Below, in pieces: positions 1 through 48,141 of a stretch of 48,141 bases of DNA. The position numbers and the translations under genes were made by a program. The DNA comes from a virus. Lineage: Duplodnaviria; Caudoviricetes. The stretch lies in IMG/VR virus record IMGVR_UViG_3300022777_000062, positions 1-48,141 of that record; one strand, given 5' to 3'. How positions within the stretch are numbered: the first letter of the stretch is position 1; the number at the start of each line of letters is the position of its first letter. The notes beneath the pieces were generated by a model, which made no database searches, was not told where the DNA came from, and saw only the letters and a list, made by a program, of their open reading frames with translations.

Positions 1-149
1 TGCAGTGAAGCTGCGACGGGTTGCCCATGTGGCTGCATTGAGGGAACCATAAACATCTGCCCCGTTCGCATAGGGATTGCTCTGACCCTCATTCAACCTC
101 ACATCAATAAGCAACCTATTGTCAGTAGGGTTATAACCATTCTTGAAAG
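1..149. repeat. Terminal overlap with 47993-48141 (circular assembly junction), 147/149 identical
   Basis: Direct comparison; mismatches at 21 (T vs C at 48013) and 23 (G vs A at 48015); lies inside a CDS that reads through the junction. Confidence 0.95.
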
Positions 150-840
150 TGTCAAGCACTTGGCAGCGTGTTTTCTTAAAGTTATAGAATCTGAAGAAAG
201 AAATCAGGCCATCATATTCCAAATCAAACTGAGTTCCCTCATTACCCAAGAAATTAAGTGTGCCTGATGTGTCATCTGCGAGCTCACTCGTCACGCTTGT
301 GTCTTCTGCTTCTAACAATAGAGTACCGTTTTCATCCAGCATGTAGATGTCCCGTCTGTTGTTATTAAAAGACACAGCCATGTAAATCCAAGTGTCTGCT
401 AAATCTGCTGTGGTATTTCCGGCGGTTTCGATTACATTGATGGTACTGTCCCCTGATTGTGTGCCAGTGCTCATGGTACTCGAGGAAATCAAAGTACGGT
501 CCCTGTCTACGCCGTCCTTGGCAATGTCAATATAGAAAACGTCGTCGCCCCAAGGAAAATTTCCTAAAAACTGTATATTACCGTTCGAGTCCAGCACTTC
601 GAAAGTTCTTTGGTTTATTCTTTGCCTATATTTAAACTCTAATTCGAAGGTACCTTCTTTCTGACCATTCAACACATTGTCAACAGCAGAATCTAAAGTA
701 GCCGGAGGAGGGTTAGCGGCAGTACCGTCGTGACTCAAGGCCCAGAATCCCAGAGGCTCCTGTGGATTTGAAATAGGGAAAGTAAACCCTGACGGTAGCA
801 CCCATCTGTTTCGTGAGCCAGTAATGAACCTATTTACCAT
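1..840 (-). CDS. N-terminal half of ~562-aa tandem LamG/concanavalin-like virion protein (continues at 47992-47144)
   Basis: ATG at 840 overlaps the TAA of the upstream ORF; open frame MVNRFITGSRNRW... runs to base 1 and joins in frame with the 47144-48106 ORF; internal duplication FFRFYNFKKTRCQVLDTF / FFRVYNYKKTRAEVEDTF. Confidence 0.8.
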   Translation of the reverse strand, partial: MVNRFITGSRNRWVLPSGFTFPISNPQEPLGFWALSHDGTAANPPPATLDSAVDNVLNGQKEGTFELEFKYRQRINQRTFEVLDSNGNIQFLGNFPWGDDVFYIDIAKDGVDRDRTLISSSTMSTGTQSGDSTINVIETAGNTTADLADTWIYMAVSFNNNRRDIYMLDENGTLLLEAEDTSVTSELADDTSGTLNFLGNEGTQFDLEYDGLISFFRFYNFKKTRCQVLDTFKNGYNPTDNRLLIDVRLNEGQSNPYANGADVYGSLNAATWATRRSFTA

Positions 841-1346
841 TACGAAACCACCTGCAATTTACCGTACGAAACGAACAAGTTTTTGGCAATGTAGCCGTGC
901 ATGTCTAAGTTGATGTCAACGTAAACGGGAAACGTGGGGCTGCCTTGAAGGTCAACCTGAACTTTAAAGCCATCCCCATCAACAACAAAATCAATGCTGC
1001 TACCTGTAGCGTTAATGGAAAAATCTGCTGCCCCGTCGTAATTTTCCACGGACAAAGTACCACCATCATTAACCATGGCGCGCTTGTCCCCAATGAAATC
1101 AAAGAAGGAACCGTCACTGTTAACGAGCAAAGCTAATGGTTGTCCGGCCAAGATGCTGTCATCAGGTAAGTAGAATTTGTCATTGCTGTCATCACTTAAA
1201 AAGAAGTCCGAAGTACCTGTACCTTTGCTCGACTCAATTTTTCCAGCTAAGCGGATGATGCGTTCGCCTTGGAAAAAGAATTGGTGTTCGAAGATTGCTG
1301 TCTTTCTGCGTTCTTTGAGTGTTGTTGGAAAAGTTCTTTGTGCCAT
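840..1346 (-). CDS. Small beta-rich virion protein, paralogue 4 (cement/decoration-like)
   Basis: Shares DKFYLPDDS, NDGGT and VQV motifs with three neighbours; in late operon. Confidence 0.6.
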   Translation of the reverse strand: MAQRTFPTTLKERRKTAIFEHQFFFQGERIIRLAGKIESSKGTGTSDFFLSDDSNDKFYLPDDSILAGQPLALLVNSDGSFFDFIGDKRAMVNDGGTLSVENYDGAADFSINATGSSIDFVVDGDGFKVQVDLQGSPTFPVYVDINLDMHGYIAKNLFVSYGKLQVVS

Positions 1347-1837
1347 TATGTACCTCTGTTGAAATAGAAGAATCGAGCGTCAAAGTTATTTGTTACGTAA
1401 CCCTTGATGTCAAATTCAGTGTTGAACCAAAGGCTACCTTGTCCGGAACCTGCTTTCACTTGGAGCGTGACTCCATTGGTGTTGGTGGTTGTTATTTGAA
1501 ACCCGGTACCATTACCGTCAGTCACTGTGGTACTAGCTATGACACCTAACGAAACAGTACCACCATCATTTTCCGCATCGAGGGAACCAGTGATTAGATT
1601 GTTTAGCGACCCATCATCATTCATGAAGAGGGTACGGACGTCAACTGCGAAATACGAGTCTTGCGGCAAATAAATGGCATCGGGCTCGGTTTGCTGGGAG
1701 CCGTCGTTACCATCAAAGTAAATCGTAAACCATGTGCCTTCCGTTTCGATTTTCCCGATGAAGTCTAGGCTCGTGGGAATCCGGCCTTCGATGAATTGAC
1801 GTTCCCGGGATTCTTTGAAAGTTGAGTATATAGTCAT
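1346..1837 (-). CDS. Small beta-rich virion protein, paralogue 3
   Basis: MTIYSTFKESRERQF; DAIYLPQDS; ENDGGT; coupled start/stop overlaps. Confidence 0.6.
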   Translation of the reverse strand: MTIYSTFKESRERQFIEGRIPTSLDFIGKIETEGTWFTIYFDGNDGSQQTEPDAIYLPQDSYFAVDVRTLFMNDDGSLNNLITGSLDAENDGGTVSLGVIASTTVTDGNGTGFQITTTNTNGVTLQVKAGSGQGSLWFNTEFDIKGYVTNNFDARFFYFNRGT

Positions 1838-2409
1838 GACTTAATCTGGAGCTCCTTGGTGTTGTCATCTGCCTTCATATAGTGGTAGAAGTTCATGGTA
1901 ATCGAAACGAACATGAAGTCTGTCTGCCCCGTTTCGGCTTTTACTTGGGGAACCAGACCATCACCACCAGTAATACCAGTAGTACTGCCACTTCCATTCG
2001 AAACGTCGGGTCCGGTACCTTGAACGTTGCCATCCGTGTCGATTATGGCAATGCGGATGAGGTTACTTCCCGGACCATTGTTAGTCGGGGAGTTGTCGTT
2101 AGTGGCGATGTCGATGGAGCCGTTCACTTTCTGCACATCTTGGCGGAAGGTCTGCTCGTTACGCGCATTACCATCGTTGTCAATCCAAATACAAGTGAAC
2201 CTAATTTCGAGGCTGCTATTGTCCGGAATGTACAAAGCATCAGGCTCGAGTTCCGGAACCGAGGAATCAAACTCTTCCCCGTGCCAATACAGCTCGAACC
2301 ATTCATCAAGTGTTCCAATACGTGCAAACCAAGTCTGACTCTGGTACGGGAGTGTGCGAGCTAGCCACTGTTTAATGCGCCAGTCACGTGTTGAGTTGAA
2401 AATTGTCAT
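1834..2409 (-). CDS. Small beta-rich virion protein, paralogue 2 (start at MTIFNS)
   Basis: AGGAGG RBS before ATG 2409; MTIFNSTRDWRIKQW; DALYIPDNS; QVKA. Confidence 0.6.
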   Translation of the reverse strand: MTIFNSTRDWRIKQWLARTLPYQSQTWFARIGTLDEWFELYWHGEEFDSSVPELEPDALYIPDNSSLEIRFTCIWIDNDGNARNEQTFRQDVQKVNGSIDIATNDNSPTNNGPGSNLIRIAIIDTDGNVQGTGPDVSNGSGSTTGITGGDGLVPQVKAETGQTDFMFVSITMNFYHYMKADDNTKELQIKS

Positions 2410-2432
2410 GTGTTTCCTCCTGTAATGCATAT

Positions 2433-2458
2433 GAAAAAGAGGGGAACCCGCCCCTCTT
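2433..2458 (-). terminator. Rho-independent terminator after paralogue 1
   Basis: Minus strand AAGAGGGG-cgggtt-CCCCTCTT followed by T-run. Confidence 0.7.
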
Positions 2459-2472
2459 AACAAAACTTAATA

Positions 2473-3030
2473 TTAGGTGGTGAGGTCGTTACGTTGGATT
2501 CGGCCATACTTAAGAAAGTCGTAATCGTCCATGTAGGAAAGCAGCTCGATGTAGGCTTGGACGTACACATCGCCGCTAGTGCTGGTACCGTCGGCATCCA
2601 ACGTGGCTTTTACAGCAATTCCATTTGTGTCTTTGCTTACGATGGCGATGTCGTCATTGGCGGCGGTGGTGCTTTCTGTACCTGCCGATTGAACGGTGAT
2701 GGTTTGACCGCTTCCACCATCGTCCTGAACCACGGTAACGACTTCATCATTCAGTCGGTAGCGAATCTTGCTATTGTCAGAAGCACCAGCGTCAATCATG
2801 ATGCCGTGGAGCTTGACTAACAATAAGCCACCATCCGTAACGTAAATAGCATCATCACGTTCCTGCTGGTCGCTGTCTTGACCTTCGCGGAAAAGGGTGA
2901 GGGTTTTGTCACTCCCACTGATTGCACTACCGTCGTTGTAGAACTGACCGAAGAAACCATGGAACCGGTTGAGCCGGTGTTCCTGAAACTGGTTTTCGCG
3001 TGCTGTTTTTAGGTTGTCAAAAATACTCAT
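2473..3030 (-). CDS. Small beta-rich virion protein, paralogue 1 (possibly the major cement protein)
   Basis: AGGAGG RBS; MSIFDNLKTARENQF; DAIYVTDGG; followed by a terminator. Confidence 0.6.
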   Translation of the reverse strand: MSIFDNLKTARENQFQEHRLNRFHGFFGQFYNDGSAISGSDKTLTLFREGQDSDQQERDDAIYVTDGGLLLVKLHGIMIDAGASDNSKIRYRLNDEVVTVVQDDGGSGQTITVQSAGTESTTAANDDIAIVSKDTNGIAVKATLDADGTSTSGDVYVQAYIELLSYMDDYDFLKYGRIQRNDLTT

Positions 3031-3050
3031 GCAATACCTCCTGTATATAT

Positions 3051-3557
3051 TTAACGGGGCTGTCCGGACGAAAGAATGCCGCGCCGAGCAGAAGGCCGCG
3101 GGACAAAATTTCTATTCTGCCTTTCTTGTTTGGCTGTAGCTTGGCGTTCTTGTCGCCGGTCTAGCAGAAGGGAGCGTTCCTGTAGCGCCTCAGCCTGTTG
3201 CCTCTGACGTGCGTTTCGGGCTTCTTCCTGCTCTTGCGCGGCTTCTGAGCGCTGCTGCTCTATGAATTCAAGTTGCTCCTGCTGGGTTTGCGTCACATCT
3301 TCCAACGTGTTGCCAAATTGCTGCAAGCGTTGTTGGGAAGCTTTTTGTTGTTCCCGGAGTAGGCTGAGTTGGTTTGTGAATTGCTCGGTGCGTTGTTGTT
3401 GTTGCTCGCGTAAAAGTTCGATTTCGCGGTTTTGGCGACGCGCAGATTTACGTTCCAGCTCCAATCGTTTCCGTTCCAACTCCAATTGCTTCTGTGAAAT
3501 TTCTTGTTGCTGCTCGCGCTGGTCGCTACGGTCGCCACCGCCACCACCACCCATCAT
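3051..3557 (-). CDS. Gln/Arg-rich coiled-coil protein, possibly internal virion
   Basis: N-terminal MMGGGGGG, QERQ-rich; in late operon. Confidence 0.55.
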   Translation of the reverse strand: MMGGGGGGDRSDQREQQQEISQKQLELERKRLELERKSARRQNREIELLREQQQQRTEQFTNQLSLLREQQKASQQRLQQFGNTLEDVTQTQQEQLEFIEQQRSEAAQEQEEARNARQRQQAEALQERSLLLDRRQERQATAKQERQNRNFVPRPSARRGILSSGQPR

Positions 3558-3558
3558 G

Positions 3559-3756
3559 TTACGGTGTCACCTCCTTGCCTTTGAACTTGGTGTTCTTGGT
3601 GAATGGCCGGTTTTGAGGTTTGCCCCTTAGCACGGTTTCGCGCTCATCAGTTAATTTGGACGCACCTTTGCCCGTACGTTCCTCGTTACGGGGACTCCCT
3701 CTAAGTTGTTTTCTGCCTAAGTTTCGACTTACCTTGGTTCTTCGCCTTCTGGGCAT
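3559..3756 (-). CDS. Small highly basic protein
   Basis: MPRRRRTK...; GAGGA RBS; tiles the operon. Confidence 0.5.
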   Translation of the reverse strand: MPRRRRTKVSRNLGRKQLRGSPRNEERTGKGASKLTDERETVLRGKPQNRPFTKNTKFKGKEVTP

Positions 3757-3955
3757 TTTTCATCCTCTTGCGTGCTGCTCGTGCGTTGTAACGTTCGCGT
3801 CGGTGCTTCTGTAATTGGTCGTGTGCCGTTTCTTCGTTAGGCTTCTGATTGAACAAGTAGTCGTGTAACTCATTCCACGTGATGTTGTTAGTCGCCATGA
3901 TGCCTTGGATTTGGTCCATCTTGGCTTTCTTGATTTTCTGCTCTAGATTCCGCAT
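3701..3955 (-). CDS. Hypothetical protein
   Basis: GGAGG upstream; overlaps both neighbours. Confidence 0.5.
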   Translation of the reverse strand: MRNLEQKIKKAKMDQIQGIMATNNITWNELHDYLFNQKPNEETAHDQLQKHRRERYNARAARKRMKNAQKAKNQGKSKLRQKTT

Positions 3956-4166
3956 TTTCTTTGTTACCTCCCATGATGTAACCTTCAGTGTATGCTGCTT
4001 GTTGACTGCGGGTTTGACTCACCACCCACTCTAAGTCCGTTTCGATTTTTCCGATTCTTTGATTTACGTAAGCTTGTAGTTCATCTTGGTCGCGCTTAAG
4101 TTTGTAGTAGCCACCAATAATGGTACTGATGATTGTAATTAATGCCGCTAAGTTACCTGTACTCAC
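3888..4166 (-). CDS. Single-TM membrane protein (holin-like candidate)
   Basis: N-terminal LAALITIISTIIGGYY followed by coiled coil; GGAGG RBS. Confidence 0.45.
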   Translation of the reverse strand: MSTGNLAALITIISTIIGGYYKLKRDQDELQAYVNQRIGKIETDLEWVVSQTRSQQAAYTEGYIMGGNKENAESRAENQESQDGPNPRHHGD

Positions 4167-4182
4167 TCATTCGCCCCTCCCG

Positions 4183-4530
4183 TTACGGTGCCACGCTACT
4201 GATGTTGACCGAGTAAAATTGGTGGTTAAACGTAGCAGAAGTTCCGGACGTGGCTGAGGCGATGTTCAACTGGTTAGCTCCGTCCATGAGGTAAAAGCCA
4301 AAGTAGCTGTCATTGTTCGCACTAATAACGAAGCCGGTGGTTGAGTCACCTGCTGTCGGAGCATTGCCGTCGAACCTAACAATACCATCAGCACCGGAGC
4401 TGCCTGGAACCTGTAGCATTACGTAATTGGCTCGGTCCGGTATGTCGATGGTTGCTTCTTGTGATGTTGACGTACTACTGAAATTACCAACAATACCACC
4501 AACGCCCATTCTAGCTGTGTCCTTGGGCAT
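4183..4530 (-). CDS. Small beta-rich structural protein (head spike-base/decoration-like)
   Basis: First late-operon gene, AGGAGG RBS; YVMLQV...IVRFDGNAPT..GF pattern. Confidence 0.5.
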   Translation of the reverse strand: MPKDTARMGVGGIVGNFSSTSTSQEATIDIPDRANYVMLQVPGSSGADGIVRFDGNAPTAGDSTTGFVISANNDSYFGFYLMDGANQLNIASATSGTSATFNHQFYSVNISSVAP

Positions 4531-5174
4531 ACTATTACCTCCTGTATAGCTTCATTCGTCGGCTCGTTTCGACTACACTAAGTTCCTTTAAAATACGAAA
4601 CGAGGGCTTGGGGCCTCCTAGCTCTAAATCATAGCTTTTAACCATGGCTTTACATCATACAAGCATTGTTAAGTTTTTCCACGCACACACACAACGCGCA
4701 TTTCACGGGGGTAATGGACAGGAGGCGCGGTGTGGAGGGGTTAATGGCTGCAGAATTTACGGGGGTGGGGTAGAAAACCTATACCACACGACTTCCCCCA
4801 TTAGCTTTTCAAATCGCAGAGTCCCACTTCTTTTGTCTGGCTCCTGGTAAATTTCTACTGCAATCAACTATATAGTTAAAGAGTGAAAGGCAACAAGCCA
4901 CACTGCCCTGTATGTGGGAATTCTTATTAACACTTTCCTCAATTCCCGCAAACAGCTGCTCAAAACCAAAACCTATTAACGCGCGTCTGTTTTTATATTA
5001 ACTCTGCCACTATTGCTGCTACTGTTGCTCCGTAAATTGACTGACAGCAGCAGAATTTGGAGGGATTTACATGGAGGGGGTTGGCAATTGGGCTTTGGCG
5101 AGTTAGATTGAAAGTAGTTAGATTGAAAGTAGAAAGTTTTGGTCAGCACATAAACGAGTTGTTTAGTTAAGTGC

Positions 5175-5203
5175 TTGACAAATTAGGAACTTAACGCTAG
5201 ATT
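5175..5203 (+). promoter_or_regulatory. Sigma70-type promoter
   Basis: TTGACA-17 bp-TAGATT upstream of 5246. Confidence 0.75.
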
Positions 5204-5245
5204 GAATATATAACACAAACACAGCCACAAGGAGTAGGCAACATC

Positions 5246-5689
5246 ATGAACTTACAACGAACAGCAATGAAAATCGCAGCAGCCGCAACACCTTTCCTCT
5301 TCGCACTCGGTACAGCAGCAGCAACACCAGCAAACGCGAGCGAATCTACCACCTGGGACGTAGAGCTGAGGCAAATCGGCGACATGGACCAAGCGGCTTA
5401 CTGCCTGGAAAATGACGCTAATGGTGATGGCCTTTGGGATGAGCGTTACTGCTTACTCGCTGGCAACATGGACGCTGAAGACTTCATGGACAATCCTGAG
5501 GTTGCTTTCTTCAACATTGAAAATGGCAGCGACTATGCCAAGGCCAGTCAAACGTACACCCAAGACGGCAGCACCTACAAAATCACCGAAGCAGTAGTAA
5601 CAGGGCCTCAAGAAGAGCGGGTTTACCAAGCTAGGATGACGGAAAAACTGACGACTTCGAACCCAACCTTCACTGGCACTTGGAATTAA
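5246..5689 (+). CDS. Secreted/periplasmic acidic protein with signal peptide
   Basis: MKIAAAATPFLFALGTAAATPANA signal ending in AxA; AGGAG RBS. Confidence 0.7.
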   Translation: MNLQRTAMKIAAAATPFLFALGTAAATPANASESTTWDVELRQIGDMDQAAYCLENDANGDGLWDERYCLLAGNMDAEDFMDNPEVAFFNIENGSDYAKASQTYTQDGSTYKITEAVVTGPQEERVYQARMTEKLTTSNPTFTGTWN

Positions 5690-5798
5690 CGTTACACACA
5701 AAGGCAATAGAAAGCCACTGAACAAAAAGCTACCACCTTTCGCCTGGTTACCATCCTAACCGGGCTTTCTTTTTGTTGTGGCTTAAATGTGTTGGAGG
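5688..5798 (+). repeat. ~110-bp structured intergenic element, copy A (includes terminator-like hairpin)
   Basis: ACACAAAGGCAATAGAAAGCC...hairpin...TTTCTTTTTGTTGTGGCTTAA.T.TGTTGGAGG; homologous to 6375-6474, 10862-10960 and 11021-11130. Confidence 0.85.
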
Positions 5799-5827
5799 TT
5801 GACAAACGAGGGTACTGTTGTTAGCTT
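5799..5827 (+). promoter_or_regulatory. Sigma70-type promoter
   Basis: TTGACA-17 bp-TAGCTT upstream of 5857. Confidence 0.7.
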
Positions 5828-5856
5828 AAAGGCATATAGAGTTCAATAGTAGCAGA

Positions 5857-6387
5857 ATGAGCGTAGACAAGAGTTTCCACGAAGAGCAGGAACGAGGGTT
5901 ACACCAAGAACGCAGACTGAAGTTCCACATCGCGCACAAAGGACACACTGTGAAGGATGCCAACAAGCATCAACAGCTGAAGAACGACGTGGATTTCTTG
6001 GTGCGCCGGAACGATGGTAAGTGGTTAAGCGTTAGCGTCAAGGCACCAAGCAAGAAGAACGTAGACAAGTATGGCTGTGTGCTGGTGGAAACCCAAGTCA
6101 CGTTACGCTCGGGGAAAGTTAAACCGGGCTGGTTCTACTGGGGTACCGCTAATGTTATTGCTTTTGTCGTTGGCAATGATGTTTATACTGGCTGGAAGCG
6201 TGAGCTTTTGAGTTATTACGAGCGAAACAAGCACAGGATTAAGCACAAATCACTCACCACCAGGACTAAACAACAACAGAACGAGGCGGGTCATGCCTGC
6301 GTGGATGGTACGTGCGCTGCCTTGCCACTCGATGAGCTGCGCCACCAAGGTGTGCTTAGGTACAGTGGTAAGCTACAAAAGCAATAG
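5857..6387 (+). CDS. PD-(D/E)xK-fold nuclease-like protein
   Basis: E..(DV)DFLV..VSVK..VLVE..GWFY pattern of restriction-endonuclease-like phage proteins. Confidence 0.6.
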   Translation: MSVDKSFHEEQERGLHQERRLKFHIAHKGHTVKDANKHQQLKNDVDFLVRRNDGKWLSVSVKAPSKKNVDKYGCVLVETQVTLRSGKVKPGWFYWGTANVIAFVVGNDVYTGWKRELLSYYERNKHRIKHKSLTTRTKQQQNEAGHACVDGTCAALPLDELRHQGVLRYSGKLQKQ

Positions 6388-6474
6388 AAGCCAACACAAC
6401 CAACAAAATAATAATTCCCGGGGGAAGCATCACCCGGGATTATTAACGTGGGTTGTGGCTTAATTTTGTGGGAG
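6375..6474 (+). repeat. Structured element copy B
   Basis: ACAAAAGCAATAGAAGCC...CCCGGG hairpin...GTTGTGGCTTAATTTTGTGGGAG. Confidence 0.75.
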
Positions 6475-6492
6475 CGAAACGAGGGCCGAGGG

Positions 6493-6654
6493 TTAAAAGG
6501 GGATGTTACTAATCGCTTCGCCGCATTCTTGTGCCAGCTCTTGACTAAGGCCAGCACGAGCAAGCAAGGCCACCAACAAGTATTCCACTGCGCGTGCTGC
6601 TAATTGGCCGCTGCCTTTTGGAATGTCACTAAAGAAATCCTTAATTAGTTTCAT
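6493..6654 (-). CDS. Small 53-aa hypothetical protein (MKLIKDFFSDIP...)
   Basis: AGGAGG RBS; open frame to TAA at 6493; below the ORF-track size cutoff. Confidence 0.55.
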   Translation of the reverse strand: MKLIKDFFSDIPKGSGQLAARAVEYLLVALLARAGLSQELAQECGEAISNIPF

Positions 6655-6889
6655 GCTTTTCTACCTCCTGCTCTATTTCCTGCTGGTCTACCTCCTGCTG
6701 TTCGTAGACCGCATCTAGTTACCGTCGCTTCTTGCGCTTGTTGTTCTTGGCGTTAATACGTTTCTTGCCAGCCATCAGCATACACTGTTGCATCATCATC
6801 ATCACCTCCCTCCGGCACATACAATAAGTGGCCGCCTACGATTGGCAGCCACCGTTTCGATTTAAATGATGCTCGTAACAATATTGATT

Positions 6890-7144
6890 CTAATAGTAGT
6901 GCGACTCATCAAAAAAGACAAAGCATCTAGGACGTGTGCCACAAAGCGCTTCACGTAACGGAATATGGCTTGAATCATCTAGTTCCTCCTTTGGAAACTG
7001 CATTGTTTGCTTCCAGTTCTTGCCGTCAAAGATGGCAGTGATTGTGCGCTTGTCAACTTCCCACCTGTCCGCTAGCTCTTGGTATGTAGCTCCCAGTTTG
7101 CGGGCGTGGCTGATTGACAAGACATCAAGCTCCGTAAGTTTCAT
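6890..7144 (-). CDS. Helix-turn-helix DNA-binding protein
   Basis: GATYQELADRWEVDKRTITAIFDGKNW HTH. Confidence 0.7.
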   Translation of the reverse strand: MKLTELDVLSISHARKLGATYQELADRWEVDKRTITAIFDGKNWKQTMQFPKEELDDSSHIPLREALCGTRPRCFVFFDESHYY

Positions 7145-7146
7145 GT

Positions 7147-7653
7147 TTACAGCCTTTCGTAATCTGCTTCCATGAATAATTGTACCTCATCATTCCGCCT
7201 GTTGACAAGCCCTTCGTTAACGCCATTGTCGTCACGATTCCAGCGCTTAATTTGGTCAGCGAGGCGTTGCTTTTCAGGGTACGTCAAAGCATCACCATCA
7301 GCCATGTCTTTCAGCATACTCAGTAAAGTCGAACGTTTGAACGCACCGAGGCCCACGTTATAAACAAAGCTTACCAAAGCATCCAGTTCGTATTGACGCA
7401 TCTTAATGTTGCGGGGAAGTGCACGTCCGAGGCCACGGGCAAACGAGTCTACCTTCTGCGTCAAGATGATGCGTGCTTGCTTCTTGGTCACGGTGTCATC
7501 CCACGTAACAGAGCGACCATTCAAAGTCGTGAATCCATAGCCAACAGTGGGGATGTTGTTGGTGTCGGCATAAGCTTCACGACTAAACCCTTCCCACGCA
7601 GCAATGAAGTCAATGACTTTGGGGCTCGGGTCGAAAGCTTTGGGATTGCGCAT
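7147..7653 (-). CDS. Phage lysozyme (GH24 endolysin)
   Basis: WEGF...AYADTNNIPTVGYG (E-x8-D-x5-T), DALVSFVYNVGLGAF, GLVNRR; likely start MRNPK at 7653. Confidence 0.9.
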   Translation of the reverse strand: MRNPKAFDPSPKVIDFIAAWEGFSREAYADTNNIPTVGYGFTTLNGRSVTWDDTVTKKQARIILTQKVDSFARGLGRALPRNIKMRQYELDALVSFVYNVGLGAFKRSTLLSMLKDMADGDALTYPEKQRLADQIKRWNRDDNGVNEGLVNRRNDEVQLFMEADYERL

Positions 7654-8014
7654 GATTCCTTCGTCCTTTGGCTTGGTGTCTTCTTGCTTTGTTTCGCTAA
7701 CATCAGCACGTCCTGGGTTACTTGTGTTCCCGGCCCAACGTGCGTTTCTACGTTTGATGAATTTCATGATTCTGTCCGGCACCTCGCTCCTTCTACCTTC
7801 ATTTCTTCTTCCGTTTCCGGCAGAAGTCTTTGGCTTTTGATTTGCTGATTCCGATTCGTTTCCTCGTCCGTTTGTCATTAGCAGCAGCACACATCAGCCT
7901 CTTTTGCTTTTTACTCTTGCTGGGCACGTGCTTTCACCTCCTACACGAAACAAGTCCCAGCTGCCAAAAGAGGCCGGGACTTGAACCTACGACTTGGGTT
8001 GTAGAACTTGGGAC

Positions 8015-8389
8015 TTAGAATGCGGGGCTTAGTTCACTGACGGTTCCACTCAGCTTGGGCGCTTTAGGGTTTTCGCTGTTGTTCAACCAGACAGCAACAT
8101 CATAAATAGCGCTCCCGTCTTGTGGATTGCAGAGTCTACCCTTCATGTCCGGAGCCTTTTCAGATGCACCATCATTTTGCTTTTCTAGCCAGAGGGTATA
8201 GACTCTGTCCTTGTTCTGGTCCACAACGTTGCCTTCTAAGCCTGAATCTGAGTAGAAGAGGAATGCTGTGCACGTACTGGCTTGGTCATTGAAGTCGATG
8301 TTACCATTACCATCAGCAAAATTAATCTTGCCAGAGTAATCAGTTTTGCTTTGTTCGCGACTTTGCCAGAGTGCAATTCGTGCTTCCAT
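8015..8389 (-). CDS. DUF736-like/SSB-like protein
   Basis: Repeated KAPDMKG / KAPKLSG and xVAVW motifs; own promoter. Confidence 0.5.
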   Translation of the reverse strand: MEARIALWQSREQSKTDYSGKINFADGNGNIDFNDQASTCTAFLFYSDSGLEGNVVDQNKDRVYTLWLEKQNDGASEKAPDMKGRLCNPQDGSAIYDVAVWLNNSENPKAPKLSGTVSELSPAF

Positions 8390-8420
8390 GTGAACCTCGT
8401 GTGCTGCGCGTACTAACTAT

Positions 8421-8449
8421 ATTGTAACGAAACGAAGGGACTGTGTCAA
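8421..8449 (-). promoter_or_regulatory. Sigma70-type promoter
   Basis: Minus strand TTGACA-17 bp-TACAAT. Confidence 0.85.
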
Positions 8450-8504
8450 GAGTCCGGGTTAATGCTAGCCAAACCAGCAAGCACTACCAGAAACAGCCAG
8501 AAAG

Positions 8505-8804
8505 TTAGTGACGTTGCGATGAATTCGTACATAGGGTACTCGCCTTGAACTCTACTGGACACTGTAGCGAACACCGAGGCTGGTTGTCAAGGTGTGCTTT
8601 GACTCGGTTTTCTAGTCGCGGAATGACTTGCCAGTTGCCATCTGTGTGCCAGCCACCACGAGCAGTCGGAAGGATGTGGTCAATGGAGTATTCGCAGCCA
8701 TCAATATAGCCAAAGAAACGAGCGACCCTGCGTAAGAAGGCGAGTCGCTCATCATCATGGATTGCTTGTTCTGGTGTTTTATAGGGAACTAGTTTCGCTG
8801 TCAT
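8505..8804 (-). CDS. HNH endonuclease
   Basis: IDHILPTARGGWHTDGNWQVI...ENRVK. Confidence 0.8.
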   Translation of the reverse strand: MTAKLVPYKTPEQAIHDDERLAFLRRVARFFGYIDGCEYSIDHILPTARGGWHTDGNWQVIPRLENRVKAHLDNQPRCSLQCPVEFKASTLCTNSSQRH

Positions 8805-9114
8805 CAGAACTTGCCATCACCTCTTGGATGACAAAGTTCCTGGCGTTTCGAGCTAGTTCCTTGGTTGGTGTGTAACTGGGATGTAGCAGAGTTGGAATGT
8901 TTTCCCACAGCTGCTGGAGGATGTATTCATTAGTTCCAGCAATAGGCTCAACAGCATCGCCAACTCGCTTGATGTCACCGTAACGAAAGAGCTGAGCCTT
9001 GAGCTTGTGGTTCGTTGGCCAGAATAGTTCATCATCATCAAAGAACTCCGTAAGAATAGAAGCTGCTGTGTAATCAGGCTGCTTGTCAATTAACAAGTCA
9101 GTCAGTAAGTCCAT
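8779..9114 (-). CDS. Hypothetical protein
   Basis: GGGAG RBS; tiles the operon. Confidence 0.6.
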   Translation of the reverse strand: MDLLTDLLIDKQPDYTAASILTEFFDDDELFWPTNHKLKAQLFRYGDIKRVGDAVEPIAGTNEYILQQLWENIPTLLHPSYTPTKELARNARNFVIQEVMASSDDSETSSL

Positions 9115-9129
9115 TCAAAAGCTCCCTTG

Positions 9130-9417
9130 CTATAACTGCGCAACCTTTTCATCGCCAATGTACACAACAACATGCACATTGTCAACATCTTCCTCGTCTT
9201 GCAGTTCACGGTGAGCCTCTTGCTCGGCACGAATCTGGTCAACAATAGCTTGAATTTCATCGTCCGTCAACTCTTCCTCCTGGACTACATCTTCCGACGT
9301 AGCCTCGGGGTGTTGAAACTGGGACTCGAGCGTAGCAACTCTTTCTTCTACGTAACGAAGGGAAGATTTCAGCTCGTTTACTTGTTCGAGGATTTCGTTC
9401 AGCTTGTCCATCTGCAT
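9130..9417 (-). CDS. Highly acidic small protein
   Basis: Coiled coil followed by E/D-rich tract; AAGGAG RBS. Confidence 0.6.
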   Translation of the reverse strand: MQMDKLNEILEQVNELKSSLRYVEERVATLESQFQHPEATSEDVVQEEELTDDEIQAIVDQIRAEQEAHRELQDEEDVDNVHVVVYIGDEKVAQL

Positions 9418-9419
9418 GA

Positions 9420-9572
9420 TTAATACTCCTTCAGCTGGTTTTCTATGTATTGTGCGTACTTCAGTAGCAGCAGCAGGAAGTCATCCTTTTCCACTTTGCT
9501 AAGTTTCTGCAAATAAAACTTCAGATTGTACGCACTCTTGAAAGCTTCGTCAATTAGTTCCTCGTTGTTCAT
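9420..9572 (-). CDS. Small hypothetical protein (MNNEELIDEAF..., 50 aa)
   Basis: True start likely 9572, just downstream of a promoter; the longer ORF call only translates repeats. Confidence 0.55.
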   Translation of the reverse strand: MNNEELIDEAFKSAYNLKFYLQKLSKVEKDDFLLLLLKYAQYIENQLKEY

Positions 9573-9582
9573 TGTTACTACT

Positions 9583-9611
9583 ATTGTAACGTCAACTGCT
9601 GGTGCTGTAAA
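9583..9611 (-). promoter_or_regulatory. Sigma70-type promoter, near-leaderless transcript
   Basis: TTTACA-17 bp-TACAAT; ATG 10 nt after the -10 box. Confidence 0.7.
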
Positions 9612-9702
9612 GAGGGTACACGAAACGAGGGGAAAAGCCCCATCATCAACACCCGCTTCCGTTCGGGCGCCTTGGCCATGTATAATTTTATACTGAGCCA
9701 GC

Positions 9703-9772
9703 AATGTTGATGCGGGGAGTAATGTTGATGCGGGGAGTAATGTTGATGCGGGGAGTGAAGTTGATGCAGAGT
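9703..9772. repeat. 18-bp tandem repeat AATGTTGATGCGGGGAGT x3 plus one degenerate copy; two more degenerate copies at 9857-9890
   Basis: Direct reading. Confidence 0.95.
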
Positions 9773-9854
9773 AACGAGGGTACACGAAACGAGGGGAAAA
9801 GCGCCTCGGCATAGCGCCCCACCTACATGTATAATTTTATACCAAGCTAGGGCG

Positions 9855-10265
9855 CTAACGTTGATGCGGGGAGTGACGTTGATGCGGAGTGAAGTTAATC
9901 GGCGTCACTCGGCCAACGTAGTCAGGTTGGTTTCCACTTTTGTTGGTGCGCTTGTTTAGCCTAGCCTTGGCCAAGTTCTGACGATTCCTACCTAGTCGCA
10001 CCGTTGTTGTTATTGAGGTTGGTAATCTTCCTGTCGTTTCGTCTTGGTCAAGTTCAACTTCCCCGACTACCTCGTGGCTCTTATTGAGTACGTCGCCTAA
10101 GAGTTTACCATCACCAACAACAAAGTGGTAAACCTTGACCCGGAAGCGTTGATGCTGGGTGAGGTTGAGTACCCCGTCCAACAGCAACGGAGCCTCGTCG
10201 TTACGTTGCTGCCAGAGTTTTAAACTGAGCGTGTCTGGTTGTGTTGCGCTGCGTCCGAATTTCAT
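9855..10265 (-). CDS. DUF736-like protein, probable paralogue of 8015-8389
   Basis: LKLWQQR vs IALWQSR; NQPDYVGRV; C-terminus runs into the 18-bp repeat. Confidence 0.5.
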   Translation of the reverse strand: MKFGRSATQPDTLSLKLWQQRNDEAPLLLDGVLNLTQHQRFRVKVYHFVVGDGKLLGDVLNKSHEVVGEVELDQDETTGRLPTSITTTVRLGRNRQNLAKARLNKRTNKSGNQPDYVGRVTPINFTPHQRHSPHQR

Positions 10266-10459
10266 GGTGCGTGTGTGTGTGTTGAAGATTTACAATAACA
10301 ACAATAACAGTAGAAGTAACGAAGGTACAACGTCGGAACGAAGGAACTAAGTTTTCATCGACCAACGTGGGTACCTGGCGGTTCCTTCTTAAAGCTAACA
10401 TACTCAAAAGCGAATTTGCAATGACGGTTGTTCGGTTGTTTGGGTACGGTCCAACAATA

Positions 10460-10538
10460 GAAGGCACCCTCGTTCCAAGAAGGTACCTCAGTTCCAATAG
10501 GGTACACTCGTCCCAAGAAGGTACACCATCAGTACCAA
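10460..10538. repeat. Four degenerate ~19-bp direct repeats GAAGGTAC-N7-CCAA (iteron-like)
   Basis: gaaggcaccctcgttccaa / gaaggtacctcagttccaa / tagggtacactcgtcccaa / gaaggtacaccatcagtaccaa. Confidence 0.75.
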
Positions 10539-10580
10539 CATGGCTACTTTTAACTCATACGTGCCGCCACTAAACAACAC

Positions 10581-10678
10581 GGAATAATTACTAGACTTAG
10601 CAAAGTCTAGTAATTATTCCTACACCATTTCTAATATTCTTCCGGCCTCTATAGGGAGGCCTCCAGAATATTAGAAAT
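10581..10678. other. Two adjacent long inverted repeats (putative origin/cruciform)
   Basis: Perfect 18-bp arms 10581-10598/10603-10620; 14-bp plus 6-bp arms 10627-10678. Confidence 0.85.
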
Positions 10679-10805
10679 TCTAGCCCCATTTACAACTCAT
10701 GTAAATTAAGTTGCCAAATCCCAGTATAATGCTGTTACATTTTCCCTGACATAAGTAATCTTAATCAAAATCAATAACACTATAGACTGTAGTTTATGGC
10801 TCGGG

Positions 10806-10856
10806 GCGGCTACTACCCTGCGGCTACTACCCTGCGGCTACTACCCTGCGGCTACT
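10806..10856. repeat. 14-bp tandem repeat GCGGCTACTACCCT x3.6
   Basis: Direct reading. Confidence 0.95.
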
Positions 10857-10861
10857 GTGCG

Positions 10862-10960
10862 TCCACACAAAAGAAGGTACCCTCGCGTTAGGATTATACC
10901 TACACGAAGGCTAGTTTGTATTCATTCACTGGCTTTCTATTGCCTTTGTGTTTAACGCTT
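10862..10960 (-). repeat. Structured element copy D
   Basis: Minus strand ACACAAAGGCAATAGAAAGCCAGTGAA...AGG-TATAAT-CCT hairpin...TTCTTTTGTGTGG. Confidence 0.8.
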
Positions 10961-11020
10961 GTTTTATAGTGCTGCTGGTGTGCTGCTGCTGTAAGATGTT
11001 AATGGAAAATGTTAAGCTTA

Positions 11021-11130
11021 CCTCCAACAAAATTAAGCCACAACAAAAAGAAAAGCCTCGGAGGATTATACCTACCCGAGGCCTAGTAGCTATTTATTCA
11101 GCGGCTTTCTATTGCTTTTGTGTTAAACGT
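11021..11130 (-). repeat. Structured element copy C
   Basis: Minus strand ACACAAAAGCAATAGAAAGCCGCTGAA...AGG-TATAAT-CCT hairpin...TTTCTTTTTGTTGTGGCTTAATTTTGTTGGAGG. Confidence 0.85.
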
Positions 11131-11235
11131 GTGTTTTAGGAGCCGGCTAAGTAGGTAGGTTGGTGGTACTGTTACCGCATGGTATGGACTCGATTCCCCA
11201 GCTTCCATGTTACGTTGGGAAATGAGGTGATGGCG

Positions 11236-11850
11236 ATGTTAATGGAAAATGTCGAGCAACTTGGAACGGACGAACGTGTAGCCTTAATAGATGCGTGGAG
11301 GTTTGGTACTGCTACTGATGCTGAAGAGTTTACAGCGTGGAGTGTCCTCGAACAGACAGTACGTAACCGCAGCACCAAGCACTTCAAGAACAATCCTGAC
11401 TGGGGTAGCCAGGACAGGAACACTCTACGCACTTTGTTTCTGGCGCAGTACCTCAAGGAAAACAAGGACCTTTCCGTCCTCAGCTGTATTGCTAGGTGGC
11501 GCAAATTGTTCCCTGCAATCGAGCTGTTGATGGAACTCTATGGTACTGAGGTTCTGCGTTGGAATTACGAGCGTCCACTAACAACGGCTGCCAACCAGAA
11601 AAAGCTGCACCACAAGAGGGTGCTGGCAGACTTGCAGCGGAAGTATGACATTTGGAATCCCGAGGAGCTTTATGACTACTGGCGAAATTGCACCACAGCA
11701 GAAGAACGAAAAGCATATTCCGTTACGCCTTATAGAGCAGACACGATTAGAAACTACGCCGAGGAAATTATTAACAGGCGAGCGGAGCAGCAACTTACCC
11801 GCTGCTTTACAGAGCTTTCTGAACGTGACCAAAGAGCTTTGGCATGGTAA
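11236..11850 (+). CDS. Hypothetical protein
   Basis: GAGGTG RBS; first gene of the plus-strand replication block. Confidence 0.65.
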   Translation: MLMENVEQLGTDERVALIDAWRFGTATDAEEFTAWSVLEQTVRNRSTKHFKNNPDWGSQDRNTLRTLFLAQYLKENKDLSVLSCIARWRKLFPAIELLMELYGTEVLRWNYERPLTTAANQKKLHHKRVLADLQRKYDIWNPEELYDYWRNCTTAEERKAYSVTPYRADTIRNYAEEIINRRAEQQLTRCFTELSERDQRALAW

Positions 11851-12412
11851 CATCATTGATGTCTTGTTCCATCCGGTTGACCGCACAAACTGGAAGAGCA
11901 TGGCGCTTTACAATGGCGGAATGTTAGCGGGTGTTGACATGGAGTGGTGTCATGTCAGCCTCCGCGTTTCGATGCCACGGAGCGAGCTGGGTGAGTTTTA
12001 CGGCGACCCGGTTCACTTGGAAAGGTTTAACGGCCGGCACACAGTAACACATGAGCTAGTGGATGTTGGTGTTCAGTCGTGCGATGACAGCCAACGTCGC
12101 ACCACTGGCATCGTGCGTTTGTTTCCTACTGAAGAGTGGGCTGGGCTGAAGTATATTGATGATGTTATTACTCAAATCCAAGCCATCCACGAGCGCCAGG
12201 AACGCATGCACTGGCTGGACTGCTTCCCTATACTCTTTCGTGGCGAGCCTTTTGGCAAAGTTTGTACCACGTTTGTGCAGGAAGCTTTGCGTTTGGAGGA
12301 CCAGCAGTACATGTTCCCGAAAGAGCTTTACGCCCACCTCTTGACAACACCAGAACTGAATCATAGGATGGAGGCCAGAGTAGGAATAAACTGGCCCGTT
12401 GAAAATGAGTAA
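11825..12412 (+). CDS. Permuted papain-like (His...Cys) peptidase/amidase
   Basis: WCHVSL precedes VCTTFVQEAL...FPKELY; GTG start at 11825 inferred. Confidence 0.55.
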   Translation: MTKELWHGNIIDVLFHPVDRTNWKSMALYNGGMLAGVDMEWCHVSLRVSMPRSELGEFYGDPVHLERFNGRHTVTHELVDVGVQSCDDSQRRTTGIVRLFPTEEWAGLKYIDDVITQIQAIHERQERMHWLDCFPILFRGEPFGKVCTTFVQEALRLEDQQYMFPKELYAHLLTTPELNHRMEARVGINWPVENE

Positions 12413-14483
12413 ACAAAACCAAGAGTTCATGCGAAAAGAGGCATGTCCCAAATGTGGTAGCAGTGACAACGTTGCGGTTTATTACGACAAGGACCGTGAC
12501 GTTGAATCTTTTATATGCAATACGCCCGGATGCACATATAGACTGGACCCGGCGGAGGCAGCACAGATGCAGGAGCAAATTCACAACTTGCAGCCACCGA
12601 AAAAGCTAGCGGATGTACGGAAAGCTTACCGCGGCATCAGCAATGAAACCTACGCGCGTTACGGAGTTTACGTGACGAAGGGGCCGAAGGGCGAGCCGCG
12701 GTTATGCTTCCCCTACCGAAACAAGGCCGGGAAAGCTGTAGGTTACAAGACCATTAGCAAAGACAAAAAAATGTCCTGGCCGAGTCACATAAAGGACAAA
12801 GGCAAGCTCTTCGGCATTGGCGCCACTCCTAATAACCGGCGCCTCGTCATAACTGAGGGCGAATTTGATGCTTTGTCAGTCCATGAGTTAACAGGCTATT
12901 CTGCCGTTTCGATTCCCAACGGAGCTTCTTCAGCTGCTTCTGTTATTAAGGAATTCCTAGATTACATCGAGCAATTCAGCCAAGTCCACATCCTCTTCGA
13001 CAATGATGAGCATGGACAGGAAGCAGCACATAAGGCAGCCGAGTTGATTGACCCGGCGAAAGTTTCAGTTGCTAAGGTTCCCAGCAACTTTGGCAAGGAC
13101 CCGAACGACTTACTCCAGAGCAACGACATGGACTTCAAGCGCAAGTCCAACAAGCTCAAGGAAGTCCTCTTCGCAGCGGAGCAGACAACGCCAGACTTCA
13201 TCGCCGACCCATTAGATTTCCAACAACGTGTGCTCGACTGGGCCTTCGGTGAGTACGGCGAAGGTAAAAGCACTGGTATTGCTGAACTAGATGACAAACT
13301 AGGCGGCTGGCGACGTGGCGAAGTCACCACCATCGTCGCGCCTACTGGTGTTGGTAAGTCCACGTTCAGCCGCTCCCTCTTGGCTTCGCTGCTGAATCGC
13401 GGCCATAAGTGTCTGCTTGTTTCGCTCGAGGAACCACCTGAAGTCAGCGTTCAGAACCTAGCGCGCATTGTGTACGGTCCCGCACATAGCAAGGAGGAAT
13501 TGGAAGAGCAGCTCAGCTCCTTGTTACGTAACCTAATTGTGTATGACAGCAACGGAAGTCAGGACCCGGACACTTTTTACAAGCGGCTTGAGTATGCGGC
13601 TCGAGGTCAGGATGTTGAGTTCATTTTGCTCGACAACTTGACTCGTGCCCTCGGTAGGAAGCAAGACCCCAAGTCCGAAACAGACCAGTTCCTCAACGCG
13701 CTTACTGATGTTGCCAAGAAGCAGCACGTCCACGTATTTAACGTAACCCACACGAAGCGCACTGATGCTGCTGAAGGTGCACCACCAACCATTCAGGACG
13801 CCCGGGACTCAGGTTTAATTGAAGCTTATAGTGACAACATCATCACGCTTGGCAGGAAGCGCGATTCAGCCGACAACGTGACAAATGTTAAACTGGAAAA
13901 GAATCGCTGCTGCGGGCAGTTGACTTCTTTCCAACTAACACTAGATGAGTACAGATTTAAAGAGGTGGACTACCATGACGGACGAAGAGTTTCCCAAGCT
14001 AGTAGAGGGACAGGGCAGACACAAGAACAAGAAGAACAACGCTCAGTCGGGCAAGTTTCAACTCAGCGACGGGCAAATCCTCAGCTTCGACAGCAAAGCG
14101 GAAGCGAAGGTAGCGGAGCAGATGGTGCAGATGGGGATTCCGTTTTACAGGTACGTAGCACAGCAGGACAAAGCTCCGATTCAAGTGGTGAAAATTCGTC
14201 AAGCTTACCCGGACTTCCTCCTCAACACGGACCAAGGCAAAATCCTCCTCGAAGTGAAGGGGTGGTTGAGCCAAGAACGCCGACGAATCTTGATGGAAGA
14301 AATCGAGCAGAGTTTGTCCGACGGTTTCAAGCATGCAGTGCTGCTTACTGGAACGGAGGCCCAACGCCTAAACCGACCGACATCAGCTTTACAGAAGCCA
14401 TCCCAGGGGAAGCGACTCGCCAAAAATTTATACATGAGGCGTATGAACGTGCCCGTGAAGCAGTCCGTCAAAGAAATTCTTGA
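12405..14483 (+). CDS. T7 gp4-like DNA primase-helicase
   Basis: Zn finger CPKC..C..C, TOPRIM EGEFD/DND, Walker A APTGVGKS, ILLD; long C-terminal tail overlapping the next gene. Confidence 0.95.
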   Translation: MSKQNQEFMRKEACPKCGSSDNVAVYYDKDRDVESFICNTPGCTYRLDPAEAAQMQEQIHNLQPPKKLADVRKAYRGISNETYARYGVYVTKGPKGEPRLCFPYRNKAGKAVGYKTISKDKKMSWPSHIKDKGKLFGIGATPNNRRLVITEGEFDALSVHELTGYSAVSIPNGASSAASVIKEFLDYIEQFSQVHILFDNDEHGQEAAHKAAELIDPAKVSVAKVPSNFGKDPNDLLQSNDMDFKRKSNKLKEVLFAAEQTTPDFIADPLDFQQRVLDWAFGEYGEGKSTGIAELDDKLGGWRRGEVTTIVAPTGVGKSTFSRSLLASLLNRGHKCLLVSLEEPPEVSVQNLARIVYGPAHSKEELEEQLSSLLRNLIVYDSNGSQDPDTFYKRLEYAARGQDVEFILLDNLTRALGRKQDPKSETDQFLNALTDVAKKQHVHVFNVTHTKRTDAAEGAPPTIQDARDSGLIEAYSDNIITLGRKRDSADNVTNVKLEKNRCCGQLTSFQLTLDEYRFKEVDYHDGRRVSQASRGTGQTQEQEEQRSVGQVSTQRRANPQLRQQSGSEGSGADGADGDSVLQVRSTAGQSSDSSGENSSSLPGLPPQHGPRQNPPRSEGVVEPRTPTNLDGRNRAEFVRRFQACSAAYWNGGPTPKPTDISFTEAIPGEATRQKFIHEAYERAREAVRQRNS

Positions 14484-14538
14484 CCACTTTGGTGTCACTG
14501 AGGTATACTCCATAAACAAGAATTCAGCAGCTGAGTAG
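13975..14538 (+). CDS. T7 endonuclease I-like Holliday junction resolvase
   Basis: FDSKAEAKVA...YPDFLL...LEVKGW; GAGG RBS. Confidence 0.8.
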   Translation: MTDEEFPKLVEGQGRHKNKKNNAQSGKFQLSDGQILSFDSKAEAKVAEQMVQMGIPFYRYVAQQDKAPIQVVKIRQAYPDFLLNTDQGKILLEVKGWLSQERRRILMEEIEQSLSDGFKHAVLLTGTEAQRLNRPTSALQKPSQGKRLAKNLYMRRMNVPVKQSVKEILDHFGVTEVYSINKNSAAE

Positions 14539-14542
14539 AAAG

Positions 14543-16384
14543 ATGAGTATAGCAGCACTCGACGTAGAAACGCGTGGCTTTGGAGGCGACATCCTCTGCG
14601 TTTCGTTTGCTTACAGATTGGAAGATGGCGAGCTCCACACCCAGACAGTTACCAGTATGGATGATGCTGCTGAAATAATTTCTGGTTTTGACAAGCTCGC
14701 CATGCACAACGCTAAGTATGACCTCGTTCAACTCTGGAAGGCTGGGGTTGACCTCGCTCCGCTGCACGGTGCTGTGGAAGACACGTTGCTGATGAGTTAC
14801 GTGGACTTCCCCGACCGGCCGGGTGGTCATGCCCTCGCAGCTTGGGGGGAACGGCTCGGTTACGACAAACTAGAAGCTCCGGAGTTCGAGGAGTACAGCG
14901 ATGAGCTTGCCACGTATTGCGAGCGTGACACGGCCATTACTCTGGTGCTGTATGAGGAACTTAACTCCCGTTTGGATGAAAGCGCTCGCCACTTTTATGA
15001 GCACGTAGAAAAAAGTTTCTTATTATACATCATCCAGATGGAGCAAGTTGGAATCCCGCTTGATGTTGAGCTGTTGCTGGATGCCAAGCCAACTTTGGAA
15101 CAGAGCAAGGAAGAAGCATTAGGCCAGCTCCGTCGTTTCGCTGGTGGCCCAGTCCCGGCCCAACTCAAAAAGTACAAAAAACCTCACCCTGAAAAAGTGG
15201 AAAGTGGTGAGCTTATTTACGAGTCTGCTGATGATGTTTATTACTATTACCGCACCCTCGTACCACTCAACCCTAGTGCCAACAACCAGCTTACCTATGT
15301 GCTACAGAATCGGCTAGGTTGGAAGCCCAAAGAATATACGGAGTCCGGGCAGCCAACCCTCGATGAACACACACTCAGCAAACTTACTCTGTCCAATAAC
15401 TCTGACATCAAGAAGTTTGCTGAATCTTTGCTCGAGTACCGGCACCGTGAAAAAATACTCAGTACCTTCGTTGATGGAATGCTGAGTAAGGTGAGTAGCA
15501 ACAATAAACTTCACCCGAGCTACAATCAGACCTCAGTTGTAACGGGGAGGCTGTCCTGCTCGAACCCCAACCTGCAGCAAATACCAAGCAAAGGTGAAGA
15601 TGCTAAATTACTCCGTAGTGCTGTTCGTGCACCTGATGGTTACAAGGTGGTGGCTGCGGACATTTCACAGTTTCAGTACCGCATTGCCGTGCATTACTTC
15701 ATGCTTTTCTTCGGTTACGGAAATCGTGAGGACGTCGATGAGCTCGTGGCTAACTACCTTGCTGATGGTGATGTTCACGAAAAGCACCGTCAACTCTTAG
15801 AGCCCCACGTCCCAGAGCTCATGGCCAGTGATGATGGACGGAAGTATGCGAAGACCTTTGGCTTTAGCATGCTGTTCGGTGCTGGCCCTGACAAAATTGC
15901 GCGGAGTCAAGGGCTCAACGTAGAAGACGCCCGGAAAATTCTGGATGCTGGCAAGAAAGCAATTAGTTGCGTGGATGACTTCAAGCAATTCGTTGTTAGC
16001 CTCTGCCGAAACAACAGCGGAGTCATAACGGATTTGTATGGTCGTCGGCTTGTCTACCCTGATGTTGTTAGTGAGGACAAGACCAAGCGCGCACGGGCTG
16101 AACGGCAAATCTTCAACGCCCTCATCCAGAGCACCGAAGCCACCATCATGAAAATCATGCTGCCTCAAATCTTGGAAGAGGCACCATGCCTAACTCCCAT
16201 CGCTCAAGTCCATGATGAGTATGTTTTCCTCTGCCCCGATGGTCAAACCGAGGAAGCCTGTGCTAAAATAGAAGACGTAATGAGCAGAAATTGGCTACCC
16301 GGCGATGGAACGACAACACCACACATCCCAGTCAAAGGTGATGCCGGAGCAGGGAGCACATGGTATGAGGCTAAGCCGGAGTGA
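14543..16384 (+). CDS. polA: Family A DNA polymerase with 3'-5' exonuclease
   Basis: DVET, HNAKYD, YCERD; TGRLSCSNPNLQQIP; motifs A/B; QVHDE. Confidence 0.97.
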   Translation: MSIAALDVETRGFGGDILCVSFAYRLEDGELHTQTVTSMDDAAEIISGFDKLAMHNAKYDLVQLWKAGVDLAPLHGAVEDTLLMSYVDFPDRPGGHALAAWGERLGYDKLEAPEFEEYSDELATYCERDTAITLVLYEELNSRLDESARHFYEHVEKSFLLYIIQMEQVGIPLDVELLLDAKPTLEQSKEEALGQLRRFAGGPVPAQLKKYKKPHPEKVESGELIYESADDVYYYYRTLVPLNPSANNQLTYVLQNRLGWKPKEYTESGQPTLDEHTLSKLTLSNNSDIKKFAESLLEYRHREKILSTFVDGMLSKVSSNNKLHPSYNQTSVVTGRLSCSNPNLQQIPSKGEDAKLLRSAVRAPDGYKVVAADISQFQYRIAVHYFMLFFGYGNREDVDELVANYLADGDVHEKHRQLLEPHVPELMASDDGRKYAKTFGFSMLFGAGPDKIARSQGLNVEDARKILDAGKKAISCVDDFKQFVVSLCRNNSGVITDLYGRRLVYPDVVSEDKTKRARAERQIFNALIQSTEATIMKIMLPQILEEAPCLTPIAQVHDEYVFLCPDGQTEEACAKIEDVMSRNWLPGDGTTTPHIPVKGDAGAGSTWYEAKPE

Positions 16385-16388
16385 CACC

Positions 16389-16763
16389 ATGAAATTAGAC
16401 CCGAGCGAATACCCGCATCAAGAAGCTAGCAGAATCAGATGGCTTTATAGTCAGCACATGAAGCACGTTAGCCAAGACAACGAAGAGGAAGAGGTTAATG
16501 CTGATGGTGGTCGACAGTCGCCTACTGACCTCGACTACACACTCCTCCCAGTCAAGGCCATCGACATGGTTGGCTTGCTCATGACCGAAGCAGCGGCAAA
16601 GTATGAGCGCGACAATTGGCGCAAGATTTCAGCACGTGACCACATTAACCATGCCATTCGCCACGCTTTCATGTGGATTCGTAACGGCAACAATGATGAG
16701 CTAGTTCGCGCAGCTTGCCGCATGCTTTTCGCTCTTGAAACGCAGAATTCAGACGTCGAATAA
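16389..16763 (+). CDS. dATP/dGTP diphosphohydrolase-like (DUF5664) protein
   Basis: AAAKYERDNWRK...HAIRH...AACR signature. Confidence 0.7.
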   Translation: MKLDPSEYPHQEASRIRWLYSQHMKHVSQDNEEEEVNADGGRQSPTDLDYTLLPVKAIDMVGLLMTEAAAKYERDNWRKISARDHINHAIRHAFMWIRNGNNDELVRAACRMLFALETQNSDVE

Positions 16764-17230
16764 TGGGAATCCGCAACAAGAAAAAATTCATTCAGCAGCA
16801 AATCAAAACCACTCCCATGACAGGGTACAATAGTTTCAGCAAATACTATTACCCTTTTTTTAGCGACATCATTAACACCTTGGCGCCACTCCTCGATGAG
16901 GCTGGTATTGATTACAGCTTCAGCGTGGACTCGGCACAAGCGGACCGGACCGAAGATGGTAAGCGAAGTAAGGCTGAGGTCGTCGTTTCGCTACACTTAT
17001 ATGATGTCGAAACGGATGAAAGCCTCACTTATAACTGCCCGGGCTATGCTGAAGACACCAATGACAAGTGCCTGTTCCAAGCAATAACGGGCGCCAAGAA
17101 GTACGTGCTGCTCAACGCATTCGGCCTCACTTTTGGTGATGACCCTGAATCAACACCATCGCCAGAAGAATCACAGCAGAAGAAAACAAGTCCCAGTAGC
17201 AACAAGTCGAAACGTAGCAAAGTTATTTAA
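16763..17230 (+). CDS. ERF-family ssDNA annealing protein
   Basis: GYNSFSKYYY...DK..QAITGAKKYVLLNAFGL...DDPE. Confidence 0.85.
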   Translation: MGIRNKKKFIQQQIKTTPMTGYNSFSKYYYPFFSDIINTLAPLLDEAGIDYSFSVDSAQADRTEDGKRSKAEVVVSLHLYDVETDESLTYNCPGYAEDTNDKCLFQAITGAKKYVLLNAFGLTFGDDPESTPSPEESQQKKTSPSSNKSKRSKVI

Positions 17231-17232
17231 TT

Positions 17233-17898
17233 ATGGCTCAAATTAATCCCACTTACCTCGAAGGCCAAGGCGATGCTGGTGTTACTGCTGGATTGCACCA
17301 AGCATTCGTAACAAAGGACGACCCGGTTTGCGATTTCTACAATGACCTGGAATTTTGGAACTGGAACCTCAACCTAATTTATAATCAGATGGAGGCAATC
17401 CGGAGCCAGTATGAAATCGACGCTTACCGGTTTAACTTTTTCCTTTATTTACTCCGTTACTTGCGCGACCACAGCTACGTGTTGGGTTCCTTCATTTACT
17501 TTATGAACGACCCAGAAAAAGCACAGAAGTGGCGCTTTGACCATTACTGCCTCACTCGGTTGGACCAAGAGTTGGCCGAGTTGAAAACTGAAACGCACAA
17601 TTTCATCGTCGTTAATCCGGACCCTGGTTTAGACTGCCTCCGCATTCAGACTCGGAAGCTAGAGCAGAGCTTTTGGGGGGCACTCAACACGCTAATTGAG
17701 GATGGTAATTCTGGCTCTGAAAACTTGGAAGCTTTGTTGCAGGCTGGCGGCTGGACCAATGCCCAAATCCTCAACAGGCTCAGCGACTACTTCTACCATT
17801 TTTCAGTCAGCATTATGATGGCTGGTGAAGATGGTGTTATTGATGCCTATGATTGGGACATGATTCCGCAGCCTGATTTTAAACCACCTGAAAAATAG
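17233..17898 (+). CDS. PduO/MMAB-type ATP:cob(I)alamin adenosyltransferase-like protein
   Basis: GDAGVT..L...VTKDD, RIQTRKLEQ, LNRLSDYFY match PduO motifs (GDxGxT, KDD, RxxxRRAER, LNRLSD). Confidence 0.7.
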   Translation: MAQINPTYLEGQGDAGVTAGLHQAFVTKDDPVCDFYNDLEFWNWNLNLIYNQMEAIRSQYEIDAYRFNFFLYLLRYLRDHSYVLGSFIYFMNDPEKAQKWRFDHYCLTRLDQELAELKTETHNFIVVNPDPGLDCLRIQTRKLEQSFWGALNTLIEDGNSGSENLEALLQAGGWTNAQILNRLSDYFYHFSVSIMMAGEDGVIDAYDWDMIPQPDFKPPEK

Positions 17899-17900
17899 CC

Positions 17901-18707
17901 ATGGAACACGTAACACTCGCCAACTACACACCCAACGCTAACAAAACCATGTACTTAGCCCTCCGCTGTGACCATAACAGTGGCGGCTACCTTTCACAAA
18001 ACATGGAAGTGCTCGGCCCCAGTGGGTCACCAATGGACGAAACGAGTGCCGGACAAGCGGTGCGGCGTTTGTGCTTAGACCGTCCCAACAAAAAACACTT
18101 CGGCCCACTCGAGCACGTTCACTTGGTTTACTTCGCATTTGGCTACCCTCGTTACGCTATTACTCAGCTGCGTACGCACCGACATCTTTCCATGGATGCG
18201 CAATCTTTCCGCTTTGCTGATGATGCCATCCTCGATGCAGCCGAAACCATCAACAACCGCATTGCTGATGTTGGCCTCGCAGCATCACGAGCATTAGAAG
18301 GGTACGACCAATACCAACGCCGACTCTACAAAGTAACGGGGGACGAAGTAAGTCGAGTGTTCTACTTACCAACGCCCGAACTTTTCAAAGGTCACGCTCC
18401 ACCAGCAGACACCGTGTCGGCAAACACATCCTACGTGGACCAGCTCCTCCGCTACCGTGACCTCCGTCAATACGCACGTACTGAGGATGCTCGTTCTGTG
18501 CTCGGTGTTGGTATTAGGCAGAACGCTCTGATTTCCATGAACCTGCGAGCCCTCTTGCACATAGCTTCCGTTCGGCTAGGTAAAAATACTCAAGGGCCAA
18601 CGCGCGAAATGGTTAGCCGAATGGTCGAGGCTGCTCGTCCTGTTTCGCCTGAAATCATAGATTGGTTTCAAGAGCAAAAGCCTGAAAAACTTAGCTACAC
18701 CGCGTAG
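17901..18707 (+). CDS. thyX: Flavin-dependent thymidylate synthase
   Basis: HFGPLEH, QLRTHR-x7-S (cyanobacterial-type THR variant), EDAR, NLRALLH. Confidence 0.9.
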   Translation: MEHVTLANYTPNANKTMYLALRCDHNSGGYLSQNMEVLGPSGSPMDETSAGQAVRRLCLDRPNKKHFGPLEHVHLVYFAFGYPRYAITQLRTHRHLSMDAQSFRFADDAILDAAETINNRIADVGLAASRALEGYDQYQRRLYKVTGDEVSRVFYLPTPELFKGHAPPADTVSANTSYVDQLLRYRDLRQYARTEDARSVLGVGIRQNALISMNLRALLHIASVRLGKNTQGPTREMVSRMVEAARPVSPEIIDWFQEQKPEKLSYTA

Positions 18708-18784
18708 CAACTTAGTTACCAATCCTGCTATAGCCCGGATTAATTTCCGGGTTACAATTCGTGTAGTCAATGTAGGAGTAACCA

Positions 18785-21700
18785 ATGAGCCAAACCCCTA
18801 ATACCTTCAAACCTGTATACGCTAGAACCTACGCTCGTTACGTTGAAGAAGACGGCCGTCGCGAAACGTGGTTCGAGGTTGTAAAGCGTGCTGTTGATGG
18901 TATTGACCACTTGATTCCCGGTGACATGGACCCGGTACAGCGTGCCAAAATGTTCAATTACATCATGCAGTTGAAGGCTTTTCCAGCTGGTCGGTGGCTC
19001 TGGGTTGGTGGTACTGATTGGGTGATGCAAGAAAAGAATCACTTGGGGGCTTTTAATTGCATCAACATCAACATTACCGAGCTCCAAGATTTTGCCACGT
19101 TGTTTGATTTGTGTTGCCAAGGGTGCGGGACTGGTGCTGTTCTGGAGTGGAGCAACCTGAGTCAGTTGCCCCCGATGAAGAATAAACTAAATGTAGAGGT
19201 GATTCCCCATGCCAGGCAGAATATTGGCGCTTTCAACCACATCCACGCACCCGAGCAAACAAGAATCGAATACACATCAGGAGGCAAATCTATACACATC
19301 AGAATCGGTGACTCCCGCGAAGGGTGGGCACATGGAATCCTCACCTTACTGGAGTTGGCTGCTTACGGAGGAGCAAGCGAATACGATGTTACGATTGACC
19401 TCAATTACGTGCGACCGAGCGGCTCACTTATTAGAGGCTTTGGCGGCATTACTAATCCAGAGCGTTTACCTGCTATGTACTCACGTATTGCCGAAATTAT
19501 TAGCGGTGCTGCTGAGGAAGGCCGCAGACTTACTCCAGAAGAGTGCTGCCTGGTTATTGATGAGGGAGCCGAAGCTGTGGTCGCAGGTAACGTACGTCGG
19601 TCAGCGGGTATGCGTCAGTTTGATGCGTCCCATCCAAACATTAAGCTCAACTTATACCACGTGGATGAGGATGGTAACTACTCCGTGGACCCGAAACGGC
19701 AGCCACTGAGGATGGCCAATCACACCAAAGTTTACCACCAGTTGCCCAGTAAGCAGGAGGTTGAGGACAGTGTACGATTACAATTTCGAACTGGCGAAGG
19801 TGCTTTCGAGTATGCCCCTGCTGCTATTGCTCGTGCTAATCGCGACCTCTTGCCCACCTCAATAGACCGCTACGAATTCATCGCTCGTTACGAAAAATCG
19901 CAGCAAGAGGCGGCTCAAATGTTAATCGACCGTTCGGATGAAATCAGTAGTGAAGAACTTGACCATCGTATAAAACGCTACGCACACAATCCATGTACCC
20001 TGGGCTCCTCACGACTCCTGACTCCTGAGGGCTACCGTAAAATAGAAGACCTGGTGGGCTCGACTGTAATCATCAATAAGGATGGTGTTGCTGTTAACTC
20101 CCGAGTGTGGTGCAGTGGAACTAAGGATGTTTATAAACTCACCCTCACGAACCACCAAAAGCTCTACTTCACTGCCGACCACGTTTTCATGACAGTGAAT
20201 GGGAAAGAGTTGCAAGCTAAAGACTTAAAAGGCGAGCAATTACAGCCTTTCCTCGAGTTGCCGGTCCATTCTACAGACGACATTAAAGCTGGCTTTGTAC
20301 AAGGCGATGATGAGTTAGCTGATTTGCCTAGTAATTTCGATGAAAAAAGCAAAGCCGAAAAAGCAGGGTTCCTCTGCGGACTGTATTCTGCTAATGGCAG
20401 TGTAATCAGCAGAACACGTGTCGCCCTCAAGAGCACTTGCAAGCAACTCATAGAGCAGGTGCAAAAAACGCTACTAGAGGACTTCGGAATAAACTCCTAC
20501 TATACGGTGAACAAGGAGCGAGTCCAGGAATTCAGCAATGGGCAGTACACGATGCGGGAAAGCTATGACTTAAACATTGCTGAGTTCGCGAGCCTGCAAG
20601 AGTTCCACAACAGCATCGGCTTCTACCAGACGTACAAGCAAGAAGCCCTCATGCAAACCATCAAGCGGAAAGCCCCTAGAGTTCGCTCTATTAAGTACTA
20701 CAGTACAGAGCTAGTTTATGACTTCAGTGAGCCGCTAACTAACTGGGGCGTTGCTGAGGGCTTCGTAGTTCACAATTGTGCTGAAATAATTGGACATAAT
20801 TTTGCATGTAATCTTTCGGAGGTGCAGCTTGCGCAGATTGACCCCCATAATCACACAGAGCAATACGAGGCTTTTGAGGTTTCTACCTTGGCTGCCTGTG
20901 CTAACTTACATTTTCATTTCAACGTTCCCAAGCTTGAAAGAAGCAGACAAATGGACCCAATCATTGGTGTTGGTTTTACTGGTCTATTTGATTTCTTTGT
21001 TCGTGCCTTTGGAAAAGACTGGCTCGAATGGGTCCTCGAAGGCAGACCACACGGAGGACGGCGCGAGTACTACCTACCGCTAGAACAAGACTACTTGGAA
21101 GAGTGGAACCATGTAGTCAATCGCGTGGTGGACAATTACTGTGAAGCTCACGGAGTAAAACGCCCCAATCGCGTAACAACAGTGAAGCCCTCAGGTACCC
21201 TTTCCCAGCTGAGTGGCTCGTCCCCAGGTTGGCATCCCAGCAAGGCAGCTCACTTCATCCGCCGCGTTACGTTTGCTGCTGGGGACCCCGTAGCAAATGC
21301 CTGTCGTCGTTACGGCTACCGAGTAGTTCCGAGTCAAAAGTGCACCGATGAAAATGGGCAGCTATTAAATGACCCGGATGACCCCAGAGTAGACGAGTGG
21401 CTCGTGGAAATTCCCGTTAAAGCTCCCTGGACACAGTATGTTGATGGTGATGCTGATGAACTCGACACCCAGGAGGTACCTGCCGTAGCTCAGTTTGACT
21501 TGGCTATGCAGGTTCAAACTTACTACTGCGAGCATAATACCAGCAGCACCATTGAATATGATGAGGAGGAAATCGAGCCCCTAGCTGAGCAAATCTATTC
21601 CGCAGCTCGCAATGGTGAGTATGTGTCCGTGGCTTTGATGCAACGCGCTCGAGCCAATCAGCTCAAGCACACCTTTCCACGACTGCCTTACGAGCCAATT

Positions 21701-21862
21701 ACCAAGGAGCAGTACGAAGAGCTGCAGCAAGAAATAAATGAAGATTTGGATTTCGAAGTCTTGCTGCAGGAAGAAATGAAGAAGTTAAGTAAAGAGGAGG
21801 CCAATCAGGATGTCGGCGAATCAGGATGCAGCAAAGAAGGCTGTTCGATTCTACCAGAGTGA
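18785..21862 (+). CDS. nrdJ: Class II (adenosylcobalamin-dependent) ribonucleotide reductase containing an intein
   Basis: RTYAR, FPAGR, AFNC, VVAGNVRRSA, NP-CAEI (split by intein), CNLSE, TTVKPSGT, C-terminal CxxxxC. Confidence 0.95.
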   Translation: MSQTPNTFKPVYARTYARYVEEDGRRETWFEVVKRAVDGIDHLIPGDMDPVQRAKMFNYIMQLKAFPAGRWLWVGGTDWVMQEKNHLGAFNCININITELQDFATLFDLCCQGCGTGAVLEWSNLSQLPPMKNKLNVEVIPHARQNIGAFNHIHAPEQTRIEYTSGGKSIHIRIGDSREGWAHGILTLLELAAYGGASEYDVTIDLNYVRPSGSLIRGFGGITNPERLPAMYSRIAEIISGAAEEGRRLTPEECCLVIDEGAEAVVAGNVRRSAGMRQFDASHPNIKLNLYHVDEDGNYSVDPKRQPLRMANHTKVYHQLPSKQEVEDSVRLQFRTGEGAFEYAPAAIARANRDLLPTSIDRYEFIARYEKSQQEAAQMLIDRSDEISSEELDHRIKRYAHNPCTLGSSRLLTPEGYRKIEDLVGSTVIINKDGVAVNSRVWCSGTKDVYKLTLTNHQKLYFTADHVFMTVNGKELQAKDLKGEQLQPFLELPVHSTDDIKAGFVQGDDELADLPSNFDEKSKAEKAGFLCGLYSANGSVISRTRVALKSTCKQLIEQVQKTLLEDFGINSYYTVNKERVQEFSNGQYTMRESYDLNIAEFASLQEFHNSIGFYQTYKQEALMQTIKRKAPRVRSIKYYSTELVYDFSEPLTNWGVAEGFVVHNCAEIIGHNFACNLSEVQLAQIDPHNHTEQYEAFEVSTLAACANLHFHFNVPKLERSRQMDPIIGVGFTGLFDFFVRAFGKDWLEWVLEGRPHGGRREYYLPLEQDYLEEWNHVVNRVVDNYCEAHGVKRPNRVTTVKPSGTLSQLSGSSPGWHPSKAAHFIRRVTFAAGDPVANACRRYGYRVVPSQKCTDENGQLLNDPDDPRVDEWLVEIPVKAPWTQYVDGDADELDTQEVPAVAQFDLAMQVQTYYCEHNTSSTIEYDEEEIEPLAEQIYSAARNGEYVSVALMQRARANQLKHTFPRLPYEPITKEQYEELQQEINEDLDFEVLLQEEMKKLSKEEANQDVGESGCSKEGCSILPE
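19994..20776 (+). mobile_element. Intein (261 aa) at the NrdJ active-site NP|CxE with a partial LAGLIDADG domain
   Basis: Begins CTLGSS; block B TADH; GFLCGLYSANG; ends VVHN followed by C+1. Confidence 0.93.
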
Positions 21863-22262
21863 GCCGGGCGCTAAATTACCACGCCCGCCTCAGCATGAAG
21901 GGGATGCTTGCTGGGATTTGTACAATCAGGAGCAAGTTACTTTGGCACCTTTCAAAGTCACCCCGGTTCACACAGGTACCCAAGTCCGTATGCCAGAGGC
22001 TCCCGAGGGCTACGTTTACGCGCTCAATATTCACCCTCGCTCTGGACTCAGCATCAAATATTCCTGTTGGCCTTTGGATGGTGTGATTGATTATGGCTAC
22101 ACCGGGGAAATCATCGTGGCTATGTACAACGGTTCCAACGAATGGAAACGAATCCCGGCTTACTCGCGTTGTGCTCAGGCTCAAATTGTGCTATGCTTGA
22201 AACCGAGTCCAACAAAGAGCGACTTACGTGAAGACCGAGGATTCGGAAGTACTGGTATATGA
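21810..22262 (+). CDS. dut: Trimeric dUTPase
   Basis: GDACWDL, PRSGLS, GVIDYGYTGEI, AQ, RGFGSTG. Confidence 0.95.
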   Translation: MSANQDAAKKAVRFYQSEPGAKLPRPPQHEGDACWDLYNQEQVTLAPFKVTPVHTGTQVRMPEAPEGYVYALNIHPRSGLSIKYSCWPLDGVIDYGYTGEIIVAMYNGSNEWKRIPAYSRCAQAQIVLCLKPSPTKSDLREDRGFGSTGI

Positions 22263-23065
22263 GTATTAACCTACCCGGAGGCTACTTACCACCGTCACCA
22301 CCTGACTGCTCTGATGGTGGTAGTATTGTCCGCGCCTCCTCAATTGGGAAACCAGCCCTTTCTTTAGCCGCCCGACTATTCGGTTTAGTGTCGGAAAAGC
22401 AGCAATATGATGAAAGAACCCAGCTAATCTTTTACTTAGGGGACTGTTTTGAACAGTGGCTCCATAACTTTCTGCTCCGCTCAGGTTACACCATTCACGC
22501 CACCCAACAAACCCATTCCCTCTATGGTGTTGTTGGTCATTCCGATTTCATTGTTTCGGACCCTCGTGGCTATAAGTTTGTGGTCGATGCAAAGGCACTC
22601 AACGACCGCACATGGAAAAGCTATAAACGTTACGGCCTAAAGGACGACAGAGGCTATGTAAGCCAACTCACGGTCTACTGTAATGATGTTAATTTACCCG
22701 GCTGTGTAATTGCGCTCAATAAGAACACAGCGGAAATCGAAACCTTCTGGGTGACAACGCAGCAACGCATCGAAGCGGCCGAGCGAATCAGGTACATCGC
22801 CGAGGCCTTTCAATCAGTTACTAGTTTCGAGGAGTGCTTTAAATATTTCCAAGCCCCGCCGCCGAAACCAGAGGTTCATCAGAAAGAGTACACCGGCCGC
22901 TTCCTAGTGCCCTTTCAAATGATGTTTGACGAAGCCCGGTTTTTGCTCTATAACATAGTCAAAGAACGTAATCCACGAAAGGAGCTCAAAGAATATGTCC
23001 AGAGTTACCGTGTTCCAGAAGGCTACGAGCAGTACCGCCCCAGCCTCTACGAAGATTTTGGCTGA
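22259..23065 (+). CDS. PD-(D/E)xK Cas4/RecB-like exonuclease
   Basis: RASSIG, GHSDF, VDAK, QLTVY. Confidence 0.8.
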   Translation: MSINLPGGYLPPSPPDCSDGGSIVRASSIGKPALSLAARLFGLVSEKQQYDERTQLIFYLGDCFEQWLHNFLLRSGYTIHATQQTHSLYGVVGHSDFIVSDPRGYKFVVDAKALNDRTWKSYKRYGLKDDRGYVSQLTVYCNDVNLPGCVIALNKNTAEIETFWVTTQQRIEAAERIRYIAEAFQSVTSFEECFKYFQAPPPKPEVHQKEYTGRFLVPFQMMFDEARFLLYNIVKERNPRKELKEYVQSYRVPEGYEQYRPSLYEDFG

Positions 23066-23120
23066 TTCCAAGAACTTAACAGTTGGGGAAGAGGAAGGCT
23101 ATATTCACGGAGGACTAAAG

Positions 23121-23480
23121 ATGAATGGCGACGATGAGTTCCAGAGCCAAGTGCGTTACCTAAATAACAAGTGGCCGAAAGAGTCAGCCAAGTTTGAAGA
23201 TGGTTCTGAGGTTCAGCCAGATGAGGCAATCAGGGCGCGATTGGAAAACATCAGCAGTAGAGCCGCGGAATTGATGCTGATTAATAACCTGACTCTAGAC
23301 GCTTTCACCCAGATTAATCCTGACTTCGCTAATGGTGCTTTGGGAATCTTGGAAGATTTCTACGCACTCGACAACGAGGAAGTGAAGGAAGAAGCCAAGG
23401 CCCAATTCTTCGAGCTAGTCACGGAATTCGTTCAGGAGTTTATTCAAAGTGGCTACATTAACCCGCCTGATTTAGGCTGA
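23121..23480 (+). CDS. Hypothetical acidic protein
   Basis: GGAGGA RBS before ATG 23121. Confidence 0.6.
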   Translation: MNGDDEFQSQVRYLNNKWPKESAKFEDGSEVQPDEAIRARLENISSRAAELMLINNLTLDAFTQINPDFANGALGILEDFYALDNEEVKEEAKAQFFELVTEFVQEFIQSGYINPPDLG

Positions 23481-23500
23481 CCTTTCCCAAAACACACGTA

Positions 23501-23533
23501 GCCCCCGGGATGATGGTCCCGGGGTTTCGTTTA
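23501..23533. terminator. Terminator between the convergent replication and structural operons
   Basis: CCCCGGGA-tgatgg-TCCCGGGG followed by TTTCGTTT. Confidence 0.75.
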
Positions 23534-23534
23534 T

Positions 23535-24860
23535 TTACCTTTCGCCCAGCATAATAAATTCCATCGAAGTGTTGTCGCGGCCAGCCTTGATGTCTGCACT
23601 TCCACTCGTACTGGACACTTCACCTTGGATTCTGATGACATCGTTCTTTTCAACTTCCAAGACTTTACTGATTGCGGTCGAGGCGCGTGTGAGGTTTTCT
23701 TCAGTGTCTTCTATACCACCGTACGAGGCAACGTCACTAAAGCCACCACCGCTGTCACGCTGGAGCTTCACTTCGAAACGACGGCCGTCCGCACTAGTGA
23801 AGTTAGCAGAAACGTTGCCAGTCACCATCAGCATTCCTTTGAAAGGTGCGACATAGTGATTAGCATTTAAATCATATTGGTTTCCATCATCAACAAGTTC
23901 AGTGTCGAACGTAATAGTGTCCGTACTGCCGCTGCTGATGGTTTGGTCTGAATCTTTCTTAACTGCAGCGAATGCCTTATTTGTATTAAGATTTTCACGT
24001 GATGTCTGTGAATTGTCTACGTCACTCAGATTTTCCGACGCATCCAAAGCACCTAGGTTGTCGATGGCCGAACCAGCATCGTTGATGTCACTTAAGTTTT
24101 CCGTAGCATCCAAGGCCCCGATGTTGTCGATGGCAGTGCTCCCACTGTTGATGTCGCTGAGGTCGTTACTTACCTCTAGGAAATTGTCACCGACCCACTG
24201 CGTCGGGGCGATTTTCTTGGAGCGGTCAGCGTTAGAAGGGATGGAAGCTACTGTGGGGTCGCCACCAAGTACAGGCGAAGAATCGAACTCACTTTGGACA
24301 AACTCAGTAGTAGCAATACGAGTGCTGTTGTCACCTGTACTCGGTGTGGGAGCGGTGGGTGTCCCGGTGAAATCTTCATCATCTATGTCGGCTTTGTCAA
24401 TGATGATGTCGTAAAGCGCATTCTTACTAGCACCATCGGAGGTGTTGCCATCCCACGAAGACGCGAAAGCTGCATCGCTAATTGTTGGTGCTGTGAAAGA
24501 CGTTGAACCGGGCGTACCGTTAAGTTCGTACTCGAAGGCACGGCGGGATGCTCTGTTCAGCTCATCTTCCCATAAGGCCGAGCTAAATCTGGAACCAAAG
24601 CTGATTTCTTGCACGCGGTCCGGAGGCGTAACTCGGCGCACCTCCCACGAATCACCACTGCTAACGTTTATATTGACTTTTAAAGTGTTCTGGTCTACTT
24701 TTTCAATGTCGCTGTTGCTTTGCTGCGTGCCATTGAGGAAGAAACGAAAGTCTTTAATAGTGGTGTCCTGCAGTAAGTTTGCGTTCGTTACGTCAATATT
24801 TTGACCAGAACCACCACTACTAAAGGAACCCGTGACGTTACTGGTACTATTGTCGACCAT
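23535..24860 (-). CDS. Tail fibre: T7 gp17-like N-terminus, fibre repeats, C1q-like head
   Basis: VRRVTP..F.SRF; FTGTPTAPTP...IATTEFV; three NLSD-type repeats; AFAA...ITFDTELVDDGNQYD...YVAP. Confidence 0.85.
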   Translation of the reverse strand: MVDNSTSNVTGSFSSGGSGQNIDVTNANLLQDTTIKDFRFFLNGTQQSNSDIEKVDQNTLKVNINVSSGDSWEVRRVTPPDRVQEISFGSRFSSALWEDELNRASRRAFEYELNGTPGSTSFTAPTISDAAFASSWDGNTSDGASKNALYDIIIDKADIDDEDFTGTPTAPTPSTGDNSTRIATTEFVQSEFDSSPVLGGDPTVASIPSNADRSKKIAPTQWVGDNFLEVSNDLSDINSGSTAIDNIGALDATENLSDINDAGSAIDNLGALDASENLSDVDNSQTSRENLNTNKAFAAVKKDSDQTISSGSTDTITFDTELVDDGNQYDLNANHYVAPFKGMLMVTGNVSANFTSADGRRFEVKLQRDSGGGFSDVASYGGIEDTEENLTRASTAISKVLEVEKNDVIRIQGEVSSTSGSADIKAGRDNTSMEFIMLGER

Positions 24861-27800
24861 TTATAGCCTCCTTAGCCTCTTCGTCTGAGCGCTCCAAGAT
24901 GTTTTTGATTGTTTCTTTGTAAGCTTTCTTCCGCTCGTTTCGGTTAAGTTTCGGCGGCTTGATTTGTTCTTTTCGCATCTGTTTGTATGCGTTTTTAGGC
25001 TGCAAGTTATTCTGGTCTGCCCACTTTTCAACACGCCGCACACTAGCCCGCATTTCTGCGAGTGTCTGCATCATCGTTGCCAGCTCATCCTTCTTCCGTT
25101 TTATGTCTTGGGGGTCAGTTTCGGTCCGGAGTTCCTCGCGTTTGTCCCGCAGCTTGGATTCCATGTTACGTATATTGCGCCGGGCATCACTGATGTTGCT
25201 GGAAAGGTTGTACATGGGGTCAATGTAGTCCACCCGTAACCAGGTCTGCGCCCCAATCATTCTGTCCGCCAAGCCATCGTAGTACTGGTTTTTGTCGAAG
25301 TCCGTACGTTCTGCGCCAAAAATGCTGTCTTTAGATTGCACTAGTTCAACGGATTTACCATCATCACCAATAACGTAGCCACCTCTTTGCCCGAATATTT
25401 TACCTGGGTTGCCGTCGTTAATCCGCTGGAGCAGAGGGAACGACTCTTCCAGAACGTAACGGACCGAGCCTGGCATGGGAATTCCGAGGAACGACGTGCG
25501 CTCGTCTTCAATTTTGCGACCCGTACCTATTTCTTGGCCGAAGCCAGCACCAACGAGGCCTTTCCACTGACCGAAGGTTTCATTGAGGAGTCGGCCGAGG
25601 AATGATGCTGTTTCTGTGTCGAGGAATTTGTTTTCTTCCCGCTGTCGTTTCGCAAATGCTGACTCACTTCGATGCTCAACGTCTTCCTTGTCGAGGATTC
25701 CGGCAGATTGCAGGGCTTTGTCAACGCCCCAGCCAACACCATCACCAAAGTTACTAATCATTTCAAAGGCGTCGCCAATTGGGTCAATGCTGCGCGTGGG
25801 TAGGTAGAAAACTAGTGGCCGCGTGTCATCATCTTCATCCGTGTCCAAGTCTACCGTCCAGTAGAGGGGCCGCTGCTCTTCTACAAAACCGGGAGTGATG
25901 TCACGTAACGAGCCGCCAATTTCCTCCTCTACGCGGTCTTCACTTCGTTGGTGCATTACGTTGTAAGCGTGGAGGATGTTGCCATATTGAACGGGGTGCT
26001 TCATTGCTCCTCGCACTTGGGAAACTGGGTTGCGACTCATGTAAGACCAAAAGGGAATCACGAAATTGCTGATGTTTTCATCCGCAACACCGCGGTCGTC
26101 AAACATGAAAAAGTAATTCTGGGCGTGCTCAATGGCTGAATCTAAATCGTCAAACTCCTCGATTTTCTGCGTTTGTATAAATTTAGCGGCTCGGCTTTGG
26201 CTGAGTTTTTCGAGGAAATTATTGCCTTGTTTTCTGTCGAAGGTTAGAGTTTTGAGTGTTTCGAACCGAGCAGCATTTTCCATTTCCGTGCCGAGGGTAG
26301 CCGTGAAGTTGGTGAGGGGGTCGAGTAGTGCTTGCTTGAGGATTCCCGGAGCATCTTTGAGTGTCTTGCCGGTACCACGTAACAACCCCATTTGACCGTA
26401 GTGAGCAGAAATGTGGCGCATGATGTTTTTAACTTCCCTAGCTTTGAAAGCTTGGGGCCCACCTTTTGTTACGTCTTCACCAATGTCTGGCGTCAAGTCG
26501 TTGACAAAGTTAAAGCGCCTCGCCTGACTGTACAACTCAGCCTCCGTTACGAGTTCACCATCAACGCCCTTGTATAACTTCTTTTTGTCATCTAATACTT
26601 CACGTATAAGTGAGGAAAATGGCTTGCGTAACGAGGGGTCCTTAGTCAAATCCTGGGCTGCTCGTGCTGTTACGCTTAACATCTTGGAAACGGAAGACAT
26701 GTAGTTCATCCAGTTGCCGCCTGCAGCCCACATCTGGAATACAGGGCCTATTGCTTGCGTGGTGAGGAACGATGGTGACGCTGTAGCCATAGCCTTAAAT
26801 GCGCTGTTAAATGTCTTGATTATGTTACCGAGGCCAGCCAAGTTAGTGGGCTCAGTAGTCAAGTCAGCCATAGAACGAAACATGTCAGCGGCACGAGGAT
26901 CCACGAAGATTTGTGGCATGTTGTCTATACTTTCCACATTCTTGTCCACGAAACCTTGAATCATTTCACGTGGAATTACAGCACGGGAACCTTCGCCAGT
27001 TTGAGGCAGCAAGGGGACGAAATTCTGAAACTTGCCTCCGGTGTCTTTGGCTAAGTCAGTACGCGTAACGCCCCAAGGAGCGGGGTTCCCATCATCACCA
27101 ACACTATTTCGAATCATCCCCCAAATGAAACCGGACTGCCCTGCTGCTGATTTCAACTGTTTCCTATAATTGCTAAAGGCGGAAGGCCAATCAACGGACA
27201 TCATTTTGCGGAGGCTTTGGTCTTGATGACGCTCCGGTAACTGGAAACGCTCAAAGGCCCAGTCCCTCATTTCCGGTGAAGTCATGGGGATTTTGCTGAG
27301 GATGCCGTGTTCTGACAGTGTTTCGAGTTGCCGGTCACTTAGTCTATTAAACAGAGCATCAGCAATCTTTTTTCCATTACCTTCGTCGATGAGCTCACTA
27401 ATTCCCGAAACACCAAGCTCCTCATAAATGTTGGGATTTTGGGCGCGTAACATGGCGTCGAGCACCACGTCATCCTCAACTATGTAGTTAAATGTGTTAC
27501 GTGCTTTTTGAAAAGCTTTCGTCATGCCGTCTTTATTTCCAGCATCAAACGAGTTGAGGATGCGGTCGGCTTCCCCGAGTTCCTGGTCTTTGGCAATTTT
27601 GAGCCGTTCTTCAAACTGTTGGGTGAGGTTGCGTGGGAAGAAGCCTAGGTTTTCAAGCTCGCCAACTTCAATCCCCTGGTTTCGTGCTAGGTGCAGAACG
27701 TCGTGGTACGTGTCGGCCATCTTGCGCCCCATCGTCATGATTTCATTTTGAGTAGCTTCGTCGAGTCCCAAACGTGCCATGCGGTCGAGGGCTTGTTGGT

Positions 27801-28395
27801 ACTTGCCTTGGAGGAATTTAATGCCAGCTGGACCGGTTTTGTAATATGAGGGCGCCCACCATGCGTACCCTAGTTCAACCGCCTCAGTAGTCATGTCATA
27901 GAAATCGCGCTCTGGAATCTTGAACTTTTTCTTAATCTGCAGCATTCGGTCCCAGTTGGTGCGAATTTGTTCCTCGAGTCCAAACTGTGCCAAGGTTTCC
28001 TCCAGCTCACCTTGGAACATTCGTTTTGCACGTAGTAAATATTGGCGGATGAGGCCGGAAGGAGTAGCATCATCACCAAGCTGTCCGAAAGTTTTCCACA
28101 CGGCAAAGTGCTTGGCGAGTGTGTGTTGCACGCTGCGCATAGTGGTGCCAGGTTTGAGTGCGGGGGCAGCCACCATGCGCATTGCCCGTTGCAACTTCTG
28201 CTCGAAACTCATGGCAGCTTGGCGGCGGAATCGGTTTGAAGTACCACCACCTTGCCGTGTTTGCCATAGCCTGTCACTCAACGTGTAGACGCGTCGCTCG
28301 ATGTCATCCAACTCTTCAGGGTCAAAAACTTTACGCACCTCTGAGCTGTCGAGTAAATCCTTTGGTGTTACGCAGCGATCGTTGGTGTTGGGCAT
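24847..28395 (-). CDS. Large internal virion (ejection) protein
   Basis: 1182 aa, helical; position between core proteins and fibre. Confidence 0.65.
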   Translation of the reverse strand: MPNTNDRCVTPKDLLDSSEVRKVFDPEELDDIERRVYTLSDRLWQTRQGGGTSNRFRRQAAMSFEQKLQRAMRMVAAPALKPGTTMRSVQHTLAKHFAVWKTFGQLGDDATPSGLIRQYLLRAKRMFQGELEETLAQFGLEEQIRTNWDRMLQIKKKFKIPERDFYDMTTEAVELGYAWWAPSYYKTGPAGIKFLQGKYQQALDRMARLGLDEATQNEIMTMGRKMADTYHDVLHLARNQGIEVGELENLGFFPRNLTQQFEERLKIAKDQELGEADRILNSFDAGNKDGMTKAFQKARNTFNYIVEDDVVLDAMLRAQNPNIYEELGVSGISELIDEGNGKKIADALFNRLSDRQLETLSEHGILSKIPMTSPEMRDWAFERFQLPERHQDQSLRKMMSVDWPSAFSNYRKQLKSAAGQSGFIWGMIRNSVGDDGNPAPWGVTRTDLAKDTGGKFQNFVPLLPQTGEGSRAVIPREMIQGFVDKNVESIDNMPQIFVDPRAADMFRSMADLTTEPTNLAGLGNIIKTFNSAFKAMATASPSFLTTQAIGPVFQMWAAGGNWMNYMSSVSKMLSVTARAAQDLTKDPSLRKPFSSLIREVLDDKKKLYKGVDGELVTEAELYSQARRFNFVNDLTPDIGEDVTKGGPQAFKAREVKNIMRHISAHYGQMGLLRGTGKTLKDAPGILKQALLDPLTNFTATLGTEMENAARFETLKTLTFDRKQGNNFLEKLSQSRAAKFIQTQKIEEFDDLDSAIEHAQNYFFMFDDRGVADENISNFVIPFWSYMSRNPVSQVRGAMKHPVQYGNILHAYNVMHQRSEDRVEEEIGGSLRDITPGFVEEQRPLYWTVDLDTDEDDDTRPLVFYLPTRSIDPIGDAFEMISNFGDGVGWGVDKALQSAGILDKEDVEHRSESAFAKRQREENKFLDTETASFLGRLLNETFGQWKGLVGAGFGQEIGTGRKIEDERTSFLGIPMPGSVRYVLEESFPLLQRINDGNPGKIFGQRGGYVIGDDGKSVELVQSKDSIFGAERTDFDKNQYYDGLADRMIGAQTWLRVDYIDPMYNLSSNISDARRNIRNMESKLRDKREELRTETDPQDIKRKKDELATMMQTLAEMRASVRRVEKWADQNNLQPKNAYKQMRKEQIKPPKLNRNERKKAYKETIKNILERSDEEAKEAINGRQ

Positions 28396-28410
28396 GGTGT
28401 GGCTTCCTCC

Positions 28411-31400
28411 TTATTCATCGTCAAAAGTACAGTTATTTAAGTAGCGCTTTAACGCATCCCAGTTGTCGTCAGCCTCATCTAAAAAGTCATCAACAGGCTC
28501 ATCGGGGTTCCATTCAGCATCAACTAAATCATTCACCTCATCCTCTAACTGGCGGATGGCGTCTTGCCGTGCCAACTCTTCCGCATCGAGGGACTCGTTA
28601 AAGGCTTCGCGGCTCGCTTCATTGGCTTCCTCCTGTGCATCCCACGCACGTTCACTTGCTTCCGTCTGGGCTGTTTCGCTGGCTTCTTCAATGGCACTCG
28701 ATTCAGCAACATCAGACTGCAGCTTATTGGCGCGGGTGGTGTTGTTGGCCACTTCATCGTCAATCAAAGAATCAACGAAACGACGGGAGCCTTTCATGTC
28801 GAGCTCATCAGCATCACCGACTTCCGCTTGCTTGCTGATGGTTTGTGCTTGCTCGGGATTCAGGAGGTTAACGTCGCGATTCCCTTGCTCGTTAACTCGG
28901 TAGAGTGCATCGTAGCCGCGTATACGTAGGTTCTGCGTTACGTCTTTCTGGAATTCCCTAACACGTTGTTCGGTTAGCTCGCCCTGCTCTGCCAACTGCG
29001 TACGAAATTGGTCAAAGTAGTCCTGAATGCTGCGCTCGGTACGGATGGAGCGTTTGTAGTTGGTGGCGAACTGTTGGTTGGGGCTGTGTATTTCCCCTAC
29101 GTCTTTGAAGATTTGCCGAATGTCTTTGCCTTCATCGGGTAGATTGGACGTTGCAATGTCTGCACGAATTGGAGTGTCGGTAACCGCACCAACTTTGAAA
29201 ACTTGTCCTCTAGGCAAATATTCCACGTCGTCGAGGTTAGGGCGATTAGGAGGTGGGAACGATTTAGCATATTCCTCAGCAACCTTTGGTCTGTCTGTCA
29301 AGTGCAACCCAATGCCGATTTCTGTAGCAGAACCGCCACTGTCAGGGTCAATAGCAGAAAACAAATTGTCACTGCTGTTTGGCAAACGCTGAATATTAAC
29401 TTGCGTACCGTGGTAGAAGTCAGTTTTCTTTAAGTCCTCAGCCTCAGGTTTCAGCTGCGCCTTTCTAGCTTGGAACGTTTCATCATCAATTTGCCGCAAG
29501 ACTTCACCAGCTGAAACGTCGTACTCAAGCGCCTCCACTTCATCAGCAAAGTTCAAGCGCTCCATACCTTCCGGCCTTTCATCTAGCGCTTTTTCCCTGC
29601 CTGCTCGCACTCGTTTCGCTGCTTCCGCCTCAGACTGCTGAATGCGTGCTTCGGAAGATTCCATGTCTGCCGTACGCTCATTCTTGACCTTTCGACTCAA
29701 GTTTTCGTCGGAGGCGTTTTCCATGTCACGAGGCATGGTGGTGTCACGTTGGTGCCTGGCAATAGACTCAGGTTCAGCAACATTAAGCGCGCGTTCGTAC
29801 TCTTGTGCGCGTTTTTGGTACTTTTCCAGGGACTTGGTAGCTTGGCCCGACGACTCGGCTGATTGGACTTCTTGGGACGCACGTTCAACTTGGGCGCGTT
29901 TGTCTTTCAGCATTTGCTCGAAACGACGGACCTGGTTTTCTTTGGCTTTCGCTTCAGCATTTTGCCGCAAGCTACGAATCTGTTGCGCTTGTTCCCGGAT
30001 TCGTAGTTGTCGCGCTGTTTCGTTTTCACCGAGGGCCTCGAGCTTCTTGAAATCCGCCTCAACATCAGCATCTTGTTTCGGCTCGAACAAGCGTGCGTAG
30101 GTCCCGGAACTACCCGTGGCTGGGTCGAAAGGTTCCACTTGGATTTCCGCTGCTGTTTCGCTGAGGTTGTCGCTTAATTCTTTTCCTTTTTGACTATACA
30201 GTAAACCGTGCTCTTCGCGTAACTGTTTTAGCTCACCATCACTTAGTGGCTTGGTGCGGCCTTTCCTCACGTGCCCGTAACGCTTGGCCAGTTCCGTGAG
30301 TTGTTCCCTCGTGCGCTCTACCTTTTTCTTTTCGAGTGCTGGTAGTGGATTCTTCCTGTCAACATCCAACTTCTGCGCCGCGGTTTTGGGGTAATCCAGC
30401 ACCCGCACGTCCATGACATCGTCTTTCTGCTGCTGGTATGTGTTTCCTTCTTCCGTTACGTCATTAACATCGGAAGGCGTTTCACCTTGAGCATCAGCAT
30501 TAGTCCTCTGTCGCCTAGCCTTAGTACTGTCTGACTTGGCCTGCTTTTCTACTTGCTGCTCCCGCGTGTCTTTGTACAAGCCTTTTTCTTTCGGCGTAGA
30601 ATTTTCCGGGAGTAATCCGACGGTCTTGGGGTTACCGTATGCCTGCACGCTTATTTGTGCGCTGTCTGTGTCGTCACTCAAAAGCCACTCACGGACTTTA
30701 ACTTGTTTGCCCGACTCATCCACCTCGGTCGAAGCTTTTTCCTTTGTGGGGGTTACAATGATTTCTATGTCGGCTTCAGGTTCAACAGACTTGGCAGTGG
30801 GTTGTTCGCGCTTGTTGCTGCTGATTTGTTTGTCGTCTGGTACTAATTCAGCACGTTCCGGATTGTCTTCCTTGGGATTCGAAACGAGGGGGTTGGGCTT
30901 TTCCCCTTTAAATTTAATGCTGCCATCAAACTCTGGTGTTGGTGTTGTTGTTACTTTAGGCGAAACGTCGGAAACAAAATCCGGACTTTTGTTGGGGAAA
31001 TTCTTGGCCATTTTCGCGGACTTGGCTGCGTTACTGGCAGCTCCCGTAGCTAGTCCAATGCCACCCTCGATGAATCCGCCGAGTATGAAATCACCAGCAA
31101 GAGCACCAGCCCATTGCCAGAAATTCCGGTCCTCTTTGTCTTTTGCTATTGGTGTTATTAGTGTCTTGTTTTCTGACTGTGAACCGAGGAACGTGTAGTC
31201 ACTGCCGAGGAACGCGTCTTGGAGTACGTTTTCACCATCAGCAGAACCACCACTAGCCATGTCGTATAATTTGTTTGCTGTTGCCATGGCCATGTTCTGT
31301 GGCAAGTTGAGGGCGTAGTTTATGGCGCCGAGTGTGCCTTTACCAAACTCACCGAAGGACCAGTCAAACAAATCCATTTGGTCCTTTTCACCATCACGTG

Positions 31401-32760
31401 GAACATCCTGTGCTACTTGGTTTAACACTACGCTTGAGGCGAAGTTGTCTTGGCTGTTTTCCTGGAACCTCTTCGCCATTGACTTCCCCGTTTCGTCCGT
31501 GGGTTCATCGTTGGGCAAGAAGTCGGAACCTGCAGTGTCAGTTGGTCCATCATCAGCATCATCAGGGGCGAAGATGGAACCTTCACCGCCAGCTTTGAAA
31601 AACGATGATGTGATGTCTGACGTGAGTTCCATCCCTGAAGCTAACACACCTGTCAAGGATTTTGAAGGGCTGATGAGTGCTTCACCTTGTTCTAGCTCCG
31701 GGTCGTCGAAGCCTTTTTGGAAGCCTTCTTGAAATTCCTCAACAACACCACCTTCACCATTAACAGCATTCTTGATTCCCTCAGCAACAGCAGAACCAAA
31801 GTTCCTCGGCGTCATTTTGCTGATGAAATTTCTGTTTTCAGCTTGGACCTGGCGAGTTTCTTTGTTTTCCACATCCTCATCCTCGACGTTGATGTTGCTC
31901 CCGCGGTCCACTTCAAAGTTCTGCTCTTGCTGTTCTTCCTCTGTCGTTACGTTGTCTACAGTGAAGTCTGTGGTTTGTTGGCTCCGTTTCTTGATGCCAC
32001 CGTAATCTAGCTTTGGCCCTTTGTTTTTGTCTGCTACTAAGTCAACATCCAGCTCTTCCCTCGGTCCTCGTGACATCGTGGCTCGAGGTGTCTGGCCTTT
32101 GCTGTAGAGCATCGAAACAACGGGGCTGTGAATATTGCTGCTGTTTTTAAAGTGCCAGTTAAACGGAACCAACGTAGAGCTTTCATCAACAGAAAAGTCC
32201 GCGCTTGCTGTGTCTGTGTCAAACTCCAGCATGAAGGGAGTTTCTTGGGCGTAAGTAGGTACGTTGGGATTTTTAACGTCGCCTTCAGCTTGGCGTATGA
32301 ATTCTTCAGTAGGCTTGAGTAGGTTCCGGAAAGTTTCTGCAACACGCTGCTGTTGTTCGATTTCCGCCTCCGTTTCGACTTGCTCCGCTACTTCCGAAAC
32401 GGAGGAAAGGTTAGTTTGCTCCGATTCAACGGTGGGACTTTCCGGAAAACTGAATGCTTCTTCGGTGCGGATGTTGGCTGGCTTAGCATCAGCCGCAACC
32501 TTCGTAACAATGCCAGGAGTTTCCGGGTCTGGCTGTTGTATTGTTTGGAAGCGTTCTTCTTCTAATTGTTGTTGTTGCTCTTCTGTTGCTTGGTCTTCGG
32601 GGCTGGGGTCTGCGGAGCCTGGCTTGGCTTGGGCGGCTCGGGCAACTTTTTCCTCGGGCTTGTCCTGAGGTTCCGCCACATCCATTTCCGGAATTTCGCG
32701 CCCTTGGGTGGCTTCTAGTTCACTCCGCCTAACTTGCTTAAAGAAATTGCTCTGCGTCAT
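28411..32760 (-). CDS. Large acidic internal virion protein with C-terminal ADP-ribosyltransferase-like domain
   Basis: 1449 aa; central hydrophobic WAGALAGDFILGG stretch; FYHGT...GLHLTDRPKVAEEYA...GQVFKV...RGYDAL. Confidence 0.7.
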   Translation of the reverse strand: MTQSNFFKQVRRSELEATQGREIPEMDVAEPQDKPEEKVARAAQAKPGSADPSPEDQATEEQQQQLEEERFQTIQQPDPETPGIVTKVAADAKPANIRTEEAFSFPESPTVESEQTNLSSVSEVAEQVETEAEIEQQQRVAETFRNLLKPTEEFIRQAEGDVKNPNVPTYAQETPFMLEFDTDTASADFSVDESSTLVPFNWHFKNSSNIHSPVVSMLYSKGQTPRATMSRGPREELDVDLVADKNKGPKLDYGGIKKRSQQTTDFTVDNVTTEEEQQEQNFEVDRGSNINVEDEDVENKETRQVQAENRNFISKMTPRNFGSAVAEGIKNAVNGEGGVVEEFQEGFQKGFDDPELEQGEALISPSKSLTGVLASGMELTSDITSSFFKAGGEGSIFAPDDADDGPTDTAGSDFLPNDEPTDETGKSMAKRFQENSQDNFASSVVLNQVAQDVPRDGEKDQMDLFDWSFGEFGKGTLGAINYALNLPQNMAMATANKLYDMASGGSADGENVLQDAFLGSDYTFLGSQSENKTLITPIAKDKEDRNFWQWAGALAGDFILGGFIEGGIGLATGAASNAAKSAKMAKNFPNKSPDFVSDVSPKVTTTPTPEFDGSIKFKGEKPNPLVSNPKEDNPERAELVPDDKQISSNKREQPTAKSVEPEADIEIIVTPTKEKASTEVDESGKQVKVREWLLSDDTDSAQISVQAYGNPKTVGLLPENSTPKEKGLYKDTREQQVEKQAKSDSTKARRQRTNADAQGETPSDVNDVTEEGNTYQQQKDDVMDVRVLDYPKTAAQKLDVDRKNPLPALEKKKVERTREQLTELAKRYGHVRKGRTKPLSDGELKQLREEHGLLYSQKGKELSDNLSETAAEIQVEPFDPATGSSGTYARLFEPKQDADVEADFKKLEALGENETARQLRIREQAQQIRSLRQNAEAKAKENQVRRFEQMLKDKRAQVERASQEVQSAESSGQATKSLEKYQKRAQEYERALNVAEPESIARHQRDTTMPRDMENASDENLSRKVKNERTADMESSEARIQQSEAEAAKRVRAGREKALDERPEGMERLNFADEVEALEYDVSAGEVLRQIDDETFQARKAQLKPEAEDLKKTDFYHGTQVNIQRLPNSSDNLFSAIDPDSGGSATEIGIGLHLTDRPKVAEEYAKSFPPPNRPNLDDVEYLPRGQVFKVGAVTDTPIRADIATSNLPDEGKDIRQIFKDVGEIHSPNQQFATNYKRSIRTERSIQDYFDQFRTQLAEQGELTEQRVREFQKDVTQNLRIRGYDALYRVNEQGNRDVNLLNPEQAQTISKQAEVGDADELDMKGSRRFVDSLIDDEVANNTTRANKLQSDVAESSAIEEASETAQTEASERAWDAQEEANEASREAFNESLDAEELARQDAIRQLEDEVNDLVDAEWNPDEPVDDFLDEADDNWDALKRYLNNCTFDDE

Positions 32761-32771
32761 TACGGTCCTCC

Positions 32772-35700
32772 TTAATCAGCATAGTGCGGCACGACAGCAC
32801 CATTTTTATTGAGCATCTGGTTACACACTTGGCAGCCTTCGACTTGCTCCCGATGAATCCTCTGCCTGTTTCGAGTACCACGTTCATCCGGCGTGTGGTA
32901 ACGTCGCCCCACGTGATTACCGAGTAACTTGAGGTATTGGTTGAATGTGCGCTTACCATCATTTAACTTGGCGCGTTTTTTCTTGTCCATTTGTGCTGCT
33001 TTTTCGCCACCCCACATAGCAGCAAAAACATCATCCAAATCCTTCATTTTTCTAACCGGCTGCTGCTCGAGGTATTTGCGGAGGACGTCCATTTGCTCGT
33101 GGCGATTTCGATTAAGCATGCCTTTGGATTCCCCAGTCACCCGTTTCGCTGTGGCATCTGTCAGTTGAGGGAGTCCTTTGTTTGGCGAGTCTACGTCTTG
33201 GGTCTGACTGTTGAAACTCCCGCCCGTATTGAATGCCACAATGTCCGCTAACCATTGGCCCGGAATACCTAGTTGGTTCGCCGTGTGGTTCAGTTTCTTT
33301 GCAAATTCCGGGTCGTCCCGTAACGCTGAGTAGCCGTGGTTGCTGTTGAGGTCTGTCTTTGCCTCGTAATACTGACGTTGGCGCGGTGCCTTGTCACGTT
33401 TGTAAGGCTTGGCCACGTTACGCTGCATGTGGATGGGTAACTGACTCTTTGGTGCGGGTTGGTCTTTAGCAACATCACCACCGGGCATGGTTTGGTTTGA
33501 TGGTGGTCCGTTGCTACGTGGTTCCGCTTGAGTTTGCCGGTTGAGGTTGAGGTAACGTTCAGGGTCGAAAGTGTTAGCGTGTTGCGTTTCCCGTATGTTT
33601 TTGCCGCTTCCCCATACCGGGTCACCTCGCCAAACTTGGAAGTGTAAGTGTGGACCAGTACCAGAACCTGAAGTACCAACAGTACCCACGCTTTGACCCG
33701 GTGCTACCCGTTGGCCGACTTGGACAGTAGCTTTACCGAGGTGGCTAAATTGCTCGGTGTGTCCATCAGGTGTTTTGATGAGTACCGTTCTGCCGAATCC
33801 AGGAATGTTGTCCTTAACTGCTAATACCCGGCCGCCTTGTATAGCCGAAACGGGGGTGCCTTTCTGAGCCGCTATGTCAACACCATTGTGCAATTCTTGA
33901 CCTGTACCATCGGGATTTTCGCGTGGTCCGTAACGGCTCGTGATGCGTGTCTTCCCTTCAAACTTTTTCTGGAATGGCAGCTTAACCCCATTGTCAGTTG
34001 CTAGGGACGCAGTTTCTGGGGTTTGAGGTTGGTAACTGCGCCCCTTGTTAGGGTTTGGTACACCAGTGTCACTCATTGCTTGCCGGTCCGGGGAACTGGG
34101 AGTTGACTGAACCGTTTCTAGTAGAGGTTTTAATTCTGCTTCTTTTTCTTCGAGTCCCGAAGTGTCCGTTAAATCCGCGACGTTGATGCCGCCCATGCGC
34201 TCCCACTTGGCACGTTTCTGAGCCATTTCCTTGAGGATGCTTTTACGTTTGTTTTTGAGGAGGCGGAGGGCTTCTTCTGCTTGCCTGGTAGTGAATCCAT
34301 CAGTCTGCTGAGCCTTTTTACGTACCTGCTCGCTGATTCGAGGGAGGATGATTCGCTGGGTCGATTCATCATACACTGGTGTTGGTTGTAGGTCGTCGCC
34401 ACCTTCACCACCACCAATGATGTTCTTGAGGTTGACACCAGTCTTTTCCTCAATTTCTGCTGCTGTGTTCCAGAGGTCTTCCTGTAAACGTTTGAACTCT
34501 TCGTGGTCATTTTGCAGGTCTTTAATCGTACCCTTGAGGTAGTCAGGAAAGGCTCCAGCGTCTTCTTTACGGGACGCCATTTCAATCGCACGCCGTACTT
34601 CTTCGTTTCCATTTACGTATTCAAGTGCTAAACGTGCGGTCTGTGCTGTTGAAATGTCTTGGGCTTGTTCGTTGGCAATGGCAGAATCGTCACGGGTTTG
34701 TAATTCCTTGCTTTTTTGTACTGTTTGAATGCGGTCGTTAGCTTCTTTGAGTTTTTCAGTACGCGTCTTGAATACGTCGCCCGCTACCTCAGGAACACCA
34801 TGCTTGAGGCCGAGCTTCCGTATTGTGCGATTCAACTGGTTTCCCGTGATTTCCCCACGCGCGTACTTCTGGTAAACAGGTTCCGCTTCATCGGCGTAGT
34901 TATTGAGTCGCTTAATCTTTTCACGAGCTTGAGCCTGAGCATCAGCACTCGCAGTAGCAGAATCCCGGATGTCCTTTAACAGAGGAAGCATGACATTATT
35001 AAAGGCAGCGGGTTCATCGGTCCGCGTTTCGGCCATTTGCTGAGCTTTCTGCATGACATTGTCGAGGATTTTCTGAGCCTCCTCCGGGTCGTTCGTGTGT
35101 TCGAGGCGGGCAATGTCACTGCTCAGCTGCATCCGGATTTTTTCCGTTTGAATCTGCTCAACCTTTTCCTTCTGGTTGCGCATTTGCTGGATGGCATGTT
35201 GGGTGCGGCTTTGTTCAACATCATCCAGCTCTTGGTGCACCATGTCGTTAAGTTCACGGACAAGCTCCGGATTGTCTACCTTCTTTCGAACCTCGTTAAT
35301 AACTTGCCGCGATTGCTCACGAAACTGTTGGGTCCCTTCTTCGAGGCCTTCCTCACGAATTGTTCGCCGCATATTGATGATTTCCTCTTGGAGCCTTTTC
35401 TTTGCGGCGGTCTTCGTGATTTCTGCAGCTCGCTTTTTGCGCTTTTTGCTGAGTTGTTGGGCGGCTTGTTCCTCGAGGGCACGGCGCTTTTCTTTCCGTT
35501 TCGTGATGGTGTTGACGGTTTGCGCCACTTTCTGCATGGCAGCGCCTAAATTTTGCGCTCCCTTGTCAAACCCCTTCGTAGCTAAGTCTGCAATTTCAGC
35601 TTGGGCCGTAGCTTCATTAGCTTCAGCCAAAGCCTCAAAAGCAGCATCATTAGCAGCTTGAACTTCATCGAACTTCTGCGATGTTTGGTCCGGCAGTTGT

Positions 35701-35807
35701 GTGGATTCCGGGAATTGTAAATTCTGGATTCCCGTATTAGGCGTGTTTACCCCCTGTACTCGTAACGTGGGAGTCTGTTGCTGCTGTCTTGATGGTCCTT
35801 GGGTCAT
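32772..35807 (-). CDS. Internal virion protein with M23 peptidase and SLT-like domain
   Basis: HNGVD, HL, GPHLHF (M23); WLADIVAFNTGG...GLPQ (lytic transglycosylase-like). Confidence 0.85.
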   Translation of the reverse strand: MTQGPSRQQQQTPTLRVQGVNTPNTGIQNLQFPESTQLPDQTSQKFDEVQAANDAAFEALAEANEATAQAEIADLATKGFDKGAQNLGAAMQKVAQTVNTITKRKEKRRALEEQAAQQLSKKRKKRAAEITKTAAKKRLQEEIINMRRTIREEGLEEGTQQFREQSRQVINEVRKKVDNPELVRELNDMVHQELDDVEQSRTQHAIQQMRNQKEKVEQIQTEKIRMQLSSDIARLEHTNDPEEAQKILDNVMQKAQQMAETRTDEPAAFNNVMLPLLKDIRDSATASADAQAQAREKIKRLNNYADEAEPVYQKYARGEITGNQLNRTIRKLGLKHGVPEVAGDVFKTRTEKLKEANDRIQTVQKSKELQTRDDSAIANEQAQDISTAQTARLALEYVNGNEEVRRAIEMASRKEDAGAFPDYLKGTIKDLQNDHEEFKRLQEDLWNTAAEIEEKTGVNLKNIIGGGEGGDDLQPTPVYDESTQRIILPRISEQVRKKAQQTDGFTTRQAEEALRLLKNKRKSILKEMAQKRAKWERMGGINVADLTDTSGLEEKEAELKPLLETVQSTPSSPDRQAMSDTGVPNPNKGRSYQPQTPETASLATDNGVKLPFQKKFEGKTRITSRYGPRENPDGTGQELHNGVDIAAQKGTPVSAIQGGRVLAVKDNIPGFGRTVLIKTPDGHTEQFSHLGKATVQVGQRVAPGQSVGTVGTSGSGTGPHLHFQVWRGDPVWGSGKNIRETQHANTFDPERYLNLNRQTQAEPRSNGPPSNQTMPGGDVAKDQPAPKSQLPIHMQRNVAKPYKRDKAPRQRQYYEAKTDLNSNHGYSALRDDPEFAKKLNHTANQLGIPGQWLADIVAFNTGGSFNSQTQDVDSPNKGLPQLTDATAKRVTGESKGMLNRNRHEQMDVLRKYLEQQPVRKMKDLDDVFAAMWGGEKAAQMDKKKRAKLNDGKRTFNQYLKLLGNHVGRRYHTPDERGTRNRQRIHREQVEGCQVCNQMLNKNGAVVPHYAD

Positions 35808-35809
35808 GA

Positions 35810-36997
35810 TTATTCGCTACCTCCTACTCCGCTTCCTACTCCGCTTCCTACTCCGCTTCCTGTTCCGCTAAGCAGTCCCGGTGATGTGAACGATGCTTCC
35901 GACTCTTCCGGGTTAAAAGGCGGCGTAACAGTGGGTGTCTGGTCAGGCGAAGGGCTGAAAGGCTGGGGGTCTGCGGCTAACCTTTCTACCCTGCTTTGCC
36001 TCGGTTGGGGGTTGGGGTCTGGTCCGAGTAGTCCAGTTTGTGTGGCTTGGTTAACAAGTCCAGCAGCACCGCTCGCAATAGCACCAATGCCGGGACCCTG
36101 TATGGCGTCTGCTTTTGCTTGACGTTGCTGAATGCCGGCACGTGTCTGAATGACGCGGGAACTTTGCTGAGCGGACCGTGCAGCTTGGTTGGCGAAGAAA
36201 GCAGCTTCACTGGCGTTTCGGTTCCTCGCTGTTTGAAACTTGATGTTGGAGCGGGACAATTCATTTTGGATGTCAAATGCTTGCTCCTGTCGGTCAGCTT
36301 GTTCGGAAAGAAAACCGGAAGCTGCTTCACCCGCTGTCCTCGCAATGGAAGCACGTTCAGCAGCGAAACGGTCCCGGGCTTGTTGGGCTTCCTCGATGCT
36401 CTGTGATTGGTCAGTTAAGCGGCGTTGAGCTTGGTTGGCTTGTTGGCGCTGCTCAACAGCTCGGGGATTAACCGCCCCTCTTTGACTCGCAGAACGAGCT
36501 TGGTCCGCGGCATCAACTTGGCGACGTTGCTGTCGTTGGGACCGCTGTTCTTCTGTAACCTGTTGTTGCTGCTGAGCGATTTGTTGACCGCGCTCTTGTA
36601 ACGCTTGTTGCTGTCTTTCAGATTGAGCGCCCTGTTGCTCAGCTTGAGCTAAAATCTGTGTTGCTTGTTGTTCGGCTTGCTCCAGCACCTGTTTCGCTTG
36701 GGCTTCAGTTTGTAGCAAAGCCGTTCGTTGCTGTAACTCTTGGGCACGCTGCTGCTGGTATGCCTGCTTTTCTTGAGCATCAATAAGCAGCATTTCCTTT
36801 TCATGTTGTTTGCGGGCCAGTTCTTTATTTTGTTCGAACTGTTCTTGACTTAGTTCAAGTTGCTCCCGAGCTAGCAAATTCCTCTGTTCGAGCCGTTCCC
36901 GTCTAGCTTCAGCCTTCCGTTTTTGGGCACTGATTTGTGACACGGTGCCGGCAGCGGAAAGGCCAAGACTCACGGCTGCTCCTGCTCCGCCTGCCAT
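35810..36997 (-). CDS. Internal virion protein (gp14-like, Q/A-rich)
   Basis: MAGGAGAAVSLGLSAAG N-terminus, coiled coil, position after tail tubular B. Confidence 0.7.
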   Translation of the reverse strand: MAGGAGAAVSLGLSAAGTVSQISAQKRKAEARRERLEQRNLLAREQLELSQEQFEQNKELARKQHEKEMLLIDAQEKQAYQQQRAQELQQRTALLQTEAQAKQVLEQAEQQATQILAQAEQQGAQSERQQQALQERGQQIAQQQQQVTEEQRSQRQQRRQVDAADQARSASQRGAVNPRAVEQRQQANQAQRRLTDQSQSIEEAQQARDRFAAERASIARTAGEAASGFLSEQADRQEQAFDIQNELSRSNIKFQTARNRNASEAAFFANQAARSAQQSSRVIQTRAGIQQRQAKADAIQGPGIGAIASGAAGLVNQATQTGLLGPDPNPQPRQSRVERLAADPQPFSPSPDQTPTVTPPFNPEESEASFTSPGLLSGTGSGVGSGVGSGVGGSE

Positions 36998-39900
36998 TTA
37001 GAATCCTCCTCCTGAGTTGCTGAAGATGTCTGATGAGTTTGTGCTTTGACTGCCTGTTCTTCCATGTGTGCGCAGCGAAACCTGGTAACCAACCTGTTCA
37101 AAGTAAGTTGCCCGGTTGCGCAGTAAGCCCACTTGGAAATCGTAAACAGCACCAATAATAGGTTCCACGATGCGCGCGTAGTCGTTGAACTGGGAAGCCG
37201 GGGTGTCAATGTCAAAAAAGTTTTCATCCCAGAACAAATCAAAAGAACCATAAAGGTCCGTGTCCGAAACGAAGCCAGTGCGCGTGTCGTTATAAAGGAA
37301 AGCCACGTTAAAGCCCACCGACGTTACGTAGGAGCCCACGATGGTACTGGAATCTTGACCTGAGGTGGTGTTGACGTCATCCGGGCCATAGGTTTTGTGG
37401 TAAGGCTGGTTATTGAAGTACCCGTAATAATGGAGGAAGCGCTTTACTGATGACATGTCACTTCGAAAGAATAGCGGACTGAATTGCCAAGAGGGGTACA
37501 CCAATCCCACTTCAATCACAGAACCAGCGGACAAATCATTCTGCATTTCAATTCTGTAGAGCTGGTTGCTGTAGGTGAGTACCTTGTAATCTGTACCCTG
37601 AACCTGCAAAACATTGTCCACCCAGACGCGTATAGGAAACGTCTGAGTAGGCCAGTCTTGGTCTTCAGGTTGTGACAAAGCTGTTACTCGGAGGTCCGTG
37701 TTGTCATCCGGCACAACTTTTGTTAAGTAAATACCATCGCGCAGCTTCACGTAATCCTCGTTTAAAGTGAGGTCTTGGAAACTGCCATCTTGGTCGTAGT
37801 CAATTTCCACCTTGATGTCATTGATTTCACGGTGAGGGGTGAGGTTGAATACGTGGGCTAAATCGGACGTGTTTGAGGCTCGGCTTTTGTTGACGCGGTA
37901 ATAGTACTTGTCTTTTGAAAGCGTGAATGTGAGCTGCCTTTCTGGAATGTTGGTGTCAATGTTGAATGGTGCTGTCTGGTCGTTGTCCAGTTGCGTGAAC
38001 TCGTGCAAATCCACGGGACGTAGCTGATTCATGGTGAGTATTTTGATTTCCTTAGGCGAGCCCTCACTGTCCGTCGTTTCGAATGTGGGGTGAGCTATGA
38101 AGGCTTGGCGCTTGTTGTCATCCAGCTGCACGACTTCGCCATGAATCGTGTAAAAGGAGCCGCTGTTGAGGCTGTAAATTGTCCATGCATTCCGAAACGT
38201 GGAGTAGATTAACAGCGTTTCGGCGCTCCAAGGGTTTAGGGTGTCAGTTGATGACAAGGCAACATAGAGTTCAGCGCGCTCCGGGTCGTAAGTCATCCAT
38301 GCTGTGCTCTGGTCAAATTGAGTGTTTTGGAAAAAGTCCCTCACTTTCAAAGACCTTTCCGCAGCAGCGTATTCAGCGGCATTGTCTGTTGCACTAACAT
38401 CAAAGACACCGCTGTCAGTGAGGAAGAACATGGTATTTTCCACACGTTGGACGGAGTGAACATTAACAGCACCGAGGCCTACTTGGTATTGCACGAAGAA
38501 AGACGTAGGACTCAAGCCACTTTCGCCACTCGTGAGTCGGTAGGTGGAATTTTCCGTGAATATGAAGAGGGAATTGTTAAACTCTTCAATGGCTCGAATG
38601 CTGTCATTGATTTCCCCGGTGATGTCAAATTGAAAAGGCTCTGATGGGACTTGGCCACTCCGCAGCCTCGTTTGGTAATCCCGGAAATTAGCTCCAATAA
38701 TGAACGTGTCCCTAACTTCCGAAACGGCCACACGTAACGGGAGCTTGGGTGTGCCGCCAAAAACTAAGCGGCTTTGGTAGGTCGAAACAGTGCGAGGAAA
38801 GGAGCCTTCTTGGTAATCACAAAACTCCCAAAAACCAAAGGCTGGAACGACGGTACCTCTGCCGTAATTGTCGATGGTGCTCGTGGCGTTGGACCCGATG
38901 AACTTAGGCTCAACATTAACAGCAATGACTTCAGCAGTTTGCGAAATGCCCATGTTGCCTTTGGCTGTAAAATCAAAAAAGAGGCCGCGGGTGTTGTTGT
39001 TGCTTAAAGGGCTGCCGGGGTAATTAGAGCGATTCGAATCATAAAGGTAATAACTGTTGGAAGCTGAATTAGCAGAGTCAGTGTTCTGGCTAAAAGAAAC
39101 GCCGTTGACTTGGATTTCTAAATTTTGCGCCTCAATTCCACGTGCTCCGTTAAATGGCACCCGCAAAGCTCGGTGGAAATGCACATCCTCAATGCTGCTG
39201 TTGGTAGCACCAAACATGCAGTCCGTCAGTCCAATCTGAGTAGCCGTGCCGGACTCTTGAAAACCCCCGGTGGTAAATTGGTACTCACTTGAGGTGCTGG
39301 GCGAATCGACCAGGCTGTAGTCGTTTCGGTTGGAGTAGTTGGTGCTGGGTGTTGGGAACAGTGGGTACTCGGGCTTCACGTTGGTCCCTTCGTACGGACG
39401 TATTCCCAGCAGCAAGTCTGCGGGTATAGGTACGAAACGGTCGATGGGGTCGGCGTTGTTTCGTGTGGAACGGCCGTACATGCGCTTACCAAAAACACCA
39501 ACAGCCTCAGCCCACCACTGCCAACTAGCAAAAATCAACGTGAACTGCCCGGTTCTGTTGGTGTTTGTGATTCCAACTTCTAGCGTGTCATTCGTAAAGT
39601 TGAGTGTGTCGATTTCCTCTGTAATTTCAACGCCATCGTTATAAAGAATGACGGAATCGGTTTGAGCATTGCCAAGATTGCTATTTACAAAAGGAATCAC
39701 CAGTTCATCATTACCATCACTGTCCGGGTCCGAAACTGAAGTGTCAGAGTCGAAAGCTGTTGACTGTACTAACTTGAGTTGGACCGGTGGGTTGACTCCC
39801 GTGGTGAAAATGGTTCGCGGCTCGAGTTCCGAAGTGTACTCATAATCCGGCCTCACGTAACGGGCCCGTTCGTCCCATACAGATTCAAATACAACTTCCG

Positions 39901-40249
39901 AACCAAGCTCGAGGAACGTGCGGTTGTTGTTGGCTACTGTTTCCACCAAGTTGAAAATCACTAAATCAACCCCAATCTTCGCAACGATTAACGGGTCCAA
40001 GCCACGGAGCTTCACGGGTACCAAAATAGTACCAGAAAGACCGTCGCTGCTAGTTTCAAAGGTGGAGGTGTAGGTCCCGTTACGTACTTGGAGGTTCCCT
40101 CGTTGGTTTACTTTTACGTTGTTGAGGTCGGGACTGTCTGCCAATGGAATAGACAGGCGGCTCGACATAACGTTCAAGCCGCCCGAACTAGAAGATTGCA
40201 AGACAGACCCTTGGTTTTCCTGACCTTGTCTGTCAATTCCTCTAACCAT
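36998..40249 (-). CDS. Tail tubular protein B (nozzle)
   Basis: GGLN N-terminus; FPRTVSTYQSRLVFGG; beta-propeller composition; synteny. Confidence 0.85.
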   Translation of the reverse strand: MVRGIDRQGQENQGSVLQSSSSGGLNVMSSRLSIPLADSPDLNNVKVNQRGNLQVRNGTYTSTFETSSDGLSGTILVPVKLRGLDPLIVAKIGVDLVIFNLVETVANNNRTFLELGSEVVFESVWDERARYVRPDYEYTSELEPRTIFTTGVNPPVQLKLVQSTAFDSDTSVSDPDSDGNDELVIPFVNSNLGNAQTDSVILYNDGVEITEEIDTLNFTNDTLEVGITNTNRTGQFTLIFASWQWWAEAVGVFGKRMYGRSTRNNADPIDRFVPIPADLLLGIRPYEGTNVKPEYPLFPTPSTNYSNRNDYSLVDSPSTSSEYQFTTGGFQESGTATQIGLTDCMFGATNSSIEDVHFHRALRVPFNGARGIEAQNLEIQVNGVSFSQNTDSANSASNSYYLYDSNRSNYPGSPLSNNNTRGLFFDFTAKGNMGISQTAEVIAVNVEPKFIGSNATSTIDNYGRGTVVPAFGFWEFCDYQEGSFPRTVSTYQSRLVFGGTPKLPLRVAVSEVRDTFIIGANFRDYQTRLRSGQVPSEPFQFDITGEINDSIRAIEEFNNSLFIFTENSTYRLTSGESGLSPTSFFVQYQVGLGAVNVHSVQRVENTMFFLTDSGVFDVSATDNAAEYAAAERSLKVRDFFQNTQFDQSTAWMTYDPERAELYVALSSTDTLNPWSAETLLIYSTFRNAWTIYSLNSGSFYTIHGEVVQLDDNKRQAFIAHPTFETTDSEGSPKEIKILTMNQLRPVDLHEFTQLDNDQTAPFNIDTNIPERQLTFTLSKDKYYYRVNKSRASNTSDLAHVFNLTPHREINDIKVEIDYDQDGSFQDLTLNEDYVKLRDGIYLTKVVPDDNTDLRVTALSQPEDQDWPTQTFPIRVWVDNVLQVQGTDYKVLTYSNQLYRIEMQNDLSAGSVIEVGLVYPSWQFSPLFFRSDMSSVKRFLHYYGYFNNQPYHKTYGPDDVNTTSGQDSSTIVGSYVTSVGFNVAFLYNDTRTGFVSDTDLYGSFDLFWDENFFDIDTPASQFNDYARIVEPIIGAVYDFQVGLLRNRATYFEQVGYQVSLRTHGRTGSQSTNSSDIFSNSGGGF

Positions 40250-40263
40250 TTGTCTGTGCTCCT

Positions 40264-40938
40264 TTAGTGGCGTGGTCGAAACATGTTAATTCCTTCAGCT
40301 GGTACTCCTCTGTCGCGGTCCCTGAGTCTTTGAGCGAGTGCTTCAAATTGCTGGCTAAACGTGCCGGCTAATTGTAAATCGCCTAAATGATTTTGCGCTA
40401 ATATTGCGGAAGTTCTGTACTCTACTAGCTGCATGTACTCTTCTGGTATTTCGAAAGTTCCGTTGTCTTGGCTAGGTATGCCAGTGAAGCGCACAAAGTC
40501 AAAAAGAATTCGAGCACGTTCCGCGCTGTCTGTAGGGTAAGGAGCGACCCCGACTGTTTTGTCGTCCAGTATAGTGAACCACCGGGGCCTCTGAGGGTTA
40601 TTCGAATCGTACGAATCCTTAGGCATGTCATCAAAAACATCACGCGAAACGTATTTAAGTGGACGTTTGCGCTTAAAGCCAGAATTTTCTTTCCACTTAA
40701 CCGAAAATAGGCGTTGAAAAACGGGCAACTGAGCGACCTCGTCTTGCCACGAAGTCGCTGTTTGTTGCCGTCTGAGCCATGACCAATCATTTAGCGTGTT
40801 GACCTCGTTAACTGCAGAGCGAATGGCGTTGTTAATTCGGTCACCAAAAGCTCCTTGTAAGTTATTCCGAGGGCGTTCGTTGATGTTGAGTAGGACATCA
40901 TTAGCCAGCTGGAGTTTCGTACGTGTTGATTGTGCCAT
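40264..40938 (-). CDS. Tail tubular protein A (adaptor)
   Basis: TKLQLANDVLLNINE...DWSWL...IPEEY; synteny. Confidence 0.85.
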   Translation of the reverse strand: MAQSTRTKLQLANDVLLNINERPRNNLQGAFGDRINNAIRSAVNEVNTLNDWSWLRRQQTATSWQDEVAQLPVFQRLFSVKWKENSGFKRKRPLKYVSRDVFDDMPKDSYDSNNPQRPRWFTILDDKTVGVAPYPTDSAERARILFDFVRFTGIPSQDNGTFEIPEEYMQLVEYRTSAILAQNHLGDLQLAGTFSQQFEALAQRLRDRDRGVPAEGINMFRPRH

Positions 40939-40978
40939 GATGAACGCCCCCTTACATGCGCTGCTGCTTCATAGTCCT

Positions 40979-42615
40979 TTAACTGTCGGCAGTGGAAATA
41001 ACAACTGCGTGGTCTGGACGGTAAAGCTTAACTCCATAGATTTGAGTTTGAACCACGTGCCACTCTTGGTACTCAGTGGACCATTGGGCATCCACGCTGG
41101 GCATTTTCTGCATGGCGAGGTTGCACCAATCACGATGCATCATGATGGCGCTGAATAGTCCATCAGCATCATTGTCTAGTCCAGTGGCTTGGTCCTGGGT
41201 GGGGTAATATAGTGCGTTGGAATTGTAACCGGGCGTGGGTCCGGGTGTACCATCGTCGCCATTAGTGAAGCCATCCGATTGATTCTTCTGCAAAGCGGTG
41301 GTCATAACAACAGGCATGCCGAGGATTTGCCCGACGGTGCCTCGGCTGATGTCTGCTGGTGAACCATTGACCTCGGAACTGGTGAGGACGTTTCGGGGGT
41401 CGGTATTTTGCAAGACACCAGCACTCAGCATGGAGGCTTCTTGTTGAGGCGAAACGACGAGGACGCGGCCTTCCTTGGGAACGCGCTTTTCGTTTAACAC
41501 TTCCCAAGCCTCGAGGATGTCCGCATAAGAAATGCCGTTGTTGGAATCCACAATGTGGTGGTCGTTGTTGGATGGTCCAGTGCCGGGGTTTTCACCGAGC
41601 ACAGCAGCACGCATTCCAAGTAGGAAATCATCGATGTCACGTGCTAAGGCTCGACCAGCTTCCTGAGTATACAGTTGCCGCATGTCAGTGTGGGACTGAA
41701 TCTGAGCAATGTCCTCAACTGCGATGCTGGATTCTTTGTACTGGTCGATGACCATTTTGTATTCGCCTTCCTTACGGCTTTGGAACGTAACTGGGGTGCC
41801 AGGAAGCTTTTCATTGACACCTAGACGTCCCAATAGAGGAAGACGTAACGTGTCCCCAGCTCGTCCTTGAAAGGGGACGTTACGGGTAAACTGGCTCATC
41901 ACCAGGTTGTCTTCTAAATATTTCTTTATGTCCGTGCTCCAAATTTCCAAGTGGAGCTCACTGCTTTCACAGTGACTTCGACTGTCCCATCGTGGTAGGC
42001 GTGCAGTCTGTGAGGGCTACTCAGCGTTGTTCGGTCAGGGCTTCGCAATGCTCCAACTCATCTTCTGAGTATGGCCTGCGGTAGCCTTCCCTGTTAACTC
42101 GTTTACAGCAAAGCATGTAAAGGTGCTCTGCTGGCTCACGTTTCGTGACTAAATAGTTCATGAACGTGGGTAGGGCTTTAATTATGCGCCGGAAACCGAT
42201 GACGGAAAGGACCCAAAAGGGCTTCTGATTCTTCCTTTCATAGTCTTCTACGTGAAAAGGAAAGTCATCGCCGATTTGCTCCCGGATGTAGTCGAGGGTA
42301 GGGTAGTGGTGAGTCATGCTGATTTTGAAGCATGGCTGGGGGTAGGTTTTCCCGTTTCGACGCGTGTGCCTCAAACCAATCCAGCCTTCGCCATCGACTA
42401 GCCCTGCGAACCATTGGTAGAACGCTGTCTTACCCTGCGGATTGTCCATTGTTCATCCTCCTAATTTTTACGTCGTGAGTATAGAAGGCTTTAGGAGTTT
42501 CCCGCATTTGAGCCTACTTTTACGTTCCCAATTTATTGCTCTTAGGAACAAAACTTTGTACCTGGGATGAAGTAAGGGAATTACCTTGAGGTGCTACTCC
42601 TCCTGAATATGTCAT
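40979..42615 (-). CDS. Major capsid protein, spliced (exons 42615-42544 and 41947-40979; 346 aa)
   Basis: AGGAGGA RBS; exon join gives ...QSFVP-EIWS...; GDTLRLP, AGRALARDID, VPKEGRVLVVSP, YGVKLYRP. Confidence 0.92.
41948..42543 (-). mobile_element. Group I self-splicing intron (596 nt) in the major capsid gene
   Basis: 5' exon ends in U with P1 GTTCCT/GGGAAC; P AAATGCGGGAA; Q AATCCGCAG; P3 GTAGGC/GCCTAC; P7 GACTG/CAGTC; terminal G. Confidence 0.92.
42021..42449 (-). CDS. Intron-encoded single-motif LAGLIDADG homing endonuclease
   Basis: WFAGLVDGEGWI; YLVTKR; AGGAGG RBS. Confidence 0.9.
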   Translation of the reverse strand: MDNPQGKTAFYQWFAGLVDGEGWIGLRHTRRNGKTYPQPCFKISMTHHYPTLDYIREQIGDDFPFHVEDYERKNQKPFWVLSVIGFRRIIKALPTFMNYLVTKREPAEHLYMLCCKRVNREGYRRPYSEDELEHCEALTEQR

Positions 42616-42629
42616 TTAAATCCTCCTAT

Positions 42630-43421
42630 TTAGCGGTTTCGGTCTACTAATCCATTAATCAAAGCGTATTCGATGTCACGGATGTTTCGTTCGTATTCGG
42701 CGCGACTCATCTTGTCGATTTGGGATTGTGTGTACATGTACTGCGGTGTCTGCGCTTGCTGAATCCTCTGCTGTGGTGGGTTGCCTGTGGTGGGCTGGTA
42801 ATTCGGAACTTGCGGCTGATTGGCCTGCTGTTCCTGCTGTATACGCGCCCAAATAAGCTTAGCACCATCAGCATTGTCAAGAGCTGCCTGTTGCTCCGGC
42901 GTTAGGTTGTTATTGAAATACTGCTTAACCTGCTCGAGGCGCTCTTGGTAAGCGTCGCCCCATTCCTTCTGGAGCTCCTGCTGCTGTTGTTGAATAAGTT
43001 GCTGCTGCCGGAATTGCTGGAGGGCCTGGAATTGTTCCGCTGCTTCCTGGGGCTCTAAACCAAAATACTCTTGGAACCTCTGACGGAACCAGTCTTCATC
43101 ACTTTGCTGCTGCTGGGGTTGCTGTTGTTGTTGGTCCGGTTGAGGCTCATTAGATGGTTGCTGTTGACCGCCGCCTAGGTCTTCAAGTTTGTACCCCAGT
43201 TGCTGCTCTAACTGTTGGAGCTGCTCGTCCTTTACCGGCGCTTCTTGTTGCTGTTGCTCTTGTTGCGGCGCTTGTTCTTGTGCGTTGCCATCTTGTTGGC
43301 CTCCTACTCCTACTCTTCCTTCCTCTTGGTTTACTAAGGGCTGTTGTTGTTGTTGTTCGGCGTTATTAGAGTTGTTTTCGTTTAGTGATTCTGGAATTTG
43401 ACTTTGGCTAGTATAGGTCAT
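42630..43421 (-). CDS. Capsid scaffolding protein
   Basis: Q/E-rich; between portal and capsid; C-terminal KMSRAEYERN helix. Confidence 0.8.
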   Translation of the reverse strand: MTYTSQSQIPESLNENNSNNAEQQQQQPLVNQEEGRVGVGGQQDGNAQEQAPQQEQQQQEAPVKDEQLQQLEQQLGYKLEDLGGGQQQPSNEPQPDQQQQQPQQQQSDEDWFRQRFQEYFGLEPQEAAEQFQALQQFRQQQLIQQQQQELQKEWGDAYQERLEQVKQYFNNNLTPEQQAALDNADGAKLIWARIQQEQQANQPQVPNYQPTTGNPPQQRIQQAQTPQYMYTQSQIDKMSRAEYERNIRDIEYALINGLVDRNR

Positions 43422-43424
43422 GGT

Positions 43425-45455
43425 TTACTTTTCCTCCCTTCTGCTCTGTAACTGTTCACCAATATTACGCAGCGCTTCTTCAGCTTGGCCACTTCGGAGT
43501 GACTCTTCTACGGCTTGTGCTCCAGGTTGACCCGAAACGGAGCGAGCGGCTTCACGGATTTGTTCGATTTCACTAGCCGCTTGTGATTCCGGGCCCTGCT
43601 GAACCTCATCAACAGGAAGTTGCTGCTCGTTCTGTTGGTCTTCTTCCTGCTCACCGGCACCTTTCACATATTTTTCCCAATCGTCCCGCAGGAAACGTCG
43701 GGCTAAGTCTTTGGCAACCTCCTTCCAATTAAGCTGTTGCGCCATCTGCGGTACCTGAGCAGCCGTGTTGATGAAGTCAATACGTTGCCTCAATTCAAAT
43801 TCCTCATCAGCAATAAAGTCAGCACCGCGCGGCTTCAATTGTAAAGAAGTGTTAAGCTCCGGGGGACCAACTTGTAAGAACTCCACTACATCCGGGTCTT
43901 CTTCGTTGGGCAGAGGGATGGTTTCATCTTCCGTTACGAATTGTTGGATTTGGCGAAAACACTTCTGGAGGATGGTGAAGAGGGCTTGTCTTTCGATGTG
44001 TCGGTGTACTCCATTGAGCCTATTACCTCCAGCAGCTCGAGTAGCTTCGATTTCTTGTGCGGTGACTCGCTCTGCGTTACGAGTTGCGCCGCTTCCAATA
44101 AACGCTCCAGTCCCCGTGCTCTTTTCAATGCTCTGCTCCATGAGTTGCTCTTCCTGGACGGAGGTGCTGACATCAGTAATGGTGTTAATCTGATTAATAC
44201 TGCCAGCCTCCGTGACGGGTATAACACGTCCAGGCTCAGAATATAATTGGCTGAGGTCCAGAGTGCCGTCATTAACGACTTCGAACATCGGATTAATTGT
44301 AAACTCTGTGATGTCAAGCCTCTGATTGCGTGTAAGAGTGCGCGCATGTAAGTCACCTAAAACCGGGTCCAACACGCCCAAGCCATAAGGACTGTTCACA
44401 ACCGGAATGTACGTACCAACAACAAAAGGCTTACCTCCCCAGAAGGGGTTAGAGTCGAAGGAAAGTAGAGCATCCCCAGCAACAGTAGCGACAACATCCT
44501 GGTACTCCTCGTTTTCCACAGTTAAATTGCCCCAGAATTCTAACACTTCAATGATGTCACCAGGGCTATGCAGCTGATGATGGTGAGGATTCATCCCCGT
44601 GAACTCTTCCTTTTCTTGCTTGTGCGACTCGTCATCTGGGTCGTGAACGTTTTCCACTGCCGGCAACTCTTGGATTTGCTTAACCGTGGCTTCGGGGTAA
44701 GTACCGTCTTGAACAAGTCGAATCAACTCCCCTCGCGTCTTAGTCATGCGGCGAATGATGTTACCTTCGTTGGGCATTTTAGCGGTGGGGTCAATGAAGA
44801 AATCGAACATGTCCACCACTTCAAACTGGAACGTGTTTTGCGTAACGCGTTCCTCGGTTTTCTGCACCGTGTTGCCTTGAGCATCACGAACATTAAGCGG
44901 AAATTCCTCACGACGGTACCTCCAGGGCATCGCTAATACGGAGGTCCCGAGTGTTACGGCTTGGCGGAGGAAGTTTTCAAAGTAGTCTTGGAAGTTCGCG
45001 TCCTCAAGCTTACGTTGGGTGAAGGTGCGAATGAGGCGGAGGTACTTGCGGTAATCTTCCTCCTGGAAATTTAAATGTTCCACTGCTTCCACGTCGAACC
45101 AGTTTTCGTTAGGGAAGGTAGCACCCATGAGGAACGAAACGACGGACTCGACCATTTCAAACGCTTTCCCTGTTGGTACTCGATGGCGCCAATCATTTTG
45201 AACATCACCAACAGTATGGTGAGTCCTAGCGCGCAAATAATTCTGAGCTTCTGGAGTTCCAAAGTATTGTGCCCAGGCTTCGAGCCACTTGTCTTCGCGT
45301 TCCTGCCTCGCATCGCCATAATGTCGCTTTAATGTATTAACTTGTTCGATTATTTCATCTGCACGTCGCCTTTGACGTCCTGGTTCAGACTCGTCGTTGT
45401 TACGTAACGGAGTCGTGGGTATGTCTTTGCCTAGTAAATTAGGGCCCTGCGTCAT
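43425..45455 (-). CDS. Portal protein
   Basis: FFIDP, VLEFWG, PYGLG, TAQEI motifs; synteny. Confidence 0.9.
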   Translation of the reverse strand: MTQGPNLLGKDIPTTPLRNNDESEPGRQRRRADEIIEQVNTLKRHYGDARQEREDKWLEAWAQYFGTPEAQNYLRARTHHTVGDVQNDWRHRVPTGKAFEMVESVVSFLMGATFPNENWFDVEAVEHLNFQEEDYRKYLRLIRTFTQRKLEDANFQDYFENFLRQAVTLGTSVLAMPWRYRREEFPLNVRDAQGNTVQKTEERVTQNTFQFEVVDMFDFFIDPTAKMPNEGNIIRRMTKTRGELIRLVQDGTYPEATVKQIQELPAVENVHDPDDESHKQEKEEFTGMNPHHHQLHSPGDIIEVLEFWGNLTVENEEYQDVVATVAGDALLSFDSNPFWGGKPFVVGTYIPVVNSPYGLGVLDPVLGDLHARTLTRNQRLDITEFTINPMFEVVNDGTLDLSQLYSEPGRVIPVTEAGSINQINTITDVSTSVQEEQLMEQSIEKSTGTGAFIGSGATRNAERVTAQEIEATRAAGGNRLNGVHRHIERQALFTILQKCFRQIQQFVTEDETIPLPNEEDPDVVEFLQVGPPELNTSLQLKPRGADFIADEEFELRQRIDFINTAAQVPQMAQQLNWKEVAKDLARRFLRDDWEKYVKGAGEQEEDQQNEQQLPVDEVQQGPESQAASEIEQIREAARSVSGQPGAQAVEESLRSGQAEEALRNIGEQLQSRREEK

Positions 45456-47140
45456 ACGAATCCACCATACCTAGTATTAACGTTGGTTTTGTGTGGGTTA
45501 AATGGTTGTTGTTTGCTGTTAGTCGGGACGCTGATTTCCTTCAGAATAGCAATAGCATCAGGAGCATCATCTTTAACCGTGGGTCGCCCGAAGAGGTTAA
45601 ACTGGTCCTTTAGCCCTTGCTTGGTACTCAGCGTCTGATTCATGAAAAATTTGCCCGAACTGAATAGAGGTTGCAACGCCGCCTCAATTCGTTCGTGCTT
45701 ATTGGTTTGCTCTGTTTTGTATTCACGAATTTGAATTGGTCTATAAGTATTGAAACGGTCACGGATGGAATTGATGAGCTGCTTCTGGAAACCAACAGCC
45801 TCAATGGTCACGGCGCTAAGTTTCCACTTGTCAAGCATTCCGTACATAGCATCAAGCCACTTGCTGAATGGCTCTTTACCTAAATACATGTCCACTACGT
45901 ACAAATTGCCCTCACTGTCCATACCACCAACAACAATGCAAGTGTAGTCACTATGTGCGTTGGAAGTTGCGGCGGGGTCAATGGCCATCCGCAACCTCAC
46001 CTCCGAAACCAAGTCCGGACCTTTGTGTATTGCTGCTGTTCGGGGCTGCTTGCAAATGATGTTGTGTTTGTGTATGAAGTTGATTTGGTCCCAGTGGAGG
46101 GTTTGCTCCGCGTCTGCGATGATGCTATTGAGGTACTGGGAAGCGAAACGACGCTCCGACATCGAAGCGCGCAACCTGCTTTCCACTGTTTCGTTGAATC
46201 GTTCCGGCCAGAGGTAACCATCAGCAGCATCAGTACCGTTGGCGTAAATGTTCCGTTGGTACGTTTCGAAACCTAGGTACTCTGCGTTTTGAAGCACGTG
46301 GCCATAGTAGTCTTCAGCATCATAACGCGTGCCAACAACAATCACCGTGTCGCCTACGAAGCACCACGGTCTAAAGCTACCATACTGCCTCGTGCTTTTG
46401 CAACACTTGGTGAAATTTTTGTACAAATCTTCATCAAACTCTTTAGGGTCGAGGACGGACTGCATGTCGAAAATCCAATCAAAAAGCCTTTCACGTTTTT
46501 GCTCGGTGTTGATGTTGTCGAACGTAACAACATCATCCAGTATTAGCTCATCAAAGTGGAAACCAGTAGCCACGCTGCCGACACTACCCGAAACGACGGT
46601 AGGCTCCTTCAAAATGTCATCGCGCAAAACCTGAATCGCATCAGTACGCCAAATTACCTTCTTGTCCTTTGCCTCCGTTTCGCTCTTCCGTTCAGTACCC
46701 GGCTGATCCATCGCAGGTATGAGTCGGCCGGGTTTGTGTGGCCTGTTGTTCCATACCTTTTCCTGCAAGTCCAGGTCCTCGAGGTAAGTTTTAATTTCAC
46801 GTATGAAGGAGGTAGAAAGCCTGTGACTTTCCGTTCCAACAAAGATGCGGATGTTGGGGTTTTGGTAAATCCTCCAAAGTGTGCGGCCTACAGACATCAA
46901 TGTGGACTTGAGGTGGCCACGTGGCATGAGGATTAACTGCCGGGATGAGCGTCGGTAATCCGTGGACCATTGGATGAGGTCATCGTGGCATTGACCGAAC
47001 TGCTTGGAACCCCCGTGAAACCCAATCAAATCCACGAAACTCCAGAAATCATACAGGGCCCTCAACCGCCATCTGTAGGACGGAATCTGCCCTGACCTGT
47101 CTTCTTTCGTTATTCTTTTCCGTTTCGCTACTTTAGTCAT
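45452..47140 (-). CDS. terL: Terminase large subunit
   Basis: MPRGHLKST Walker A, LILDD Walker B, GTRY, IDPA, DDAPDA. Confidence 0.93.
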   Translation of the reverse strand: MTKVAKRKRITKEDRSGQIPSYRWRLRALYDFWSFVDLIGFHGGSKQFGQCHDDLIQWSTDYRRSSRQLILMPRGHLKSTLMSVGRTLWRIYQNPNIRIFVGTESHRLSTSFIREIKTYLEDLDLQEKVWNNRPHKPGRLIPAMDQPGTERKSETEAKDKKVIWRTDAIQVLRDDILKEPTVVSGSVGSVATGFHFDELILDDVVTFDNINTEQKRERLFDWIFDMQSVLDPKEFDEDLYKNFTKCCKSTRQYGSFRPWCFVGDTVIVVGTRYDAEDYYGHVLQNAEYLGFETYQRNIYANGTDAADGYLWPERFNETVESRLRASMSERRFASQYLNSIIADAEQTLHWDQINFIHKHNIICKQPRTAAIHKGPDLVSEVRLRMAIDPAATSNAHSDYTCIVVGGMDSEGNLYVVDMYLGKEPFSKWLDAMYGMLDKWKLSAVTIEAVGFQKQLINSIRDRFNTYRPIQIREYKTEQTNKHERIEAALQPLFSSGKFFMNQTLSTKQGLKDQFNLFGRPTVKDDAPDAIAILKEISVPTNSKQQPFNPHKTNVNTRYGGFV

Positions 47141-47143
47141 GCT

Positions 47144-48141
47144 TTACCTTGAAATCCACTGGTTGCTGCCGGTGTTTTTCCGGGTACCTATGTCGCCGCT
47201 AATTTCGTCTTTGATGTCGGTACCGCTTCCTTCTTCGAACTTGACATCAGCAACGAGGCCGGAGTTGTTTGGACTGTAGCCTTTGAAAAACGTGTCCTCA
47301 ACTTCAGCCCGTGTCTTCTTGTAGTTATAGACGCGGAAGAAGTTTATTGCTCCGGGATGAACGTTATTACCATCATCACTCAGCAGCCACATGGTGTTGC
47401 TGTTGTTACCGGTCCACACTAAGTCACCGCCGCTTCTACCGGAAACGTCCTGCTCACCATGCCACAGGAGTTTACCCGAGGCCGTGTCAAAAATGAACGA
47501 TTCAATGGTGCTACCATCATTAATCACTGACACATAGAGCCACTGCTTGGGATTGTTAGTGGTCCAGCCGGTGGTACTCGCTCCTTTATTGAATCGAGGG
47601 TTCACGGCGAAATTATTCTGACCACCAGTGCCGGTTTTACTGCTACGGTTACTGCCTAGCTTTTCATTGTCCAAAGTGTCCTGGGAAATCTGGTGCCTTT
47701 CTTGTTCATCAATTCCCATGTCTAGGAATAAATACTCAATGTCACCGGTGCTGGAACTGGGGTCGAAAGGCGCATGCACATTGATTAAATTTTGAATTTG
47801 CCACAACTGACCATCGTTCCGGTCCGTGATGGCAATTTCGAATTCAACTGTGGCCTCATTCCCGCCGTGTAGAATATTGTCCACGATGGTTCCAGGACCA
47901 CCGCTGAACTCAACTTGGGGAAGTTTGTTGTTACTGCCGGCATTGTTATACCCCGTGACTTCTAGAGCCTGTGTGAAGTCTGCCGCGGGGGATGCAGTGA
48001 AGCTGCGACGGGCTACCCATGTGGCTGCATTGAGGGAACCATAAACATCTGCCCCGTTCGCATAGGGATTGCTCTGACCCTCATTCAACCTCACATCAAT
48101 AAGCAACCTATTGTCAGTAGGGTTATAACCATTCTTGAAAG
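47144..48141 (-). CDS. C-terminal half of the tandem LamG-like virion protein (joined to 840-1)
   Basis: In frame with the 840-1 ORF across the terminal overlap; WLYVSV...GAINFFRVYN...VKFEEGSG. Confidence 0.8.
   Translation of the reverse strand, partial: FKNGYNPTDNRLLIDVRLNEGQSNPYANGADVYGSLNAATWVARRSFTASPAADFTQALEVTGYNNAGSNNKLPQVEFSGGPGTIVDNILHGGNEATVEFEIAITDRNDGQLWQIQNLINVHAPFDPSSSTGDIEYLFLDMGIDEQERHQISQDTLDNEKLGSNRSSKTGTGGQNNFAVNPRFNKGASTTGWTTNNPKQWLYVSVINDGSTIESFIFDTASGKLLWHGEQDVSGRSGGDLVWTGNNSNTMWLLSDDGNNVHPGAINFFRVYNYKKTRAEVEDTFFKGYSPNNSGLVADVKFEEGSGTDIKDEISGDIGTRKNTGSNQWISR

Follow-up and report, generated by a model that had tools for sequence, protein, structure and literature searches.

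Introduction

Bacteriophage T4 cuts host DNA with its endonucleases II and IV and spares its own DNA via hydroxymethylcytosine, and cyanophage AS-1 induces a site-specific endonuclease that also spares the phage DNA through base modification. That is, self is guarded in both cases by modified bases and not by removal of the site. The chlorovirus restriction and nicking endonucleases (PBCV-1, Nt.CviPII, Nt.CviQII) are encoded by the virus and recognise 2-4 bp; early degradation of host DNA is their presumed role. Methyltransferases encoded next to them guard the viral DNA, and the nucleases themselves are packaged (accessible text of PMC7019647). For T5, the available part of a 2026 preprint poses as an open question how a lytic phage with unmodified DNA destroys host DNA and leaves its own unharmed (10.64898/2026.04.02.716235).

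Three further systems relate short words to nucleic acid attack. NixI of the Vibrio cholerae satellite PLE is a mobile-element nuclease with a motif requirement that is toxic to the host, but it is an HNH nickase with an 8-bp motif and is aimed at the helper phage. PLE1 lacks the motif, whereas PLE2 and PLE10 carry it and a figure title calls the protection sequence-independent; a purge of hundreds of sites across the genome is not described in the sections at hand (PMC9410903). Restriction-site avoidance in phages means that short words are silently lost where nucleases select against them, which is host-driven and mostly concerns palindromes (Rusinov et al. 2018, PMC6286503, in the excerpts available). 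Finally, DarT2 enzymes of the DarTG2 toxin-antitoxin defence modify TNTC (PMC13309987, in the part accessible).

Here, we analyse a viral DNA of 48,141 nucleotides, in the following the window, that lacks the asymmetric 4-mers GAGA/TCTC and GATA/TATC (GAKA/TMTC). Unlike in chloroviruses, no methyltransferase family was found in this phage and protection would come from the absent site. In contrast to restriction-site avoidance, the words lost in the window and its relatives are asymmetric, 3-4 bp long and lineage-specific, and for AAT and AATC, two phages of the same host differ in that one lacks the word and the other has it. TATC and TCTC are TNTC words as in DarTG2 targets, but TGTC and TTTC are not depleted, the AAT and AATC of the relatives are not TNTC words and the phage has no DarT family.

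Results

The phage genome

Judged by its sequence and its relatives, the window (1..48141) is a complete Saffermanviridae-like podophage genome, related to known cyanobacterial viruses, with a 149-nt direct repeat at its ends. It shares a homologous virion module and the gene order with Saffermanviridae (PP, Pf-WMP3, LPP-2, A-4L, TR020), at 27-40% identity for portal, terminase, tail and capsid, and differs from them by an additional block encoding ribonucleotide reductase (RNR), ThyX, dUTPase, cobalamin adenosyltransferase and lysozyme as well as by its purged word. No close DNA relatives were found in the phage collection. The physical genome ends likely lie at 4723..4765, directly before the early genes, as suggested by the gene order of PP and A-4L and by contigs of run X1, a possible source of the window, which end at 4723 and begin at 4765. 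No RNA dataset was listed as containing the window. Several of the early ORFs have no family assignment.

No methyltransferase family was detected among 46 ORFs (PHROGs, Pfam), and no methyltransferase among 13 ORFs with PADLOC and 16 ORFs with NCBIfam; the cognate methyltransferase gene of a chlorovirus-like Type II restriction-modification pair was thus not found among these ORFs. Family matches further identify a class II RNR with a LAGLIDADG intein (18785..21862, + strand) and a LAGLIDADG ORF that interrupts the capsid gene (42021..42449, - strand). The latter probably sits in an intron, for which an Rfam scan gave no match at the gathering threshold. A dATP/dGTP diphosphohydrolase domain (PF18909; 16389..16763, + strand) co-occurs with the nuclease gene described below among the relatives.

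Word counts in the window

We counted the four words exactly over all 48,141 bases and both strands. GAGA, TCTC, GATA and TATC occur 0 times each, which confirms what the preliminary description had read by eye. With a maximal-order Markov model, about 250 occurrences are expected for GAGA+TCTC (z -15.8) and 148 for GATA+TATC (z -12.1), i.e., about 400 for all four words, while about 526 are expected from codon shuffling. For the latter null, we performed 200 synonymous-codon shuffles of 39 genes (42,939 coding bases), which resulted in mean counts of 157 (GAGA), 125 (TCTC), 130 (GATA) and 115 (TATC) with minima of 126, 100, 110 and 92, respectively. Since both means and minima are far above zero, codon bias is no explanation of the purge. 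The depletion goes far beyond the Markov as well as the codon-shuffled expectation, such that codon or trinucleotide bias is ruled out; AGA and ATA trinucleotides are slightly low in the window.

The boundaries of the purge are sharp: 19 of the 20 examined words that differ by one letter have observed/expected ratios of 0.82-1.91. Only GATC deviates; with three occurrences (26898..26901, 28377 and 46705; exact count on both strands) it is also the rarest remaining 4-mer, followed by ATAT (58). This near-purge of GATC had been overlooked in the preliminary description.

The loss is also reflected at codon junctions. As had been noted for Asp and Glu codons before an A, only GAC and GAA are used, i.e., GAT+A is observed 0 times vs 249 for GAC+A, and GAG+A 0 times vs 230 for GAA+A. 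The same holds for Tyr (TAT+C 0 vs TAC+C 85) and Ser (TCT+C 0 vs TCC+C 42). Each of the four words has a count of 0 on the coding strands, so that a word and its complement are both missing there and the target has to be DNA rather than mRNA. Avoidance of an mRNA interferase target, which predicts a loss from the sense strand only, was rejected given that both strands are purged. In summary of these counts, the purge is absolute, affects both strands and was reached through silent changes. Because the genome-wide total is zero, the RNR intein and the capsid-gene LAGLIDADG ORF are purged as well, as had been suggested; the copy of the latter ORF in a related phage has 4 GAKA/TMTC-type sites.

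A candidate nuclease in the early block

The second gene of the early block (5857..6387, + strand) encodes P0001, an unannotated protein of 176 aa that we consider the candidate weapon. Upstream of it, at 5799..5827 (+ strand), TTGACA-17 nt-TAGCTT can be read as a possible host sigma-70-type promoter with a weak -10 element; a promoter scanner reported 5175-5203 as its sole + strand entry in the early part and did not list 5799..5827.

The AlphaFold model of P0001 (pLDDT 95) is predicted to have the restriction-endonuclease-like core fold of the PD-(D/E)XK superfamily. Its best fold matches are I-Ssp6803I (Z 10.4, rmsd 3.0, 125 aligned), NhoI (9.3) and D212 (8.4), followed by Hjc (8.3), MspI (7.5) and DpnI (6.4), and the best Foldseek E-value is 7.6e-4. 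The fold thus also resembles Holliday-junction resolvases, i.e., Hjc, which scores below I-Ssp6803I and NhoI, and RecU, which matches too. Putative catalytic residues are E18, D46, K62 and E78, of which the last three are invariant and E18 is conserved at 90% or more across 29 aligned homologues. The active-site layout is S60-x-K62 with the Glu shifted to position 78, which may correspond to the known PD-SxK-E variant.

Homologues of P0001 are PP ORF6 and A-4L ORF11, both located in the early block and only about 22-24% identical to it. A word search retrieved P0001 itself only and tblastn in phages retrieved nothing, while an HMMER library scan yielded 34 homologues. For pattern scans, the fraction of true homologues among the matches was 1/4, 25/52, 0/6, 1/10 and 0/5, with duplicates of the G001 contig removed before words were counted, and matches of a portal-alignment scan, which covered 5 of 64 parts, were dominated by distant portals. 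The nuclease tree is largely unresolved, with PP and A-4L on long branches.

Both homologues are toxic in E. coli. Deletion of PP ORF6 made fragment PP1 clonable, and with ORF6 not even a single-copy vector yielded transformants (bioRxiv 2024.07.23.604706). Similarly, deletion of A-4L ORF11 made fragment C1 clonable; ORF11 could be cloned at single copy and other ORFs are toxic as well (PMC9803696). In the available text of both sources, the toxicity is reported without the label of a nuclease. As evidence for a nuclease, this toxicity is unspecific. A-4L has besides ORF11 a separate annotated endonuclease, ORF17.

Purged words in relatives

Sister phages of the window (partial contigs, 61-66% portal identity) show normal counts of the four words. 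Where their motif sites fall on dipeptides that are identical in the window, 0 of 63 are kept, compared to 34 of 76 for control words. The GAKA purge is specific to the branch of the window and its nearest relatives retain the words.

More distant relatives lack other words. AAT/ATT is lacking in PP, Pf-WMP3 and LPP-2 (the PP group, three separately deposited cultured genomes) and AATC/GATT in A-4L. For both words, same-host comparisons are available. On L. boryana IU 594, observed/expected counts of AAT are 6/776 for LPP-2, which carries the nuclease gene, and 769/883 for LPP-1, which does not. On PCC 7120, AATC shows 0/209 for A-4L and 637/676 for A-1(L), of which 50 of its 68 kb were considered. 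Since LPP-1 and A-1(L) retain the words on the same hosts, the AAT and AATC purges are not simply imposed by the host; that is, the shared avoided word among same-host phages that marks avoidance of host restriction sites is not seen for AAT and AATC. The typical host palindromes GGCC and GGNCC are purged in relatives and neither is purged in the window. Restriction-site avoidance explains these losses in the relatives and perhaps those of GATC.

A profile scan of 19 genomes or records found the nuclease gene in 7. The gene had been named as the candidate before it was sought in PP and A-4L, and was then found in both. Seven records without the gene are complete or at least 88%-complete, and an asymmetric 3/4-mer purge is seen in none of them. 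In 155 loci of 4 kb or longer, clear asymmetric purges are confined to the window, A-4L and the PP group, with a single marginal case of 5 kb in addition; no convincing one is seen in 24 short carriers from metagenomes.

Six carrier lineages have 30 kb or more of context, and three of them (yong5, G001 and G011) are without asymmetric purge; for yong5 a purge had been predicted, and this prediction failed. As a post-hoc explanation, yong5 has Gln at the column of E78, a putative catalytic site. A lineage test of 3/6 carriers vs 0/5 non-carriers results in a one-sided Fisher p-value of 0.12, or 0.09 if LPP-1 is counted apart. The three lineages are entirely without GATC. Because most non-carriers lack it as well, absence alone does not decide whether GATC is their site. 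Gapped or longer motifs at purge level beyond palindromes were not found in the three lineages; partial depletions concern CCACC/CCGCC in yong5 and GCGNGC in G001.

When comparing 22 window genes with 16 records by tblastn, from which small or strongly diverged genes may escape, the nuclease is the sole uncharacterised gene that matches PP or A-4L.

Discussion

We consider it likely that the purge reflects a weapon with which the phage attacks host DNA, by cuts at an asymmetric site of very few bases, and from which it is safe because its own sequence has been purged. P0001, encoded early, would be a sequence-specific DNase made early in infection, with GA(G/T)A / T(A/C)TC as predicted site of a cut or nick. 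Its target would be the host chromosome, where, in the absence of sequence bias, a GAKA-type site is met once per about 64 bp. Host DNA would be shredded, and the phage DNA, being purged, would need no methylation to escape; the phage would likely be without the four words because its own nuclease would cut there. The older site of the family may have been GATC, with later shifts to AATC, AAT and TATC/TCTC.

With somewhat less confidence, we lean towards a broader view, in which a family of small phage nucleases performs restriction without modification. Each member would read a word of 3-4 bases and know self only by its genome-wide erasure, specificity would have jumped repeatedly (from GATC to AATC, AAT and TATC/TCTC), and the site could be read from the missing words. 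PF18909 would be a second, nucleotide-sanitising component for methylated nucleotides from host DNA.

In the literature covered, mainly openly accessible main texts, neither these purges nor the P0001 family as nucleases are described, and the accessible parts of the Metis preprint and of PMC11356776 are uninformative on motif purges. The proposed weapon is a concrete, testable answer to the question of self/host DNA discrimination for one phage family. A direct test is possible in two cultured and synthesised cyanophages, PP and A-4L (the latter CRISPR-editable), in which ORF6 and ORF11 had no assigned function. If true, it accounts for the known obstacle to cloning the PP and A-4L genomes and provides a design rule, i.e., foreign genes for PP or A-4L should be free of AAT or AATC, respectively. 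Enzyme specificity could furthermore be inferred from the words absent in the respective phage, and the family may be a source of compact enzymes that cut or nick frequently, at new 3-4 base sites.

The preliminary description had argued for a strong sequence-specific activity unlike ordinary palindrome avoidance, which stands, and had offered host defence and phage weapon as its source. The weapon sparing its own genome is favoured by the candidate gene, homologues with other purges, the same-host controls and the toxicity in E. coli, whereas the DarT idea fits poorly. It is improbable that the purge goes back to a defence of the host, be it a DarT-like ADP-ribosyltransferase narrowed to T(A/C)TC or an asymmetric restriction enzyme, with the nuclease being incidental. 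Both TATC and TCTC fit the TNTC pattern of DarT2 (PMC13309987, accessible part), the GGCC/GGNCC purges of relatives show that host-driven purges reach zero in this family, and their lack in the window suggests a different host. Against this, TGTC (404/342 observed/expected) and TTTC (678/574) are both above expectation, which excludes avoidance of the full TNTC target, and same-host phages retain AAT and AATC. Furthermore, common avoidance is reported for orthodox Type II sites alone, and Type I/III sites are not systematically avoided, in the sections available of PMC6286503, and a coincidence would be needed for all three asymmetric purges to be found in carriers of one rare gene.

Still less probable is a purge driven by another phage gene, with P0001 travelling along as a structure-specific resolvase or nonspecific nuclease. 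Its fold matches to Hjc, RecU and D212 besides restriction enzymes, the carriers without asymmetric purge and the early ORFs without family would agree with this. On the other hand, tblastn revealed, among the 22 window genes compared, no other uncharacterised one with a match in PP or A-4L, A-4L has ORF17 in addition to ORF11, and the co-occurring PF18909 acts according to its Pfam description on free nucleotides and thus would not read DNA sequence.

We give little credence to the same nuclease being aimed mainly at competing phages, plasmids or the expression of host defences instead of nucleotide supply. The phage encodes its own RNR, ThyX and dUTPase, so that salvage of host DNA would not be needed, and a 'scorched-earth' role of host DNA destruction was raised for T5 (10.64898/2026.04.02.716235, available part). 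Yet, so short a site strikes the host chromosome anyway, such that this alternative differs from the proposed weapon in purpose and not in mechanism, and chlorovirus restriction enzymes are not responsible for mutual exclusion (PMC7019647, accessible text).

Finally, mutational bias, codon bias or an assembly artefact are hardly credible causes: despite mildly low AGA and ATA and the presence of the window DNA in only one sequencing run, possibly its source, 0 occurrences face about 526 under codon-preserving shuffles, the purge ends sharply at one-letter neighbours, and the three genomes of cultured PP-group phages, each deposited separately, show the same kind of purge.

Word depletion in the window

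An exact count over all 48,141 bases gave zero copies each of GAGA, TCTC, GATA and TATC, which bears out the genome-wide purge claimed in the preliminary description. The zeros lie far below both null expectations, i.e., a Markov model (GAGA+TCTC ~250, z -15.8; GATA+TATC ~148, z -12.1) and a shuffling of synonymous codons (39 genes, 42,939 bases, 200 shuffles), which yielded means of 157, 125, 130 and 115 and minima of 126, 100, 110 and 92 for GAGA, TCTC, GATA and TATC, respectively. The words have sharp edges: 19/20 one-letter neighbours examined occur at 0.82-1.91 of expectation, the sole low one being GATC (3 copies in the window; the next-rarest 4-mer has 58). Since each word and its complement are both missing from the coding strands, the pressure acts on DNA and not on mRNA. 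Silent changes suffice to eliminate each of the four, which makes the purge cheap. Genome-wide, CGAAAC/GTTTCG is roughly twice as frequent as the Markov model predicts (112 vs 55, z 7.7), CGTAAC/GTTACG reaches 1.6-fold, and CGAAACGA or its complement is found in 26 copies.

Candidate nuclease

The 176-aa product of the ORF at 5857-6387 (+), P0001, was picked as candidate nuclease before homologues were sought in relatives. Neither Pfam nor NCBIfam has a family that matches it; an HMMER search of 1.84 billion proteins gave 34 matches, itself included, and its Atlas neighbours are viral hypothetical proteins close to NOV_C and PDDEXK_14. Across 29 aligned sequences, residues D46, K62 and E78 never vary, and E18 is almost invariant. 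The structural model (pLDDT 95) best fits the fold of I-Ssp6803I (Z 10.4, rmsd 3.0, 125 residues), with further matches to NhoI (Z 9.3), D212 (8.4), Hjc (8.3), MspI (7.5) and DpnI (6.4).

Homologues are ORF6 of phage PP and ORF11 of A-4L, both in the early block (profile E ~1e-22 to 1e-25). The profile matches 7/19 records, and none of the 12 others (7 with a completeness of 88% or more, 5 partial) shows an asymmetric 3/4-mer purge. With regard to PP, fragment 1 became clonable once ORF6 was deleted, ORF6 on a single-copy vector gave zero E. coli transformants, and its transcript was undetected following integration in S. elongatus (bioRxiv 2024.07.23.604706). Likewise, A-4L fragment C1 became clonable once ORF11 was deleted, and ORF11, whose predicted promoter is active in E. 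coli, was unclonable at high copy and clonable at single copy (PMC9803696). Other ORFs were toxic as well; the ORF6/ORF11 toxicity fits a DNase but is no proof of one. No word starting with "nuclease" occurs in the main texts of the two studies, nor "AAT" in the PP preprint.

Purges in relatives

The GAGA/GATA purge is lineage-specific. Sister phages from IMG/VR (portal identity 61-66%) show normal GAGA and GATA counts and zero GATC; where seven orthologous genes encode the same dipeptide, 0/63 of their motif sites are retained in the window vs 34/76 for control words. AAT/ATT is nearly absent from the PP group (observed/expected 4/778 in PP, 8/791 in Pf-WMP3, 6/776 in LPP-2) and AATC/GATT wholly from A-4L (0/209). 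Read along a single strand, the words purged in the various phages line up as the series AAT, AATC, GATC, TATC, TCTC. Palindromic-type words are the only losses in TR020, CHP58, Pf-WMP4, yong1, LPP-1, G007 and G004. Of 155 loci that span 4 kb or more, just the window, A-4L and the members of the PP group are clearly purged of an asymmetric word, and one 5-kb locus, L099, is marginal (GGAA/TTCC 1/16). Two short contigs, both nuclease carriers, have marginal gaps (L089, CGAG/CTCG 0/8.6; L046, GAGC/GCTC 0/5.4).

The residual AAT of the PP group consists of four conserved AATA words within the first 3.3 kb (224, 752, 2069 and 3282 of PP record L020), which recur at the same positions in the group's other records, L171 and L172; the one at 3282 separates the ribosome-binding site of the nuclease gene from its start codon. 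Their retention possibly reflects weaker AATA cutting or feedback on the early region.

Among carriers of the nuclease gene whose context spans 30 kb or more, no asymmetric purge is seen in the lineages yong5, G001 and G011; for yong5, a purge had been predicted beforehand and the prediction failed. GATC is wholly missing from all three and is the only depleted word in G011 (0/126). This fits an older GATC specificity; as most non-carriers also lack GATC, its loss in carriers is no test thereof. The yong5 homologue (L170, 38418-38987) has Gln in the E78 column; the phage, outside the family, carries an integrase and a tail sheath gene and is partly depleted of CCACC and CCGCC. On the portal tree, 3/6 carrier vs 0/5 non-carrier lineages are purged (p=0.12), and 24 short metagenome carriers, mostly from one clade, show just GATC loss and two marginal words.

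A possible second component is the PF18909 dATP/dGTP diphosphohydrolase domain (16389-16763 in the window). The window, the PP group, A-4L and G001 have it, TR020, CHP58, Pf-WMP4, yong1, LPP-1, G007, G004 and yong5 lack it, and the G011 record is truncated. Within the family, it accompanies the nuclease gene in 4/4 carrier vs 0/5 non-carrier lineages (p=0.008, uncorrected for phylogeny). Speculatively, the protein might clean up methylated nucleotides from host DNA.

Origin of the purge

We also compared phages of the same host. LPP-1 and LPP-2 share the recorded host L. boryana IU 594, and AAT stands at 769/883 in LPP-1 vs 6/776 in LPP-2; another phage of L. boryana, yong5, has 2016/2025. PCC 7120 is infected by A-1(L) and A-4L alike (PMC11530783), where AATC is at 637/676 in A-1(L) (50 of 68 kb examined) vs 0/209 in A-4L. 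A phage cause is the simpler reading of the AAT and AATC purges, since a host cause would require a counter-defence in every control phage. About 90 GATC sites are kept in the PP group vs 0-3 in the same-host Pf-WMP4, yong1, LPP-1 and yong5, such that the host is no simple explanation of the missing GATC in these phages either.

The preliminary description had proposed a lethal sequence-specific activity, either a host defence or a phage weapon sparing its own genome. Gene co-occurrence and the same-host controls favour the weapon: P0001 is probably an early GA(G/T)A nuclease directed against host DNA, the phage being protected by its purge. It would be produced early from a host-type promoter, cut or nick double-stranded DNA at GA(G/T)A (about one site per 64 bp of unbiased DNA) and destroy the host chromosome, with site-free phage DNA spared. 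An asymmetric site of this kind would suggest a monomer cutting one strand at a time.

That a host defence drove the window's purge is unlikely. The DarT activity suggested earlier is contradicted, as DarT2 targets TNTC (PMC13309987) whereas TGTC and TTTC are abundant in the window; no DarT family is found among its 46 ORFs. Another phage gene as driver is less likely still, a different main purpose of P0001 itself is improbable, and an artefact is hardly credible.

With regard to known systems, phage nucleases degrading host DNA are a familiar kind; a self/non-self rule by missing words is apparently undescribed. Chloroviruses attack host DNA with 2-4 bp cutters and guard themselves by adjacent methyltransferases (PMC7019647), whereas no methyltransferase family is found among the 46 window ORFs. 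P0001 resembles a viral restriction enzyme in its proposed action but belongs to no R-M pair. The NixI motif is missing from PLE1 and present in other PLEs (PMC9410903), site avoidance is known as an answer to host Type II enzymes (PMC6286503), and for T5, whose DNA is unmodified, the means of escape from the phage's own nuclease is described as unresolved (10.64898/2026.04.02.716235). The literature searched, with subscription journals mostly outside coverage, yielded no description of such purges or of the P0001 family.

Genome organization

The window is a complete podophage genome (end repeat 149 nt) with primase-helicase, family A polymerase, Erf, Cas4-like exonuclease, intein-containing RNR, ThyX, dUTPase and a T7-like virion module. 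In culture, its nearest relatives belong to the Saffermanviridae and infect filamentous cyanobacteria (identity 27-29% in the tail and 36-40% in the portal), from which we infer a cyanobacterial host. Contigs of the only sequencing run that contains the window's DNA, possibly its source, break at 4723/4765, which suggests a genome start just ahead of genes 5246 and 5857. A cobalamin adenosyltransferase adjoins ThyX and the B12-dependent RNR with intein (17233-21862); of this set, only ThyX was met (1 record) in 16 relatives compared.

A 70-130 nt element without Rfam match occurs in up to four copies, one 3' of the first and one 3' of the second early gene (5668-5799, 6385-6475) and two, in opposite orientation, before gene 11179 (10890-10966, 11020-11151); it may mark the boundary of mobile early-gene cassettes. 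A reverse block (6493-10500, -) with lysozyme, HNH-like, HTH and small ORFs and many leftward sigma-70-like promoters separates early from replication genes. Short tandem repeats and long palindromes lie at 9700-9900 and 10580-10860.
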